A DNA stretch of 64,000 bases from positions 142,538,001 to 142,602,000 of the forward strand of contig NC_091989.1 of NCBI RefSeq assembly GCF_044704955.1, given 5' to 3'. Below the pieces are notes generated by a model that had not been told where the DNA came from, did not search any database, and worked only from the letters and a program-made list of their open reading frames with translations. Source of the DNA: Pristiophorus japonicus (Eukaryota). The position numbers and the translations under genes were made by a program. Below are positions 1 to 64,000 of the stretch, in pieces (the first letter of the stretch is position 1; every line of letters starts with the position of its first letter).

Positions 1-580
1 TGACTTTCACTTCAGTTTGGTATCTGTCTCTCCCCATGAAGCTTCTTGGAGTATTTTCTATGTTTAAGGTGCTGTATAAGTTGTTTATAATTTGCAATGT
101 TGCATCATGCAACATTAAATAAGCAACAATATTTATTTTTACCAAGCACGTTTTTTAAAATTAAGAATACTCACTCACCCGTGGTGATTACACACATCTT
201 TAAAGTGTAGTATTCACGTAAAGTGGGGTTCAAAACTGAGGGCTGATTAGACCAGGATGTACAGACGTAATTCAGTCCCCACATTCTGTCCTTATATTTA
301 CATTTACATTATGCATCCCTATGTCTACATTTACAATGGAAACTATCTGTGTAAGCTTGTCACGTTGTTATTACATCCTCCTGCCAGTGATGGCATTACA
401 GCGCCTCCGCTGGGTGGAGGACGTAATGACAGCATGTCAAATTAACATAGACAGTTTTCATTATAATTGAGGTCATAGAAATTTATAATGGAAAAGGTTG
501 ATAGGAAGTGTACACAAGATTTTAAAATAATTTTCTAGTTGATCTCTCGTGGCATTGCACATGGGGAGTCGAGATCAAGT

Positions 581-905
581 GTATAGTATTAGGCAGTCCC
601 TCGTATCGATGATGACCCGCTTCCACACCAAAAAGGGATGAGTTCACAGGTATTTCATTGAGGGACCTGTTTTTCCAGGTCCCAAACTACATATTGAAGA
701 GTGCAAGATGCCTGTGGATTCTTCTAACATGGGGTGGCCGTTGCACACCAGCCACCACAGGGGCTTGACGGAGCTAGGTTTTGGTCGAGTGGCAACGGTT
801 GACCAAGACGATTGGAGACCAAGCACTGCTGCATAGACCTGGCACACACACATACTCCTACTGACCATAGATCGCAGTGTAGGCTGGTCCGTGCTGCACC
901 TGGGG
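581..905 (-). mobile_element. Probable SINE with an RTE-LINE-derived 3' tail
   Basis: 590-627 (taggcagtccctcgtatcgatgatgacccgcttccac) matches the 3' terminus of the RTE fragments at 26471 and 40046; the remainder is non-coding and unlike the RTE ORF. Confidence 0.5.
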
Positions 906-1959
906 ATACATTCACCCAATATTCTGGCTCTTTTCTTGTATATGTCTCCAAGTTGATATATATCCAACTCTATTTCATCTTGACTGTTCAGTGGCCTTTA
1001 ATGCACAATTAAAATTGTACAGGTACTATAAATATTTCCCTTGTTCGTTCTTAACACAGATCCATATGCGGTCTTGAGGTGAAGAAGGGTTGCAGGACAG
1101 GGGAATATTGAAGTAATCCAGTCCCCATTTTTACAAAGTCATGTATTCTGTCCTTACTTTGCTTACTACATTCAGTTAATATTTATTTATAGTCAAATAC
1201 CCTGCAGCAAAATATACAGCAATTTGGAAAGCAGAGAAGTAGGGCTAGCCGTAGCAGTTTCTCTGCAATGGAGGGTGAAGGACCAGGAGGTGCAAAACTG
1301 AGGTGTTAGTGACTTTTACTGGCAGGAGTGAGAGAAATTTACATAGAACATTTCCATTATTAATGTGGACATTAGAATTTAGAATGATCAAAGTTTACCG
1401 GATGTGCTTGCAAACCTAAGATTTTAAATATATTATCGATGATGCCCCTTAAATGAGATGGGAGTTTATATTGTGTTGCTACGAGTGAGTATTTAACATT
1501 TCACTACCTCATCTCTAATGTGCAAACATAATCTGGCAGATTTAGTCAAGCTTCATAATTGCTTTTACCTTATCAAACATTGGGTTTGTGTTCACTGAGA
1601 GGTTTTCCAAATGGATCCGTTTTAGTTTACAATAATGCCATAGAAGAATTCTCCAACTAGAAATATCTATTGAGTGCTTCAGGTTCAAGATTGCAGTGTA
1701 ATGGTCCATCAATGATAAAAATGTCTCGACAACATTTTATAAACCATTTCAAGACTAATTAGTATCCTCGAGACTTGGATCATGTTTTGAGGAAGTAGAT
1801 TTGTCAAATATAATGAGCGGCCTTTATTTCTAGTTTGTAGCTACGACACAAAATACAATTTACAAAACCTTAAGCAAATAGATTTATATAAGTCATTGTA
1901 TAAACTGATGCACAATTTTATGAACAGAAGACACTCAATTGACACACATTACTATATAT

Positions 1960-4392
1960 TGAGCAACAGCATTTATATAGCGCCTTCATAGGAGCGCAAT
2001 CAGCCAGAAATTGCCACCAAGTCAAAGAAGGAGATATTATGGAGGTTTTATGAAGGTTCTTAAAGAAGGAGCGAGAGGCGGAGAGGTTTAGGAAGGGAAT
2101 TCCACAGTTTAGGGAATTCCAATTGTAACCCCACTATTTAAAAAAGAAGGGAGAGAGAAAACTGGGAACGACAGACCGGTTAGCCTAACATCAGTAGTAG
2201 GGAAAGTGCTAGAGTCTATTATAAAGGATGTGATAATGGGACACTTGGATAATATCAACGGGATTCAACAAAGTCAACATGGATTTATGAAAGGAAAATC
2301 GTGCTTGACAAACCTACTGGAGTTTTTTTGAGGATGTAACTGATGGAATAGATAAGGGAGAACCAGTGGATGTAGTGTATTTGGATTTTCGGAAGGCATT
2401 TGACAAAGTCCCACATAAGAGGTTAGTGTGCAAAATTAAAGCCCGTAGGATAGATACTGGCATGGATTGAAAATTGGCTAACTGACAGGAAACAGGGAGT
2501 AGGAATAAACGGGTCTTTTTCGGGGTGGCGGGCAGTGACTAGTGGGGTACCACAGGGATCAGTGCTTGGGGCCCCAGCTATTCACAATATATATATAAAT
2601 GATTTGGATGACGTAACTAAATATAATATTTCCAAGTTTGCTGACGACACAAGACTAGGTGGGATTATGAGTTGTGAGGAGGATGCAAAGACACTGCAAG
2701 GCGATTTAGATAGGTTGAGTGAGTGGACAAACATATGGCAGATGCAGTATAACGTGGATAAATGTGAAGTTATCCACTTTTTGGTAGGAAAAACATAAAT
2801 ACAAAGTACTATTTAAATGGTGATGGCTTGGGAAGTGTCGATGTACAGAGAGACCTAGAGGTCCTTGTACACCAGTCATTGAAAGCAAACATGCAGGTGC
2901 AGCAAGCAGTTAGGAAGACAAATGGTATGTTGGCCTTCATTGCAAGAGGATTTGAGTACAGGAGCAAGGATGTCTTACTACAGTGATACTGGGCCTTGGT
3001 GAGACTACACCTGGAGTATTGTGTGCAGTTTTGGTCTCCTTAAGAAAGGATATACTTGCCATAGAGGGAGTACAGCGAAGGTTCACCAGACTGATTCCTG
3101 GGATGGCAGGACTGTCGTATGAGGAGAGATTGGGTCGACTAGGACTAGAGTTTAGAAGAATGAGAGGGGATCTCATTGAAACATATAAAACTCTGGGTTG
3201 GACAGACTAGATGCGGGGAGGATGTTTCCCCTGGCTGGGAAGTCTAGAACAAGGGGTCACAGCCTCAGGATACAGGGTAGGAAATTTAGAACTGAGATGA
3301 GAAATTTCTTTACTCAGAGGGTGGTAAACCTGTGGCATTCTCTACCACAGAAGGCTGTGGAGGCCAAGTCACTGAATATATTTAAGAAGGAGATAGATAG
3401 ATTTCTAGACACAAAAGGCATCAAGGGGTATGGGGAGAAAGTGGGAATATGGTGTTGAGATAGAGGATCAGCCATGATATTGAATGGTGGTGCAGGCTCG
3501 AAGGGCCGAATGGCCTATTCCTGCTCCTATTTTCTATGTTTAGGGCTTAGATAGCTGAAGGCACAGCTGCCAATGGTGGGGTTAAGATAGTGGGGATGAA
3601 TGAAAGTCCAGAACAGTGGTGGAACACAGTTCTCTGAGGCTTGTAGAGCTGGAACAGGTTACAGAGATAGAGAAGGGAGAGGCCAAGGAAGGATTTGAAC
3701 ACGAGGATGAGAATTTTAAATTTGAGGTACTGATGGACTGGAAGCTGATGTAGATCAGTAAGCACAGGCGTGATGGATTAGTGGGATTTGGTACAGGCAG
3801 TAGAGTTTTGGATGAGCTCATGTTAATGTACGGTGGAAGATGGGAGGCCAGCCAGGAGACAATTAGAATAGTCAAGTTTGGAGGTGATAAAAGCACAGAT
3901 GGGGGTTTCAACTGCAGGTGGGCTGAGGCAGATGAAGAGACGGATGATGTAACAAAGGTTGAAGTAGGCTATCTTTGTGACTGAAAGTATACAGGTTTGG
4001 AAGCTCAGCTCAGGGTCAAATAAGTTGCTGAGGTTGTGAACAGTCTGGTTCAGCTTGAGACGGCCGGAGAGGGTGATAGAATCAGTGGCGAAGGAACAGA
4101 GTTTGTGGTGGGGGCTGAAGATAATGGCTTTGGTCTTCCCAATGTTGGAGGAAATTGTGGCTTATCCTGGACTGGATGTCAGACAAGCAGGCTGACAACT
4201 TGGAGGCAGTGGAGGGGTCGAGAGAGGTGGAGGTGAGGTAGAACTGGTTGTCGTTAGCGTACACGTGGAACTTGACGTCATGTCTTCGGCTGATGTCGCC
4301 GAAGGACAGCGCGTAGATAAGAAATAGGAGCGGGCTGAGGATAGATTCTTTGGGAACTCCAGAGGCAGGGGTGCACGGTTGGGAAGAGAAGC
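1960..4392 (-). mobile_element. Degenerate L2-clade LINE, interrupted by a CR1 and a second LINE; resumes briefly at about 8332-8375
   Basis: Minus-strand ORF remnants LHQLPVHQYLKFKILILVFK (L2 C-terminal motif) and YANDNQFY (YADD region); 3' tail gcatttatatagcgcc near 1970. Confidence 0.75.
2115..3540 (+). mobile_element. 5'-truncated CR1 LINE (RT and 3' UTR)
   Basis: [15 protein letters not shown] and RRMRGDLIE motifs; tail cctgctcctattttctatgt; flanking direct repeat gtttaggg at 2107-2114 and 3538-3545. Confidence 0.9.
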
Positions 4393-7300
4393 GGGTACAG
4401 TAGCATAGTGGTTATGTTATTGCATATAATCCAGAGACGTGAGTTCAAATCCCACCATGCAACTTTGTGAATTTGAATGTAGTTAATTAATTAAATCTGG
4501 AATTAAAACCCTCGTATCAGTAATGGTGACCATGAAGCTATCGGATTATCGTCAAAACTCAATTGATTCACTGATGTTCTTTAGGGAAGCAAACCTGCCA
4601 TCTTTACCTGGTCTGGCCTTTATTTGACTCCAGACCCACAGTAATATGGTTGACTCTTCACTGCCATCTGAAATGGCCTAGCAAACCACTCAGTTGTACC
4701 AAACTGCTACAAAAAAGTCTAATAAGAATAAAACTAGACAAACCACCCAACATCGACCCTGCAAAGTCCTCCTCACTAACATCTGGGGACTTGTGCCAAA
4801 ATTGGGAGAGCTGTCCCACAGACTAGTTAAGCAACAGCCTGACATCGTCATACTCACAGAATCAAACCTTTAAGCCAACGTCCCAGACTCCTCCAACACG
4901 ACCCCTGGGTATGTCCTGTCCCACTGCCAGGACAGAAGCACCCGAGGTCGTGGCACAGTGTATACAGTCGGGAAGGAGAGGCCCTGGGAGTCCTCAACAT
5001 TGACTTTGGACCCCATGAAGTTTCATTGCAGCAGGTTAAACATGGGTACGGAAACCTCCTGCTGATTACCACCTACCGCCCTCCCTCTGCTGATGAATCA
5101 GCACTCCTCCATTTTGAACACCAATTGGAAGAAGTACTGAGGATAGCAATGGCACAGAATGTACTCTGGGTGGGGGACTTAAATGGCCATCACCAAGAAT
5201 GGCTTGGTAGTACCACCACTGACTGAGCTGGCCGAGTACTAAAGTCTGTAACATCATGACCTGGCATATCCCTCTCTCTACCATTACCATCAAGCCAGGA
5301 GACCAATCCTGGTTCAATGCGGAGTGTAGACAAGCATACCAGGAGCTGCATTAGGCGTACCTGAAAATGATATGCCAACCTGGTTAATCTAAAACACAGG
5401 ACTACATGATTGTTAAACAGTGGAAACAGCCTGCTATAGACAGAGATAAACAATCCCATAACCAATGGATCCGATCAAAGCTCTGCAGTCCTGCCACATC
5501 CAGTCGTGAATGGTGGTGGACAATTAAACAACGAATTGGAGGAGACGGCTCCATGAACATCCCTATCCTCAATGATGGTGAAGCCCAACACGCGAGTGGA
5601 AAAAGACCAAGGCTGCAGCATTCGCAACTATCTTCAGTCAAAAATGCCGAGTGGATGATCCATCTCAGCCTACTCCTGAGGTCCCCACCATCGCAGAAGC
5701 CAGTCTTCAGCCAATTTGATTCGCTCCATATGATATCAAAAAACGGCTGGGCGCACTGGATACAGCAAAGGCTATGGCCCCTGACAACATCCCAGCTATA
5801 CTGCTTGAAGATTTGTGTTCCAGAACTAGCTGTGCCTCTAGCCAGGCTGTTCAACTACAGCTACAACACTGGCATCTATCCAACAAAGTGCAAAATTGCC
5901 GAGGTATGTCTATGTCTTGTCCAGAAAAAGCAGGACAAATCCAATCCATCCAATTACGCCACCGCCCACCCCCCCCCCCGCCCCCGGCCATCAGTCTGCT
6001 CACAATCCTCAGCAAAGTGATGGAAGGGTCGTCAACAGTGCTATTAAGCGGCACTTGCTCACCAATAACCTGCTCACCGATGCTCAGTTTGGGTTCTGTT
6101 CGGACCATTCAGCTCCAGACCTCATTACATCCTTGGTCCAAACATGGACAAAAGAACTAATTTCCAGAGATGAGATGAGAGTGTCTGCCCTTGACAGCAA
6201 AGCAGCATTTGACCAAGTGTGATACCAAGGAGCCCTAGTAAAATTGAGGTCAATGGGGATCAGGGGGAAAACTGTCCACTGGCTGAAGTCATACCTAGCG
6301 CAAAGGAAGGTGATTGTAGTTTTTGGAGGCCAATCATCTCAGCCCCAGGACATCGCTGCAGGAGTTCCTCAGGGCAGTGTCCTAGACCCAACCATCTTCA
6401 GCTGCTCCATCAATGACCTTCCCTCCATCATAAGATCAGAAGTAGGGATGTGTTCAGTTCCATTTGCAATTCCTCTGATAACGAAATAGTCCGTCCCTGC
6501 TTGTAGCAAGACCTGGACAGCATTCAGACTCAGACTGATAAAAAGCAAGTAATATTCACACCAGACAAGTGCCAGGCAATGACCATCTCCGACAAGAGAG
6601 AGTCTACCACTTCCTCTTGACATTCAATGGCATTACCATCATCAAATCCCCCCCTTCATCAACATCTTGGGGATCACCATTGACCAGAAACTTAACTGGA
6701 CCAGCCAGTCCAGTATTCACTGTGGGAATACCGTGGCGACAAGGATAGATCAGAAGCTGGATATTCTGCGGCGATTGATTCCTGACTCCCCAAAGCCTTT
6801 CACCATCTACAAGGCACAAGTCAGGAATGTGATGGAATACTCTCCATTTGCCTGGATGCTTATAGCTCCAACAATACTCAAGAAGCTTGACACCATCCAG
6901 GAAAAAGCAGTCCGCTTGATTGGCACCCCATCCACCACCTTAAACATTCACTCCCTCCACCATCGGCTGCAATGTGGCTGCAGTGTGTACCACCTACAAA
7001 ATGCACTGCAGCAACTTGTCAATGCTTCAACAGCACCAACCCGACCTGGGACCTGTACCACCTAGAAGGACAAGAGCAGCAGGCATATGGGAACACAACC
7101 TCCAATTTCCCCTCCAAGTCACACATCATCCTGACTTGGAAACATATTGGGCCCAAGTTTCCACATGATTTGCACCTGATTTTTAGGAGCAACTGGTGGA
7201 GAACGGACTATCTTAGAAATCGCAATTCTCCACATTTTTTTTTCTGCAGTTCTAGTCAGGTAGAACAGTTCTACTTTGGAACAGAATTTTTTCTTCAAAA

Positions 7301-8324
7301 GGGGGCGTGTCCGGCCACTGGCGCCTGATTTGAAAGTTTCCACAGTGAAAACGTACTCCAAACTAAGTTAGAATGGAGCAAGTGAAGATTTTTGTAGAAC
7401 TGAAAAAACCTGTTCTACACATTAAAAAATCAGGCGCAGGTTACAAATCAGGCGTCCAGAACGAGGTTGGGGGGGGGGGGAAGGGAAGTCATTAAATTCT
7501 ACAATAAATCCTTATTTATACTTATACAAATATTATACAAATAAATCCAACCTGAATAAACATTTATAAGCAAAGAAAAGATTAAATAAACCATCTTCCT
7601 ACCTGTGTGAAGGCACGGAGAATGCTGCACTCAGCCTGAGGCGCCCGTTCTTCCCCCCCCTCCCCCCCCCCCCCCCGCCGCGGGAAGAGGAGGCGCCCGT
7701 TCTTCCCGCGGGGGGGTGGGAGGAGGCGCCCGTTCTTCCCGTGGGGACGGGGGGAAGGAGACAGTGAGAAGGCTGCAAGTGCTGATGTGCTGATGGCAAT
7801 GTGCTTTTATTAAAAAAAAATTTAAAAATTAAACAGCTACAAAGAACTACAAAAATGGCCGAGTGCCAATGTTTTTTTCACACTGAGCATACGCGAACGC
7901 TCCAACGCGCGCACGCAGCGTTGCCGGCAGGAAAAAAACTAATTTAAATAGTACCCGCCCCCTCCCACTTACAAAATCGGCGCGAGTGTAGGCTCCGCCC
8001 CCCTGGGCGCCGCGCCAGGCAGACGAGCTGCAGAACGCTCCAGAATCGCGAGGTTTTTTTTTAAGGCGCGAAAAACGGGCGCCCAGCTCGGAGGGGCACC
8101 CGTTTTTTATCGTGTGGAAACTTGGGCCCATTGTTTCTTCATTGTCACTGGGTCAAAATCCTGGACCTCCCTACCTAACCACAGCACTATGGGAATACCT
8201 TCACCACATGGTCTGCAGCAATTAAAGAAGGCGGCTCACCACCACCTTCTCTGGGACAATTAGGGATGGGCAATAAATGCTGGCCTTGACAGTGACGCCC
8301 ACATCTCATGAATGAAAAAAAAAA
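4393..8324 (+). mobile_element. CR1-group non-LTR retrotransposon (APE+RT, frameshifted) with a tRNA-like 5' head and poly(A) tail
   Basis: A box tagcatagtgg 4401-4411, B box gttcaaatc 4443-4451; APE motifs (QQPDIVILTES, YRPP, GDLN); RT motifs ([15 protein letters not shown]); AATAAA 8272-8277 and A-run 8315-8324; the L2 host resumes afterwards. Confidence 0.85.
7149..8129. mobile_element. Non-autonomous PIF/Harbinger-type DNA transposon (MITE)
   Basis: Perfect 16-bp TIR gggcccaagtttccac / gtggaaacttgggccc; 3-bp TSD att (7146-7148, 8130-8132); interrupts the LINE 3' region. Confidence 0.85.
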
Positions 8325-8574
8325 TGCTTTAAAAGCCATCTCGAGATTTTCTGGCTATGACTGGATAGGTAAGAGCATCTATCGCAAATTCTGTTCTTCA
8401 CGTTTTGTTACTGAGATGGTAACTCAATTCTGGTTTGTTTGTGACAAAGCCAGACACTAACCAGCATTTTCCAATTTGCAGTTATACTCTGATTAGAAGT
8501 TCTCATTACTTAACAATTAGACTTTGTAGCACTAAATGAGCAGAGCTCCACCTTGGCAGCAGAATAATATATTA

Positions 8575-8745
8575 TGGATTTCCTGGAGCATTGTGTGCTT
8601 TTCTGGAACCCTCATTAGAGGAAGGATCTAGCTAAGCTGGAAACGATACAGAGAAGAGCGACTGGAATGATTATGGAACTGGAATATAAAGTGTATGAAG
8701 AGAGACTTGCAGAACTGGGACGATTGGAGAGGAAAAGACCCAAGA
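8575..8745 (+). mobile_element. Old CR1 LINE fragment
   Basis: Translates to LEHCVLFW...RKDLAKLETIQRRATGMIMELEYKVYEERLAELG. Confidence 0.65.
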
Positions 8746-9181
8746 GGGCCAGAATTTGGCCAGCCGAACGCACGTTTTTTCGGCGATATTTTGCCTTTTT
8801 TGACATTAAAAGATACTTAACAAATTTGGCCAAAGGTTAAGAATGGCGGTTTTGAAATATCGCCGAAAAGCAGATCGCCAAGGTGCATGGCGAAAAAAAA
8901 TATGACCGCCTAAAATTGGCCGTTCGGCGAACCCGTATTTGGGTGAAAAAGCAACGGCTGAGGAATAGCCTGCGTTGCAGCCCCAGAAACAGCAGTAGGT
9001 CTTCGTAACTACAAACAAGGTAAGTGGAAGATTTTATTTTTTCATTCTTTTTCAGCGATTCATTTGTTAAGTGTATTGTGAATGTTGTCTGATTTTTTTT
9101 TTTTAAATGACAATTTTTATTATTTTTTTCCCAAAAATGACGTTAAAAACCAAATAACGACAAAAACTGAATTTCTAGCCC
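8746..9181. mobile_element. Harbinger-like MITE
   Basis: Imperfect TIR gggccagaattt / aatttctagccc; CpG-rich interior; TSD not resolved. Confidence 0.5.
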
Positions 9182-10712
9182 TCTGAGTTTTGATTGAACT
9201 TTTCACAATAAGGCTCAGAATATAGAAGATCAGTCAAGGATAATTGATTTGTTATGAGATAGCAGAACCAGAGTGTGCAAGTATGTGAAAAGAGGCAGAT
9301 TTAAAAAGGACGTAAAGTATGGTCATTGTTGGGACAACTTAGCAAGGGAAATAAATAGTAGGGGCAAGTAGCTTAGATTTCCTCAGGCTCAAATTGAACA
9401 AATATCTTCAAGAAACACAATCAGTTGCAATGGCTAGGACAGCAGGAAAGTGAGTTAAATGGACCTATAGAGCAGATTTTCTGACACCTCTCCCAGGAAA
9501 ATCCTCCGGCAAGGTAAAACAGAGACCTAGATACCTCTGTCTTGCTTCTTTTACCTGATCTTTGTGTCCGGTGATCTGAGCGTTCTCTGGAGGCAAGAGG
9601 CAGGAAAGATGTGCTCTTTGGTCTTTTCTGGCCTTGAGATGTTTTGAATCTTCCAACTTGCCACAAGCAACACCATGACATATCCACTACTTTTTTGCAT
9701 AGCAAACAAATCTCAATGGAGCTTTTCATCAATGCAATAAAAAAAATGATTTAGTAGCAGTAGCTTATATTTAGGAATTAGTGTTTCTACATTTGTGTAC
9801 ACTTGCTGTATGTGATTCCTTGTGTCTCATTTCTTCCTTACACATTTGTCTGCGCTTTCTTTGTTCTGGTCTTGAACCATTAGCAGTTGTAAACCAAAAT
9901 GCTAGCATTTAAAGTTAGAGGCAGGGCTGGCAAACTCAGAGTAAGCAGTAGTTTTCCCAGTGATTCAGTGAGTTCATGGACCGAGGACCCAGGAAGGTCC
10001 CAGGTCCAATATTTGTTCAAAAATTGCAGGAAAGGGTGAGCTGATGCTTTAGTTGTGAACCCTTCAGTGGAAATTACAACTGACAAGGGGTCTATAATCC
10101 TTTTTTTTTTATATTGTGTCATCACAATCGCTGAGCTAGCTGATCTCAGCTAGGGTGGTGTTTGGTTGGAGAGGAAAGTCCTGCTTCTGCTCATTATTCA
10201 GTGTGTCCTGCTGGAAGTGTGGGTGTGAACTTCACATTTTTAAACTTGGTTGCGACAGTTTTAAGACACGCACATTTAAATAATTCCAACTCATTTTGAT
10301 GCAGAGATTTTTGAAACTGAGATTTTTTCTTCTTAGTTTTTTTGAGTTGCATCAGTGAACCCTGGCATAGACTATGCCCCTCACTTTTGGAATAAAGTAT
10401 TAAATATGGAAGTGGCCAGAAAGGATGGACAGTTGTTTGAAGGAGGTTGGGTAGAACTTGATCACATCTTTGTAGTTCTGAAATCCTTCTTTTTAAAAAA
10501 AAATAATAATTGATGCATCAATTAATTTATTTCTATTTTTAAAGATTTGCTTCTTTTATAGATATATATATGTAGAAATAAAAAAATTATGATTTAAATT
10601 GCAGTTCAGGTTCCTGATAAGTCTCACTAAATGACAACTGATTTAGAAAAGATTTTTTCTAATTTATTGTCAACCTACCTGTTTGATTGCTGTGCTTTTT
10701 TTACATTTATAG

Positions 10713-10774
10713 GCAGACACAGATGATCCAGACCAAACTGCTGAAGGCAGACTTTCATGGAGCCATTGTGACAG
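10713..10774 (+). CDS. POP4: POP4 (RNase P/MRP subunit Rpp29), internal coding exon
   Basis: ag|gcagacacag...gtgacag|gt; QTQMIQTKLLKADFHGAIVT matches vertebrate Rpp29 (QPQMIQAKLLKADLHGAII); upstream exons not found in the window. Confidence 0.92.
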
Positions 10775-10784
10775 GTACACATCA

Positions 10785-11773
10785 GGTCCCTTATTTTCAC
10801 CACGATTATGCGCCGTTTTTTGGCATGAAATACTCACTTTCCAACTTTTGCAAACGTTTGGATACCGGCGCTGACCATGTGCGCCAGTTTAAAAAATTTT
10901 GCCGCAGACACGAGTCAAAACGGGACTGGGCGCCGTTCTTTTGGACTTAATAGATTTTGGCCGTCCACGATTTTTTTTCAGCCCCGCAGAAAAAAAACAT
11001 ACATTAACTTAAGGAATCAGCGCGAGGCACAAGAGGACAGGAGCGAGGCAGTAAGAATACACGATAAAATACCTTTTTTTTTTCCACAGGAAACTCTTTT
11101 TGGAGCAAGGGAAGATGATTTCTGTGCCAAAAGGACTGCTTCCCCCGCTGCATTCCCGGGCCGAAAGGGCTGCTCCCTAATGGCTGGAGCCGCTGCAATC
11201 CCGGGCCGAAAGGGCTGCTCCCTAATGGCTGGAGCCGCTGCAATCCCGGGCCGAATGGCCCCCCTCTCAGTCCCGCTCCCCCTGTGAGTTGAAGTTCGGT
11301 AGCGGGAGGGCCATTCGGCCAAGGATTGCAGCGAGTCCAGCCGGTGGGAAGCTGTCCTTTCGGCCCGGGAATGCAGTGGGTCCAGCTGGGGAATGTGCGG
11401 GGGGGGGAGCAGTGGCAGCAGATCCAGCTGGGGTGTGGGGGTGCAGTGTCCACCGATCCAGTGGGGTGGGGGGGGGGGGGGGAGGGAGGAGAGGGGAGAG
11501 ATCCTTTGTGGCCCTTTCGTCAGTGATGGGGTACCAACCTTTTGGGGGAGCGGGCTTCAGCTTGTTCAGCATCTCTGGTAACTTCAGCTTTTCACGCATG
11601 CCCAGAGAGTTTTTAGCACAGACTTGAAGCTCTGCCTCCCCAGACTAATTTCGGAGAGCGCAGCGCCAAAGCTTGAAGTCCTGATTTTTTTTTTCAGGCA
11701 CAAACATATACAAAAAAAATCGTACGTTAACATGAGCGGGTGCCAAAAATCCAGCAAGGGGAAAATAGGGACC
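10785..11773. mobile_element. Harbinger-like MITE with an internal 45-bp tandem repeat
   Basis: TIR ggtcccttattttc / gaaaatagggacc; flanks tca and taa (TWA-like); 45-bp unit (atcccgggccgaaagggctgctccctaatggctggagccgctgca), about 2.3 copies at about 11152-11258. Confidence 0.65.
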
Positions 11774-11884
11774 TAAAATAGATAGATTTGTTTACGAATA
11801 AAGTAAGAAACATTTGCAGAACCTCGAGCATGGAAGATGTAGAACATACATATACAAGAAGGTACGATCATCTAACTTGTACAA

Positions 11885-12271
11885 ATTAGACTGGAGAAGT
11901 TGGGATGGTTCTCCTTGGAGCACAGAAGGCTAAGAGGAGATTTGATAGTATTTAAAATCATGGGTTTAGATAGAGTAAATAAAGAAAAAAGGTTTCGAAT
12001 GGCTGAAGGGTCGATAACCAAAGCGCAAAGGTTTAAGGTGATTGGCAAAAGAACCAAAGGCGACATGAACAACTTTTTTACGGAACGAGTGGTGAGGATT
12101 TGGAATACCCTGCCTGATAGGGTGATGAATACAGATTCAATAATAGTCTTCAAAAGGGAATTGAAAGTGAAAAAATTGCAGGAATATGGGGAAAGAGACT
12201 GGAGTGGGACTAACTGGATTGTTCTTCGAAAGAGCCAGCGCAGACGCGATGGGCCAAATAACCTCCTCCTG
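11885..12271 (+). mobile_element. CR1 LINE 3' fragment
   Basis: ORF 11900-12274 FSLEHRRLRGDLI...FFTERVVRIWNTLP. Confidence 0.8.
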
Positions 12272-14875
12272 TAATGGGGAACATGGAGATGGCAGAAACT
12301 CTGAACAAATATTTTGTATCAGTCTTTACGATAGAGGACACAAACAATATCCCAACAGTGGATAGTCAAGTGGCTATAGGGGGTTGGAGGAACTTAACAC
12401 AATCACAATCACTAATACATAAGAAATAGGAAACAGGAGCAGGAGTAGGCCATATGGCCCCTCGGGCCTGCTCCACCATTTTATACAATCTTGGCTGATC
12501 CGATCATGGACTCAGGTCCACTTCCTTGCCAGTTTCCCATAACCCCTTATCGGTTAAGAAACTGTCTCTCTCTGTCTTAAATTTATTCAATGTCCCAGCT
12601 TTCACAGCTCTCTGAGGCAGCGAATTCCACAGATTTACAACACTCTGAGAAAAGAAGTTTCTCCTCGTCTCAGTTTTAAATGGGAGGCCCCTTATTCTAA
12701 GATTATGCCCCCTAGTTCTAGACTCCACCATCAGTGGAAACATTTTCTCTGCAACCACCTGTCAAGCTCCCTCATAATCTTATATGTTTCGATAAGATCA
12801 CCTCTCAATCTTCTGAATTCCAATGAGTAGAGGCCCAACCTATTCAACCTTTCCTCATAGGTCAACCCCCTCATCCCTGGAATCAACCTAGTGAACCTTC
12901 TCTGAACTGCCTCCAAAGCAAGTACATCCTTTCGTAAATATGGAAACCAAAACTGCACGCAGTATTCCAGGTGTGGCCTCACCAATACCTTGTATAGCTG
13001 TAGCAAGATTTCCCTGCTTTTATACTCCATCCTCTTTGCAATGAAGTCCAAGATTCCATTGGCCTTCCTGATCACTTGCTGTACCTGCATACTAACCTTT
13101 TGTGTTTCATGCACAAGTACCCCCAGGTCCTGCTGTACTGCAGCACTTTGCAATCTTTCTCCATTTAAATAATAACATGCTCTTTGATTTTTTTCTGCCA
13201 AAGTGCATGACCTCACACTTTCCAACATTATACTCCATTTGCCAAATTTTTGCCCACTCACTTAGTCTATGTCCTTTTGTAGAGTGATAATGGGACTAAA
13301 GGCGGATAAATCCCCTGGACCTGATGGCTTGCATCCTAGGGTCTTAAGAGAAGTTGCGGCAGGGATTGTGGATGCATTGGTTTTAATTTACCAAAATTCC
13401 CTGGATTCTGGGGAGGACCCAGCAGATTGGAAAACTGCAAATGTAATGCCCCTATTTAAAAAAGGAGGCAGACAAAAAGCAGGAAACTATAGACCAGTTA
13501 GCCTAACATCTGTGGTTGGGAAAATGTTGGAGTCCATTATTAAAGAAGCAGCAGCAGGACATTTGGAAAAGAATAATTCAGTCAGGCAGTGTCGGCATGG
13601 ATTTATGAAGGGGAAGTCATGTTTGATAAATTTGCTGGAATTCTTTGAGGATGTAACGAACAGGGTGGATAAAGGGGAACCAGTAGAAATGGTGTATTTG
13701 GACTTCCAGAAGGCATTTGACAAGGTGCCACATAAAAGGTTACTGCACAAGATAAAAGTTCACGGGGTTGGGGGTAACATATTAGCATGGATAGAGGATT
13801 GGCTAACTAACAGAAAACAGAGAGTCGGGATAAATGGTTCATTCTCGGGTTGGCAATCAGTAACTAGTGAGGTGCCGCAGGGATCAGTGCTGGGACCCCA
13901 CTATTTACAATCTATATTAACAACTTGGAAGAAAGGACTGAGTGTAACGTAACCAAGTTTGCTGATGATACCAAGATGGGAAGAAAAGCAATGTGTGAGG
14001 AGGATACAAAAAATCTGCAAAAGGACATAGACAGGCTAAGTGAGTGGGCAAAAATTTGGCTGATGGAGTATAATGTTGGAAAGTGTGAGGTCATGCAGTT
14101 TGGCAGAAAAAATCAAAGAACAAGTTATTATTTAAATGGAGAAAAATTGCAAAGTGCTGCAGTACAGCGGGATCTGGGGGTACTTGTGCATGAAACACAA
14201 AAGTATGCAGGTACAGCAAGTGATCAGGAAGACCAATGGAATCTTGGCCTTTATTGCAAAGGGGATGGAATATAAAAGCAGGGAAGTCTTGCTACAGTTA
14301 TACAGGGTATTGGTGAGGCCACACCTGGAATACTGTGAACAGTTTTGGTTTCCATATTTACGAAAGGATATACTTGCTTTGGAGGCAGTTCAGAGAAGGT
14401 TCACTAGGTTGATTCCGGGGATGAAGGGGTTAACTTACGAGGAAAGGTTGAGGAGGTTGGGCCTCTACTCGTTGGAATTCAGAAGAATGAGAGGTGATCT
14501 TATCGAAAGATATAAGATTATGAGGGGGCTTGACAAGGTGGATGCAGAGAGGATGTTTGCACTGATAGGGGAGACTAGAACTAGGAGGCATAATCTTAGA
14601 ATAAGGGGCGGCCCATTTAAAACAAATGAAGAGGAATTTCTTCTCTGAACTTTGTAAATCTGTGGAATTTGCTGCCTCAGAGAGCTGTGGAAGCTGGGAC
14701 ATCGAATAAATTTAAGACAGAGATAGACAGTTTCTTAACCGATAAGGGAATAAGGGGTTATGGAGAGTGGGCAGGGAAGTGGACCTGAGTCTATGATCGG
14801 ATCAGCCATGATTGTATTAAATGGCGGAGCAGGCTCGAGGGGCCATATGGCCTACTCCTGCTCCTATTTCTTATG
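12272..14875 (+). mobile_element. CR1 LINE (RT and 3' UTR) interrupted by an inverted copy of the same family
   Basis: ORFs 13269-13952, 13925-14275 and 14136-14648 carry [25 protein letters not shown] and KFADDT; typical CR1 tail. Confidence 0.9.
12417..13282 (-). mobile_element. CR1 LINE 3' fragment, inverted
   Basis: Minus ORFs 12731-13261 and 12504-12758; reverse complement closely resembles 14013-14875. Confidence 0.9.
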
Positions 14876-15591
14876 TGCTGATTTATTCGATGATTCTATA
14901 AATAAAATTACACTGCAAATACTGGAAATTGCTTAAAACACACTTTCCATTAGTGTCTGAATTGAGAACATTTTTGATTTTTGTTTCAGCCCATTTGACA
15001 CCACCCGTACTATATTCTCCTCCTCCTTCTTGTCAAGCTTGTATCTTTGTTGTTTTAGGAGCAATGTTCCCTCTTAACTTTTCTTGGATCACCCTGCCCA
15101 TTCAAAAATCCGTGCATGCGCAGTTTTTGCATTTAAAAGACGGTGAGCCAGCTGTGCAGGAGCTCCAGAATGCGGAAAGGCCACGCAACTTAAAAGGAAC
15201 ATTGATTAGGAGCCTGAATGTTTTAATGCTTCAGTTAAGATTGCATCACTTAAGTGTGAAAGTGTTATGTTTCGCTGGCTTTTTTTTTCCTGCTGTAATG
15301 ATGGCTCTATAATGGTTACGTATTGTGTACGGTTATAGAAATGATGTGAAGTGTTAAGCAGTCTCCTACTGGCAAACTCAACTCTGTCTCCAAGGGTCTG
15401 ATCTTTTTGGTTTCCACAGATAAATAATTAGATCCAGCAGGTTTCTGAAATGTAAAATGAATTTGATTTTGCAAAGTGCACATGTGCAAGCAATGATTCT
15501 AACCCATCAATCTATAAGCAGAAAGAAAATATTAGGTAAACATTTTTGGTGAGATCCACATTTTTATATTAAAAATCTGTTTGCATTACAG

Positions 15592-15693
15592 TGGTGAAGT
15601 CCAAATGTCCCTCCTATGTTGGGGTCACAGGAATTATTCTGCAGGAAATGAAACATATATTCAAGATTATCACTGTGGAAAATAAGCTTAAAG
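15592..15693 (+). CDS. POP4: POP4 penultimate coding exon
   Basis: ag|tggtgaag...cttaaag|gt, 102 nt; VVKSKCPSYVGVTGIILQEMKHIFKIITVENKLK matches Rpp29; phases fit the flanking exons. Confidence 0.95.
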
Positions 15694-16816
15694 GTATTGT
15701 TACAAATTTTGGGTCTGCTCTAGGGATTATTATCACTGGTCTGTCCTGTAATTTGGAATTTATTTAGTCATATGATAACATGACTTTGGGTCACAGCAAT
15801 AAGGCCCTGTAGTAAATGAACTGGATTAACTCCTGCGTGTTTCCATGTTTCTTTTTCTAATCTTCTAAATTAAGACTCTCGTCGATTGTCTCTCTGATGC
15901 TGACCAGGTCTGATCTTAAAATGAGTGTATTTTTCTTACTAGGTCATGCTCTTTTACAAAACTGAACTTGTTCTCATTTCCTAGCTGAACAGGAAACTGG
16001 CGGTTTGACCTCTGACCCAATCCCTGTCTTGGGGGTTGCCAATTAAACCAGCTACCATATGTCTGGGTGGAGGTGTCCTAGTAACAATCTCGTACTGTTT
16101 CCCAAATAAGTAAGACTATCTAAGGGATGAGTTAACAGCCCTTAGTGTCGCAGTTTGAAGTGGTATGTAAGTGGGAGCAGAACACAAACTAATCCGTCTA
16201 GTTTTAATACACATCTTTCCCTCAGCTCCTGGCTGCAAAGGGGATTTAGAGCTTTCTGACTATAAGTTAACTTTAAAGTAACATTTTATTGTAAATCATA
16301 CTTCTGTGGAAAAATAGATAGACCTCAAAACATGACAAGGTTGTACAACTTGTCCCCATGCTTAACTCTAGTAGAGCTAGCCTCTCATACAGTAATTTAT
16401 GTTCACTGCAGTGTAAGCTCCACTGTGGGACTAACTCCTATTTGAACTTCAATATTTGTAGCCCATAATTTCAGTCAAAGTCAGTTAAATGAAGGCTATA
16501 TGTGGATAAATGGTGGATCGTGAAGCATAAATTATTCTTTGGTGCTGGGCTTGTACCATTTCCTCAAATTAGTGGTTTGTAATCATTCCCAGATATCAGT
16601 TCTCTCTTACATATGAGCTATAAATGTTGTTAGTTCTCAAAATATTGACTCTGTCTTGGTACAGGTAGTGACATTACCAGCTTTGTCTATAGAACATTTT
16701 TATTAAAGCAGAACTTTTGTTGTAATGCATTCAAATACTAAAGAATTGAAGTAAGTTGGAAACTTGATTTCACACACTATTCTAATTTTATTTGCTTTCC
16801 CCTCCTGCGACCCCAG

Positions 16817-16953
16817 CTATTCCCAAGCAAAATAGCATCTTCAGTGTGGAAATCGATGGCTTTGTTTCCTACATCTACGGCAGCAAGTTTCAGTTGAGAT
16901 CAAGTGAACGCTCTGCTAAGAAATTTAAAGGGAAAGGAAGCATAGACCTTTAA
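16817..16953 (+). CDS. POP4: POP4 last coding exon
   Basis: AIPKQNSIFSVEIDGFVSYIYGSKFQLRSSERSAKKFKGKGSIDL* is the conserved Rpp29 C-terminus; TAA at 16951-16953. Confidence 0.96.
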
Positions 16954-17259
16954 ACTGAGCGCAGTGCAGCTGGTGCAAGTTAACAACTGCAGTCATTGGC
17001 ACCTTGACACAACTTCGCTGGAAGAGATGTGGCTCTGTGTTTTCAGCTCAACCAGGGGGAACATGAATCGATTGTCTTGTCTGCTAGGATTTTTTTATTA
17101 AACCCTGTTAAATTCCTGCATTCAACTGCTGAGCAATGAAAGGATTCGTCACAACATTCAGTACATGTGTCCTCATCTACGTTAGCTTTTCAGACAGTGA
17201 ATTAACACATACTGAAAATGATTTGTTTGTTTACTAAGTGTTCGGTTTCATTAATGTTC

Positions 17260-17287
17260 ATTAAAATATATACAAGCCAAAATTAAA
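17260..17287 (+). terminator. Candidate POP4 polyadenylation signals (ATTAAA x2)
   Basis: attaaa at 17260-17265 and 17282-17287, about 310 nt after the stop and just before repeat sequence begins. Confidence 0.4.
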
Positions 17288-17314
17288 TCATTGATTACAT
17301 TGGCAGCACCAACC

Positions 17315-18370
17315 ACTTGCATTTATATACCTTTCACATAGAAATATGTCTCAGTGCACTTCACAGAGGAGTAAGAAGAAATGGGCCTCGGGCCAAAACA
17401 AAAGAAACATTAGGAGGGGTGACCAAAAACTTGGTCAAACAGGTGATCTTTAAGGAGGGTCGTAAAAAGGAGAGGGAAGCGGAGAGCAGACTGGTTTAGA
17501 GGGATTTCCAGAGCATGAGTCCTTCAGGTCCGAAGGCATCATTACTAATAGTGGGGTGAAAAGAAGGGGTGATGCACAGAGACTGGAGTGAGAGAAATGA
17601 GAGTTCAGGGAGAGTGGTGATCCTGGAGGAGATTATGGAGTTGTGGAAGGGCAAGGACGAGGAGGAATTTAAATAGGAGAGCTTTAAAATTGACACATTA
17701 TGGGAGCTGGAGCGAATGCAGTGAGGAAAGGAATGATAGATGAGTGATGCAGGTTAGGATATGGACAGCAGAGTTTTTGATGAGCTGTAGTTTAGAGAGG
17801 CTGGAGGATAGGAGGCCAGTCAGGAGGAGCATTGGAGTATGTTTGCCTGGAGATGACAACAGCATGGATGCTTGTTTCAGCAGTAGTTGGCTGGACAAAG
17901 AAAGACTTGGATTTATATGGCCCCTTTCACGACCACCGGACATCTCAAAGCGCTTTACAGCCAATGAAGTACTTTTGGAGTGTAGTAAAGGAAGTGGGTA
18001 ATATTAGAGGTGAACGTAGGTAGTCTTTGTGATGGCAAAGCTATGGAGTCTGAAGTTCAACTCTGGGTCGAATAGGATGCCAAAGTTGAGAACAGTCTGG
18101 TTCAACCTGAGACAGTGCCAGAGAGGGGGATGGAGTTGGATTCTGCTTCAGGAAAAGAAACCTGACCTTTGTCACTGCCACTGTAGTATGTTTTGTCATT
18201 GGTGATTCAGAGGAGGTAAAGGCTACTAAGTGAGCAATGTGTGTATGCACACACTTTGGGTAAAGAAAGACTTGCATTTATATAGCACCTTTCACGATCA
18301 CCGGATGTCTCAGTGCTTTACAGCCAATGAAATACCTTTGTCGTGCAGTCACTTTTGTAATGTGGGTAAG
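17315..18370 (-). mobile_element. Degenerate L2 LINE and L2-tailed SINE fragments
   Basis: Remnant LSKLQLIKNSAVHILT; repeated tails aaagaaagacttgcatttatat at about 17897 and 18262. Confidence 0.6.
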
Positions 18371-19102
18371 GACAAGATGAGGCATAACTGACGGTCCCTG
18401 TGGCTGAATAAGCTGTCGTACTCAATCCAGGCTCTTGGATGCAATAATCGGGGAGGTCAGCACCTGTGGTGCCCCACTGAAGCAGCCACAAGATGCTGCA
18501 TTGGACATTTAATTACAAATTTGCTTTTTGTGAAACTGAATATTTTAAATGCAAATTTAATAAAAGGAAAATGATGGTAAAAATCATCCCATTCAACTTC
18601 TTGCTAGATGTCCTAATTTTGCTCTGGTTTCAGCAACCATTTTGCCTGTTTTTCAGCTTTTTCTTTCAAACTACAAATTTTAAAGACGTTCATACCTCTA
18701 TGCACGACGGTCTGTTATGATTGATGAACCACTTCAACGACACATTAAATTTTGTTATTTTCACATATCTGCAATCTAACTTAAAATACATGGGGAGCGA
18801 ATTTCAAGTTGCTGAACTGTTTCACCTCGATTCATTTGCAAATAAAATTGGTGTGTTTAACTATCATTGTGCATTTTAGCTATCTGATTGAAGGTTACGT
18901 GTTCAGACAATAAAAGGTAGATCTAGCGTTGCCATTCAATGAAGTGATTAATCGATGACAATACCCAACACCACCACTTGCAGCAAAGATAACGTTTTGT
19001 CTGAGAAAAGGGACAGCTAGACTCGAGCAATAAAAGCAACAGTGGCAGTTTGCATAATGTCAAAGAAAAATTGAAAATAATGCACTGCTGAAATTCCCAA
19101 TC

Positions 19103-20155
19103 GTAGAAACATAGAAAATAGGTGCAGGAGTAGGCCCTTCGCGCCTGCATCACCATTCAATAAGATCATGGCTCAGTACCCCTTGCTTTCTCGCCATACT
19201 CCTTGATTCCATTAGCCATAAGGACCATATCTAACTCCCTCTTGAATATATCCAATGAACTGGCAGTAACAACTCTCAACGGTAGGGAATTCTACAGGTT
19301 AACAACTCTCTAAGTGAAGAAGTTTCTCCATCTCAGTCCTAAATGGCTTACCCCTTATCATTAGACTGTGTCCCCTGGTTCTGGACTTCCCCAACATCGG
19401 GAACATTCTTCCTGCATAAACCTGCCTAGTCCCGTCAGAATTTTATATGTTTCTATGAGATCCCCTCTCATCCTTCTAAACTCCAGTGAATACAGGCCTA
19501 GTTGATCCAGTCTCTCCAGTCTCTCCTCATATGTCATCTCGGGAATCAATCTGGTGAACCTTTGCTGCACTCCCTCAACAGCAAGAACGTCCTTCCTCAG
19601 ATTAGGAGACCAAACCTGAACACAATATTCCAGGTGAGGCCTCACCAAGGCCCTGTACAACTGTAGTAAGACCTCCCTGCTCCTATGCTCGAATCCCCTA
19701 GCTATGAAGGCCAACATGCCATTTCCTTCTTCACCACCTGCTGTACCTGCATGCCAACTTTCAATGACTGATCTACCATGACACCCAGGTCTTGTACCTC
19801 CCTTTTTCTAATCTGCCGCCATTAGATAATATTCTGCCTTTGTGTTTTTGCCACCAGAGTGGATAATCTCACATCCACATTATACTGCATCTGCCATGCA
19901 TTTGCCCACTCACTTAACCTGTCCCAGTCATCCTGCAGCCTCTTAGCATCCTCCTCACAGCTCACACTGCCACCTAGCTTAGTGTAATCTGCAAACTTGG
20001 AGATATTACACTCAATTTCTTCATTTAAATCATTAATGTATATTGTAAATAGCTGGGGTCCCAGCACTGAGCCCTGCAGCACCCCACTAGTCACTGCCTG
20101 CCATTCTGAAAAGGACCTGTTTATCCTGACTCTCTGTTTCCTGTCTGCCAACCAA
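19103..20155 (-). mobile_element. CR1 LINE 3' fragment
   Basis: Minus ORFs 19361-19717 and 19822-20205 (GVLQGSVLGP, KFADYT); tail at 19103. Confidence 0.9.
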
Positions 20156-22197
20156 TAGAAAGGCACTTTTATATTACAAGATGGCAGACAATGGATGATG
20201 CACATTACATATTCTAAACACCGAATTTTTGGGTAACTGACTATATTTTACAATTGAAAATGAGCTGGCAGAGTAAGGGAATTGTCACTCGACATTGAGA
20301 ACCAATTCCCACATTTATAGTCTATTAAGCACTTGGGTGTTCACATTGCAGGGTGGACCCAACGTAACTGATACCCAGCTGAAAAGTAAAAGAGAATGTG
20401 GCAGATGGAGGTCGCCTTCCATACAGGTGTACAATGGACAAAAGGTGCCTTCAAATTGTAGTCATTTGGCATTGGACAACAAGATGCAAGTTTTAAAAAC
20501 TGGATCAACTTCACATAAAATTTGAGTATGCCTGTGTGGAATACGCTGCATTGCAAATTGTCAGGTATGTCTTAGGCAATTCAGCTTAACCCATAATAAA
20601 GTAAGGAACGTTTATTTGTTTCTCTTATCCTGAATCTTGTGCGTGATATTATTTTGGCATTAAAAATGACAGATTTTGTCGAATATGGACAAATGTTTGT
20701 ATACGAGTATGAGCTGTGAGTGAAGATGAGCTTTAAAAATATTTTTTAGCAAAGCGCCCTGAATTGTCTTGGGGCCTGAGGTACACTTGCAGAGTAAATT
20801 GGCCAGGAGTGCAGCGGAGGAAGTGGAAACTCGGGTGAGACCCAGAAATGGTGGGTCTCCATCCAGAAGCTGAGCCATTTCTAGCTTCCACCAGGCCTTG
20901 TGGCAGATGGACGTTTCATTCACCTCAAAAAAGGCCCCTGGCATCATAAGGCATCCACTGTCTCGCCACACAGTGACCTGGTTTCTGGGAAGAAAACGGC
21001 ATCTCGATCATTGCAGAGGCAGATGTGGCTCTCATCTTGGCTTGGCAGACCCTGGAATTGATGCCAACTCATTTTTCTTATAAGGAGGGGCAGGGTGAGG
21101 AGATTGCATTGTAGAGGAAGTCGGCCAGCAATATATCCAAGAATCCATTCGCCACCCCATTCCACTCTCTTTGCCCTCCCCCCCCCCTCCCCCAGATGTG
21201 GTCACCCAAGATGTACTCATTCTGCTGTGGGCACCTTATTATTTACGAGATAACCACCCTGACCCTGGACACTCTATTGGAGTCAGGAATAGAGGTTAGC
21301 AACAGGCAGTGGTACTGTGGTCAGGATAATTTTCAGGCCCAAAATGACATTCAGCACCAGAGAGTCAAGATTTTGCTCCCTTAGAATGGCTGGTGGGAGG
21401 GCTGCAGGGTGCTCATGAATGGAGATTACAAGACAGCTTGGCTGAACATCTCGCTCCAGTCTGCAGATATAATCCTGACCTCCCTGTGACTAACTGCTTC
21501 AAATTCACGCACCCCTCCTCTCAAACCTCATTAGTCCTTCGTTCTTTGGCCTCCTACACTGCTCCAGCCTATCCCACTTTCCTGCCACTTTCTCCCATTC
21601 ATATTCCATGTGTCTTCCATTTTTGTCTTTTTACAGCCTGACTTTGAGGAAGTTTGTATAGCATCCAGCTTTTTTTTACTTCTCCAGCTTTAATTGAACC
21701 TGTTTACAGACTATACAGTTAGTGTTTCTTTATAATAGCATACCTGTACTCTTGCCTTTTGTTCTCCCAGCCCATCTTTGTTTTAATTAGTCTTTTAAAG
21801 AGTCGTACTTCACTTTTTCAGTTCTGAAGGATTTTCTTTTGAAGTATTAATTGATCTGTTTTACTCATGGACCTGCAGTATATTCCTGACGTTTTCAGTT
21901 TTTATTTCAGATTTCCACCACTTTTATATACCTGGGATTCATTGTTAATCTAAGCTAAAGTAGCTATTTCTTCCTCCTTCCTCTCCCTACATAGTAATGT
22001 TCCTTTTTTACAAGGGCACAACTTTCATGAAATGTTTGGCAAACCTTATTTTTTCATTTGTTTGCGAATGCACAATAAAATGACATAAATTACTGTTGAG
22101 ATGCACCATGTCTCACCAAATATAAAAAGGCTTGCTATACATGTTTCATGAAGACACCGCCCCTTTAATCTTTTGTGATCTGTATTTGTGCTCGTTG

Positions 22198-22213
22198 CTT
22201 TCACTTTCACTTT
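22198..22213 (-). promoter_or_regulatory. IRF-E/ISRE-like element
   Basis: ctttcactttcacttt = AAAGTGAAAGTGAAAG on the minus strand, about 100 nt upstream of the leader ATG. Confidence 0.55.
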
Positions 22214-22314
22214 GACTATTCAGTTAAGTCGTTGGAAGATCTGTGTTTTTAACAATGATGTACATTTCTTTTTACTTTTTTACAAATCAGTATCAAAATA
22301 AGACAGATTGGACA

Positions 22315-22366
22315 ATGAACTGCTTTCTAGTTGAATTGATGATATTTTACATTGTCTCTTTAGGAG
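22315..22366 (+). CDS. IgSF receptor exon 1: signal peptide
   Basis: ATG, MNCFLVELMIFYIVSLG (hydrophobic core), then consensus donor ag|gtaagt in phase 1; in frame with the V exon. Confidence 0.75.
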
Positions 22367-22372
22367 GTAAGT

Positions 22373-22382
22373 GGGGATTTCC
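22373..22382 (+). promoter_or_regulatory. NF-kB consensus site at the start of the first coding intron
   Basis: GGGGATTTCC fits GGGRNWYYCC. Confidence 0.45.
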
Positions 22383-23177
22383 TTTGAAATGTGTTTACGT
22401 CTCTGGTACTACGATTAAGGAAGTCAGAGGGCAGAAAAGGGTCTGCTGTAAAGTAGGCCTATATTCCAGGGATTCATTCCCTCGGAGGTGGAAAGTTACA
22501 CAATTTATTATTCTGGTTAGACTTTTTATGTAAAAGAACAGAAAAAATGGTGAACATCAATTAACCAAATATAAATTAGGAATGTCCACATGTTCAGGTC
22601 AGAGTTTGTGCAAGGCTGCTTCAGATATATTGAGGTATATCTGTGGCATACTCGGATCAAACGGAGAACCTGCTTCACTTTGTTTCAGACTGTGGTTTTA
22701 TTATGGGCCCTTGTGATCCCTCTTGCTTTTTGGAAGGTGGCACAATGTTACACCAGGCTGTGACGTAGGCACATTAATTGCTAAACACATTTATTAAAAA
22801 AGAAAAAGCCAGTAGCATTATCCTGCCGCAGATTTTACAGCAGTTTTTAAGCTAAGCTATCTTCAGTAAATAAAAAGTAAATCGTTGTGACGGTTGTGCT
22901 AAACTATAATGTGCATAATATTCTAATTTGCCAGTTCTATTTCCTCACCATCGACAAAAGTGTTACGGCCTGATTATTTTTATTAATACACTTCAAACAG
23001 ACTCCAGTATGGCCCAGACAGGCTGAGAAATACTTTCCACAAGCAGCTGCATCAAGCCAGTTTAAGTAATTGTCTATTAAAAACCAAAAGAGCAGCTAAT
23101 CAAATATATATCTGAACCAACCAAAACTACTGCGACTGTATCAAATTAAACTATGGCATGTTTTACCGATGAGGCAA

Positions 23178-23666
23178 GTGGCCCGACATTCAGCTTTATA
23201 AAATGACAGAGCTGCCTTTGGAAGCATGGCAGGCACCGGCAGCTCACCCCAGTAATGTTAATGAGCTCTGAGGCAAGTTTCTGTCCGACCTCAGTCCCCC
23301 CGGCTGGGGGTGGCGCCCATTTCAGGCCAGAAAGCAAGCCTTAAGGAATTTCAGCCTCGGTGTTCTTTAAGTTTTGAATAGAAGCAGGGACCTCGATCTT
23401 AATATCCACATGATGAGCGCGAGAGGGTCGGGTGGGGGGAGTGGGCACAGTTTAAAACGTTAACTACAGCGAATGCAACCCCAACCCGCCGCACATGCGC
23501 ACGTTGCCTTTTTTATGGCAGCGGATAACGGGGCGTCCTTTGTAATTAACAATTGGGAGCCCGACTTAAAATTTACTGTTGCTGCGCGGGTTTCCCAGGG
23601 GACGGAAATCTCGGCAGCGAAAGCAAGGCAGGACCTCACCCGCACCCTCTTAAATATCGGGGCCAC
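23178..23666. mobile_element. Probable Harbinger-like MITE
   Basis: Imperfect TIR gtggcccgacatt / aatatcggggccac around a GC-rich interior. Confidence 0.45.
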
Positions 23667-24530
23667 GGATTTGCTTCCTTTTAGGAATAGTAGTCGTACT
23701 TGTTCCCTTAGTGATTTATGAACAAGAGGATATACAGTCAAACAAATCAGAGGTCTCTCTGTTGTACTTCTGCCAATTCTGTGATCTCACTGCACTGTTG
23801 GGGAGATCTTGGGCTTTCTCCAGATTGAGAAGCTGCTAACATTCCCATTCAGTTGCAGTTATGCATTACTGTGTGACTCACAACATCTGGATGTAGGAAG
23901 GAACCCTTATTTAAGCCTTCTGGCTCCACAAAACTATAACTTGCAAAATGTTTTGTGGCCTTTTCCTGAGCAGCTTCCAGCTGTTTGTTTAAGGACCATT
24001 TGTTTTACTTCGGATTCCATACATAGGATTACATAGGACATCTTACACAGAAACAGGCCATTCGGCCCAAACAGTTCATTTATGCTCCACTCGAGTCTCC
24101 TCCCATCTTTCCTCATCTAAACCTATCAGCATAACCATTTATTCCCTTCTGCCTCATATGTTCGGCCTCTCATGACCCAGCACAGTTCAAGCTCCGCCCA
24201 TTTGTACCTGAATTTTGCATCGCTGTCCTGCAAGTGGCATAGGGCGCCAATTTGTGTCGTAAAGCAGCCGAATGCCTGTTTCAGACAGGCAGGTTGCGGC
24301 TCTATTTACAGGCCCATCTCAATATGGCATTGGGTCGGCCTCGGACACCAATGGGGTGGCCAAGGTGCCCGCTGCAATTGTGCAACTCTTGGCCAGTAAA
24401 ATGATGGCCATGAATTTTATTTCTCCCCAGTGGAGTTCTACTAAATAAAGCATTTATTCCAATTAATGATTTATTAGGCATATTCAAAACCTATTTTTTT
24501 CTTATATGTGTATCATTTTGTTTAATGCAG

Positions 24531-24872
24531 CAACCTTGGAGGTGGTGGTCAGCCCAGCTGTGTTCAGTGCCACAATTGGTGAAAGTGTCCTGCTAGGCTG
24601 CTTATTTTCTCACACCGCTGAGCTTGATTTGAGATACATTGTGATTGAATGGAACCACAGAGTGGGAGATGATGAAAAAGCAGTTTGTTTATTCGACTTT
24701 GGAGAATATGAAAGCTATAGACCAGGATCAAGTCTCTTTTTAAATGAGATAAGCAAAGCAAATGCTTCTTTGCTCATAAAAAATGTTACTATTCATGACA
24801 TTGGATCATATTCCTGCACAGTTTCAATATCTCCTGATAAAGCAAGGGGGCAAGTTACTCTGTCAGTCACAG
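24531..24872 (+). CDS. IgSF receptor exon 2: Ig V-set domain (B7-H6/NCR3LG1/tapasin-related-like)
   Basis: cag|ca...aca g|gtgagt, phase 1-1, 342 nt; GESVLLGC, IEW, ANASLLIKNV, DIGSYSC (DxGxYxC). Confidence 0.93.
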
Positions 24873-26470
24873 GTGAGTGTGGCAATAATACCTTAAGTGT
24901 AATCCTTCAAGAACAGTGTTAGGAGTTTTTTTTTACTATATTCACTGGAAATGCTAGTCAAATAAAGTCAAATAAAAATTCCATATGATTTTGAAAAGTG
25001 TAAAAATGTGCTGATGAGAAAAGTACAGAGATGCAAATATTGTCAATTGGATATCTCTTGGCGCAAAGTTTGCTATAAAATGACAAACATAGAAGTTGGC
25101 ATCACCTGTTTGAGCTAAACAAATGGATTTTTTGAGATCCATTCTCTGACAGATTTTAATATACCCATCGGTAAGAGACGATGAGAGAAAAGCACTTCCA
25201 AAATTTAGTTGAATGCTCTTTAAGTTAGCTCACTGATAACGTTATATTTATGGATAGTGAAATATTCACTGAGACGGCCCAGTCTTCTGCTGTAATATGT
25301 GAAAAAGTCAAAATAGATTCTGAAACTAGATTTAACAACAACCTATTGATTTGGAACTTCACTTAAAGTTGCATATTATGAAAAGTGGGGAAAAGAATAG
25401 AAAATTAGCATGAGACTGGAGTTGTGCAATAGATTTTACATTGTTAAGTAGTGAACTTGAAAAATGAACGTTAATGTGTTTGCACCATCACCAAGCGAGT
25501 TTGGGTTATAGAAAGTAAACCAGTGTTATATGGGTAGCTGATATATCCAGTAAATTGGTAGAAAAGACCATTTATGTGGAACAGAATATAGCTGAGCAGC
25601 AATAGGGTGCTACTAGTGAGAATCAGGTCCAAAAAACGACATACAATAAGCGAAAATAGATAGTTCTGACAGAGAAGACAGAAAAACCGTCTGAAGATGG
25701 CCTTGCAAAATTATGCAGTCAAAAAAAACAGATCTACTGACAGAATGAGAATCGTCACACTTTAACATCTCGGAAGGAATATTTGTAAAGAAATTAAGGA
25801 GCTTGAAGAAAGAGATTTGACAGCATATTGGTTTAGAAAATTTCCAATCACCTCTGGGCTTGAATTTGTCCAATCCAAGTTGATAGGTTTAAAAATCACC
25901 TCTGCCTAATAGCTGCTAAAAGTCATGAGGGAGATTTGACCCAATTTCGATTAGATACTATCCATGACCCATAATTCAACACTAATCAAGGAATCTCGCT
26001 CAGAAGCCCCAAATACAGCTGGCACAAAAAAGTAGAAATGTCACACTATAGTACGGTACTTTTTTAGATGTTAATGTGTCGCTACATGTTGTATATCTTC
26101 TTGAAGCAAGCTATTTTAAATTCTGCTGAGTTCAAAGTGGCACATACTGACTTTGGCATAGACTGGATTGCTACAGGACTATTTCTAGAATCAAAGGAAG
26201 GGTGGCACTGTGCATTGATGCTCCAATACACCAAGCACAGGGGGTATGGCTGAGCCTGAAATTTCCAGCACTGCAAATGACCAATGCCAGCTGCTCTTCT
26301 GCGAGGTACCTAGAGCACAGAGTGGTCTTAAACGGAGTGACTTAAAAGAGTGTTTTATTTGGGTATTTGGAAAGAATGGGAATTTGGAGAAGAGGGGGAA
26401 AGAATGGCTGCTTTTTGCCTACACTACTTGTAGTGCTTTGCGTTACAGGTAGATATTTAATTTCATTACC

Positions 26471-26892
26471 CATCATCATCATCATAGACAGTCCCTTGAA
26501 ATCGAGTAAGACTTGCTTCCGCTCTAAAAGTGAGTTCTCAGGTGACTGAACAGTCCAATACGGGAATTACAGTCTCTATCACAGGTGGGACAGACAGTCG
26601 TTGAAGGAAAAGGTGGGTGGGGAGTCCGGTTTGCCGTATGCTCCTTCCGCTGTCTGCGCTTGTTTTCTGCATGCTCTCGGCGACGAGACTCAAGGTGCTC
26701 AGCGCCCTCCCGGATGCTCTTCCTCCACTTAGGGCAGTCTTTGACCAGGGATTCCCAGGTGTCGGTGGGGATGTTGCATTTTATCAAGGAGGCTTTGAGG
26801 GTGTCCTTGAAATGTTTCCTCTGCCCACCTTGGGCTCGTCTGCCATGTAGGAATTCCGAGTACAGCGCTTGCTTTAGGAGTCTTGTGTCAGG
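26471..26892 (-). mobile_element. RTE-clade LINE 3' fragment
   Basis: C-terminal C2H2 finger CPTCDRDCNSRIGLFSHLRTH; (cat)n tail. Confidence 0.85.
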
Positions 26893-26984
26893 ATCAGTTA
26901 ACTATTCAAGGAACTAAACTGTAAACTAAATTACTTAAATACAAATTTAATTACATTTAATTAAATAGAACAAGGTCATATAGG

Positions 26985-28685
26985 GATGGCAGTGCAGGAG
27001 GTGTGCCACAACTGCAGCATGTGGGAATTTGTGGAGAGTATTATGATCCTGGACAACCACGTTTGCGATAAGTGCCTGCATCTTGAGGAAATTTAGCTCA
27101 GTTGTTGAGCTGGAGTCTGAGGTGCAGACATTGCAGGGAATCAGGGAGGGGGAAAGTTACCTGGACACTTTGATCCAGGAGTCAGTCACACTCCTTAGAT
27201 AGTGGTACAGGTCTGGTTAGTGGTCAGGGACAGGAGTTGGAATAAACGGGTCATTTTTGTGTTAGCAGGCTGTCGCTTGTGGGGTACCGTAAGGAATGGT
27301 GCTTGGGCGCCAGCTAGTCACAATCTATATCAATGATTTGGATGAAGGGACCAAATGTAATACAGGTACAACGTCCAGAATCCTCAGGACCAAATCCATT
27401 CCGGTTTTGGGGTTTTTCTGGATTTTAGGCAAGAAAATCAAGTCTGAAATCCGAAATCCTCAACTGAATCCGTGCCGGGGTTTGAGTGGCGAGGTCCGAA
27501 ATCCGGCAAAACTCAAAATCCGACACGGATTCGGTCGAGGATTCCGGATTTCAGACTTGATTTTCTTGTCTGAAATGAGGAACACTCGACCGAATCTGTG
27601 CCAGATTTTGGGTTTTGCCTCAAAAATGTCTGGGTTTTGGACAATAATTCTGTATTCCGGACGACTCCATCAGATATGCATAAAATGTCCGGTTTTCAGT
27701 CAATTCCGGTTTTCGGAGTTCCAGATTTGGGATGTTGCACCTGTATATCCAAGTTTGCTGATGATACAAAGCTAGGTGGGAATGTAAGTTGTGTGGAGGA
27801 TGCAAAGTGGCTTCAAGGGATTATAGACAGTCTAAGTGAGTGAGCAAGGACATGGCAAATGGAATATAATGTGGAGAAATGTGAAGTTATCCACTTTGGT
27901 AGGATAAGTAGAAATGCAGAGTATTTTTTAAATGGTGAGAGATTGGGAAATGTTGGTGTTCAGAGGGACCTGGGTGTCCTTGTACACAAATCACTGAAAG
28001 TTAACATGCAGGTACAGCAAGCAATTAAGAAAGCAAATGGTATGTTGGCCTTTATTATAAGAGGATTTGAATATAAGCGTAAAGACGGCTTACAGCAATT
28101 ATATAGGGCCCTGGTGAGACCGCACCTGGAGTAATGTGCACAGTTTTGGTCTCCTTACCAAAGGAAATATATACTTGCCATAGAGGGAGTGCAACAATGG
28201 TTCACCGGACTCATTCCTGGGATGGGAAGATAGTCCTATGAGGAGAGGTGAGTAGAGTAGGCCTATATTCTCTAGAGTTTAGAAGAATGAGAGGTGATCT
28301 CGTTGAAACATACAAAATTCTTACAGGGCTTGACAGGGTAGATGCAGGGAGGATGTTTCCTCTGGCTGGGGAGTCTAGAACCAGGGATCAGAGTCTCAGA
28401 ATAAGGGGTCGGCCATTTAGGACTGAGATGAGGAGAAATTTCTTTACGCAGAGGGCGGTGAATCTTTGGAATTCTCTACCCCAGAGGGCTGTGGAGACTC
28501 AGTTGATGAGTATATTCGAGACAGAGAGCGATAGATTTTTGGATATTAAGGGAATCAAGGGATAGGGGGATAGTGCAGGAAAGTAGAGTTGAGGTGGAAG
28601 ATGAGCCATGATCTTATGGAATGGCGGAGCAGGCTCAAGGGGCCGAATGGCCTACTCCTGCTCCTATTTTTTATGTTCTTATGTA
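26985..28685 (+). mobile_element. Internally deleted CR1 LINE (ORF1 start joined to the RT 3' half)
   Basis: CHNCSMWEF ORF1-like start; IYINDLDEG...KFADDT; RRMRGDLVE; CR1 tail. Confidence 0.8.
27363..27743. mobile_element. Tc1/mariner-type (pogo/Tigger-like) MITE
   Basis: TIR caggtacaacgtcc / ggatgttgcacctg; TA TSD at 27361-27362 and 27744-27745; removal restores the CR1 reading TKCNISKFADD. Confidence 0.85.
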
Positions 28686-29354
28686 GAGAAGGTGAGGCAT
28701 GTCACCCCAGAAGGTCGGAAAAGTGAAGACAGTCACCTCGGCTACTCTTGCATGTTTCTTTATGCTGCAACGAAAATACAAGTATTGTTATGGGACAGCA
28801 CAGTGCGGTTTTTACCTTTAGAACTTAATTTAAGCCTGGGTTATCCTCTTACACAATGAGCGTAACAATTTAGAGGAAAGTGTGAAGTAGACAGGTTTCT
28901 CAGAGAGAAAAAACATTAACACTGATTTTGGAAATTGGAAAGAAGGCCACCAGTGGGATAGATAAGGTAACATTTAGCAGTGAGCTAGTGATTTGTTGCT
29001 TTTGAAGGATCTGTGAGAGTGCATGAAATAAAGGGCCCAAGTTTCGGGACGCGCCTAGAACGGTGCAGCCCTGACCTGGACACCCGTTTTTCGCGCCCAA
29101 GAGTGCGCCTAAAAAATACCTGCAGATTCTCCGGCTCCCTGCAGGTCCTTTGGAGTTTGGCGCAGCGCAGCACGAGCTGTGGGGGGCGGAGCCAGGTCCC
29201 TGCGCTGAAATCAATGCCGGGACCTCTGCATAGGCGCTATAGTGGGCACGCATGTGCAGTAGCTCCAGGCGCCCGAAACTGTGTAGGAGGGGCCCGAAGC
29301 ACGCAGCCCCTAGCCCTGGCCGAATGGGCTCACTGGGGCAGCGAAGATCAGGCT

Positions 29355-30450
29355 GCACCTCCCTCCTCCAGCTCCTGCTCTGGCTCCAGCTTCCTCCCCT
29401 GTTCAGCTGGCTCTCTCAAACCCCCGCCCGCACCCCCCTCCCCCTCCCCCAACTCCCGCTCCACTCACCCCCCAGTTCCCACTCGTAACCCCCCCCCCAC
29501 CCCAGCTCCGACCTCCCCCCACAGCTCCAGCTCCGCTCCCCCCCTGACCCCCCCCAGCTCCCGCTCCGCTCCCCTCTGGACCCTCACAGTTCCCGCTCCG
29601 ACCCGCCTCCACCCCAGCTCCCGCTCCGACCTCCCCCGCAGCTCTCGCTCCGTTCCCCCCCGGAACCCCCAGCTCCCGCTCTGCTCCCCCCCCCCCAGTT
29701 CCCGCTCCGCGCCCCCCCCCCCCCCAGCTCCCGCTCCGACTCCCCCCAGCTCCCGCTCCGAACCCCCCCCCCCCCCCCAGCTCCCACTCTGAGACCGCCC
29801 CAGATCCCGCTCCGACCCCCCCCAGCTCCCGCTTCGACCCCCCAGCTCCCGCCCAGCCCCCCCCCCCCCCAGCTCCCGCTCCGACGATCCCCCCCCCACC
29901 CAGCTCCCGCTCCAATGACTCCCCCCCAGCTCCCGCTCCGACGACCCCACTCCCAGCTACCACTCCGATGACCCCTCCCCCCCCCCGCAGCTCCGGCTCC
30001 GACCTCTGACGACCGCCCCCCCCCCCAGCTCCGGCTTCCCCGGGCCACTTACCTTTAACTCCGGTCTGCTCCTTCTTCCTTCGGCAGGGCCCGCCCGCCC
30101 GACATCTTGGGCCNNNNNNNNNNNNNNNNNNNNNNNNNNNNNNNNNNNNNNNNNNNNNNNNNNNNNNNNNNNNNNNNNNNNNNNNNNNNNNNNNNNNNNN
30201 NNNNNNNNNNNNNNNNNNNNNNNNNNNNNNNNNNNNNNNNNNNNNNNNCCCTCCCTCTCTCTCCTCTCCCCCTCCTCTCCTTTCCTCTCCCTCCCTCCCT
30301 CTCCTCTCCCCCTCCCTCCCTTCCCTCCCTCTCCCCACCCCTCCTCCTCCCCCCTCCTCCTACCCACCCCTCCCCTCCTCCTCCTCTCCCCCTCCCCACT
30401 CCTCCCCCTCCTCCCCCACCCCTCCCCCCTCCTCCCCCACCCCTCCCCTC
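29355..30450. repeat. C-rich minisatellite (ccccagctcccgctccga-like units) and CT-rich low-complexity tract
   Basis: Directly visible tandem units with variable C-runs. Confidence 0.9.
30114..30248. other. Assembly gap (135 N)
   Basis: Run of n. Confidence 0.99.
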
Positions 30451-31779
30451 GCTGTCAGAAACACATAGACACTGATAGACAGAGAGACACTTACACTGAC
30501 AGATAGAGAGTGAGAGAGAGACACACAGACAGACAGAGAGAGAGAGAGACACTGACAGAGACAGAGAGAGACACACTTGGGGGGGGCCCCGTCCCAGCAT
30601 GCTGTTGGAGGGCTCCCGGTGCTGCAGTCGGTGAGTAGAACATTTTTTATTTATTGATTTTTTAATTTTTTATTACATTTTTTTGATTGATTTATTGGTT
30701 GATTTATGATGTATTTATCATTTATTATTGATGATGGCTCTTTATTGTAAAACTGAAGTGTTTAATATTTGTAAACTTCCCTTTACCCCCCCTCCCCACC
30801 CCACCCCCGTTCCCTACGCCTGATTTATAACCCAAGCCTGATTGTGTAAGTGTAAGCAAGGTTTTTCTGAGCGTACAAAAATCTACACTTACTCCATTCT
30901 AAGTTAGTTTGGAGTAAGTTTTCACTGCCTAAACTTTCAAAATGGGCGTAAGTGGCCGGACACGCCCCCTTTTGAAAAAAAAATCTGTTCCAAACTGAAA
31001 CTGTTCTAACTGACTAGAACTGGAGCAAACTAAATGCCGAGAATTGCAATTTCTAAGATACTCCATTCTAAACCAGTTGCTCCAAAAAAACAGGAGCAAC
31101 TCAGGCCGAAACTTGGCCCCAAAGAGACAAGCCCAGAGGATTATAGGAAAGATGCAATTGGCAACATTCCAAAAGAAGGAGACAGAGCAATGTTCGATCT
31201 CTGCAATGTGATGAACTTTCTGTGGAACACAGGAAAGGTAATAAAGACACTTCTGTTAAAAAGAATTGAAGAGGCAGTACACAACAATAAAATGGAGACA
31301 GCTACAGTGAGGCCTCAGAAAGAACTATTCATTTGCCCAATAAAATGTTGTCCTAAAAAAACTAATTAAGAAAAGCTAAGAATTTCAATGGAATCTCATC
31401 AGGTTTATAGATTTTTTTCTAAAAAACCCTCTGGCCACATATAAAGCTAACTTTTAGGATAGTTGTGAGATTAGGTGATAAAATAAAACAAAATAGTACC
31501 ACTGTCTGAAGATTTGAATGCAGGTTTTAAATATGCAGTTAAAATTGTTGGTCAATCAAATTGTTAAAGGCTGGCACCAGACAGCAATGCATTATTCTTT
31601 GTTTTAGGCCAGCTACATAATACATTATGAAATCAGCTGTGCACAGAAAAAGATTAAATGGAAAAGGAAAAAGTTACTGAAAGATATTCATTTTCAAACA
31701 ACACAATACTAGAGTTTGACAAAGATTGTGAAGAAAAAGGTTTAGATATGTATACATTTTGGTTGGAAGAATAAGGAGG

Positions 31780-32360
31780 CCATATATTCCTTGGAAAATA
31801 AGTGTCCAAATGAGGTATAGAAGCAGAGAAATCTGGGGGTACAAAATCATTTAAAGTAGCGACACAGGTTAATAAGACCATAACAAATCAAACAAAGCAG
31901 TAGGGTTCATTTCTAGAGGGATAGAACTGAAAAGCAGGAAAGTTATGTTAAACGTGTACCGATCTTGGTTAGACCATACTTGGAGTACTGCGTCTCTGAA
32001 TTCTGGTCTCCATATTCTAAAAAGGATGTAGAGGCACCGGAGAAGATGCAAAAAGATTTACTAGAATGATACCAGAACTGAGAGGTTATACCTATCAGGA
32101 AAGATTGAACAGGCTCAGGCTCTTTTCTTACTAATAGTCACTAATAAATCCAATAGGGAATTCAGGAGAATATGGAACTTGCTACCACAGGGAGTAGTTG
32201 AAGATACTAGCATAGGGGAAGCAAGATAAACACATGAGGGAGAAAGGAATAGAAGGATGTGTTGATGACGTTCGATGAAGGAGGGTGGGAGGAGGCTCGT
32301 GTGGTGCATAAACACCGCTGTTGGGCTGAATGGCCTGTTCCTGTGCTGTGTAATACTATG
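31780..32360 (+). mobile_element. Old CR1 LINE 3' fragment
   Basis: LVRPYLEYC...RFTRMIPELRGYTYQERLNRL-like remnants and tail. Confidence 0.7.
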
Positions 32361-33297
32361 TCAAGGCAGAATCGATGATAATTAGAGAAAGATACACATG
32401 TGTCTTTAAGGGACAAACTTAAAGCAGTAATAAAAATCAATGTTTGAGAAGAAGAATGTAAAATATAAGGACCACAGAACCACCATAAAAGTTAGAGCAG
32501 AAATTAAATGGCCCCTGATTGTGGACTCCATCAAATGTAAGACCAGTATGTTTTGGGCATTCACAGAGTAAACAATAGTACACAACAGAATAGGCCACTG
32601 TACTGAAGAAGGAGAGGAGAGAATATCAAATGAAATCAAAAACTGGCTGGATTCAGCTGAAGAAGTGCCAGGAATGCAGCAAAGTGTGGTGTCAGTTGGA
32701 CATAAAAACATCACCACATCAGACTTTCCTCAAATGAAATAAATGTGTTTGTCCTTTCAGCCAATTTAATTTCTGTAACTGTATTAATCTGTACCAGTGA
32801 TCATTATAGACACAGATAGAACTGTAGGAATGAAACTTTTCATGACTCACTAAGTTGATAATTTGTTCAACTGTGTGATACTGTTCCAACAGTGCGATAT
32901 CTGAAAAGTACCAATGCAGACTTGTATCCGCAGTAATTGTTTGTCTTTCTCAGCACTTACAATTAAAGCAAAACACACATATTGAATGGCAAAGTGAGTT
33001 GGAGTAATGTTGTTTATCCTCAGCAAACTCAACTAATGTTCAGCCTCAGCAGTTGGGACGAAACATCTGCTCCCTCCGATAGCTAATTATTGATCCTTCC
33101 GTGAAATGACTGGGCAGATGCAGTCTCATTCCCAGTGACAGAAGTCAACAGCACAAAATATCCTTTTCCTGCAGAAATTCGATGTTGCTGACTTTGCCAC
33201 AATGTCCATTGTGTTTGGGCCAGAACACCGCTTTAACTCTGAAATCGAAATTCCTGATCAGTGCAGTTGAAAAAGACAAATTCAAAATTGTCAGCCA

Positions 33298-33430
33298 GAA
33301 ACAAAATACTGCGGATGCTGAAAATCTGAAATAGAAACAGAAAGTGCTGGAAATGCTTAGCAGCTCAGGCAGCATCTGTGGAGATAGAAACAGCGTTAAC
33401 GTTTCAGGTCAATAACCCTTCGTCACAACT
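33298..33430 (-). mobile_element. Penelope-like terminal repeat fragment with a degenerate hammerhead motif
   Basis: Minus strand reads agttgtgacgaagggttattgacctgaaacgttaac...cagatgctgcc. Confidence 0.55.
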
Positions 33431-33639
33431 GTTAAACAGATCGGACAGAATATCTTCTCTGATGACTAATTAATTACTGTAGCAACTAAAGAGTAGATGC
33501 TGTCCCTAAAATGTAATGAAACACATACCAAGTGATCTTCTGCCCCTTTGAATTAGTGAATATCTCCCTTTAGATTCTGCTGTATAATAAATAAATAACA
33601 AATGTATGGCTAACATGAACTTGTTGCATTATAAGATGT

Positions 33640-33745
33640 ATTTCATCAGTTCTGATGAAAGGTCATCGACCTGAATCGTTAACTCTGTTTCTCTCTCCGC
33701 AGATGCTGCCCGACCTGTTGAGTGTTTTCTAGCATCTTCTGTTTA
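33640..33745 (+). mobile_element. Penelope-like terminal repeat fragment with a degenerate hammerhead motif
   Basis: agttCTGATGAaaggtcatcgacctGAATcgttaact...cagatgctgcc; same family as 33298-33430, inverted. Confidence 0.55.
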
Positions 33746-33929
33746 TATGCTGCTTACCTTTTGATTAAGTTAAACATATGGGACAGAATATCTTCTCTGG
33801 TGACTACTATAGTTCCTGAAAAGAACAATAGATGTTACCCTAAAATTTAATTAAACCCATAGCAAGTTATCTGCAGCCGTCTGAACAAATGAATATCGCC
33901 CTTTAGATTCTGCTGTAAATAAATACCAC

Positions 33930-34322
33930 ATGCCTTGGAAGGAGTGCAGCATAGATTTGCCAGATTGATACCTGGACTCCAAGGGTTAAATTACGAGGAG
34001 AGATTACACAAACTAGGGTTTTATTTCCTGGAATTTAGAATGTTAAGTGCTGATTTGAAAGAAATTTTCAAGATATTAAGGGTAAATAGAGAGAAACTAT
34101 TTCCGCAGATTGGGGGAGTCTCGGACAAGGAGACATAGCCTACAAATTAGAGCCAGGCCTTTCAGGAGTGAAGTTAGGAAACAATTCTACACACAAAGGA
34201 TGGTAGCAGTTTGGAATTCTCTTCCGCTAACGGCAATTGATGTTAGGTCAATTGTTAATTTTAAATTTGAGATTGATAGATATTTAAGGGACATGGGGCA
34301 AAGGCAGGTATATGGAATTAGG
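33930..34322 (+). mobile_element. CR1 LINE 3' fragment
   Basis: EGVQHRFARLIPGLQGLNYEERL; FYTQRMVAVWNSLP. Confidence 0.8.
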
Positions 34323-37160
34323 CATAGAAACATAGAAACATAGAAAATAGGTGCAGGAGTAGGCCATTCAGCCCTTTGAGCCTGCACCACCATTCAGTAA
34401 GATCATGGCTGATCATTCACCTCAGTACCCCTTTCCTGCTTTCTCTCCATACCCCTTGATCCCTTTAGCTGCCAGGGCCATATCTAACTCCCTCTTGAAT
34501 ATATCTAACAAACTAGCATCAACAACTCTTTGCGGTAGAGAATTCCAGAGGTTCAAAACTCTGAAGTTTCTCTTCATCTCGGTCCTAAATGACTTACCCC
34601 TTATCCTTAGACTGTGACCCCTAGTTCTGAACTTCCCCAACATCAGGAACATTCTTCCTGCATCTAACCTGTCCAGTCCCGTCAGAATTTTATATGTTTC
34701 TATGAGATCCCCTCTCATTCTTCTAAACTCCAGTGAATACAGGCCCAGTCGATCCAGTCTCTCCTCATACGTCAGTCCTGCCATCCCTGGAATCAGTCTG
34801 GTGAACCTTTGCTGCACACCCTCAATAGCAAGAATGTCCTTCCTCAGATTAAGAGACCAAAACTTAACACAATATTCCAAGTGAGGCCTCACCAAGGCCC
34901 TGCACAACTGCATTAAGATCTCTCTATGGCTATACTCAAACCCCCTAGCTATGAAGGCCAACATGCCATTTGCCTTCTTCACTGCCTGCTGTACCTGCAT
35001 GCCAACTTTCAATAACTGATGTACCATGACACCCAGGTCTCGTTGCACCTCCCCTTTTCCTAATCTGTCACCATTCAGATAATATTTTGCCTTTGTGTTT
35101 TTGCCACCAAAGTGAATAACCTCACACTTATCCACATTATACTGCATCTGCCATGCATTTGCATAACCTGTCCAAGTCACCCTGCAGCCTCTTAGCGTCC
35201 TCCTCACAGCTCACACCGCCACCCAGCTTAGTGCCGTCTGCAAGCTTGGAGATATTACACTCAATTCTTTCATCTAAATCATTGATGTATATTGTAAATA
35301 GCTAGGGTCCTAACACTGAGCCCTGCGGCACCCCACTAGTCACTGCCTGCCATTCTGAGAAGGACCCGTTTATCCCTACTCTCTGCTTCCTGTCTGCCAA
35401 CCAGATCTCTATCCACGTCAATACATTACCGCCAATACTATGTGCTTTAATTTTGCACACTAATCTCTTGGGTTGACCTTGTCAAAGGCCTTTTGAAAGT
35501 CCTAATACACCACATCCACTGGTTCTCCCTTGTCCACTCTACTTGTTACATCCTCAAAAAATTCCAGAAGATTTGTCAAGTATGATTTCCCTTTCATAAT
35601 TCCATGCTGTCTTGGATTGATCCTGTCACTGCTTTCCAAATGCGCTGCTGTTTCATCGTTAATAATTGTTTCTAGCATTTTCCCCACTACTGATGTCAGG
35701 CTAACCGGTCTATAATTACCCGTTTTCTCTCTCTGTCCTTTTTTAAAAAGTGGTGTTACATTAGCTACCCTCCAGTCCATAGGGATTGATCCAGAGTCGA
35801 TAGCCTGTTGGAAAATGATCACCAATGTATCCATTATTTCTAGGGCCACTTCCTTAAGTACTCTGGGATTCAGACTATCAGGCCCTAGGAATTTATCGGC
35901 CTTCAATCCCATCAATTTCCCTAACACAATTTCCTGACTAATGAGGATTTCCTTCAGTTCCTCCTTCTCGCTAGGCCTTCGGTCCCCTAGTATTTCCGGA
36001 CGGTTATATGTGTCTTCCTTCGTGAAGAGAGAACCAAAGTATTTGTTCAATTGGTCTGCCATTTCTTTGTTCCCCATTATAAATTCACCTGATTCTGACT
36101 GCAAGGGACCTAGTTTGTCTTCACTAATCTTTTACTCTTCACATATCTGTAGAAGCTTTTGCAGTCAGTTTTTATGTTCCCAGCAAGCTTCCTCTCATAC
36201 TCTATTTTCCCCCTCCTAATTAAACCCTTTGTCCTCCTCTGCTGAATTCTAAATTTCTCCCAGTCCTCAGGTTTGCTGCTTTTTCTGGCCAATTTATATG
36301 GCTCTTCCTTGGATTTAACAATATCCCTAATTTCCCTTGTTAGCCACAGTTGAGCCACCTTCCCCATTTTGTTTTTACTCCAGAAAGGGATGTACAATTG
36401 TTGAAGTTCATCCATGTGATCTTTAAATGTTTGCCATTGCCTATCCACCGTCAACCCTTTAAGTATCATTCGCCAGTCTATTGTAGCCAATTCACATCTC
36501 ATACCATCGAAGTTAACTTTCCTTAAGTTCAGGACCCTAGTCTCTGAATTATCTTTGTCACTCTCCATCTTAATAAAGAATTCTACCATATTATGGTCAC
36601 TCTTCCCCAAGGGGCCTCGCACAACAAGATTGCTAATTAGTCCTTTCTCATTACACATCACCCAGTCTAGGATGGCCAGCCCTCTAGTTGGTTCCTCGAC
36701 TGGTCTCGAAAACCATCCGTAATACACGCCAGGAAATCCTCCTCCACCGCATTGCTACCAGTTTGGTTAGCCCAATTAGTATGTAGATTAAAGTCGCCCA
36801 TGATAACTGCTGTACCTTTATTGCACGCATCCCTAATTTCTTGTTTGATGCTGTCCCCAACCTCACTTCTACTGTTTGGTGGTCTGTACACAACTCCCAC
36901 TAGCGTTTTCCGCCCTTTGGTATTCCGCAGCTCCACCCATACAGATTCCACATCATCCACGCTAATGTCCTTCCTTACTATTGCGTTAATTTCCTCTTTA
37001 ACCAGCAGCGCTACCCCACCTCCATTTCCTTTCTGTCTATTCTTCCTGAATGTTGAATACCCCTGAATGTTGGGTTCCCAGCCTTGGTCACCTTGGAGCC
37101 ATGTCTCCGTAATCGTTAATAGCTGCCTGTGCAGTTAATTCTTCCACCGTATTATGAATA
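34323..37160 (-). mobile_element. CR1 LINE, most of ORF2 (APE+RT), disrupted
   Basis: Minus ORFs 36667-36960 (YRPP, GDFN), 36110-36727 (SDH), 35502-36104 and 34422-35207; (catagaaa)n tail. Confidence 0.93.
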
Positions 37161-37164
37161 CTGG

Positions 37165-37400
37165 AAGGATTAGAGGAGAGATGAGGAAACATTTCTTCAT
37201 CCAGAGGATGGTGGGAGCCTGGAGTTCACTGCCTGAAAGGGTGGTAGAGGCAGGAACCCTCATCACATTTAAAAGGTACTTGCACTTAGAGTCCTAACCT
37301 ACAGGGCTACGGACTTGGTGCTGGAAGATGGGATTAGGCTGGGTAACCCTTTTATGACCGGCACAGACACGAGGGGCTAATGGCCTACTCCTGTTCCTTT
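37165..37400 (+). mobile_element. CR1 LINE 3' end fragment
   Basis: FFIQRMVGAWSSLPERVVEA and tail ggctaatggcctactcctgt. Confidence 0.7.
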
Positions 37401-37499
37401 GCATGGCTAACATGAATGTGATGCATTTTAAGATGACATCAATAAAGAAAGCTAATAAAAGGAATACAATATTTATCCTTATTCCTTTTATCTTTGTAG

Positions 37500-37829
37500 C
37501 ACCTCCTACAGTTTCAGTAAACACTGCAAACATTATCATTGAACCTGGGGAAGATAAAGCAATCATTTGTGAAATGAGAAACTTTTATCCAGAAAATCAT
37601 TCTGTCTCTTGGTTAAAAAGTGGCTCCAAAGGCAGTGGAAACCAAGTTAATATCACATCAAGAGCGGTTACAGGATTATCTCAACAAAATCAAGATGGGA
37701 CATTTAATCTGCTTTCATTCCTAATCATCAAAGGCAACCAAACGGATGATGGAGCTTCTTACTTCTGTGAAGTTAGTCATGAAGCTTTAAAGACACCTCT
37801 ACAAAAAGCTGTTAGTTTGACCATCAAGG
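37500..37829 (+). CDS. IgSF receptor exon 3: Ig C1-set domain
   Basis: tag|ca...aag g|gtgagt, phase 1-1, 330 nt; APPTVSV, IICEMRNFYP, VSW, NQDGTF, YFCEVSHEAL; three N-glycosylation sequons. Confidence 0.93.
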
Positions 37830-40045
37830 GTGAGTAATAATAAAGGAGAATGGTATCTAGTAGATGACGAGAAACATTTTATTTTACTGATTCTAATATT
37901 GTATGAATTCTGTTTTTTTTCACTTACGGAAACTTGATTTGAATTTGTGTATCAACAGATGGGTCACTATAAGGAACAGACACTATCCAGTTCCTACAAA
38001 TGTAAACATCTGTTCCTTGCAATGAGCCTCGCCACATTTTCATTCTGGCCCAGCTTTTCTTTGTCGTTCAGATTGTTCTTTGTTCGCCTGTTCTTTGAAA
38101 TGCGGAGAATTTTTGAATGTTGTTCAGAAAACGTTCACTGAGATATTACAATAGAAATACTAACGAATTTTCATCTGAATTTACTAGAAATGTACAAGAC
38201 TACAAAGCAGTAGTATTGTTATATTCTATTCTGAATATTAATACCAGGGCTAGAGTTTCCTCATTTTTTGCATGCTTAATGCCCACTTAACGTCCATTTT
38301 ACTGATGAAATGACGTGCAACACCCATATATCGGCCATTTAGCCACAAAATGGAAACTGACAGGCATTTTTCGGAAACTTATCGGCGAGCGTTACTTTCC
38401 CCATGTGCGTAATACTGGGAAAAAATAATACCGCCTGTTATGTATGTAAACATTGTAACTGTGTAAGACTTGCCATCAGAAGGCGCAACTGTTGGAGGCC
38501 CAAGGGTCTCCTGCAAGGGAGTATAAAAGGTTGTCTGCCATGCTTCTTAGGCACTCTGGAGTTGTATTAAAGAGACTAAGGTCACATCAGTTTTAGCTCA
38601 CAGTACTCAGTCTTGTGGAGTTCTTCCATACATAACAATTGGTGACGAGTAACAGATTACGAACTTTTATGCGGTCATGGCTGCCATTGGTATTTTAGAG
38701 AGATTTGTAGAGGATGATGATTGGGAAGCCTTCGTTGAGTCTCTCGACCAGTACTTCGTGGCCAATGAGCTGGATGGGGACGATAAAGCGATCAAGCGCA
38801 GGGCGATTCTCCTTACCGTGTGTGGGTCCACAATATATGGCCTCATCAAGAATCTGCTAACACCAGAGAAACCAGCGGAGAAGACATATACAGAGTTGTG
38901 TACGCTGGTTCGGAACCACCTCAAACTGAAGGAGAGCGTCTTAATGGCTTGGTATCGCTTCTACACACACCACCGCTTTGAGGGCCAGGACATGGCGTGT
39001 TATGTCGCCGACCTGAGACGCCTTGCGGGAACTTGCTAATTTGCTGGATTTTTGGGGGGAATTGCTGCGGGACTTTTTTGTGCTTGGCATCGGCCACGAG
39101 GTCATTCTTTGCAAGCTGCTGCCTGCCGAATCCCTAGACCTGAGCAAGGCCATCACGATAGCCCAGGCATTCTTATCCACGAGCGACAATACCAGACAGA
39201 TATTTTCCCAGCATCAAAGCTCACTGGCAAGTACTGTGCATAAAATAACGTCATTAGCAGGCAGAACTGCATATGGCAGGGCCTACACATCTGCAGTTGC
39301 AGGACCTAGGATGACTCAGAGTCTGCCATCGGGCATGAATGCAAATCCATTAGCATCATGTTGGTGCTGCGGGGGTAATCATCGAGCCCATCAATGTCGA
39401 TTCAAGCACTACGTGTGCAAAGGCTGCGAAACAATGGGGCACCTCCAGTGAATGTGCAAGAGTGCTGCGACTCACCACGTGGCAGATTCAGCAGAGGATG
39501 ATCGATCCGGCACAGATCGCGCAGAACAAGCAAGATAGGCAACTCAACCCAAGGAAGAAGTGTATGGGGTAAACACCTTCACCACCAAGAGCCCTCCTAT
39601 TATGCTGAAAGTCAAATTGAACGGTATTCCGGTATCAATGGAGTTGGACACGGGGTCGAGTCAGTCAATTATGAGCCAGAAGGCTTTTGAGAAACTGTGG
39701 GGCAACAAGGCCCAAACTGAGCCCGATTCAGACAAAGCTGCGCACTACACCAAAGAGCTCATACTAGTCATTGGCAGTGCGGCAGTTAAGGTATTGTATG
39801 ATGGAGCTGTGCATGATTTATCACTGTGGATTGTACCAGGCGATGGCCCAACGCTATTCGGCAGAAGCTGGCTGGGAAAGATTCGATGGAGCTGGGACGA
39901 CATCAAAACACTATCTTTCGTGAATGATGCCTCGTGCGCCCAAGTGCTGAGCAAGTTTCCATCGCCATTTGAACCAGGCATCGGCAACTTCACAGGCGCC
40001 AAGGTGCAGATCCATCTAGTCCCTGATGCAAGGCCCGTTCCATAT

Positions 40046-40598
40046 CATCATCATCATCATCATCATAGGCAGTGCCTCGGAATTGAGGAAGACTTGCTTC
40101 CACTCCCAAAGTGAGTTCTTTGATGGCTGAACAATCGATACGAGAGCCACAGACCCTGTTACAGGTGGGACAGACATTCGTCGGGGGAGGGGATCGGTAG
40201 GGCTGGTTTGCCGCGTGATCCTTCCGCTGCCTGCGCTTGGCCTCTTCATGCTCTTTGCATTGAGACTCGAAGAGCTCAACGCCCTCCCGGATGGACTGTC
40301 TCCACCTCGGGCGGTCTGCGGCCAGAGTCTCCCAGGTGTCAGTGGTGATGTCGCACTTTACCAGGGAGGCTTTGAGGGTGTCCTTATAACGTTTCTGCTG
40401 TCCTCCTTTGGCTCATCTACCTGAAGGAGCTCCGCATAAAGCATTTGCTTAGGGAGTCTCGTATCTGGCATGCAAACTATGTGGCCTGCCCAGCGAAGCT
40501 GATCGAGTGTAGTCAATGCTTCAATACTGGGGATGTTAGCCTGGTCGAGGACACTGATGTTGGTGCGCCTGTCCTCCCAGGGGATTTGCAGGATCTTG
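40046..40598 (-). mobile_element. RTE-clade LINE 3' fragment inserted in Gypsy A pol
   Basis: (cat)n tail; similar to 26471-26892; removal restores ARPVPY|MMREKVEIELDRL. Confidence 0.85.
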
Positions 40599-42444
40599 AT
40601 ATATGATGAGGGAGAAAGTCGAGATCGAACTGGACAGACTTCAATGAGAGGGAATCATATCGCCAGTCGAGTTCAACGAGTGGGCCAGTCCGATTGTTCC
40701 GGTGTTGAAAAGTGATGGCACGAACAGAATCTGCAGACACTACAAGGTAACGATCAACCGAATCTTATTACAAGACCAGTACCTGCTACCCAAGGCAGAT
40801 GACCTGTTCGCAACGTTAGTGGGGGGAGGGAAGTCATTCACCAAGTTGGACCTAACCTCCGCCTATATGACACAGGAGCTGGCTGAATCTTCAAAAAGAT
40901 TGACGTGCATCAACACACACAAAGGACTGTTTATATACCACAGGTGCCCTTTTGGGATTCGCTCGGCTGCTGCCATCTTCCAGAGGAACATGGAGAGTCT
41001 GCTGAAATCGGTTCTGCGCATCGTTGTGTTTCAAGATGACATCCTGATCACCGGTCGTGACATCACCGAACACCTGCACAACCTGGAAGAGGTTCTAAGT
41101 CAATTAGACAGAGTGGGACGCAGGCTGAAATGCTCCAAGTGTGTTTTCCTGGTGCCAGAGGTCGAATTTTGGGGGAGAAAGATTGCGGCAGATGACATCA
41201 GACCCACGGACTCAAAGACAGTGGCCATCAAGAATGCACCCAGACCACAGAATGTGACGGAGCTGCGTTCGTTCCTGGGACTCCTCAACTATTTTGGTAA
41301 CTTTCTACCTGGGTTAAGCACTTTGCTGGAACTGTTGCACATGTTGCTACGTAAGGGTGACGACTGGGTTTGGAGTAAATCTCAAGAGACAGCCAGAAAC
41401 CTACTTTGTTCTAATAAGTTGCTTGTACTGTATGATCCGTGTAAACAATTAGTGCTAGCTTGTGATGCATCTTCATACGGGGTCGACTGTGTGTTACAGC
41501 ACACCAATGTATCGTGCAAACTTCAACTGGTTGCATACGCGTCTAGAACATCTAGAAGTCTGTCTAAGGCTGAAAGAGCCTACAATATGGTCGAGAAAGA
41601 GGCATTAGCATGTGATTATGGGGTTAAAAAAATGCACCAATACTTATTTGGACTTTGGTTTGAGCTTGAAACCGACCACAAACTACTCATTTCGCTGTTT
41701 TCAGAAAGCAAAGGTATAAACACCAATGCTTCGTCCCGCATCCAAAGATGGGCACTAACATTGTTCGCCTATGACTATGTTATAGAAACATAGAAAATAG
41801 GTGCAGGAGCAGGCCATTCGGCCCTTCGAGCCTGCACCGCCATTTCATATGATCATGGCTGATCATGCAACCTCAGTACCCCACTCCTGCCTTATCTCCA
41901 TACCCACTGAGCCCTTTAGCTGTAAGGGCCACATCTAACTCACTTTTGAATATGTCCAACGAACTGGACTCAACAACTTTCTGTGGCAGAGAATGCCACA
42001 GGTTCACAACTCTCTGGGTGAAAAAGTTTCTCCTCATCTCGGTCCTATATGGCTTACCCCTTATCTTCAGATTGTGACCCCTGGTTCTGGACTTCCCCAA
42101 CATCGGGAACATTCGACCTGCATCTAACCTGTCCGGTCCCGTCAGAATTTTATAAGTTTCTATGAGATCCCCTCTCATTCTTCTAAATTGCAGTGAGTAT
42201 AAGCCTAGCCGATCCAGTCTTTCCTCATATGTCAGTCCTGCCATCCCAGGAATCAGTCTGGTGAACCTTCACTGCACTCCCTCAAAAGCAAGCACGTCCT
42301 TCCTCAGATTAGGAGACCAAAACTCACACAATACTCAATGTGTGGTCTCACCAAGGCCCTGTACAACTGCAGTAAGATCTCCCTGCTCCTATACTCAAAT
42401 CCCCTCGCTGTGAAGGCCAGCATGCCATTTGCTTTCTTTGCTGC

Positions 42445-43995
42445 TGTAAGGGGAGCTTGGGGTGTGGATTCGAATCCACATTCCCCTTGGGTTCTGTACG
42501 TGCGATTTATGAGGGTGGGTGAGTAACGAGGCACCAGACACAGTGGGTAAGAGTACAAAATGGCTAATGTTGTTTATTTAGAATAGCAAACACAAAGATA
42601 GAGGGCATAGGAAGAGGTCATAAAATAGCAGCAATGGCAAAATCTCATTCAACAACCCGAAAAATCTCGCAACAGGGAAGGGGAAAACAAGAGGTTAAAA
42701 CATCCCACTCACACACAACCCCACCTCCCACTCCCACCCTTCCTACCAATTCCTATCCTAAATTGAGTCTGTGAGGGGCTTTGGGCTCTACTCACAACCC
42801 TATCAACTCCGGGGTTCTGGGGCACTTATTTCAGCTCGGGGTCCCTCTGGGGTGGGTTTTATGTTGTTGTTCGGTTTTCCTCTTCGATGTTGCGTCGGTT
42901 TCTTCTATCTGCCTCTCAGTTATCGTCAGACTACAGCTGTGAATCCAGGTTATTGAACCAGGTGTCCAGGTCTGCACAGCTCTGCGTGCCCCAGCCTGAT
43001 GCTTCGGCTATTCTCACCTTGTCCAGTGTGTTCAGGGCTAACAGCAGCACCTACTGCCACTTACCAACCAGGAGGTTGGCTCGTGGGTTTTTAGTCTCAA
43101 CCAAAATCAAAGTTTGCAAAACTCTCTCAGCTCCTTTTTGGTCCACAACTCCCTTTTTCCACCACTCCTTTTCTCCACCACTGCTTTTCTCCACCACTGC
43201 TTTTCTCCACCACTCCTTTTCTCCACAACTGTTTTTCTCCCAAACTGTTTTTCTCCCAAACTGTTTTTCTCCCAAACTGTTTTTCTCCCAAACTGTTTTT
43301 CTCCACAACTGTTTTCTCCACAACAGTCTTTTCTCCACAACTGTTTTCCCCACCACTCCTTTTCTCCCAAACTGTTTTCTGGTGGTTCTGTGTCCTATAT
43401 TTGTATTCAGTTCAGTTCAGGTCTTTTTGTGCTCAAACCCAGTGGGTGGTTCATTGTGTAAATTTGGGCGGGGAGACAGCTTTGAATATTTAATCAGAAG
43501 ATGTCACAGGTACACGCAGGTGTGTGGACCAGGGTATTGTTTCAGTGCACATAGGTGCCTGAACTCTGTGGGTCCTTTGTTATAGTCCTGGGAGTCAGTG
43601 GGCCATTCCTGCAGTGATTCATAGTTTTGATTCAGAACTATTGTCCATATTAATTAGGTAGATAATGGCCCACATTCGTAGTTTGATTTGGGGGGGGGGG
43701 GAGGGGAGAGAAGTCATTTTCAAATTGGGCCGGGGAGTCCTTATTGGTTGAAGATTTCCCCACTTCAGGCCCGACTCAACCTCTGATTGGCCTGCCAGAA
43801 TGCACTTTTCCCCCATTGGCCAGTGCCTCGGTCTCGCTTGTGAGCCAGACTTCACAATGTCTGTATCCGCCCACACGTTTTCCCAGCCAGCTTTTACTTG
43901 GCCAAAAATGTTCATTTAGTGTATGGAACGATCCCATGTTAGTTTTCTTGTCCTTACGGTGTTTAAAATGCGGCCGTGGATTTTCGAACCTTACA
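42445..43995 (-). mobile_element. Probable 1.55 kb solo LTR (ERV or LTR retrotransposon) inserted in the CR1
   Basis: Termini tgtaagg...ccttaca; 4-bp TSD ctgc at 42441-42444 and 43996-43999; minus-strand CCAAT x3 (43743-43819) and AATAAA (42573-42578); no credible ORF. Confidence 0.75.
43131..43380. repeat. 16-bp tandem array, about 15 copies
   Basis: Units ctgtttttctcccaaa / ctgcttttctccacca / ctccttttctccacca. Confidence 0.9.
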
Positions 43996-46900
43996 CTGCC
44001 TGTTATACCTGCATGTCTACCTTCAATGACTGATGTACCATGACACCCAGGACTCTTTGCACCTCCCCTTTTACTAATCTGTCACCATTCAGATAATAAT
44101 CTGCCTTCCTGTTTTTGCCACCAAAGTGGATAATCTCACATTTATCCACATTATACGGCATCTGCCATGCATTTGCCCACTCACCTAACCTGTCCAAGTC
44201 ACCCTGCAGCCTCTTAGCATGCTCCTCGCAGCTCACACTACCATCAGCTTAGTGTCATCTGCAAACTTGGAGAAATTACCTTCAATTCCTTTGTCTAAAT
44301 CATTAATGTATATTGTAAATAGCTGGGGTCCCAGCACTGAACCCTGCGGCACCCCACTAGTTACTGCCTGCCATTCTGAAAAGGACCCATTTATTCCCAT
44401 TCTTTGCTTCTTGTCTGCCAACCAGTTCTCTATCCACGTCAATACATTACCACCAATATCACATGCCTTAATTTTGCACACTAATTTCTTGTGTGGGACC
44501 TTGTCAAAAGCCTTTTGAAAGTCCAAATGCACCACATCCACTGGTTCTCCACTGTACTAGTTACATCCTCAAAAAACTCTCGAAGATTTGTCAAGCATGA
44601 TTTCCCTTTCATAAATCCATGCTGGCTTGGACTGACCCTGTCACTGCTTTCCAGATGCGCTGCTATTACATCTTTAATAATTGATTCCAGCATTTTCCCC
44701 ACCACCGATGTCAGGCTAACCGGTCTATAATTCCCTGTTTTCTCTCTCCCTCCTTTTTTAAAAAGTGAAGTTACATTTGCTACCCTCCAATCCATAGGAA
44801 CTAATCCAGAGTCCGTGGAATGTTGGAAAATGACCACCAATGCATCTACTATTTCTAGGGCCACTTCCTTAAGTACTCTGGGATGCATACTTATCAGGCC
44901 CTGGGGATTTATCGGCCTTCAGTCCCTTCAATTTCCCTAACACCGTTTCCTGACTGATAAGGATTTCCCTCAGTTCCCCCTTCTCGCTAGACTCTCGGTC
45001 CCCTAGTATTTTCGGGAGGTTATTCATGTCTTCCCTAGTGAAGACAGAACCAAAGTATTTGTTCAATTTGTCTGCCATTTCCTTGTTCCCCCATTATGAA
45101 TTCACCTGATTCTGACTGCAAGAGACCTACGTTAGTCTTCACTAACCTTTTTCTCTTCACATATCTATAGAAGCTTTTGCAGTCAGTTTTTATGTTCCCT
45201 GCAAGCTTACTCTCGTACTCTATTTTCCTCCTCCTAATTAAACCCTTAGTCCTCCTCTGCTGAATTCTAAATTTCTCCCAGTCCTCAAGTTTGCTGCTTT
45301 TTCTGGCCAATTTATATGCCTCTTCCTTGGATTTAACACTTTCCCTAATTTCCCTTGTTAGCCACGGTTGAGCCACCTTCTCTTTTTTATTCTTACGCCA
45401 CTCAAGGATGTACAATTGTTGTAGTTCTTCCATGTGTTCTTTAAATATCTGCCATTGCCAAGCCACCGTCAACCCTTTAAGTATCATTCTCCAATCTATA
45501 CTAGCCAATTCACGTCTCATACTGTCAAAGTTTCCTTTCTTTAAGTTCAGGACCCTTGTCTCTGAATTAATTGTGTCACTCTCCATCTTAATGAAGAATT
45601 CTACCATATTATGGTCACTCTTCCCCAAGGGGCCCCGATCGACCAGATTGTTAATTAATCCTCTCTCGTTACACAACACCCAGTCTAGGATGGCCTGTTC
45701 TCTAGTTGGTTCCTCGACATATTGGTCTAGAAAACCATCCCTTATACACTCCAGGAAATCCTCCTCCACAATATTACTACCAGTTTTGTTAGCCCAATCA
45801 ATATGTAGATTAAAGTCACCCATGATAACTGCTGTACCCTTATTGCACACATCCCTAATTTCCTGTTTGATGCCATCCCCAACCTCCCTACTACAGCTTG
45901 GTGGTCTGTACACAACTCCCACTAATGTTTTCTGCCCTTTGATGTTTTGCAGCTCTACCCACATAGATTCCACAACATCCACGCTAATGTCCTTCCTTGC
46001 TATTGCATTAATCTCCTCTTTAACCAGTAACGCTAGCCCACCTCCTTTTCCTTCCTGTCTGTCCTTCCTGAATATTGAATACCCCTGGATGTTGAGTTCC
46101 CAGCCTTGGTCACCCTGGAGCCATGCCTCCGTAATCCCAATTGCATCATATCCGTTAACAGCTATCTGCGCAGTCAATTCATCCACTTTATTACGAATGC
46201 TCCTCGCATTGAGACTCAGAGCCTTCAGGCTTGTTTTTTTAAACTCTTTTTCCTTTTTGAATTATGTTGTAATGTGGCAATTTTTGATTTTTGCCCTTGA
46301 TTTCTCTGTCCTCCACTCTTGCTTTCCTCCTTCCTACCTTTTGCTTCTGCCTCCTTTTTACTTCCCTCTGTCTCCCTGCATAGATTCCCATCCCTCTGCC
46401 ATTTTAGTTTAAACCCTCCCCAACAGCACTAGCAAACACTCCACCTAGGACATCAGTTCCGGTCCTGCCCAGGTGCAGACCGTCCAGTTTGTACTGGTCC
46501 CACCTCCCCCAGAACCGGTTCCAATGTCCAAGGAATTTGAATCCCTCCCCCTTGCACTATTTCTCAAGCCACGTATTCATCTGAGCTATCCTGCAATTCC
46601 TACTCTGACTAGCACTGGTAGCAATCCTGAGATTACTACCTTTTGAGGTCTAGCATTTTAATTTAACTCCTAGCTGCCTAAATTCAACTTGTAGGACCTC
46701 ATCCCATTTTTTACCTATATCGTTGGTACCTATATGTACCACGACAGCTGGCTGTTCACCCTTCCCCTCCAGAATGCGCTGCAACAGCTCCGAGACATCC
46801 TTGACCCTTGCACCAGGGAGTCAACATACCATCCTGGAGTCTCGTTTACGGCCGCAAAAACACCTATCTATTCCCCTTACAATCGAATCCCCTATCACTA

Positions 46901-48097
46901 TAGCTTTCTCACTCTTTTTCCTGCCCTCCTGTGCAGCAGAGCCACCCCTGGTGCCATGGACTTGGCTGCTGCTGCCTTCCCCTGATGAGTCATCTCCTCC
47001 AACAGTACCCAAGGTGGTGTATCTGTTTTGGAGGGAGATGACCGCAGAGGACCCCTGCACTACCTTCCTTCTACTCTCTGCCTGATGGTCACCCATTCCC
47101 TATCTGACTGTGTAACCTTTACCTGCGGTGTGATCAACTCACTAAACATGCTATTCACGACATCCTCAGCATCGCGGGTGCTCCAGAGTGAGTCCATGCG
47201 CAGCTCCAGTGCCGCAATGCGGTCTGTCAGGAGCTGCACCTGGATACACTTCCTGCACATGTAGTTGTCAGGGCCACAGACCAGGCACAGAGGACTGTGC
47301 TAATGCCCTCAGTCGGCTACCTTTGCCCACTATCGGGATGGAAATGGCGCAGCCCGCAGACTTGCTTCTGGTCATGGATGCTTTTGAGAGCAAGGGGTCA
47401 CTTGTAAAAAGTTGCATCCCGGGGAAATGCAAGATGAAATTAAGCCAATTCACCGTCACAAAGATGAAATGTCCATCCAGTCGGATTGTCTCTTATGGGG
47501 TAAACGCGTGGTTTTGCAAAAAAAAGGCAGGGAAACGTTTATATGCAGCCGACACAATACCCACCCAGGCAAAATCATGATGAAGGCTATAGCCAGGTCG
47601 CATGTTTGGTGGCCCGGCATTGACTCGGACTTAGATTCATGCATACACCAGTGCAACATGTGCTCAGAATTGATCAATGCGCCAAGGAAGGCTCCATTCA
47701 GTCTGTGGTCATGGTCCTCCAAACCGTGGTCCAGGATCCACGTAGATTTTGCTGGCCCCTTTCTCGGAAAGATGTTTTTAATTGTAGTGGATGCTTACTT
47801 TAAATGGATTGAATGCGTAATCATGTCATCCAGCACATCCACTGCCACCATTGAAAGCCTCCGGGCGAGATTCGGCACCCATGGCTTGCCCCACGTCCTT
47901 GTCAGTGACAATGGACTGTGTTTCAGCAGCTTGGAATTCAACGAGTTTATGACCCGCAATGGCATCAATCATGTCAGGTCTGCCCCGTTTAAGTCCCCGT
48001 CCAATGGTCAAGCGGAACGGGCAATCCAAACTATCAAGCAGAGCTTGAAGCGCATGATGGAAGGCTCCTTGCAGACCCACTTATCTCGGGTTCTACT

Positions 48098-51000
48098 TGT
48101 AAAGTCCTGTCCCCTCAGTACAGATTCACACGAGGCATGTAGTGAAGTCAAGGTCACTCTGGACCTGCACCTTTTATTTCACAGCTCTGGAATGCTGCAC
48201 TTGCCTGAGACCTGTGCTTATATACCTGTCTCTTGCAAGTGTACCCCCGGTGGTAAGGTATGCTGGTGGTTACAGGTCATATCTTATTACAGTCATGTAT
48301 AGCATGTTGGGATACAGTTATATATAATAATGTAAGATCCATGACATCACCCTCCTCCAAGGTCTTATTGTCTTTATAAGTTCAGTCTCTCAGGTGGTCT
48401 ACGCTCTCGCGTGGAGCGTCTGAGTTGTGGTTCAGTTGTTTGCCTTGGTGTCTGTTTTTCTTTGGGTGTGGTTGCTGGTATCTAGCCTGGGCTGTCTGTT
48501 TCGATTGGTGTGATTGTTGTTGACTCACCTGGGCTGTCTGTTGGGATTGCCCTTTCCTCAGGTTGTTCCCTCTGTCTGTCCACCAGGTGTGGTGTGAGTT
48601 CCACATTGTAGTCTGCCTGTGGTTCCGCAGTGCTGTTGGTAAATCTGCTTTTGACTTGGTCTACATGCCTCCGGCAGGTTTGGCCATTGTCCATTTGTAT
48701 TACCAGTAACCTGTTTCCTTCCTTGCCCGTTACTGTCCCTGCAAGCCATTTGGGACCCCTGCCATAGTTTAGTACAAACACTTTGTCCCCGATCTCATTC
48801 CATCTCTCCCTCGAATTTCTGTCATGGTACTCAGTCAGCTTACGGCGCTTTGCCTCAATGATTTCGTGCCTGTCTGGGAGGATTAATGAGAGCCTTGTTT
48901 TTAAAGTCCTTTTCATCAACAGTTGCGCGGGGGGGATCTCAGTCAGTGAGTGTGGACGAGATCTGTATGCCAACAACAGTCGCGACAGGCGACCCTGCAG
49001 CTTGGGACCTTGGATTTTAAGCATGCCTTGTTTAATGATTTGCACTGCTCTCTCCGCCTGGCCGTTGGAGGCCGGCTTGAACGGTGCCGTCTTGACGTGA
49101 TTTATGCCGTGGTCAATTATAAAGTCTTGGAATTCTGCGCTGGTGAAGCACGGACCATTGTCACTGACTAATATGTCAGGGATTCCGTGCGTTGCAAACA
49201 TGGTTGCGAGGCTCTCCACAGTGGTGGAGGTTGTGCTCGAGTTTAAAATGGTGCATTCGATCCACTTTGAAAATGCATCTACAACTACGAGGAAAATTTT
49301 GCCCATAAATGGGCCCGCATAGTCTACGTGCACCCGCGACCACGGTTTGGTAGGCCAGGGCCAGGGGCTCAGTGGAGCCTCCCTGGGGGCATTGCTGAGT
49401 TGGGCACAAATGGTACACCTTCGGACGCAGAGCTCCAAGTCTGCGTCAATACCAGGCCACCAGACGTGGGATCTGGCTATGGCCTTCATGAGAACGATCC
49501 CCGGATGCTCACGGTGGAGCTCCCGGACAAATGCCTCTCTGCCTCGCAGAGGCATGACTACTCGGCTGCCCCACATCAGGCAGTCTGCTTGTAGTGATAG
49601 CTCATGCATGCGCCTGTGAAAGGGTTTTAATTCCTCGGGGCAGGCATCGCGAGCCTCTGCCCAACCTCCGGTTAGGACATATCTTTTTACTAAGGATAAC
49701 GTGGGGTCGCTGGCCGTCCAGGCTCTGATTTGGTGAGCCGCCATGGGCGAACCTGTGGACTCAAAGGCATTGATTGCCATGACTATCTCACAGTCCTGTT
49801 CGTCAGACCCTTCTGTGGTCGCCAGGGGTAGCCTGCTGAGCGCGTCGGCACAGTTGTCTGTGCCTGGTCTGTGCCTTATGGTATAGTCGTAGGACGCCAG
49901 CATGAGTGCCCACTGTTGAATTCGCGCTGAGGCGTTGGCGTTTATTGCCTTGCTCTCGGATAGGTGGGACGTGAGGGGCTTGTGGTCGGTTTCTAACGCG
50001 AACTTGGCCCCAAAAAGGTATTGGTGCATCTTTTTGACACCGTACACGCACGCGAGCGCCTCCTTCTCTACCATTCCGTACCCACGCTCCACCCGCGAAA
50101 GTGATCTGGAGGCATAAGCTATGGGTTGTAATTTGCCTGCACCATTGACATGTTGCAAAACGCACCTGACCCCATATGCTGACGCATCGCATGTGAGAAC
50201 TAGCTTTTTACCTGGATCAAAGAAAGTCAAAACAGTGTTGGAACATAGAAGGTTGCATGCCTTATTGAAGGCGCGTTCCTGGGCGTCCCCCCAAAACCAA
50301 TCGCACCCCTTCCTGAGTAGCACGTGGAGAGGCTCCAGCAGCGTGCTTAAGTTCTGCATAAAGTTCCCAAAGTAATTGAGTAGCCCGAGAAAGGCGCGCA
50401 GTTCTGAGACATTCCGGGGCCTGGGTGCCAGGCAAATTGCTTCTGTTTTGGACTCTGTTGGGCGGATTCCATCAGCGGCAATCCTTCTGCCCAAAAATTC
50501 AACCTCGGGTGCGAGAAACAGGCACTTGGATTTCTTGACTCGTAGGCCTACCCGATCCAACCACTTTAGTACTTCCTCCAAATTACGGAGATGGGAGTCG
50601 GTGTCCCTGCCCGTGATAAGTATGTCGTCTTGAAATACAACCATCCCCGGGATAGACTTGAGCAGACTCTCCATGTTGCGCTGGAATATGGCAGCTGCCG
50701 ACCTGATGCCGAATGGGCATCGATTGTACATGAAAAGGCCTCGATATGTGTTGATGGTGGTGAGTAGCTTGGATTCCTCGGTCAATTCTTGCATCATATA
50801 CGCAGATGTGAGGTCTAATTTTGAGAAAAGTTTACCTCCAGCCAATGTGGCAAATAAGTCCTCTGCTCTGGGCAGCAGGTACTGGTCCTGTAGGGAGACT
50901 CTGTTTATGGTAGATTTGTAGTCCCCACAGATTCGTACGGATCCATCGGGCTTCATGACTGGGACGATGGAACTTGCCCAGTCGCTAAATTCCACAGGTG

Positions 51001-52838
51001 ATATAATGCCTTCCCGCAGAAGCCTGTCTAGTTCGTGTTCAATCTTTTCCCTCATCACATAGGGTACAGCTCTGGCCTTGTGATGGACCGGTCTAGCATC
51101 CTGTGTGATGTAGATTTTGACTTTGGCCTCTTTGAAAGTGCCCACACCTGCCTGAAAGAGATGTTCAAATCGCTTTATAACTGTTGAGCAGGAGGTCCGT
51201 TCCTCTAATGACATGGCATGGACATCATCCCATTTCAAGTTTAGTTTTGCCAGCCAGCTTCTCCCCAGCAGTGCTGGGGGGTCTCCGGGGACAATCCACA
51301 GGGGAAGTCGGTTCACTGTCCCTTTGTGTGTGACAGAGAGCATGGCGCTGCCGAGGACTGGTACGATTTCTTTGATATAGGTCCTTAGTTTGGTGTCGAC
51401 CCTTGTGAGTTTTGGTCTGTCTCTTTTATGCGGCCACAGTTGTTCAAATTGTTGAGCGCTCATGAAAGATTGACTCGCTTCTGTATCCAGCTCCACGTTG
51501 ACAGATATCCCATTGAGTAGGACCCTCATCATTATAGGAGGCGTCCTGTCGTAGGAGCAGCGGCCATTGATTGTGTTGACCCGCTGTACATCGGTGTCCC
51601 GAGTACTGACCCCACCGTCTTCTGATCCGCTTTCCGACCCATCCGATCCGCATACCAGCCGAGCTGCCGTTTTTTTGCACATGCGGGCCAAATGCCCTGT
51701 ATATTCACAGTTCCTGCAAACAGCCTGCTGAAATCGACATTCCCTTGACGAGTGCCCACCCCCACACCTCCAGCACAGACTGCATGCAAAGAATGAGCTG
51801 CGTCTGGCTGATCTCTCTTGAGCTTCTCTCAGTTTGTAGTTGATTACTCGCATTGTGGGTTGATGAGGTGTGAACGGCCGTTCCTGTGGCCCTTGATGGC
51901 TTCTGTTGCCACTGCTTGCTGTCAAAAACCTGTTCTGCCGGTTTTGTCTGTGTGTGGGGGTAGCAGCTTTTCTAATGCTGTGAACTCCTTTTTCCATTAT
52001 TTTGTTAGTTGTTGTACCTGCATTGTAAATCAACCTCGGTTCTTCTTCCCCTACCAAGAATGTCTGTGCAACCAGTGCTGCTGCCTCTACGGTCAGGTTC
52101 TTGGTCTCTATGAGCTTTTGGAATAGGCCTGCGTGGCCTATTCCTTCAATGAAAAAGTCTCTCAGCATTTCTCTCCTCAGTTCATCGGAGATCTCAGATA
52201 AACTAGCCAACCTCCGAAGTTCCACCACAAAGTTGGGTATGCTCTGGCCCACACAGCATCTGTAGTTGTAGAACCTGTGGCTGGCCATGTGTAGGCGGCT
52301 CGCTGGCTTCAGGTGGTCTCTTACCAGTGTGCTCAATTCTTCAAACGACTTGCTTGCTGGTTTCTCAGATGCCAACAGATCCTTCATTAAAGCGTATGGT
52401 TTCGAGCCACAGCTGGTCAAGAGATGGGCTCTTCTCTTGTTTGCTGTATCGTCGCCTAACCAGTCTTTGGTTACAAAGCTTTGCTGGTGCCTTTCTATAA
52501 AGTCCTCCCAATTGTCTCCCGCATTGTACTTTTCATCTGATCCGTTGTTCGCCATTCTGTGGATTCTGTAATCCCGTAACCGTCGCCACTGTAAAGTCCT
52601 GTCCCCTCAGTACAGATTCACACGAGGCATGTAGTGAAGTCAAGGTCACTCTGGACCTGCACCTTTTATTTCACAGCTCTGGAATGCTGCACTTGCCTGA
52701 GACCTGTCCTTATATACCTGTCTCTTGCAAGTGCACCCCTGGTGGTAAGGTATGCTGGTGGTTACAGGTCATATCTTATTACAGTCATGTATAGCATGTT
52801 GGGATACAGTTTTATATAATAATGTAAGATACATGACA
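48098..52838 (-). mobile_element. Gypsy LTR retrotransposon B, structurally complete
   Basis: 249-bp LTRs 48098-48346 and 52590-52838 (about 5 mismatches by eye); TSD ctact 48093-48097 / 52839-52843; PBS tggcgacg 52581-52588; PPT next to 48347. Confidence 0.97.
48482..52555 (-). CDS. Gypsy Gag-Pol polyprotein, 1357 aa
   Basis: Single ORF: CCHC knuckles, protease (DTE in place of DTG), RT FQDD, RNase H (CDAS, TDH), integrase HHCC and DDE core. Confidence 0.93.
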   Translation of the reverse strand: MANNGSDEKYNAGDNWEDFIERHQQSFVTKDWLGDDTANKRRAHLLTSCGSKPYALMKDLLASEKPASKSFEELSTLVRDHLKPASRLHMASHRFYNYRCCVGQSIPNFVVELRRLASLSEISDELRREMLRDFFIEGIGHAGLFQKLIETKNLTVEAAALVAQTFLVGEEEPRLIYNAGTTTNKIMEKGVHSIRKAATPTHRQNRQNRFLTASSGNRSHQGPQERPFTPHQPTMRVINYKLREAQERSARRSSFFACSLCWRCGGGHSSRECRFQQAVCRNCEYTGHLARMCKKTAARLVCGSDGSESGSEDGGVSTRDTDVQRVNTINGRCSYDRTPPIMMRVLLNGISVNVELDTEASQSFMSAQQFEQLWPHKRDRPKLTRVDTKLRTYIKEIVPVLGSAMLSVTHKGTVNRLPLWIVPGDPPALLGRSWLAKLNLKWDDVHAMSLEERTSCSTVIKRFEHLFQAGVGTFKEAKVKIYITQDARPVHHKARAVPYVMREKIEHELDRLLREGIISPVEFSDWASSIVPVMKPDGSVRICGDYKSTINRVSLQDQYLLPRAEDLFATLAGGKLFSKLDLTSAYMMQELTEESKLLTTINTYRGLFMYNRCPFGIRSAAAIFQRNMESLLKSIPGMVVFQDDILITGRDTDSHLRNLEEVLKWLDRVGLRVKKSKCLFLAPEVEFLGRRIAADGIRPTESKTEAICLAPRPRNVSELRAFLGLLNYFGNFMQNLSTLLEPLHVLLRKGCDWFWGDAQERAFNKACNLLCSNTVLTFFDPGKKLVLTCDASAYGVRCVLQHVNGAGKLQPIAYASRSLSRVERGYGMVEKEALACVYGVKKMHQYLFGAKFALETDHKPLTSHLSESKAINANASARIQQWALMLASYDYTIRHRPGTDNCADALSRLPLATTEGSDEQDCEIVMAINAFESTGSPMAAHQIRAWTASDPTLSLVKRYVLTGGWAEARDACPEELKPFHRRMHELSLQADCLMWGSRVVMPLRGREAFVRELHREHPGIVLMKAIARSHVWWPGIDADLELCVRRCTICAQLSNAPREAPLSPWPWPTKPWSRVHVDYAGPFMGKIFLVVVDAFSKWIECTILNSSTTSTTVESLATMFATHGIPDILVSDNGPCFTSAEFQDFIIDHGINHVKTAPFKPASNGQAERAVQIIKQGMLKIQGPKLQGRLSRLLLAYRSRPHSLTEIPPAQLLMKRTLKTRLSLILPDRHEIIEAKRRKLTEYHDRNSRERWNEIGDKVFVLNYGRGPKWLAGTVTGKEGNRLLVIQMDNGQTCRRHVDQVKSRFTNSTAEPQADYNVELTPHLVDRQREQPEERAIPTDSPGESTTITPIETDSPG

Positions 52839-54062
52839 CTACTCAGCTACCAGACGCGATCCCACTCACTCACTGGGGTTCCCCCTGCAGAATTGTTAAT
52901 GAAGAGAACACTCAAAACCAGGCTCTCCCTAGTCCACCCGGATCTAAATGATCATGTGGAAAACCGGCGTCACCTGCAAAACATGTACCACGATCGCGCG
53001 GCTGTATCGCGTGACATTGATGTTAACGATCCTGTGTTTGTCCTTAATTACGGTCATGGTTCAAAATGGGTCGCTGGCACTGTCTTGGCTCAGGAGAGGA
53101 AGAGAGTGTTTATAGTCAAACTATTGAATGGACAAATGTGCAGAAAGCATTTGGATCAGACCAAACTGCGGTTCACCGACAACCAGGAACAACCTGAAGA
53201 GGACATCACCATCATCGATCCACCAACACACACCCAACCAGCAATTGACCTCGCTGTCAATCAAGAGGATGAACCCACCAGTCCCAACAGTCCTGTCAGA
53301 CCAGCCGCGCCGTAGTGCAGCAATGGTCCGACCAACTCACCCATGCCAGAGTTTGAACTCAGACGATCAACCAGGGAGCGTAGGGCACCGATCGTCTCAA
53401 TTTTTAAATAATTTGTATCAAAGACTTTGGGGGAAGTGATGTTATGTATGTAAACATTGTAACTGTGTAAGACTTGCCAACCAGAGGGCACAACTGTTGG
53501 AGGTCCAAGGATCACCTGCACACCTCGTGCAAGGGAGTGTAAAAGGTTGTCTGCCATGCTGCCATACGTAACACCGCCCACCCACTTATTGGGGGCGGAA
53601 TCATCAGAATGGGTGAAATCAACGCCCATAATATCGCCCAGCGTTACTTTCCACATGAAATTAACGCCGAGATTCAATAATACCGCCCGCCCACTTTTTT
53701 TTGTTGTAAAGATCATATTTCCCGAAACTAGCAGCCATGAGATCGCCCAGCGACACTTTCACCACCTCGCACACATATCGCCCACAATATCGTTTGCCCA
53801 AAAAAATGCCCAGAAAAAGAAGAACTAACTGGAACTAATTACAGCGTTATGGATGTCATGTTCGAGATTACATGTCACATCCTTTAAAAGGCTGCTGTGC
53901 TTCAACCTCGGGGGAGTTCAGATGTACTCTGGAGGTCATTGGAATTGATGTGAACATCTGTACAAACATCTTGACCATACTGTGGACGATTGGAATTTAA
54001 TAGGTCTTCATTGGGACATTCGTTGTTTGAGACCAATCGGTGGAAAACAGAGTGCTATTGCA

Positions 54063-55266
54063 ATGGGGCCTGTCCTTTCTCACCCTCTCTTGATGACCAC
54101 TTACATGCTGCAGACTCGAGATGGCAGAAGGTACGCTCCACAGCATCATGTGCCCAATGTAAGACGTGCCAGACTGATGAGGAGGACCAGACGTTGCACT
54201 CCCCGCAAATACAGGAAGAAGCAGTCTTACCTCAACTTGCCTGACATCACCTGCCTTCCGAAACTGCGCTTTCACAAAGAGGTTATCACTGAAGTATGCC
54301 AGCTGATAAGAGCAGATCTACATCCTGCCAGCATCATCAGAACTGCACTGTCTGTCGAGGTCAAAGTCACCGCGGCACTGTCGTTCTACGCGTCGGGTTA
54401 TTTTCAGGCCTCACCTGACGACATTTGTGGTCTGTCTCAGCATGCCACATATTGCTGCATTAGACAGGTCACTGAAGCCCTGTACGCACACAGGAGGAAC
54501 TTGATCAGCTTCCCTATGACCAAGGAGACACAGAGTGAGAGGGCTCTAGGATTCTCCAGAATTGCAAACTTTCCCAAGGTGCAGGGAGCAATAGATTGTA
54601 CGCACATCACGATGCGGGCACCTTTTCAGGGTGCAGAGGTTTTCAGGAACCGCAAGGGACTCCACTCCCTGAATGTGCAACTCCTTGTCGACCACCAGCA
54701 AATTATAATGGCAGTGAATGCTAAATTTCTGGGCAGCATCCATGATGCTCACATCCTACGTCAGAGCATTGTACCTGACTTGTTTAAGAATCAGCCACAA
54801 GGTCAATGCTGGATGCTTGGTGATAAAGGATATGGCCTCGCCACCTGGCTGATGACCTCCCTGCATGACACCCACACCGAAGCCGAGAGGCGATACAACG
54901 AGCGCCACAAAGCCATTCGCAATATCGTGGAGAAAACCATTGGAGTACTGAAGCAGCTTTAGTTGCCTGGACCACTCAGGAGGCAAGCTCCAATACCACC
55001 CTGAGCAAGTAGCTCAATTCGTGATGGTGTGCTCCATGCTGCACAACTTGGCTATCAGGAGGGGACAGGAATTGCCTGATCAGTCTGACAGTCCACCTCA
55101 GCAGAGAGAGGAAGAGGAGGACGAGGAAGCAGACGCTGAAGTCGGCCCAAACAATCAGGCTGATGCTGAAGCCATGCCCCCGCCCCCCTGTAGACTGCTT
55201 GAAAGGGCCCGTGGTGGCATGATAGCTGCAAGAGCCTTACGTCAGGAGCTCATCATGCCACCATGA
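54063..55266 (+). pseudogene. Harbinger (HARBI1-like) DDE transposase, frameshifted near 54958
   Basis: GAIDCTH, FRNRKG, HDAHIL, LGDKGY, RNIVEKTIGVLK; continues in another frame as CLDHSGG...CSMLHN. Confidence 0.9.
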
Positions 55267-58179
55267 TAGCTGTAAGCACGTTGGTGTTATTTACAAGGCT
55301 GACACACTGCTGGGTGTACAGGTGATACATCAATGGTGGGCATCACCTTGGTGACAGTTAAAATTTAAGTTGATTGAAGTTAAGTGTCATTATACCCTTT
55401 GATGTTAAGGGATCACCAGTGTGTAACGGTGCAGCTATCTGAGCCATTGCGGAACAAGGTTTTGTTAAATAAAAGACATTTAAACCTAACATTAGTCTGA
55501 AATCATCAATACTTCTGTACAAAACAACCCTTTCCCCGCCCCCCCCGCTTCTCTTCCCCACCTCTACCTCTTACCCTTCCCCTCCTGACTCCAAGCCGTC
55601 TGGCCGAGGAGGTCCTCAGGCGCTGCTTCATTGGGGGGGGGGCAGGTGGGGGATGACAGCCGAGACGCTGCTTGGACGGATACGGGAGAGGACGATTCCG
55701 AGGTGGGAACGTGCTCCGAGCCAGAAGCAAGATGTTGCTCCTGGCTCTCGTGTGGTTGGCATTGGGGATGCGGCACCTTGGGGTACAGTGTCGCGCCCCG
55801 GGACCACTGGGAGCCCTCTGCCACCAGTGTTTCTGGCTACCAGCTCCAGGGCCTCCACCATCCCTTCCATGTTATATCTTATTTGTTGGACAAAAACTCG
55901 GTGGCAACTATGTTGGTGCTTAGTAGGCTTTTTGCTGCTGGTGAATCTCCCTCATATCTCCCAAAACAGCCAAACAAGCACACACTACACCCACACACGC
56001 CTTCAGTCCCTCTCAGCTCCCTCTCTCTCTCTCCTCTTCTGCGCATGTCGTGATGACCCTTGACCTCCTAAATCGCGGGAATCGAGCGTTGCCATGCCGT
56101 TGCTAAGGATGGCGACACTTTACGGCAGAAGGTCGGTGAGATTTAACGCTACCACCCATTTCATGTCGCTCACGGTAACGCCCAATTTCAAAAATGGAGA
56201 CTAGGTGCTTTGAGAATGGCCGAGAAGCCGGCGATCTGAAAATCCATTTTACCGCCCACGTCGGAAATGGGTGTTATGCACAAAAGTGTAAAACCTAGCC
56301 CCAAATCTGAATGATGTGGAATTTCTAAGTTCATTCTGCTGTTCCTAGGTCCAGTTTTTTTATTGTTCGGAACCAACAGTTTCATAACTATCGCTCGTAA
56401 AGATTCAACCAAATAATTTACGTTTTGGTCAGTAGGCTATCTGACACGTAGGCAAATCCATCAATATGTGTAAGAGTCTCTGAACGAAACGACATGTAGA
56501 ATCTCAATATGGAATGCACACACACTCCTCTTTGGGACACAACCCACTCTCCTAAGTCCAGCGAGCTTAGGTGTAGTTTGGCAGAGCGAGGGCTTGGGAA
56601 CTCCAAGTGAGCACAGGAGTAGTGCTACAGCTAAAACCCACTCATCGGCTCCAGATAACCCTGCAAACCAATGGGAAAGCTCCCAGCCCCCAGTGATCAG
56701 TTTACTCCAAATGGAATGACAAGATTCCATTAGAGAGCTAGTCTGGCAGGGCAGTCATCAACATTGCCCTCATGCACTTGGGATCCGCTTGGCTCAGATA
56801 CTGGATTACACGTCTGCCACAGCGAGTTAACTTAATTCCGAATTTCTATATACCACTTGTATCATCTTGGAGCCACCTTGACACCAAAGAGATGGTCGTA
56901 ACTATTGACAGCTGCAGGTTTGAGTCCTTGCTAGGTGGCTAGCAGGTACCAAGAGCTCCTCAAAGTGGTGAGTGAGCATCAGAACTGACCATAAAATGTG
57001 TGAGTGCATTGTCAGCATCATGCTGACCACAGCAAGGACACATATCATATTGTGTAGCTTGAGAAGTAGCTGTTTGCCTCTATGCCAGCCAATCATGTTA
57101 GGTATTAGGCCCTGGATATATAAGAAAGTGACTTCCTTTTAACACCTTCCAGCATCAGTTGTTCAAGTCTCAGTTTCCTTATCAGCTATTAGACAGACAT
57201 CTGCCTTCAACTTGGTGGAAGAAGTTACGTAGGGCAGTTTGTGTCATGCCATACATCCTGGTGTTCTAATTGTCCCAACTTCTTAATCTAGGTCCTCATT
57301 TGAGGGGGTTTATCAAAGAAGTATGTCAGTATTATGGTGACATACCCTCCATGGTATTCAGTGACAGATCAGTGTAGGTTGCAACCATTCCTCTTTACTG
57401 CCTCTTTTCCTTTTTGCCACAAATCCACCTCATGGTTTGGTCCTGGCCCAGGCCATAGATAGCCTTTCCATTGCATGCATAGGAGTATAAGTATAAATGC
57501 AAGTTTTAAAAAATGCCCCCAAGCCTGTTCTTTTATATTACATTGCCATGTTATAGTGCAGCTCATCAACACGTGGCTTTTATTTGTATCACTATATCTC
57601 ACCTCATGTTTTAACACCAGCGAAAGAAAGGTCTTGATGCAAGCCAGCTCCTGATCTTCTAGGTCGAAAAGGAAAAGTCTTATTTTCTAAATGAGGGCCT
57701 GGAGCATGAGGTGCCGCATACCTTGGGTGCAGTGTGAGGCTGGGAGGGATACTGGAACAATCAGTAACTATTTTCACATTGACCTCACAATATAAATGGC
57801 AGTGCAGACACTGAACTGTTCACAAGTTTCACATTTTTTTTTGTCGAAAGAATTCCATTTGCGAAGGAATAGGAGCCCTCTGAAATATTGATATGTTTAA
57901 AAATGTCAAGAATTACAATAAAAGATGGAACATCAGAAGGCCTCTTGATGTACCAACAGATGTCTTGTCCATTTGACCAGATACTGTAAATAAATCTGCA
58001 GTTTCTGCATCATTTATCAATAAAGGGTGCTTTCAGTTATTTAATTGTGTTGCTTTATGCTGTGCTGCAACCAAATTTAAAACTATGTTTTCTGCCGCAG
58101 GCACAGTCTTGCTCTAGCCAGCACAGAAAAAGAGCAGCAAATACTCAATATCACATCTTTGGTTTTGTGATTTTTACAG

Positions 58180-58290
58180 GTTCCAACCCAAGAATCAGGT
58201 CACAAGCATTGCTCACTATTTTGCTAACTTTTATGATCACAGCAGTTGTTTGCTTTGGAACATTTATTTTCTACAGCCATAAAAGAACAG
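58180..58290 (+). CDS. IgSF receptor exon 4: transmembrane segment
   Basis: tttttacag|gt...aca g|gtaaat, phase 1-1, 111 nt; ALLTILLTFMITAVVCFGTFIFY followed by basic HKR. Confidence 0.85.
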
Positions 58291-58831
58291 GTAAATAACC
58301 AATCTTTTTTTAATCTTGTTTTCGGGATGCAGGTGACTTTGGCAAGACTGTATTTATTGCCCCTCTGTAGTTGTTCTGCTTGAACCACTGCAGTCCGTGT
58401 GCTGATGATGCTCCCTCAGTGGTGTTGGGTGGAAAATTTCACGATATTGACCCAGTGATGATGATCCAGTTTTAAAGATAACTCCTTCTGCCCCTGGTAT
58501 CCTACATTGTAATTATTTTTTTCAGCCATAACATTCAAATGTGCACGGTATTCTAACCAGATTTGCAAAGCTGTTGGCTTTTTAAGCTGACATTTAGTGC
58601 TTCAACCCATTTGTCAGCTTGTTAGCATTTCAGAGGAGAAATCAACTTTTGTTCACTGGCATTGGCAGTTGTCAACCAATTAGATCAGTTGAAGCGTATC
58701 ACCCAGCTTCTATCCAAAGAGAACACTAAAATAAATGTAAAATGGTGGGAAAATGTTCAATGCAGCACAGTGCTAGAATTACAGTTTATTTTGAAAAGAA
58801 CTGTGTGATTCTGTTCCTCTTTGTTTTTCAG

Positions 58832-59272
58832 TGGCTCCCAAAGTGACAGATATTATTAAACCAAGACACTTCCATAAGGATGACCCACTCTCTCTGGTTT
58901 GTGCAGTTCTCTGGTTCAAACCGAAAGCAATCCGTGTCTCTTGGTACAGAGAGGAAGCAGGCAAATTCCAGAGAGTTCTCATCAGTAAATGGGACAGCAC
59001 CACATCTTCTGTAAAACAACGTGAATACAGAAGGATAGAAGATTACTTTCAGAGTGATCATGAGCAAGACAAAACAATGCACTTCGCAGAAGGAGAATAT
59101 GACATTACCATGACTTTGAATAATCACAAAGAAAGTGGAACATACAGTTTAATATCTCAGCTCATCTTCAGATATGCAGAAGCTGCAAAAGGAAGTCAGA
59201 CATATTTTTTTGAAGTCAAGCACAACTCTTTAAAGCAAACTATCTCAAAAGTAGCTGTTTTGGAAATTAAAG
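58832..59272 (+). CDS. IgSF receptor exon 5: post-TM C1-like Ig domain lacking the second Cys
   Basis: tttttcag|tg...aaa g|gtgagt, phase 1-1, 441 nt; APKV, LVCAVLWFKPKAIRVSW, SGTYSLISQL, YFFEVKHNSL. Confidence 0.88.
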
Positions 59273-59307
59273 GTGAGTTGCTGTTAAAGAAAATTAGAAT
59301 TGTTTTA

Positions 59308-59855
59308 AGAACATAAGAACATAAATAGGAACAGGAGTAGGCCATACGGCTCCTCGAGCCTGCTCCGCCATTCAGTAAGATCATGGCTGATCTGATCATG
59401 GACTCAGCTCCACTTCCCCGCCCACTCCCCATAACCCCTTATCCCCTTATCGTTTAAGAAACTGTCTATTTCTGTTTTAAATTTATTCAATGTCCCAGCT
59501 TCCACAGCTCTCTGAGGCAGCGAATTCCACAGATTTACAACCCTCTGAGAGAAGAAATTTCTCCTCATCTCTGTTTAAATGGGCGGCCCCTTATTCTAAG
59601 ATCATGCCCCCTAGTTCTAGTATCCCCCATCAGTGGAAACATCCTCACTGCATCCACCTTGTCAAGCCCCCTCATAATCTTATACGTTTCAATAAGATCA
59701 CCTCTCATTCTTCTGAATTCCAATGAGTAGAGGCCCAACCTACTCAACCTTTCCTCATAAGTCAACCCCCTCATCCCCGGAATCAACCGAGTAAACCTTC
59801 TCTGAACTGCCTCCAAAGCAAGTATATCCTTTCGTAAATTATGGAAACCAAAATA
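59308..59855 (-). mobile_element. CR1 LINE 3' fragment
   Basis: Minus ORF 59565-59873 RKDILALEAVQRRFTRLIPG; CR1 tail. Confidence 0.9.
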
Positions 59856-60079
59856 GGCAAGATTATATAACAAAATAGAAATCCTTTGTACATTGTTGTG
59901 TATAATATTCTAGCCGACAAATTATTGTGAGCATTATTAGCATACAGGCATTTAATGCATTTAGTTGAATTCCTTATCAATTATTTTAATGGAAGCACTA
60001 ACCCATTTATAATAGTTGGGATTTTTGCTTTGGTTAAAAAATGGGCAGAGGAACGTCATATAAATGCGTTAAGTGTCAT

Positions 60080-61050
60080 AACAACATAAGAAATAGGAGC
60101 AGGAGTAGGCCATCTGGCCCCTTGAGCCTGCTCTGCCATTCAATAAGATCATGGCTATCTGATCCTGGCCTCAACTCCACTTCCCTGCCCGCTCCCCATA
60201 ACTTTTGACTCCCTTATCTTTCAAAAATCTGTCTATCTCCACCCAGAGTAGAGAATTCCAAAGATTCATGACCTTCTGAGAGAAGAAATTCTTCCTCATT
60301 TCCATTTTAAATGGGTGACCCCTTATTCTGAGACTATGCCCCCTAGTTCTAGATTTCCTCCACAAAAGGAAACATCCTCTCTGCATTTACCCTGTCAAGC
60401 CCCCCTCAGAATCTTATACATTTCAATAAGATCATCTCTCAATCTTCTAAACTCCAATGAGTATAGATCCAACCTGCTCAACCTTTCTTCATATGACAAT
60501 CCCTTCATCTCAGGAATCAACCTCATGAACCTTCTCTGAACTGGCTCCAATGCAAGTATATCCCTCCTTAAATAAGTAGACCAAAACTGTACGCTGTATT
60601 CCAGGTGTGGTCTCACCATCGCCCTGTACAGTTGTAGCAGGACTTCTTTACTTTTATAATCCATCCCCTTTGCAATGAAGGCCAACATTCCATTTAATTC
60701 TTAATTACTTGCTGTACCTGCATGCTAACTTTTTGAGTTTCATGTACAAAGACCCCCAGATCCCTCTGTACCTCAGCATTTTGTAATCTCTCCCCATTTA
60801 AATAACAATTTGCTTTTTTGTTTTTCCTACCAAAGTGGATAACCTCACTATTTCCCACATTTATACTCCATCTGCCAAATTTTTGCCCACTTACTTAACC
60901 TATCTATATCCCTTTGTAGATTCTTTGCGTCCTCCTCATAACTTGCTTTCCTACCTGTCTTTGCATCATCATCAAATTTGGCTACAATATGCTCGATCCC
61001 TTCATCCAAGCCATTAATATAGATTGTAAATAGTTGAGGACCCAGCACTG
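60080..61050 (-). mobile_element. CR1 LINE 3' fragment
   Basis: Minus ORFs 60848-61060, 60395-60688 and 60171-60386. Confidence 0.9.
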
Positions 61051-61289
61051 ATAATATCATGTGATTATATTATATAATATAATATCCATAAGCTAATGTC
61101 ACACAGTAATTTCTCGAATATCTCTGAATGCCTTAGCTGCTCTTAAAATGCCCCTAGTGAAATGAGCAGGAGGTACCACCAGGATACCAAAATATTAACC
61201 AGATTACTAGGTTTGAAGATTCGGTAGCCAATCTGCTGTTCCTTTTGCCCAAGTTAACAGTCTCATTGTGATGTCATGTGTCTTGAACC

Positions 61290-61432
61290 ATAGGGGAGTC
61301 AAGGGTTATGAGGAACAGGCAGGAAAGTGGCATTGAGGCCAAGATCAGATCAGCCATGATCTTATTGAATGACGGAGCAGGCTCGAGGGGCCGTATGGCC
61401 AAGTCCTGCTCCTATTTCTTATGTTCTTATGT
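61290..61432 (+). mobile_element. CR1 3' UTR/tail fragment
   Basis: gatcagccatgatcttattgaatg...ctcctatttcttatgttcttatgt. Confidence 0.8.
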
Positions 61433-62560
61433 GTTCAGTGACCAGTTTAGTTGTCGAAAAGAGGACCGAAATTCTGGTCCTCTACACCTGAACGGCACCA
61501 TTTTTCCCAAAATATTCTTGGTATTTTGGGAACTTTTTCTTTAATTTTACAAACAAGAAAATATATCCTTTAAATGTTTATTTCATGACTAAGAGGGTTC
61601 CAGGTTTGATTCATACCCTTATAGGCTTATCTATGATAGAGTGGTGGTAGTATTAGGGGTACCAAAATCAAGAGTGCTGTGCAGCAAATCTTGCTGAAAG
61701 TGAGCATGTGTGAATGTCAGGTCGGGCAGGATCAGTCACAACTATGATGTTCTTTGCTCACACATGAAGAATGGATCAGGAATCAGAGAACAACAGATGC
61801 CTATAGAACCATACTTGAGCAAAGAGTAAATGCCTTATGAAAGGGAGAGGAGAGCAACTTGGTAGAATAAAAGAGAAAAGTAAAAGCTGCTTACTTCTCA
61901 CTCTAGTAGTTATGGCCCTGAAATTCCATGGGGTTCTCCTGATTTTCCTGCTGTGAAGACCTTTGAGAACTGGCGTAAATGGCTATTTTTAATAATGTAC
62001 ACTTCTTCCAGGGGTTTCACCCACTTCCTCCTGGAGAACCCTGTAGAAACGCCAGGTTTGTGTGTTTAAATCCCCACGGCAGTCGATGTGGGTATGACCC
62101 ACTTTTTGCACGCTCATTACAATACTCAACAGTGGAGGCACCAGAGAACTTCACTCAGAAATGATCAGACATTTCTACCTTGCCCTGTAAAAAATATGGC
62201 TCCTTTAGCTTCGGACAGCAAAGATGACTCCAATGCCCATTTACTACAGTAAAGACAAGCAGAAATGGGAATAATAAACAATAGCTTTCAGTATCACTGT
62301 CTTTATAGGATTATTGGGCAAAAGCTGTACTGATATGTGTATAATTTAACCTACTAAACAGAGAAAACAATTTGTACTTCAAACCATGATATAAAGTCGC
62401 CAGAGAAAAATAATATGGCAAGTCGTAAAATTATACAGCATTTGAAAAATTATAAGCCAGTTATTTTTGCTGCACTAACTAAACCTCACATCTTTTAGGC
62501 GGCTTAATTTGATTATTGATAACGTTAGGTTTTAAATGTTTTCATACCGTTCCTAACAAG

Positions 62561-62998
62561 GTGCTTGTGACAATACTGAATATTTTCCATCAAAAATGAA
62601 ACGGCAAGACTGGGCAATGCATGCTATTGAAGAAGGCCGTCGTACTGTGGTTAATTACATCAGCCCAAACATACTACCACTCTTAAAGCTTTTGATGGAG
62701 AAGAAAATAATCTCTGAAGATGACCACAATGTAGTAAAAGATAAACCAGACGTTGATAAAGGGCGAACCCTTCTCGACATGCTGAGCCACAGAGGTCAGC
62801 AGCCATGTGCTAATTTTTTCAATGTGCTGCAAGGCACTGAAGACCTTTATCCTGGCATAAAGGAGTATATAAAATTACTGCTGGAATCCTACATTGACAA
62901 GGATGACAGGCCAATTATTGATCTTCTCCATGAAGACCTGCCAACTGTCAGATTTGAGGTCAACAACGAAAAAATCAGAATAACCGATTTTCCTGAAG
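62561..62998 (+). CDS. Exon encoding a CARD-like death-fold domain plus linker; probable exon 6 of the IgSF receptor
   Basis: aag|gt gct tgt...cct gaa g|gtaagc, phase 1-1, 438 nt, no stops; IEEGRRTVV...LLKLLMEKKIISEDDH...KGRTLLDMLSHRGQQPCANFFNVL...YP fits the CARD helical pattern. Confidence 0.8.
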
Positions 62999-64000
62999 GT
63001 AAGCATGCTTTGTCAAAGGTGATGTCTTACATGTTAACAATGAATAGGCATCTCCCTGCTTAAGGCTCCAGTATCATTAATAGTTTGGACCTATTTATCT
63101 GAAAGTTCTTTAATACTGATGGATGGAAACACAATTTAAACCTTATTACAGATAAAATATCAAAGTACTCTGTAATAATATAGGTTTATCCTAGTGTTTC
63201 AGTTTCCTTATTTGACTGAGGTGAGTACCTATTGTTGGATTGATCATGCTTCGTTTGAAATCTTCACACATAAAGTGAGCAATTTTAATCCCTGGTTTTG
63301 GTTGGGGCAGCTGCAGCAGGAGACCTCCAGAGTTATTCGCAAGCAACTCAATGAACATCGCTTCTCCTAAACTGCTCCCTTCCCCATACTCCCCTCCATT
63401 TCCCGACCAGAGTAGCATTCCTCGGGGATTTCTGGATTGGTTTAGATGGAAGCCATGACAGTGCATGGTACATTGGAGGGAATGAGCTCATTGGGCATAA
63501 AGCCCTTTCTGATTCCATGGCTTCTTATTCCCACTTTCACTTTCAGTTACAGTATATGTCACAGGGTGTTCAATTCACATGGCATTGCTATCTCATTTTT
63601 ATTGAGTAAAAAGGTACAGGCACTTTAAAGAACAATTTATACACCAGATTTCGCAGAATGTATATTAAAAAAATGAAACCAAAATTATAACCAAGAGATT
63701 AGATTTTTATTTGGGAATCTTGCCTGGACCAGAATTCTCTGAGGAATTTGGAAGAAGTGACATTTTTCCTTTTCTGGAATACAAAGCACTGAGACCCAGC
63801 AGAGAGCAGATTGAGGATGACGAATGATATGTGAACTATGGTACAAGGTGAAACTAATTACATTGTTTAAGGTATAATTTTTTACCCATCCATAACAATT
63901 CACATTTGCTACATTCAGGATGTGTCTAGACTTGTTGTGTCACTGTACAGATGATCACACCAATACAGGTTGTATTTTGAAAATAATGTGACAACCAAGT

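Follow-up and report, generated by a model that had tools for sequence, protein, structure and literature searches.

The stretch of DNA analysed here (the window, 64,000 nucleotides from the sawshark Pristiophorus japonicus) probably contains the first six coding exons, and thus the front half, of a gene for a type I transmembrane NLR, a judgement that applies to our explanation as a whole. We consider it likely that this gene, present once per species in elasmobranchs, encodes a protein with a B7-H6-like IgV-IgC1 pair outside, one transmembrane (TM) helix and, inside, an Ig domain lacking its disulfide, followed by CARD, NACHT with helical domains, and LRR. What is shown here is the exon structure, the joining of the Ig exon to the CARD exon, the match to an annotated protein, the conservation of the architecture in sharks and rays, the intact Walker motifs and a CARD-skipping isoform that keeps the frame; how the protein works we infer.

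Six exons in one reading frame

A preliminary description of the window had joined six plus-strand exons with GT-AG borders, all in phase 1, into about 571 codons, and this chain agrees with an annotated protein. The exons (52, 342, 330, 111, 441 and 438 nt) contain no stop when translated one by one in the phase 1 frame, and GT is found at five of five donors and AG at five of five acceptors. By blastp, exons 2-6 are each 100% identical to consecutive stretches of the sawshark's annotated 'NLRC3-like isoform X1' (1340 aa), covering residues 39-591. In particular, exon 2 corresponds to residues 39-151, exon 3 to 153-261, exon 4 to 263-298, exon 5 to 300-445 and exon 6 to 447-591, and the single residues absent between these stretches are explained by codons split by introns. 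Intron 2 contains an assembly gap (30114-30248, no strand) in a GC-rich, C-skewed low-complexity tract whose flanks have 66-78% GC. In the alignment, the V domain passes into the C1 domain without extra residues in the annotated sawshark protein and in all 12 orthologues, so that no exon is expected to be hidden in the gap; judged from these sequences, the gap is without effect on the reading frame.

Exon 1 (22315-22366, + strand) provides 17 codons and one base, with the hydrophobic segment of a predicted signal peptide. The annotated sawshark isoform starts at the in-frame ATG at 22255, 20 codons before the ATG chosen in the preliminary description, and translation from 22255 gives the N-terminus of isoform X1; when N-termini are aligned, most orthologues begin at the position of the later ATG. 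Upstream of exon 1 lies a TATA-like sequence, ATATAAAAAG, at about 22122, and just upstream of this first coding exon an IRF/ISRE-like element, AAAGTGAAAGTGAAAG, is present on the minus strand (22198-22213). The pattern AAANNGAAANNGAAAS has 2 matches in the window as compared to 0.05 expected, a statistic that is generous since the pattern was picked after the site had been seen. The ISRE-like sequence is thus a lead for interferon/IRF control of the gene, as a candidate element with a putative promoter role.

A B7-H6-like ectodomain on a predicted single membrane span

Exon 2 (24531-24872, + strand) encodes an extracellular IgV domain of the B7 type (Pfam V-set, 3e-9), with the canonical Cys pair and NAS and NVT sequons, whose nearest solved relatives are CD276, NCR3LG1, VTCN1, PD-L1 and TAPBPR. 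Exon 3 (37500-37829, + strand) encodes an extracellular IgC1 domain (Pfam C1-set, 3.5e-12) with a Cys pair, the sequence YFCEVSH and three NxS/T sequons, and its top non-antibody match is NCR3LG1 (E about 6e-15). For the whole ectodomain, B7-H6/NCR3LG1 is the nearest solved relative (E about 1e-27), and for the N-terminal 430 residues the database relatives beyond the orthologue group begin with NCR3LG1 proteins of turtles (E about 1e-32). The layout is that of the B7 family: a membrane-distal IgV precedes a membrane-proximal IgC1, both with canonical cysteines, and a TM segment comes next. Canonical Cys pairs and sequons are confined to the outer pair of Ig domains. Both motifs from which a B7-H6-like ectodomain had been proposed, xNASL and YxCxVxH, are present in the translated exons, and the likeness is borne out by the searches. 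The ectodomain thus appears closest to B7-H6/NCR3LG1, a relation drawn from the nearest matches and from the name that depositors gave to a nurse-shark sequence.

Exon 4 (58180-58290, + strand) encodes a stalk, a single predicted TM helix, formed by a hydrophobic stretch about 23 residues long, and a basic stop-transfer (HKR). A Kyte-Doolittle scan of isoform X1 reveals two multi-window hydrophobic segments, at residues 20-45 and 267-295, and the TM segment of exon 4 is the sole one besides the signal peptide to stay above 1.7 in a run of neighbouring windows; a single isolated window (score 1.68) is found at residue 785, within the NACHT. The type I topology assumed from the outset, with a signal peptide segment, one TM helix and HKR after it, is therefore retained, and a type I single-pass membrane protein is supported as a prediction from hydropathy and domain logic.

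The same topology would arise on any membrane of the secretory pathway. The protein might thus reside in the ER, Golgi, endosome or phagosome, with the Ig pair lumenal and the anchor placing an NLR platform on the organelle, in a way that recalls the lipid anchoring or organelle targeting of NLRP3 or NLRX1; membrane association matters for several NLRs, and the literature found on this concerns NLRP3. We regard this residence as unlikely, as the ectodomain retains its B7-H6-like V-C1 features and sequons and is conserved at least as well as the CARD, which one would not expect of a simple anchor.

A predicted cytosolic Ig domain followed by an NLR

Exon 5 (58832-59272, + strand) encodes a C1-like Ig domain, predicted to be cytosolic, in which Pfam C1-set is matched over the N-terminal strands only (6.3e-5). 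It matches the C-terminal half of exon 3 with 36.5% identity (E 5e-8) and carries the conserved Trp and an inserted loop of about 30 residues that is predicted to be disordered. The first Cys is kept and the second is replaced by Phe in all 12 species (Y-x-F-x-V-x-H), so that the intradomain disulfide cannot form. The AF2 model is a beta sandwich (core pLDDT 77-85, mean 64.7) whose top Foldseek matches are the TAPBPR Ig domain, MHC II beta2, IgNAR C2, CL and B7-H6. On this model, exon 5 would adopt a C1-like fold minus its hallmark disulfide, consistent with a cytosolic location.

Exon 6 (62561-62998, + strand) encodes a CARD, at about residues 14-108 of the exon (Pfam CARD, 1.8e-9), and a disordered linker. 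Its nearest sequence matches are ICEBERG (1.2e-6), cIAP1 and NOD1; its structure model has six helices (core pLDDT about 90), and the top structural matches of the model are nearly all CARDs (NOD1, ICEBERG, ARC, NLRC4). The hints as to a CARD partner are weak: the CARD is ICEBERG/caspase-1-like by sequence and NOD1-like by modelled fold.

The preliminary description had ended the protein with the CARD. The order of signal peptide, IgV, IgC1, TM, intracellular Ig and CARD is upheld by Pfam and by the relatives, but the CARD is not the end, as exon 6 closes with a donor site and the next exons, from the NACHT onwards, lie past 64000, outside the window. Isoform X1 and all orthologues continue after the CARD into NACHT, NLRC4_HD2 and LRR (Pfam). 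In isoform X1 the CARD is at residues 466-537, N-terminal to a NACHT at residues 675-841 (Pfam, 2.4e-29), which is a hallmark of NLRCs. Among 12 species, the Walker A motif GVAGIGKS is invariant and the Walker B motif LFLFDGLDE has one L/F difference, and the nearest solved relative of the NACHT part is rabbit NOD2 (4.9e-54). A match to LRR_6 (2.7e-14) and ribonuclease inhibitor matches across residues 1135-1339 indicate C-terminal LRRs of that type. Since the protein continues in this way, the CARD is better seen as the effector domain of an NLR than as a free receptor tail.

Transcript evidence and isoforms

The preliminary description had also placed the CARD exon and the Ig exons in one RNA and proposed a search for the junction 59272>62561 in sequence reads. 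This junction is found in contigs of two public runs: in each, one record covers 58829-59269 and then directly 62558-62998, a joint that equals the predicted one given a 3-letter AAG ambiguity. In both runs the contigs leave the introns and the stretch 63001-64000 uncovered (depth 0), and they are taken as cDNA because the introns are empty (the record does not label the two runs as RNA). In the bin 58001-58200 the mean depths of 7.35 and 2.95 equal the contig depths, 66.8 and 26.9, multiplied by 22/200, and thus the contigs that join exons 5 and 6 begin exon 4 at its acceptor. Past exon 6, the contigs run on for another 2271 and 2854 nt, a length sufficient for the remaining 749 codons.

These contigs bear on two alternatives. 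In the first, retention of the intron after 62998 would yield a short receptor with the CARD as its last domain, and the open frame 62596-63063 does reach 21 codons into that intron before a stop. Such a product is highly improbable, as the zero depth at 63001-64000 coincides with extension of the same contigs elsewhere, and no isoform of this kind is present among the database proteins searched. According to the second, a B7-like membrane protein and a CARD-NLR starting at the ATG at 62596 are two genes joined by read-through or by chimeric models. An in-frame ATG does lie only 11 codons into exon 6, the acceptor of this exon is weak (..cctaacaag/G, as opposed to a strong donor, AAG/gtaagc), and annotated isoforms without the CARD exon exist. 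Indeed, exon 6 (146 codons, phase 1 at both ends) is a cassette exon; the length of sawshark isoform X2 is reduced by precisely 146 residues, this isoform gives no blastp match to exon 6, and isoforms that skip the CARD exon, with the reading frame kept, are annotated in two species. However, these CARD-less isoforms still splice exon 5 to the NACHT part, the exact joint between exons 5 and 6 occurs in the contigs at a depth equal to that of exons 4 and 5, and the 11 codons ahead of the ATG are conserved (YFP..K..DW). The phase common to all exons and the modelling of the fusion in 13 species, together with a directly submitted nurse-shark sequence, also argue against separate genes, which are largely refuted by the contig joints and the conserved fused architecture and have a minimal chance of being correct.

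Orthologues and relation to known proteins

Besides the sawshark gene, one orthologue per species is present in 12 other elasmobranchs, including sharks and rays, with NACHT-LRR parts 77-90% identical to the sawshark protein. The whole architecture recurs in these 13 species and in the nurse shark, with the CARD linked to the Ig domains. The best 106 relatives beyond the elasmobranch group are NLRs with 22-32% identity and mixed names (NLRP3-like, NLRP12-like, NLRC3, NLRC5-like), and NOD1 was not found among them. RefSeq and UniRef models of the sawshark and of the 12 other elasmobranchs, the nurse shark apart, bear names such as 'NLRC3-like' or 'NOD1-like', which seem to be nearest-hit labels only, as identity to other NLRs is at most 32% among the matches listed. 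The nurse-shark protein QTT61908.1 (1318 aa) was directly submitted as 'natural killer cell cytotoxicity receptor 3 ligand (B7H6)', presumably in connection with a 2021 paper in Immunogenetics. It is 80% identical to the sawshark protein over its full length and shares V-set, C1-set, CARD, NACHT, NLRC4_HD2 and LRR (Pfam); by these sequence measures it is the nurse-shark orthologue. The architecture had been put forward as unknown from any named gene, with the proviso that it might be annotated already; the proviso proved right, as these models and the 'B7H6' deposit exist. The gene itself is thus already in databases, and no paper describing a B7H6-NLR fusion was found in the accessible literature.

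The protein combines features of several known systems. Mammalian B7-H6/NCR3LG1 has the same IgV-IgC1-TM layout, but it has no cytosolic Ig, CARD, NACHT or LRR; the tail of human B7-H6 is short and carries signalling motifs. NOD1, NOD2 and NLRC4 share the order of CARD, NACHT, helical domains and LRR, but they are soluble and cytosolic and lack the signal peptide, ectodomain, TM and Ig domains. MAVS and the death receptors of the TNFR family resemble it in having a membrane-held death-fold domain activated by clustering; MAVS, however, is tail-anchored and without an ectodomain, whereas the TNFR-family receptors signal through death domains and lack a NACHT engine. BTN3A1 (IgV-IgC-TM-B30.2) likewise has a B7-family ectodomain, one TM and, inside the cell, a domain that senses ligands, although this sensor is a B30.2 with no oligomerising ATPase, as opposed to CARD-NACHT-LRR; a lymphocyte receptor is the target of its inside-out signalling (PMC12964588). 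The membrane NLRs of the sea cucumber (AjNLRC4, AjNLR-new) combine Ig, TM and NACHT within a single membrane protein, but for AjNLRC4 neither a B7-type V-C1 pair nor a CARD is reported in the accessible part of the source (PMC13133943), and echinoderm membrane NLRs of this type are probably of independent origin from the shark protein.

Proposed mode of action

The NACHT would oligomerise, driven by nucleotide as in NOD1, NOD2 and NLRC4, and so gather CARDs, here on the cytosolic side of the membrane; the gathered CARDs may recruit a CARD-bearing adaptor or effector of the RIPK2 type or of the caspase-1/ASC type. The CARD-less isoform may represent a non-signalling or damping form. By analogy with mammalian B7-H6, the ectodomain may engage a receptor of the NKp30 (NCR3) family on lymphocytes.

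Clustering of the protein by surface ligands, leading directly to CARD signalling, had been the working originally envisaged, and it is one possible direction among others. A ligand or counter-receptor bound to V-C1, at the surface or in a phagosome, would cluster the protein and trigger NACHT oligomerisation and CARD-CARD signalling, so that a surface receptor would use the NLR engine as its signalling tail. This route is favoured by the type I topology, by the position of the CARD near the membrane and by the strong conservation of the ectodomain (mean identity between sharks and rays of 71%, for IgV and for the ectodomain), as well as by AjNLRC4, with Ig outside, TM and NACHT inside, which is reported (PMC13133943) to serve at the cell surface as a Vibrio receptor controlling phagocytosis and to act via the cytoskeleton. 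We nevertheless hold outside-in signalling to be doubtful. The cytosolic LRRs and helical domains are the most conserved parts (79%), which argues for an intracellular job, the LRRs being what NLRs usually rely on for sensing and autoinhibition; moreover, B7-H6-type ectodomains are known to serve as ligands of lymphocyte receptors rather than as microbe sensors.

Given their cytosolic location, the LRRs point to a possible trigger within the cell, and a trigger sensed through them seems the more likely one. Oligomerisation in response to it would bring the ectodomains together too, as a flag that lymphocytes could read, in an inside-out manner like that of BTN3A1. Strong conservation of both ectodomain and LRRs fits either direction of signalling; overall, inside-out signalling is given about an even chance and outside-in signalling a distinctly smaller one, with other arrangements making up the rest. 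A more speculative and rather unlikely version is a two-way device, in which a danger or pathogen signal in the cytosol oligomerises the protein and thereby elicits both CARD signalling and the display, at the cell surface, of a clustered 'induced-self' ligand of the NKp30 type to NK-like or T cells. If this were true, a cytosolic NLR sensor would be hard-wired to an NKp30-type ligand in elasmobranchs, in an inside-out mode as in BTN3A1.

Gene structure and identity

The preliminary description read six plus-strand exons (22315-22366, 24531-24872, 37500-37829, 58180-58290, 58832-59272 and 62561-62998) as a membrane receptor with two outer Ig domains, an intracellular Ig domain and a terminal CARD. 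Searches run on single exons, by reference, or from database proteins show that the locus does encode a membrane Ig protein with a CARD of its own, but that the protein continues past the CARD: the six exons make up the first half of a transmembrane NLR, as indicated by the donor of exon 6 and by the annotated protein and its orthologues, which continue beyond it. The six-exon observation itself is confirmed by open phase-1 frames, splice borders and Pfam domains. In particular, the exons (52, 342, 330, 111, 441 and 438 nt) are stop-free on the plus strand in the frame fixed by phase 1, and all their borders carry GT donors and AG acceptors. Exon 2 (24531-24872) encodes a V-set domain (Pfam, 3e-9), exon 3 (37500-37829) a C1-set domain (3.5e-12), exon 4 (58180-58290) a single hydrophobic helix followed by basic residues, exon 5 (58832-59272) the first strands only of a further C1-set domain (6.3e-5), and exon 6 (62561-62998) a CARD (1.8e-9); all five lie on the plus strand. 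Exon 6 ends in a good donor (AAG/gtaagc) and is therefore not the last exon.

The identity of the gene emerged from exon 5, which gave one strong match among 1.84 billion representatives searched with HMMER, a 1168-aa protein of Narcine bancroftii. The match lies at residues 284-424, the place expected for this exon after signal, V, C1 and TM segments, and downstream of it the Narcine protein carries NACHT, NLRC4_HD2 and LRR domains. A search with the N-terminal 430 residues of this protein found one gene per species in 13 elasmobranchs (4 rays and 9 sharks), encoding proteins of 1289-1346 aa with V-set, C1-set, CARD, NACHT, HD2 and LRR domains. The sawshark member is P0061, labelled 'NLR family CARD domain-containing protein 3-like isoform X1' of Pristiophorus japonicus, to which exons 2-6 are 100% identical in exon-wise blastp (residues 39-151, 153-261, 263-298, 300-445 and 447-591, respectively). 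Its start is an in-frame ATG at 22255, 20 codons upstream of the ATG chosen in the preliminary description; in the alignment the latter position is where most orthologues begin. The NACHT-LRR parts of the other species are 77-90% identical to the sawshark protein, and the nearest NLRs outside the elasmobranch orthologue group are 22-32% identical among the best 106 relatives. No holocephalan or bony-vertebrate counterpart was found within the length ranges searched, which does not prove absence, and the CARD exon alone retrieved no homologous proteins, a result ascribed to the length window of the search and not to absence. Correspondence to any of the three 'NOD1' genes of whale shark (PMC8455134) was considered and is unsupported: NOD1 is missing from the nearest relatives, and neither Ig nor TM is mentioned in that genome paper.

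The gene is also represented by a directly submitted nurse-shark protein of 1318 aa, QTT61908.1, which clusters at 90% with the whale-shark orthologue, shares its set of Pfam domains with the sawshark protein and is 80% identical to the latter over the full length. Its deposited name is 'natural killer cell cytotoxicity receptor 3 ligand (B7H6)', and thus the gene has been cloned by specialists and regarded as shark B7H6. Full-text literature searches of accessible papers found no description of a vertebrate Ig-TM-CARD-NACHT-LRR protein, and the NLR survey in the whale-shark genome paper (PMC8455134) mentions none. The gene is annotated in the sawshark genome and deposited from nurse shark, and the architecture is therefore not counted as new.

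No paralogous exons were found elsewhere in the window. In tblastn, exon 3 has one weak C1-set-like match (40% over 27 residues, E 0.007) at 63444-63524 on the minus strand, downstream of the CARD exon and in a stretch with a contig depth of 0; the match is probably due to chance. An assembly gap (30114-30248) lies in intron 2, inside a low-complexity tract. The V domain runs directly into the C1 domain in the annotated protein and in all 12 aligned orthologues; therefore the gap hides no coding sequence and the frame is unaffected. The surrounding tract (29250-30500) is GC-rich (66-78%) and strongly C-skewed, with long spurious ORFs on both strands rich in Gly, Arg, Pro and Ser.

Splicing of the CARD exon

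The junction 59272>62561, which links the CARD exon to the Ig exons, could be followed in two small public runs of one study, X1 and X2 (not to be confused with the annotated isoforms of the same names), for which the kind of material is unrecorded. Contig depth in both is 0 in introns at 58601-58800 and 62001-62400 and also at 63001-64000, and both were taken as cDNA because of this. In a 3698-nt contig from run X1, positions 546-986 lie on 58829-59269 and positions 987-1427 on 62558-62998; a 3456-nt contig from run X2 has the same exon 5/exon 6 joint. This joint is the proposed junction, the cut being free to slide by three letters since AAG both ends exon 5 and precedes exon 6. The mean depths of the bin 58001-58200 (7.35 in X1, 2.95 in X2) equal the contig depths (66.8 and 26.9) multiplied by 22/200, and therefore the same contigs begin exon 4 at its acceptor. 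Beyond exon 6 the X1 and X2 contigs extend for 2271 and 2854 nt on sequence outside the window, each long enough for the remaining 749 codons. A two-gene reading, in which the coding sequence of a caspase-1-like or NLR gene would begin with the CARD exon, is rejected by the contig joint and by the orthologues. The main refuting outcome named in the preliminary description, a CARD exon on a transcript of its own, is thus not borne out by the data.

The 146 residues of exon 6 are exactly what is missing from the annotated isoform X2 (P0060), and one Narcine isoform likewise has no CARD; the exon thus behaves as an in-frame cassette, a status that fits its weak acceptor.

Topology and domains of the protein

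In a hydropathy scan, hydrophobicity extends over several adjacent windows at two places only, in the signal peptide and in the TM helix. A single-pass type I protein is thus predicted, with everything from exon 5 onward cytosolic, as the NACHT ATPase requires. Cysteine pairs and NxS/T sequons are kept in both outer Ig domains in a 12-species alignment, and the closest solved relative of the ectodomain is NCR3LG1. Along the protein, mean shark-ray identity is 71% for IgV, 70% for IgC1, 47% for the TM exon, 52% for the cytosolic Ig, 62% for the CARD exon, 75% for NACHT, and 79% each for the helical domains and the LRRs.

The inner Ig domain keeps the first Cys and the Trp, while the second Cys is Phe in 12 of 12 species, and the loss of the disulfide is therefore old. 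A companion claim, that sequons had been lost from this domain, holds in part, since some species carry an NST sequon. The AlphaFold2 model of exon 5, built on the orthologue alignment, is a beta sandwich (core pLDDT 77-85) with a disordered insert of about 30 residues, and its best structural matches are the C1-type domains of TAPBPR, MHC class II beta, IgNAR, light chains and B7-H6. At the sequence level, exon 5 is similar both to exon 3 (36.5% over 52 residues, E 5e-8) and to the C1 domains that multi-C1 IgSF proteins carry in bichir, lungfish, frogs and sharks. It probably derives from the same B7H6-like stock through phase-1 exon shuffling. Separate 'uncharacterized' proteins with one V and several C1 domains (P0005/P0180 of Pristiophorus japonicus, P0009 of Heterodontus francisci) contain, in their C1 domains, its nearest non-orthologous relatives, and proteins of this type are possible sources of the exon. 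In a Mustelus asterias model (P0067, residues ~277-310), the first ~25 residues of the exon are repeated before the full exon, either as a partial exon duplication or as a gene-model artefact.

The exon 6 CARD is modelled as six helices (pLDDT ~90) followed by a disordered linker, and the structures that match it best are almost without exception CARDs. It is nearest to ICEBERG/caspase-1 by sequence (1.2e-6) and to NOD1 by fold, both affinities being weak and the two rankings disagreeing as to a RIPK2-type or a caspase-1-type CARD. All 12 species share one Walker A motif (GVAGIGKS), and Walker B (LFLFDGLDE) is almost as constant. Among solved structures, rabbit NOD2 is the closest relative of the NACHT part.

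Promoter-side element and transposons

A tandem GAAAGT-type IRF/ISRE-like element lies at 22198-22213 on the minus strand, 42 nt ahead of the annotated ATG, with a TATA-like ATATAAAAAG ~75 nt further upstream (22122-22132). Against an expectation of 0.05, the window contains two matches to a loose IRF/ISRE pattern, but this pattern was picked after the site was seen.

The rest of the window is filled with transposon remains of the LINE, Ty3/Gypsy and Harbinger types; these account for the intron sizes of 12.6 and 20 kb. Intron 3 holds an uninterrupted Ty3/Gypsy-like gag-pol type ORF of 1357 codons (48482-52555, minus strand) with RVT_1, RNase H, an integrase zinc-binding domain and an integrase core. 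It is flanked by pieces of a second, broken Ty3/Gypsy-like element on the plus strand (38677-41793, 47188-48302 and 52752-53315), and so looks like a nested insertion. The same intron carries a PIF/Harbinger or HARBI1-like transposase ORF of 326 codons (53982-54962, plus strand; DDE_Tnp_4, 8e-25). LINE fragments of one family, marked by endonuclease, RVT_1 and a recurring C-terminal ..LGLYSLEFRR.RGDLIE.YK.. motif, occur on both strands at 12731-14648, 19361-20205, 27859-28565, 34422-36960, 41873-42244, 44233-46186, 59565-59873 and 60395-60688. At 59201-61600 the summed contig depths in runs X1 and X2 are ~1e4 to 1e6 at 90% likeness, so the repeats of this family are very abundant in the material.

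Proposed working and significance

For NOD1/2 and NLRC4, ATP-dependent oligomerisation of NACHT and clustering of CARDs are established. By analogy, ATP-dependent NACHT oligomerisation may cluster the CARDs of the elasmobranch protein at the inner leaflet, and the clustered CARDs would then recruit a CARD adaptor or effector, with the CARD-less isoform as a putative non-signalling variant. On the outer side, an NKp30-family partner is suggested by the nearest relatives of the ectodomain and by the name that the nurse-shark protein received from its depositors. As to direction, a cytosolic trigger is favoured because the LRRs are cytosolic and among the most conserved parts; we give an even chance to such a trigger clustering the ectodomain inside-out, as in BTN3A1. 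The outside-in mode of the preliminary description, in which ligand clustering at the surface would drive CARD signalling, is considered less likely. Membrane NLRs of sea cucumber (PMC13133943) show that receptors of Ig-TM-NACHT type can function at the surface, but they are an independent case.

The value of the finding is tempered by the existing gene models and by the nurse-shark cDNA deposited by specialists; its interest lies in function, not in gene discovery. The disulfide-less cytosolic C1-like Ig domain is an unusual object for protein evolution. Butyrophilins combine a B7-type ectodomain with B30.2, and fish NLR-C proteins an NLR with B30.2; the shark gene, with a B7-type ectodomain and an NLR, completes this pattern. 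In the textbook view vertebrate NLRs are soluble cytosolic sensors and B7-H6 is a plain stress ligand for NKp30. Here an NLR and a B7-H6-like ligand are joined in one polypeptide that is retained in every shark and ray in which it was detected, which makes it possible to test whether, and in which direction, an NLR engine can signal across a membrane, and whether innate sensing was once physically coupled to a lymphocyte ligand.

Follow-up and report, generated by a model that had tools for sequence, protein, structure and literature searches.

Organization of the locus

The window analyzed here is a 64,000-nucleotide stretch of the Pristiophorus japonicus genome (G000:C13:142538001-142602000), and features beyond position 64000 are given in window-extended coordinates, which continue its numbering. 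The 1,340-aa protein P0002 maps exactly onto 13 GT-AG exons, six of them in the window and seven within the next 14 kb (Table 1), with introns 1 to 6 all in phase 1. Its architecture is signal peptide-V-C1-TM-C1-CARD-NACHT-WH-HD2-LRR. The original prediction, which concerned exon 5, missed the remainder of the gene, namely, the CARD, NACHT, and LRR exons that follow. The gene model begins exon 1 at 22255, and the Met that aligns with the starts of the orthologs lies at 22315.

Table 1. Exons of the fusion gene in and beyond the window
Feature	Position	Strand	Remarks
Exon 1, putative signal-peptide exon	22255..22366	+	Predicted from hydrophobicity and the phase-1 intron
Exon 2, IgV	24531..24872	+	Both Cys present in 15/15 species
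Exon 3, extracellular C1	37500..37829	+	With V, top PDB Ig match B7-H6
Exon 4, single predicted transmembrane (TM) segment	58180..58290	+	Invariant Cys
Exon 5, C1-like	58832..59272	+	Phe at the F-strand Cys site; ~35-residue insert
Exon 6, CARD and linker	62561..62998	+	Pfam E 1.5e-9; 3.3 kb downstream of exon 5
Intron 6, start	62999..64000	+	Runs past the window end
NACHT-WH-HD2 exon	64523-66263 (window-extended)	+	Beyond the window end
Six LRR exons	69050-77308 (window-extended)	+	Beyond the window end

A protein search with exon 5 recovered 10 proteins, which all combine the Ig, NACHT, and LRR families; two of them are 100% identical and bear the UniRef label Pristiophorus japonicus NLRC3-like. 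The same architecture is common to 15 species of sharks and rays (compared as orthologs through one protein model each), among them the nurse shark (QTT61908.1). The P. japonicus genome has a single copy of the fusion gene, and the NACHT exons that come closest to it are only 34-35% identical. Searches of chimaeras, skates, and bony vertebrates, which were word-limited or crowded by repeat proteins, did not reveal the fusion. Each of the 15 proteins has one clear TM minimum on a hydrophobicity scale, and of the 30 V and exon 3 C1 domains in these species, 29 retain both Cys; the extracellular C1 of Narcine (P0013/P0215) has a Ser for the B-strand Cys. Mean pairwise identity over 12 species is 75-76% for V and C1, 85% for WH-HD2, and 86% for the LRRs, with the NLR part as a whole spanning 75-86%. 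Database isoform models from two distant species (P0001 and P0014) skip the CARD exon. Further, an in-frame Met stands at the CARD start in six of nine species, from which a soluble NLR form could be made.

Exon 3 and the TM exon are separated by 20 kb of repeat-filled intron. On the minus strand of this intron, at 48482-52606, lies a 1,374-aa open frame of an LTR retroelement that we take to be Gypsy-type, further broken copies of which occupy 38653-41793, and on the plus strand, at 53949-55266, are transposase frames, presumably Harbinger-like. Elsewhere on C13, at ~142,657,000-142,700,000 (L008-L012), a non-LTR retrotransposon that we assume to be Tx1-like forms a head-to-tail array with a period of ~7.2 kb; several copies have open frames of ~703 and ~1,306 aa.

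A C1-derived domain without the canonical disulfide

Splice and frame analysis of the window shows exon 5 to have AG/GT ends, 441 nt in phase 1-1, and no stop, and to follow the TM exon directly. It contains the C1 hallmarks LVCAVLWFKP, VSW, GTYS, and EVKHNSL, and it reads YFFEVKH at the site where exon 3 has YFCEVSH, all as originally predicted. The Pfam C1-set model scores 23.7 bits against a cut-off of 21, although it covers only residues 15-41. An AlphaFold model built from 11 sequences is a beta-sandwich (pLDDT 68, with the insert at 59-79 below 50), which matches the C1 domain of B7-H6 (Z 11.3, rmsd 2.0, 97 residues aligned) and, equally well, Ig constant domains and some V domains; the Foldseek matches are Ig domains exclusively, and exon 5 is accordingly predicted to have an Ig fold. 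The F-strand position is Phe in all 15 shark and ray species, so that the B-F disulfide of the canonical C1-set is absent throughout, and the B-strand Cys, the C-strand Trp, and the His adjacent to the Phe are invariant. Judged from its sequence, the domain is C1-derived and non-canonical, and the Phe presumably fills the room left by the lost disulfide.

The proposal that exon 5 is not decaying is supported by this invariance, by the spliced contigs described below, and by a rough dN/dS of ~0.34 (Fisher p 0.036; 8 synonymous and 11 nonsynonymous changes over 193 nt), which is based on 19 listed of 32 differences between exon 5 and the contig of another organism. It is nonetheless the least conserved folded domain of the protein, with a mean pairwise identity of 64% versus 75-86% for the others (12 species). 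A homodimer of the domain, predicted without an alignment, scored 0.23 against a mark of 0.32, which speaks neither for nor against dimerization. The Mustelus model (P0005) has residues 1-33 of exon 5 twice, probably as an artefact of the model or assembly.

Two arguments of the original prediction fared less well. Exon 5 indeed has no sequons, against five in the V and C1 domains upstream; however, reading this as adaptation to the cytosol is unsupported, since the domain carries at least one sequon in 11 of the 15 orthologs and 63% of shuffled exon 5 sequences are sequon-free. The CARD-NACHT-LRR part has 8-15 sequons. Likewise, the basic HKR flank of the TM segment had been taken as a sign of type I topology, but in 12 of 15 species the flank on the N side is at least as rich in K/R, and the flank charges do not favor type I. 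The cytosolic location itself remains likely, because exon 5 is continuous with the CARD-NACHT-LRR part and the protein has a single predicted TM segment; on these grounds, we hold type I topology with a cytosolic exon 5 domain to be very probable.

Origin of the B7H6-like half

The ectodomain (V plus C1) has human B7-H6 as its best PDB match (E 9e-28), followed by CD276 (2e-22) and TAPBPR (2e-17). Proteins from Heptranchias (P0015), Amblyraja (P0094), and Xenopus (XB5846708, P0016) show the same V-C1 ectodomain and single TM segment, followed by tandem C1 domains, and the first of these post-TM domains, like exon 5, has a long insert and lacks the F-strand Cys. These genes differ from the fusion gene in continuing with further C1 domains, whereas the latter has one C1 and then the CARD-NACHT-LRR part. 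The cytoplasmic-Ig precedent in amphibian B7-H6-like genes, which had been suggested in the original prediction, is thus borne out at the sequence level. Taken alone, the exon 5 domain is an existing B7H6-like type and not a new one, and the loss of its Cys, previously ascribed to adaptation of this gene, is probably older, as a trait inherited from the B7H6-like family. In a tree of 29 domains, exon 3 joins the ectodomain C1 of B7H6-like proteins (99/98); exon 5 falls with their cytoplasmic C1-1/C1-2, although weakly and with a long-branch warning (90/87). The same tree, under that warning, lends no support to a recent duplication of exon 3 as the source of exon 5.

A cluster of eight B7H6-like V exons, two with a stop, lies at G000:C14:176.67-177.62 Mb (L002, L014, L064-L074), together with a gene with an array of tandem C1 exons. 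RPS13 and NCR3LG1, which encodes B7-H6, are linked in human, and an intron-containing RPS13 at C14:178.56 Mb, ~1 Mb from these V exons, marks the cluster as probably the syntenic B7H6 locus. A second RPS13 copy, at C11:165,727,500, is intronless, open, and retrocopy-like. By this one marker, the fusion gene on C13 is away from the RPS13-linked cluster, and NKp30 binding may for that reason have been lost. We propose that a B7H6-like gene (V-C1-TM-cytoplasmic C1 array) would have given rise to a relocated copy, cut past the first cytoplasmic C1, that fused, within a phase-1 intron, with a CARD-NACHT-LRR gene, and that this fusion would date from before the split of sharks and rays.

At another place on C13 (21,815,000-21,872,000, minus strand; L057, L059, L069, L076-L085) are two tandem units, each with a B7-type V exon ~10 kb upstream of NACHT and LRR exons. 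Between the copies the V and NACHT are 87% alike; a candidate TM exon was found in one copy only, and one V lacks the first Cys. Their NACHTs group with Ig-less NLRs of frog, gecko, and shad, apart from the fusion gene. Going by exon order, the pair is possibly a second Ig-NLR fusion.

The NLR half

Downstream of exon 5 the protein has NACHT motifs, an HD2, LRRs, and a CARD N-terminal to the NACHT, with the Walker A Lys, Walker B Asp and Glu, sensor-1 Arg, and WH His invariant in 15/15 species. The soluble cytosolic character of CARD-NLRs is predicted to be absent in all 15, which have a putative signal-peptide exon and one predicted TM segment. The CARD is modeled as six helices, and its top fold matches are all CARDs; the best match is ICEBERG by sequence (E 1e-6) and the NOD1 CARD by fold (E 0.05). 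The nearest solved NACHT is that of NOD2, and the NACHT of the fusion is ~30% identical to all others found.

In a NACHT tree of 34 rows, obtained from 104 candidates by a redundancy cut and with a CIITA-like row that was too short, the family forms its own clade (100/100, stem 0.84), placed weakly beside an expanded NLRP-like group (80/62). Genome rows labeled NOD2, NLRC5, and NLRX1 carry these names presumptively, on the basis of motifs. The NACHT of the fusion is, in these comparisons, a separate lineage. An NLRC3 identity was rejected: true NLRC3 (P0067, P0079, L050) is a separate clade, and a joint clade has a p-AU of 0.029. A placement of the family as sister to NOD1/NOD2 is absent from the best tree, and its p-AU of 0.0585 does not reject it. 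Shark NOD1 copies are described in PMC8455134. The fusion gene, on C13, is not one of these NOD1-A/B/C copies, a tandem triplet near MTURN, because the three near-identical NOD1-like NACHT exons of this genome lie on C5, no more than 1 Mb from MTURN, and CTH lies on C8.

When 88 other NACHT proteins were compared with the CARD profile of the family, a single one matched, lamprey P0158 (E 1.2e-5), a soluble CARD-NACHT-LRR protein of 844 aa. A sister relationship of P0158 to the NLR half (p-AU 0.044) is unsupported by the NACHT tree; a relative of the donor NLR is a possible status for it.

Splicing across exon 5

Splicing was surveyed in four of nine listed runs, over the exon 5-CARD-NACHT junctions. 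Though none of the runs used is recorded as RNA, we take them to be transcript-derived because their contigs are spliced. A contig of 3,698 nt from run X8 contains three exons in direct succession, with 0-1 mismatches: exon 5 at 546-986, CARD at 987-1425, and NACHT at 1426-3168. The 545 nt 5' of exon 5 would fit the TM exon, exon 3, and part of V. The depth of this contig, 66.8, recurs at two sites in the TM exon. In run X1, of another organism and study, a contig of 1,507 nt also joins the exon 5, CARD, and NACHT exons, with equal depth at the TM sites, and runs X9 and X2 each contain the CARD-NACHT junction. Hence, exon 5 is spliced into the CARD exon in contigs of two organisms, and skipping of the TM exon, a concern attached to the original prediction, is not indicated where inclusion is judged by equal contig depth, short-read contigs giving junctions and not whole molecules.

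Relationship to known systems

The nurse shark ortholog QTT61908.1, which we guess stems from Kinlein 2021, has 1,318 aa and the same domains, and its GenBank name, B7H6, ignores the NLR half; the chromosomal position of the P. japonicus gene suggests that this entry represents a relocated paralog rather than the syntenic gene. The NLR half resembles NOD1, NOD2, NLRC4, and NLRC3 in its CARD-NACHT-WH-HD2-LRR series with intact nucleotide motifs; those proteins are soluble, whereas the fusion protein is predicted to be membrane-anchored. To our knowledge, vertebrate NLRs have been viewed as sensors that are soluble, and the tails of B7 ligands as simple. Transmembrane NLRs are known in the sea cucumber (PMC13133943) and in anemones (PMC5094078), the latter with 3-5 N-terminal TM segments against the one predicted here. 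A precedent for signaling by an Ig outside and a NACHT inside is sea cucumber AjNLRC4, which, unlike the shark fusion, has two TM segments and no CARD or LRR (PMC8699970). We infer an origin independent of these sea cucumber and anthozoan proteins because the V-C1 domains of the shark gene are B7-type.

We found no description of the fusion architecture in the literature searched, the key B7H6 papers lying outside its coverage. The accessible portion of PMC8455134 mentions no Ig- or TM-bearing NLR, and its unclassified NLR accessions were unmatched to the fusion gene; the portions available of PMC10751288, PMC10173190, PMC10450919, PMC11599192, PMC6514059, PMC3964593, and PMC12227049 leave the gene unmentioned. 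That the architecture has already been remarked on in print is a real prospect, if not quite an even one, and with the nurse shark ortholog in GenBank, the sequence is known to specialists.

Functional interpretation

Taking these findings together, we favor by a modest degree the reading that exon 5 encodes a disulfide-free C1 spacer in a conserved, membrane-anchored fusion NLR that would signal on ectodomain clustering. In such a type I membrane protein, the exon 5 domain would be a folded spacer holding the CARD-NACHT-LRR part under the membrane. Binding by an NKp30/NCR3-family receptor would cluster the B7-H6-like ectodomain, the clustered NACHT would oligomerize at the membrane, and the CARD would recruit RIPK2 or caspase-1/ASC, resulting in reverse signaling into the ligand-bearing cell. 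We give the step from ectodomain clustering to signaling about an even chance.

Any such scheme presupposes one gene, and a fusion could be spurious if read-through or annotation had merged neighboring genes, one short and B7H6-like, the other coding for a soluble NLR. The repeat-filled intron ahead of the TM exon, the Met at the CARD start, and the largely automated nature of the database records speak for this; yet the frame of exon 5 stays open up to its donor, the exon is joined to the CARD exon in both organisms' contigs, the frame is the same in 15 species, and no Ig-less close relative appeared among the proteins and genome loci searched. A merger of two genes is therefore highly improbable, and we are nearly certain that the gene encodes a real fusion protein.

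Given a single gene, the membrane part might do no more than set the location of a tethered cytosolic sensor whose LRRs detect a cytosolic or endosome-derived ligand, much as NOD1 and NOD2 are located by lipidation. The conservation of the LRR and WH-HD2 regions, the highest in the protein, and NOD2 as the nearest solved NACHT fit this idea, which we rate as unlikely, although a serious contender: NLR cores are conserved in general anyway, and V and C1 retain more identity, and more of their disulfides, than an anchor needs. Less probable still is a non-inflammatory scaffold or dampener, in which an NK-receptor ligand has a tail that restrains signaling, in the manner of NLRC3, or binds the cytoskeleton through its cytoplasmic Ig. 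This reading would suit the CARD-skipped isoform models, a CARD nearest to the inhibitor ICEBERG, and the example of the intracellular Ig of sea cucumber AjNLR-new, which binds actin and Fidgetin (PMC13133943); against it stand the invariant ATPase motifs and the rejected clade with true NLRC3.

Returning to the clustering-driven fusion NLR, its broadest form is a vertebrate transmembrane NLR in which an NK-receptor ligand of the B7-H6 type nucleates a CARD platform in the target cell, with Ig-NLR fusion having arisen possibly twice in sharks; this we put forward tentatively, the chances being against the whole. On a firmer footing, both database labels, NLRC3-like and, for the nurse shark, B7H6, are corrected by the architecture described here. 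The exon 5 domain, as a disulfide-free cytoplasmic C1 of a kind that other genes have too, offers a model of how an Ig domain can be stable when its canonical disulfide is missing. Conserved in full in sharks and rays alike, the fusion is predicted to be a natural coupling of recognition outside the cell to NLR oligomerization within it, and if this is true, contact with a lymphocyte would lead directly to an inflammasome- or nodosome-type output.
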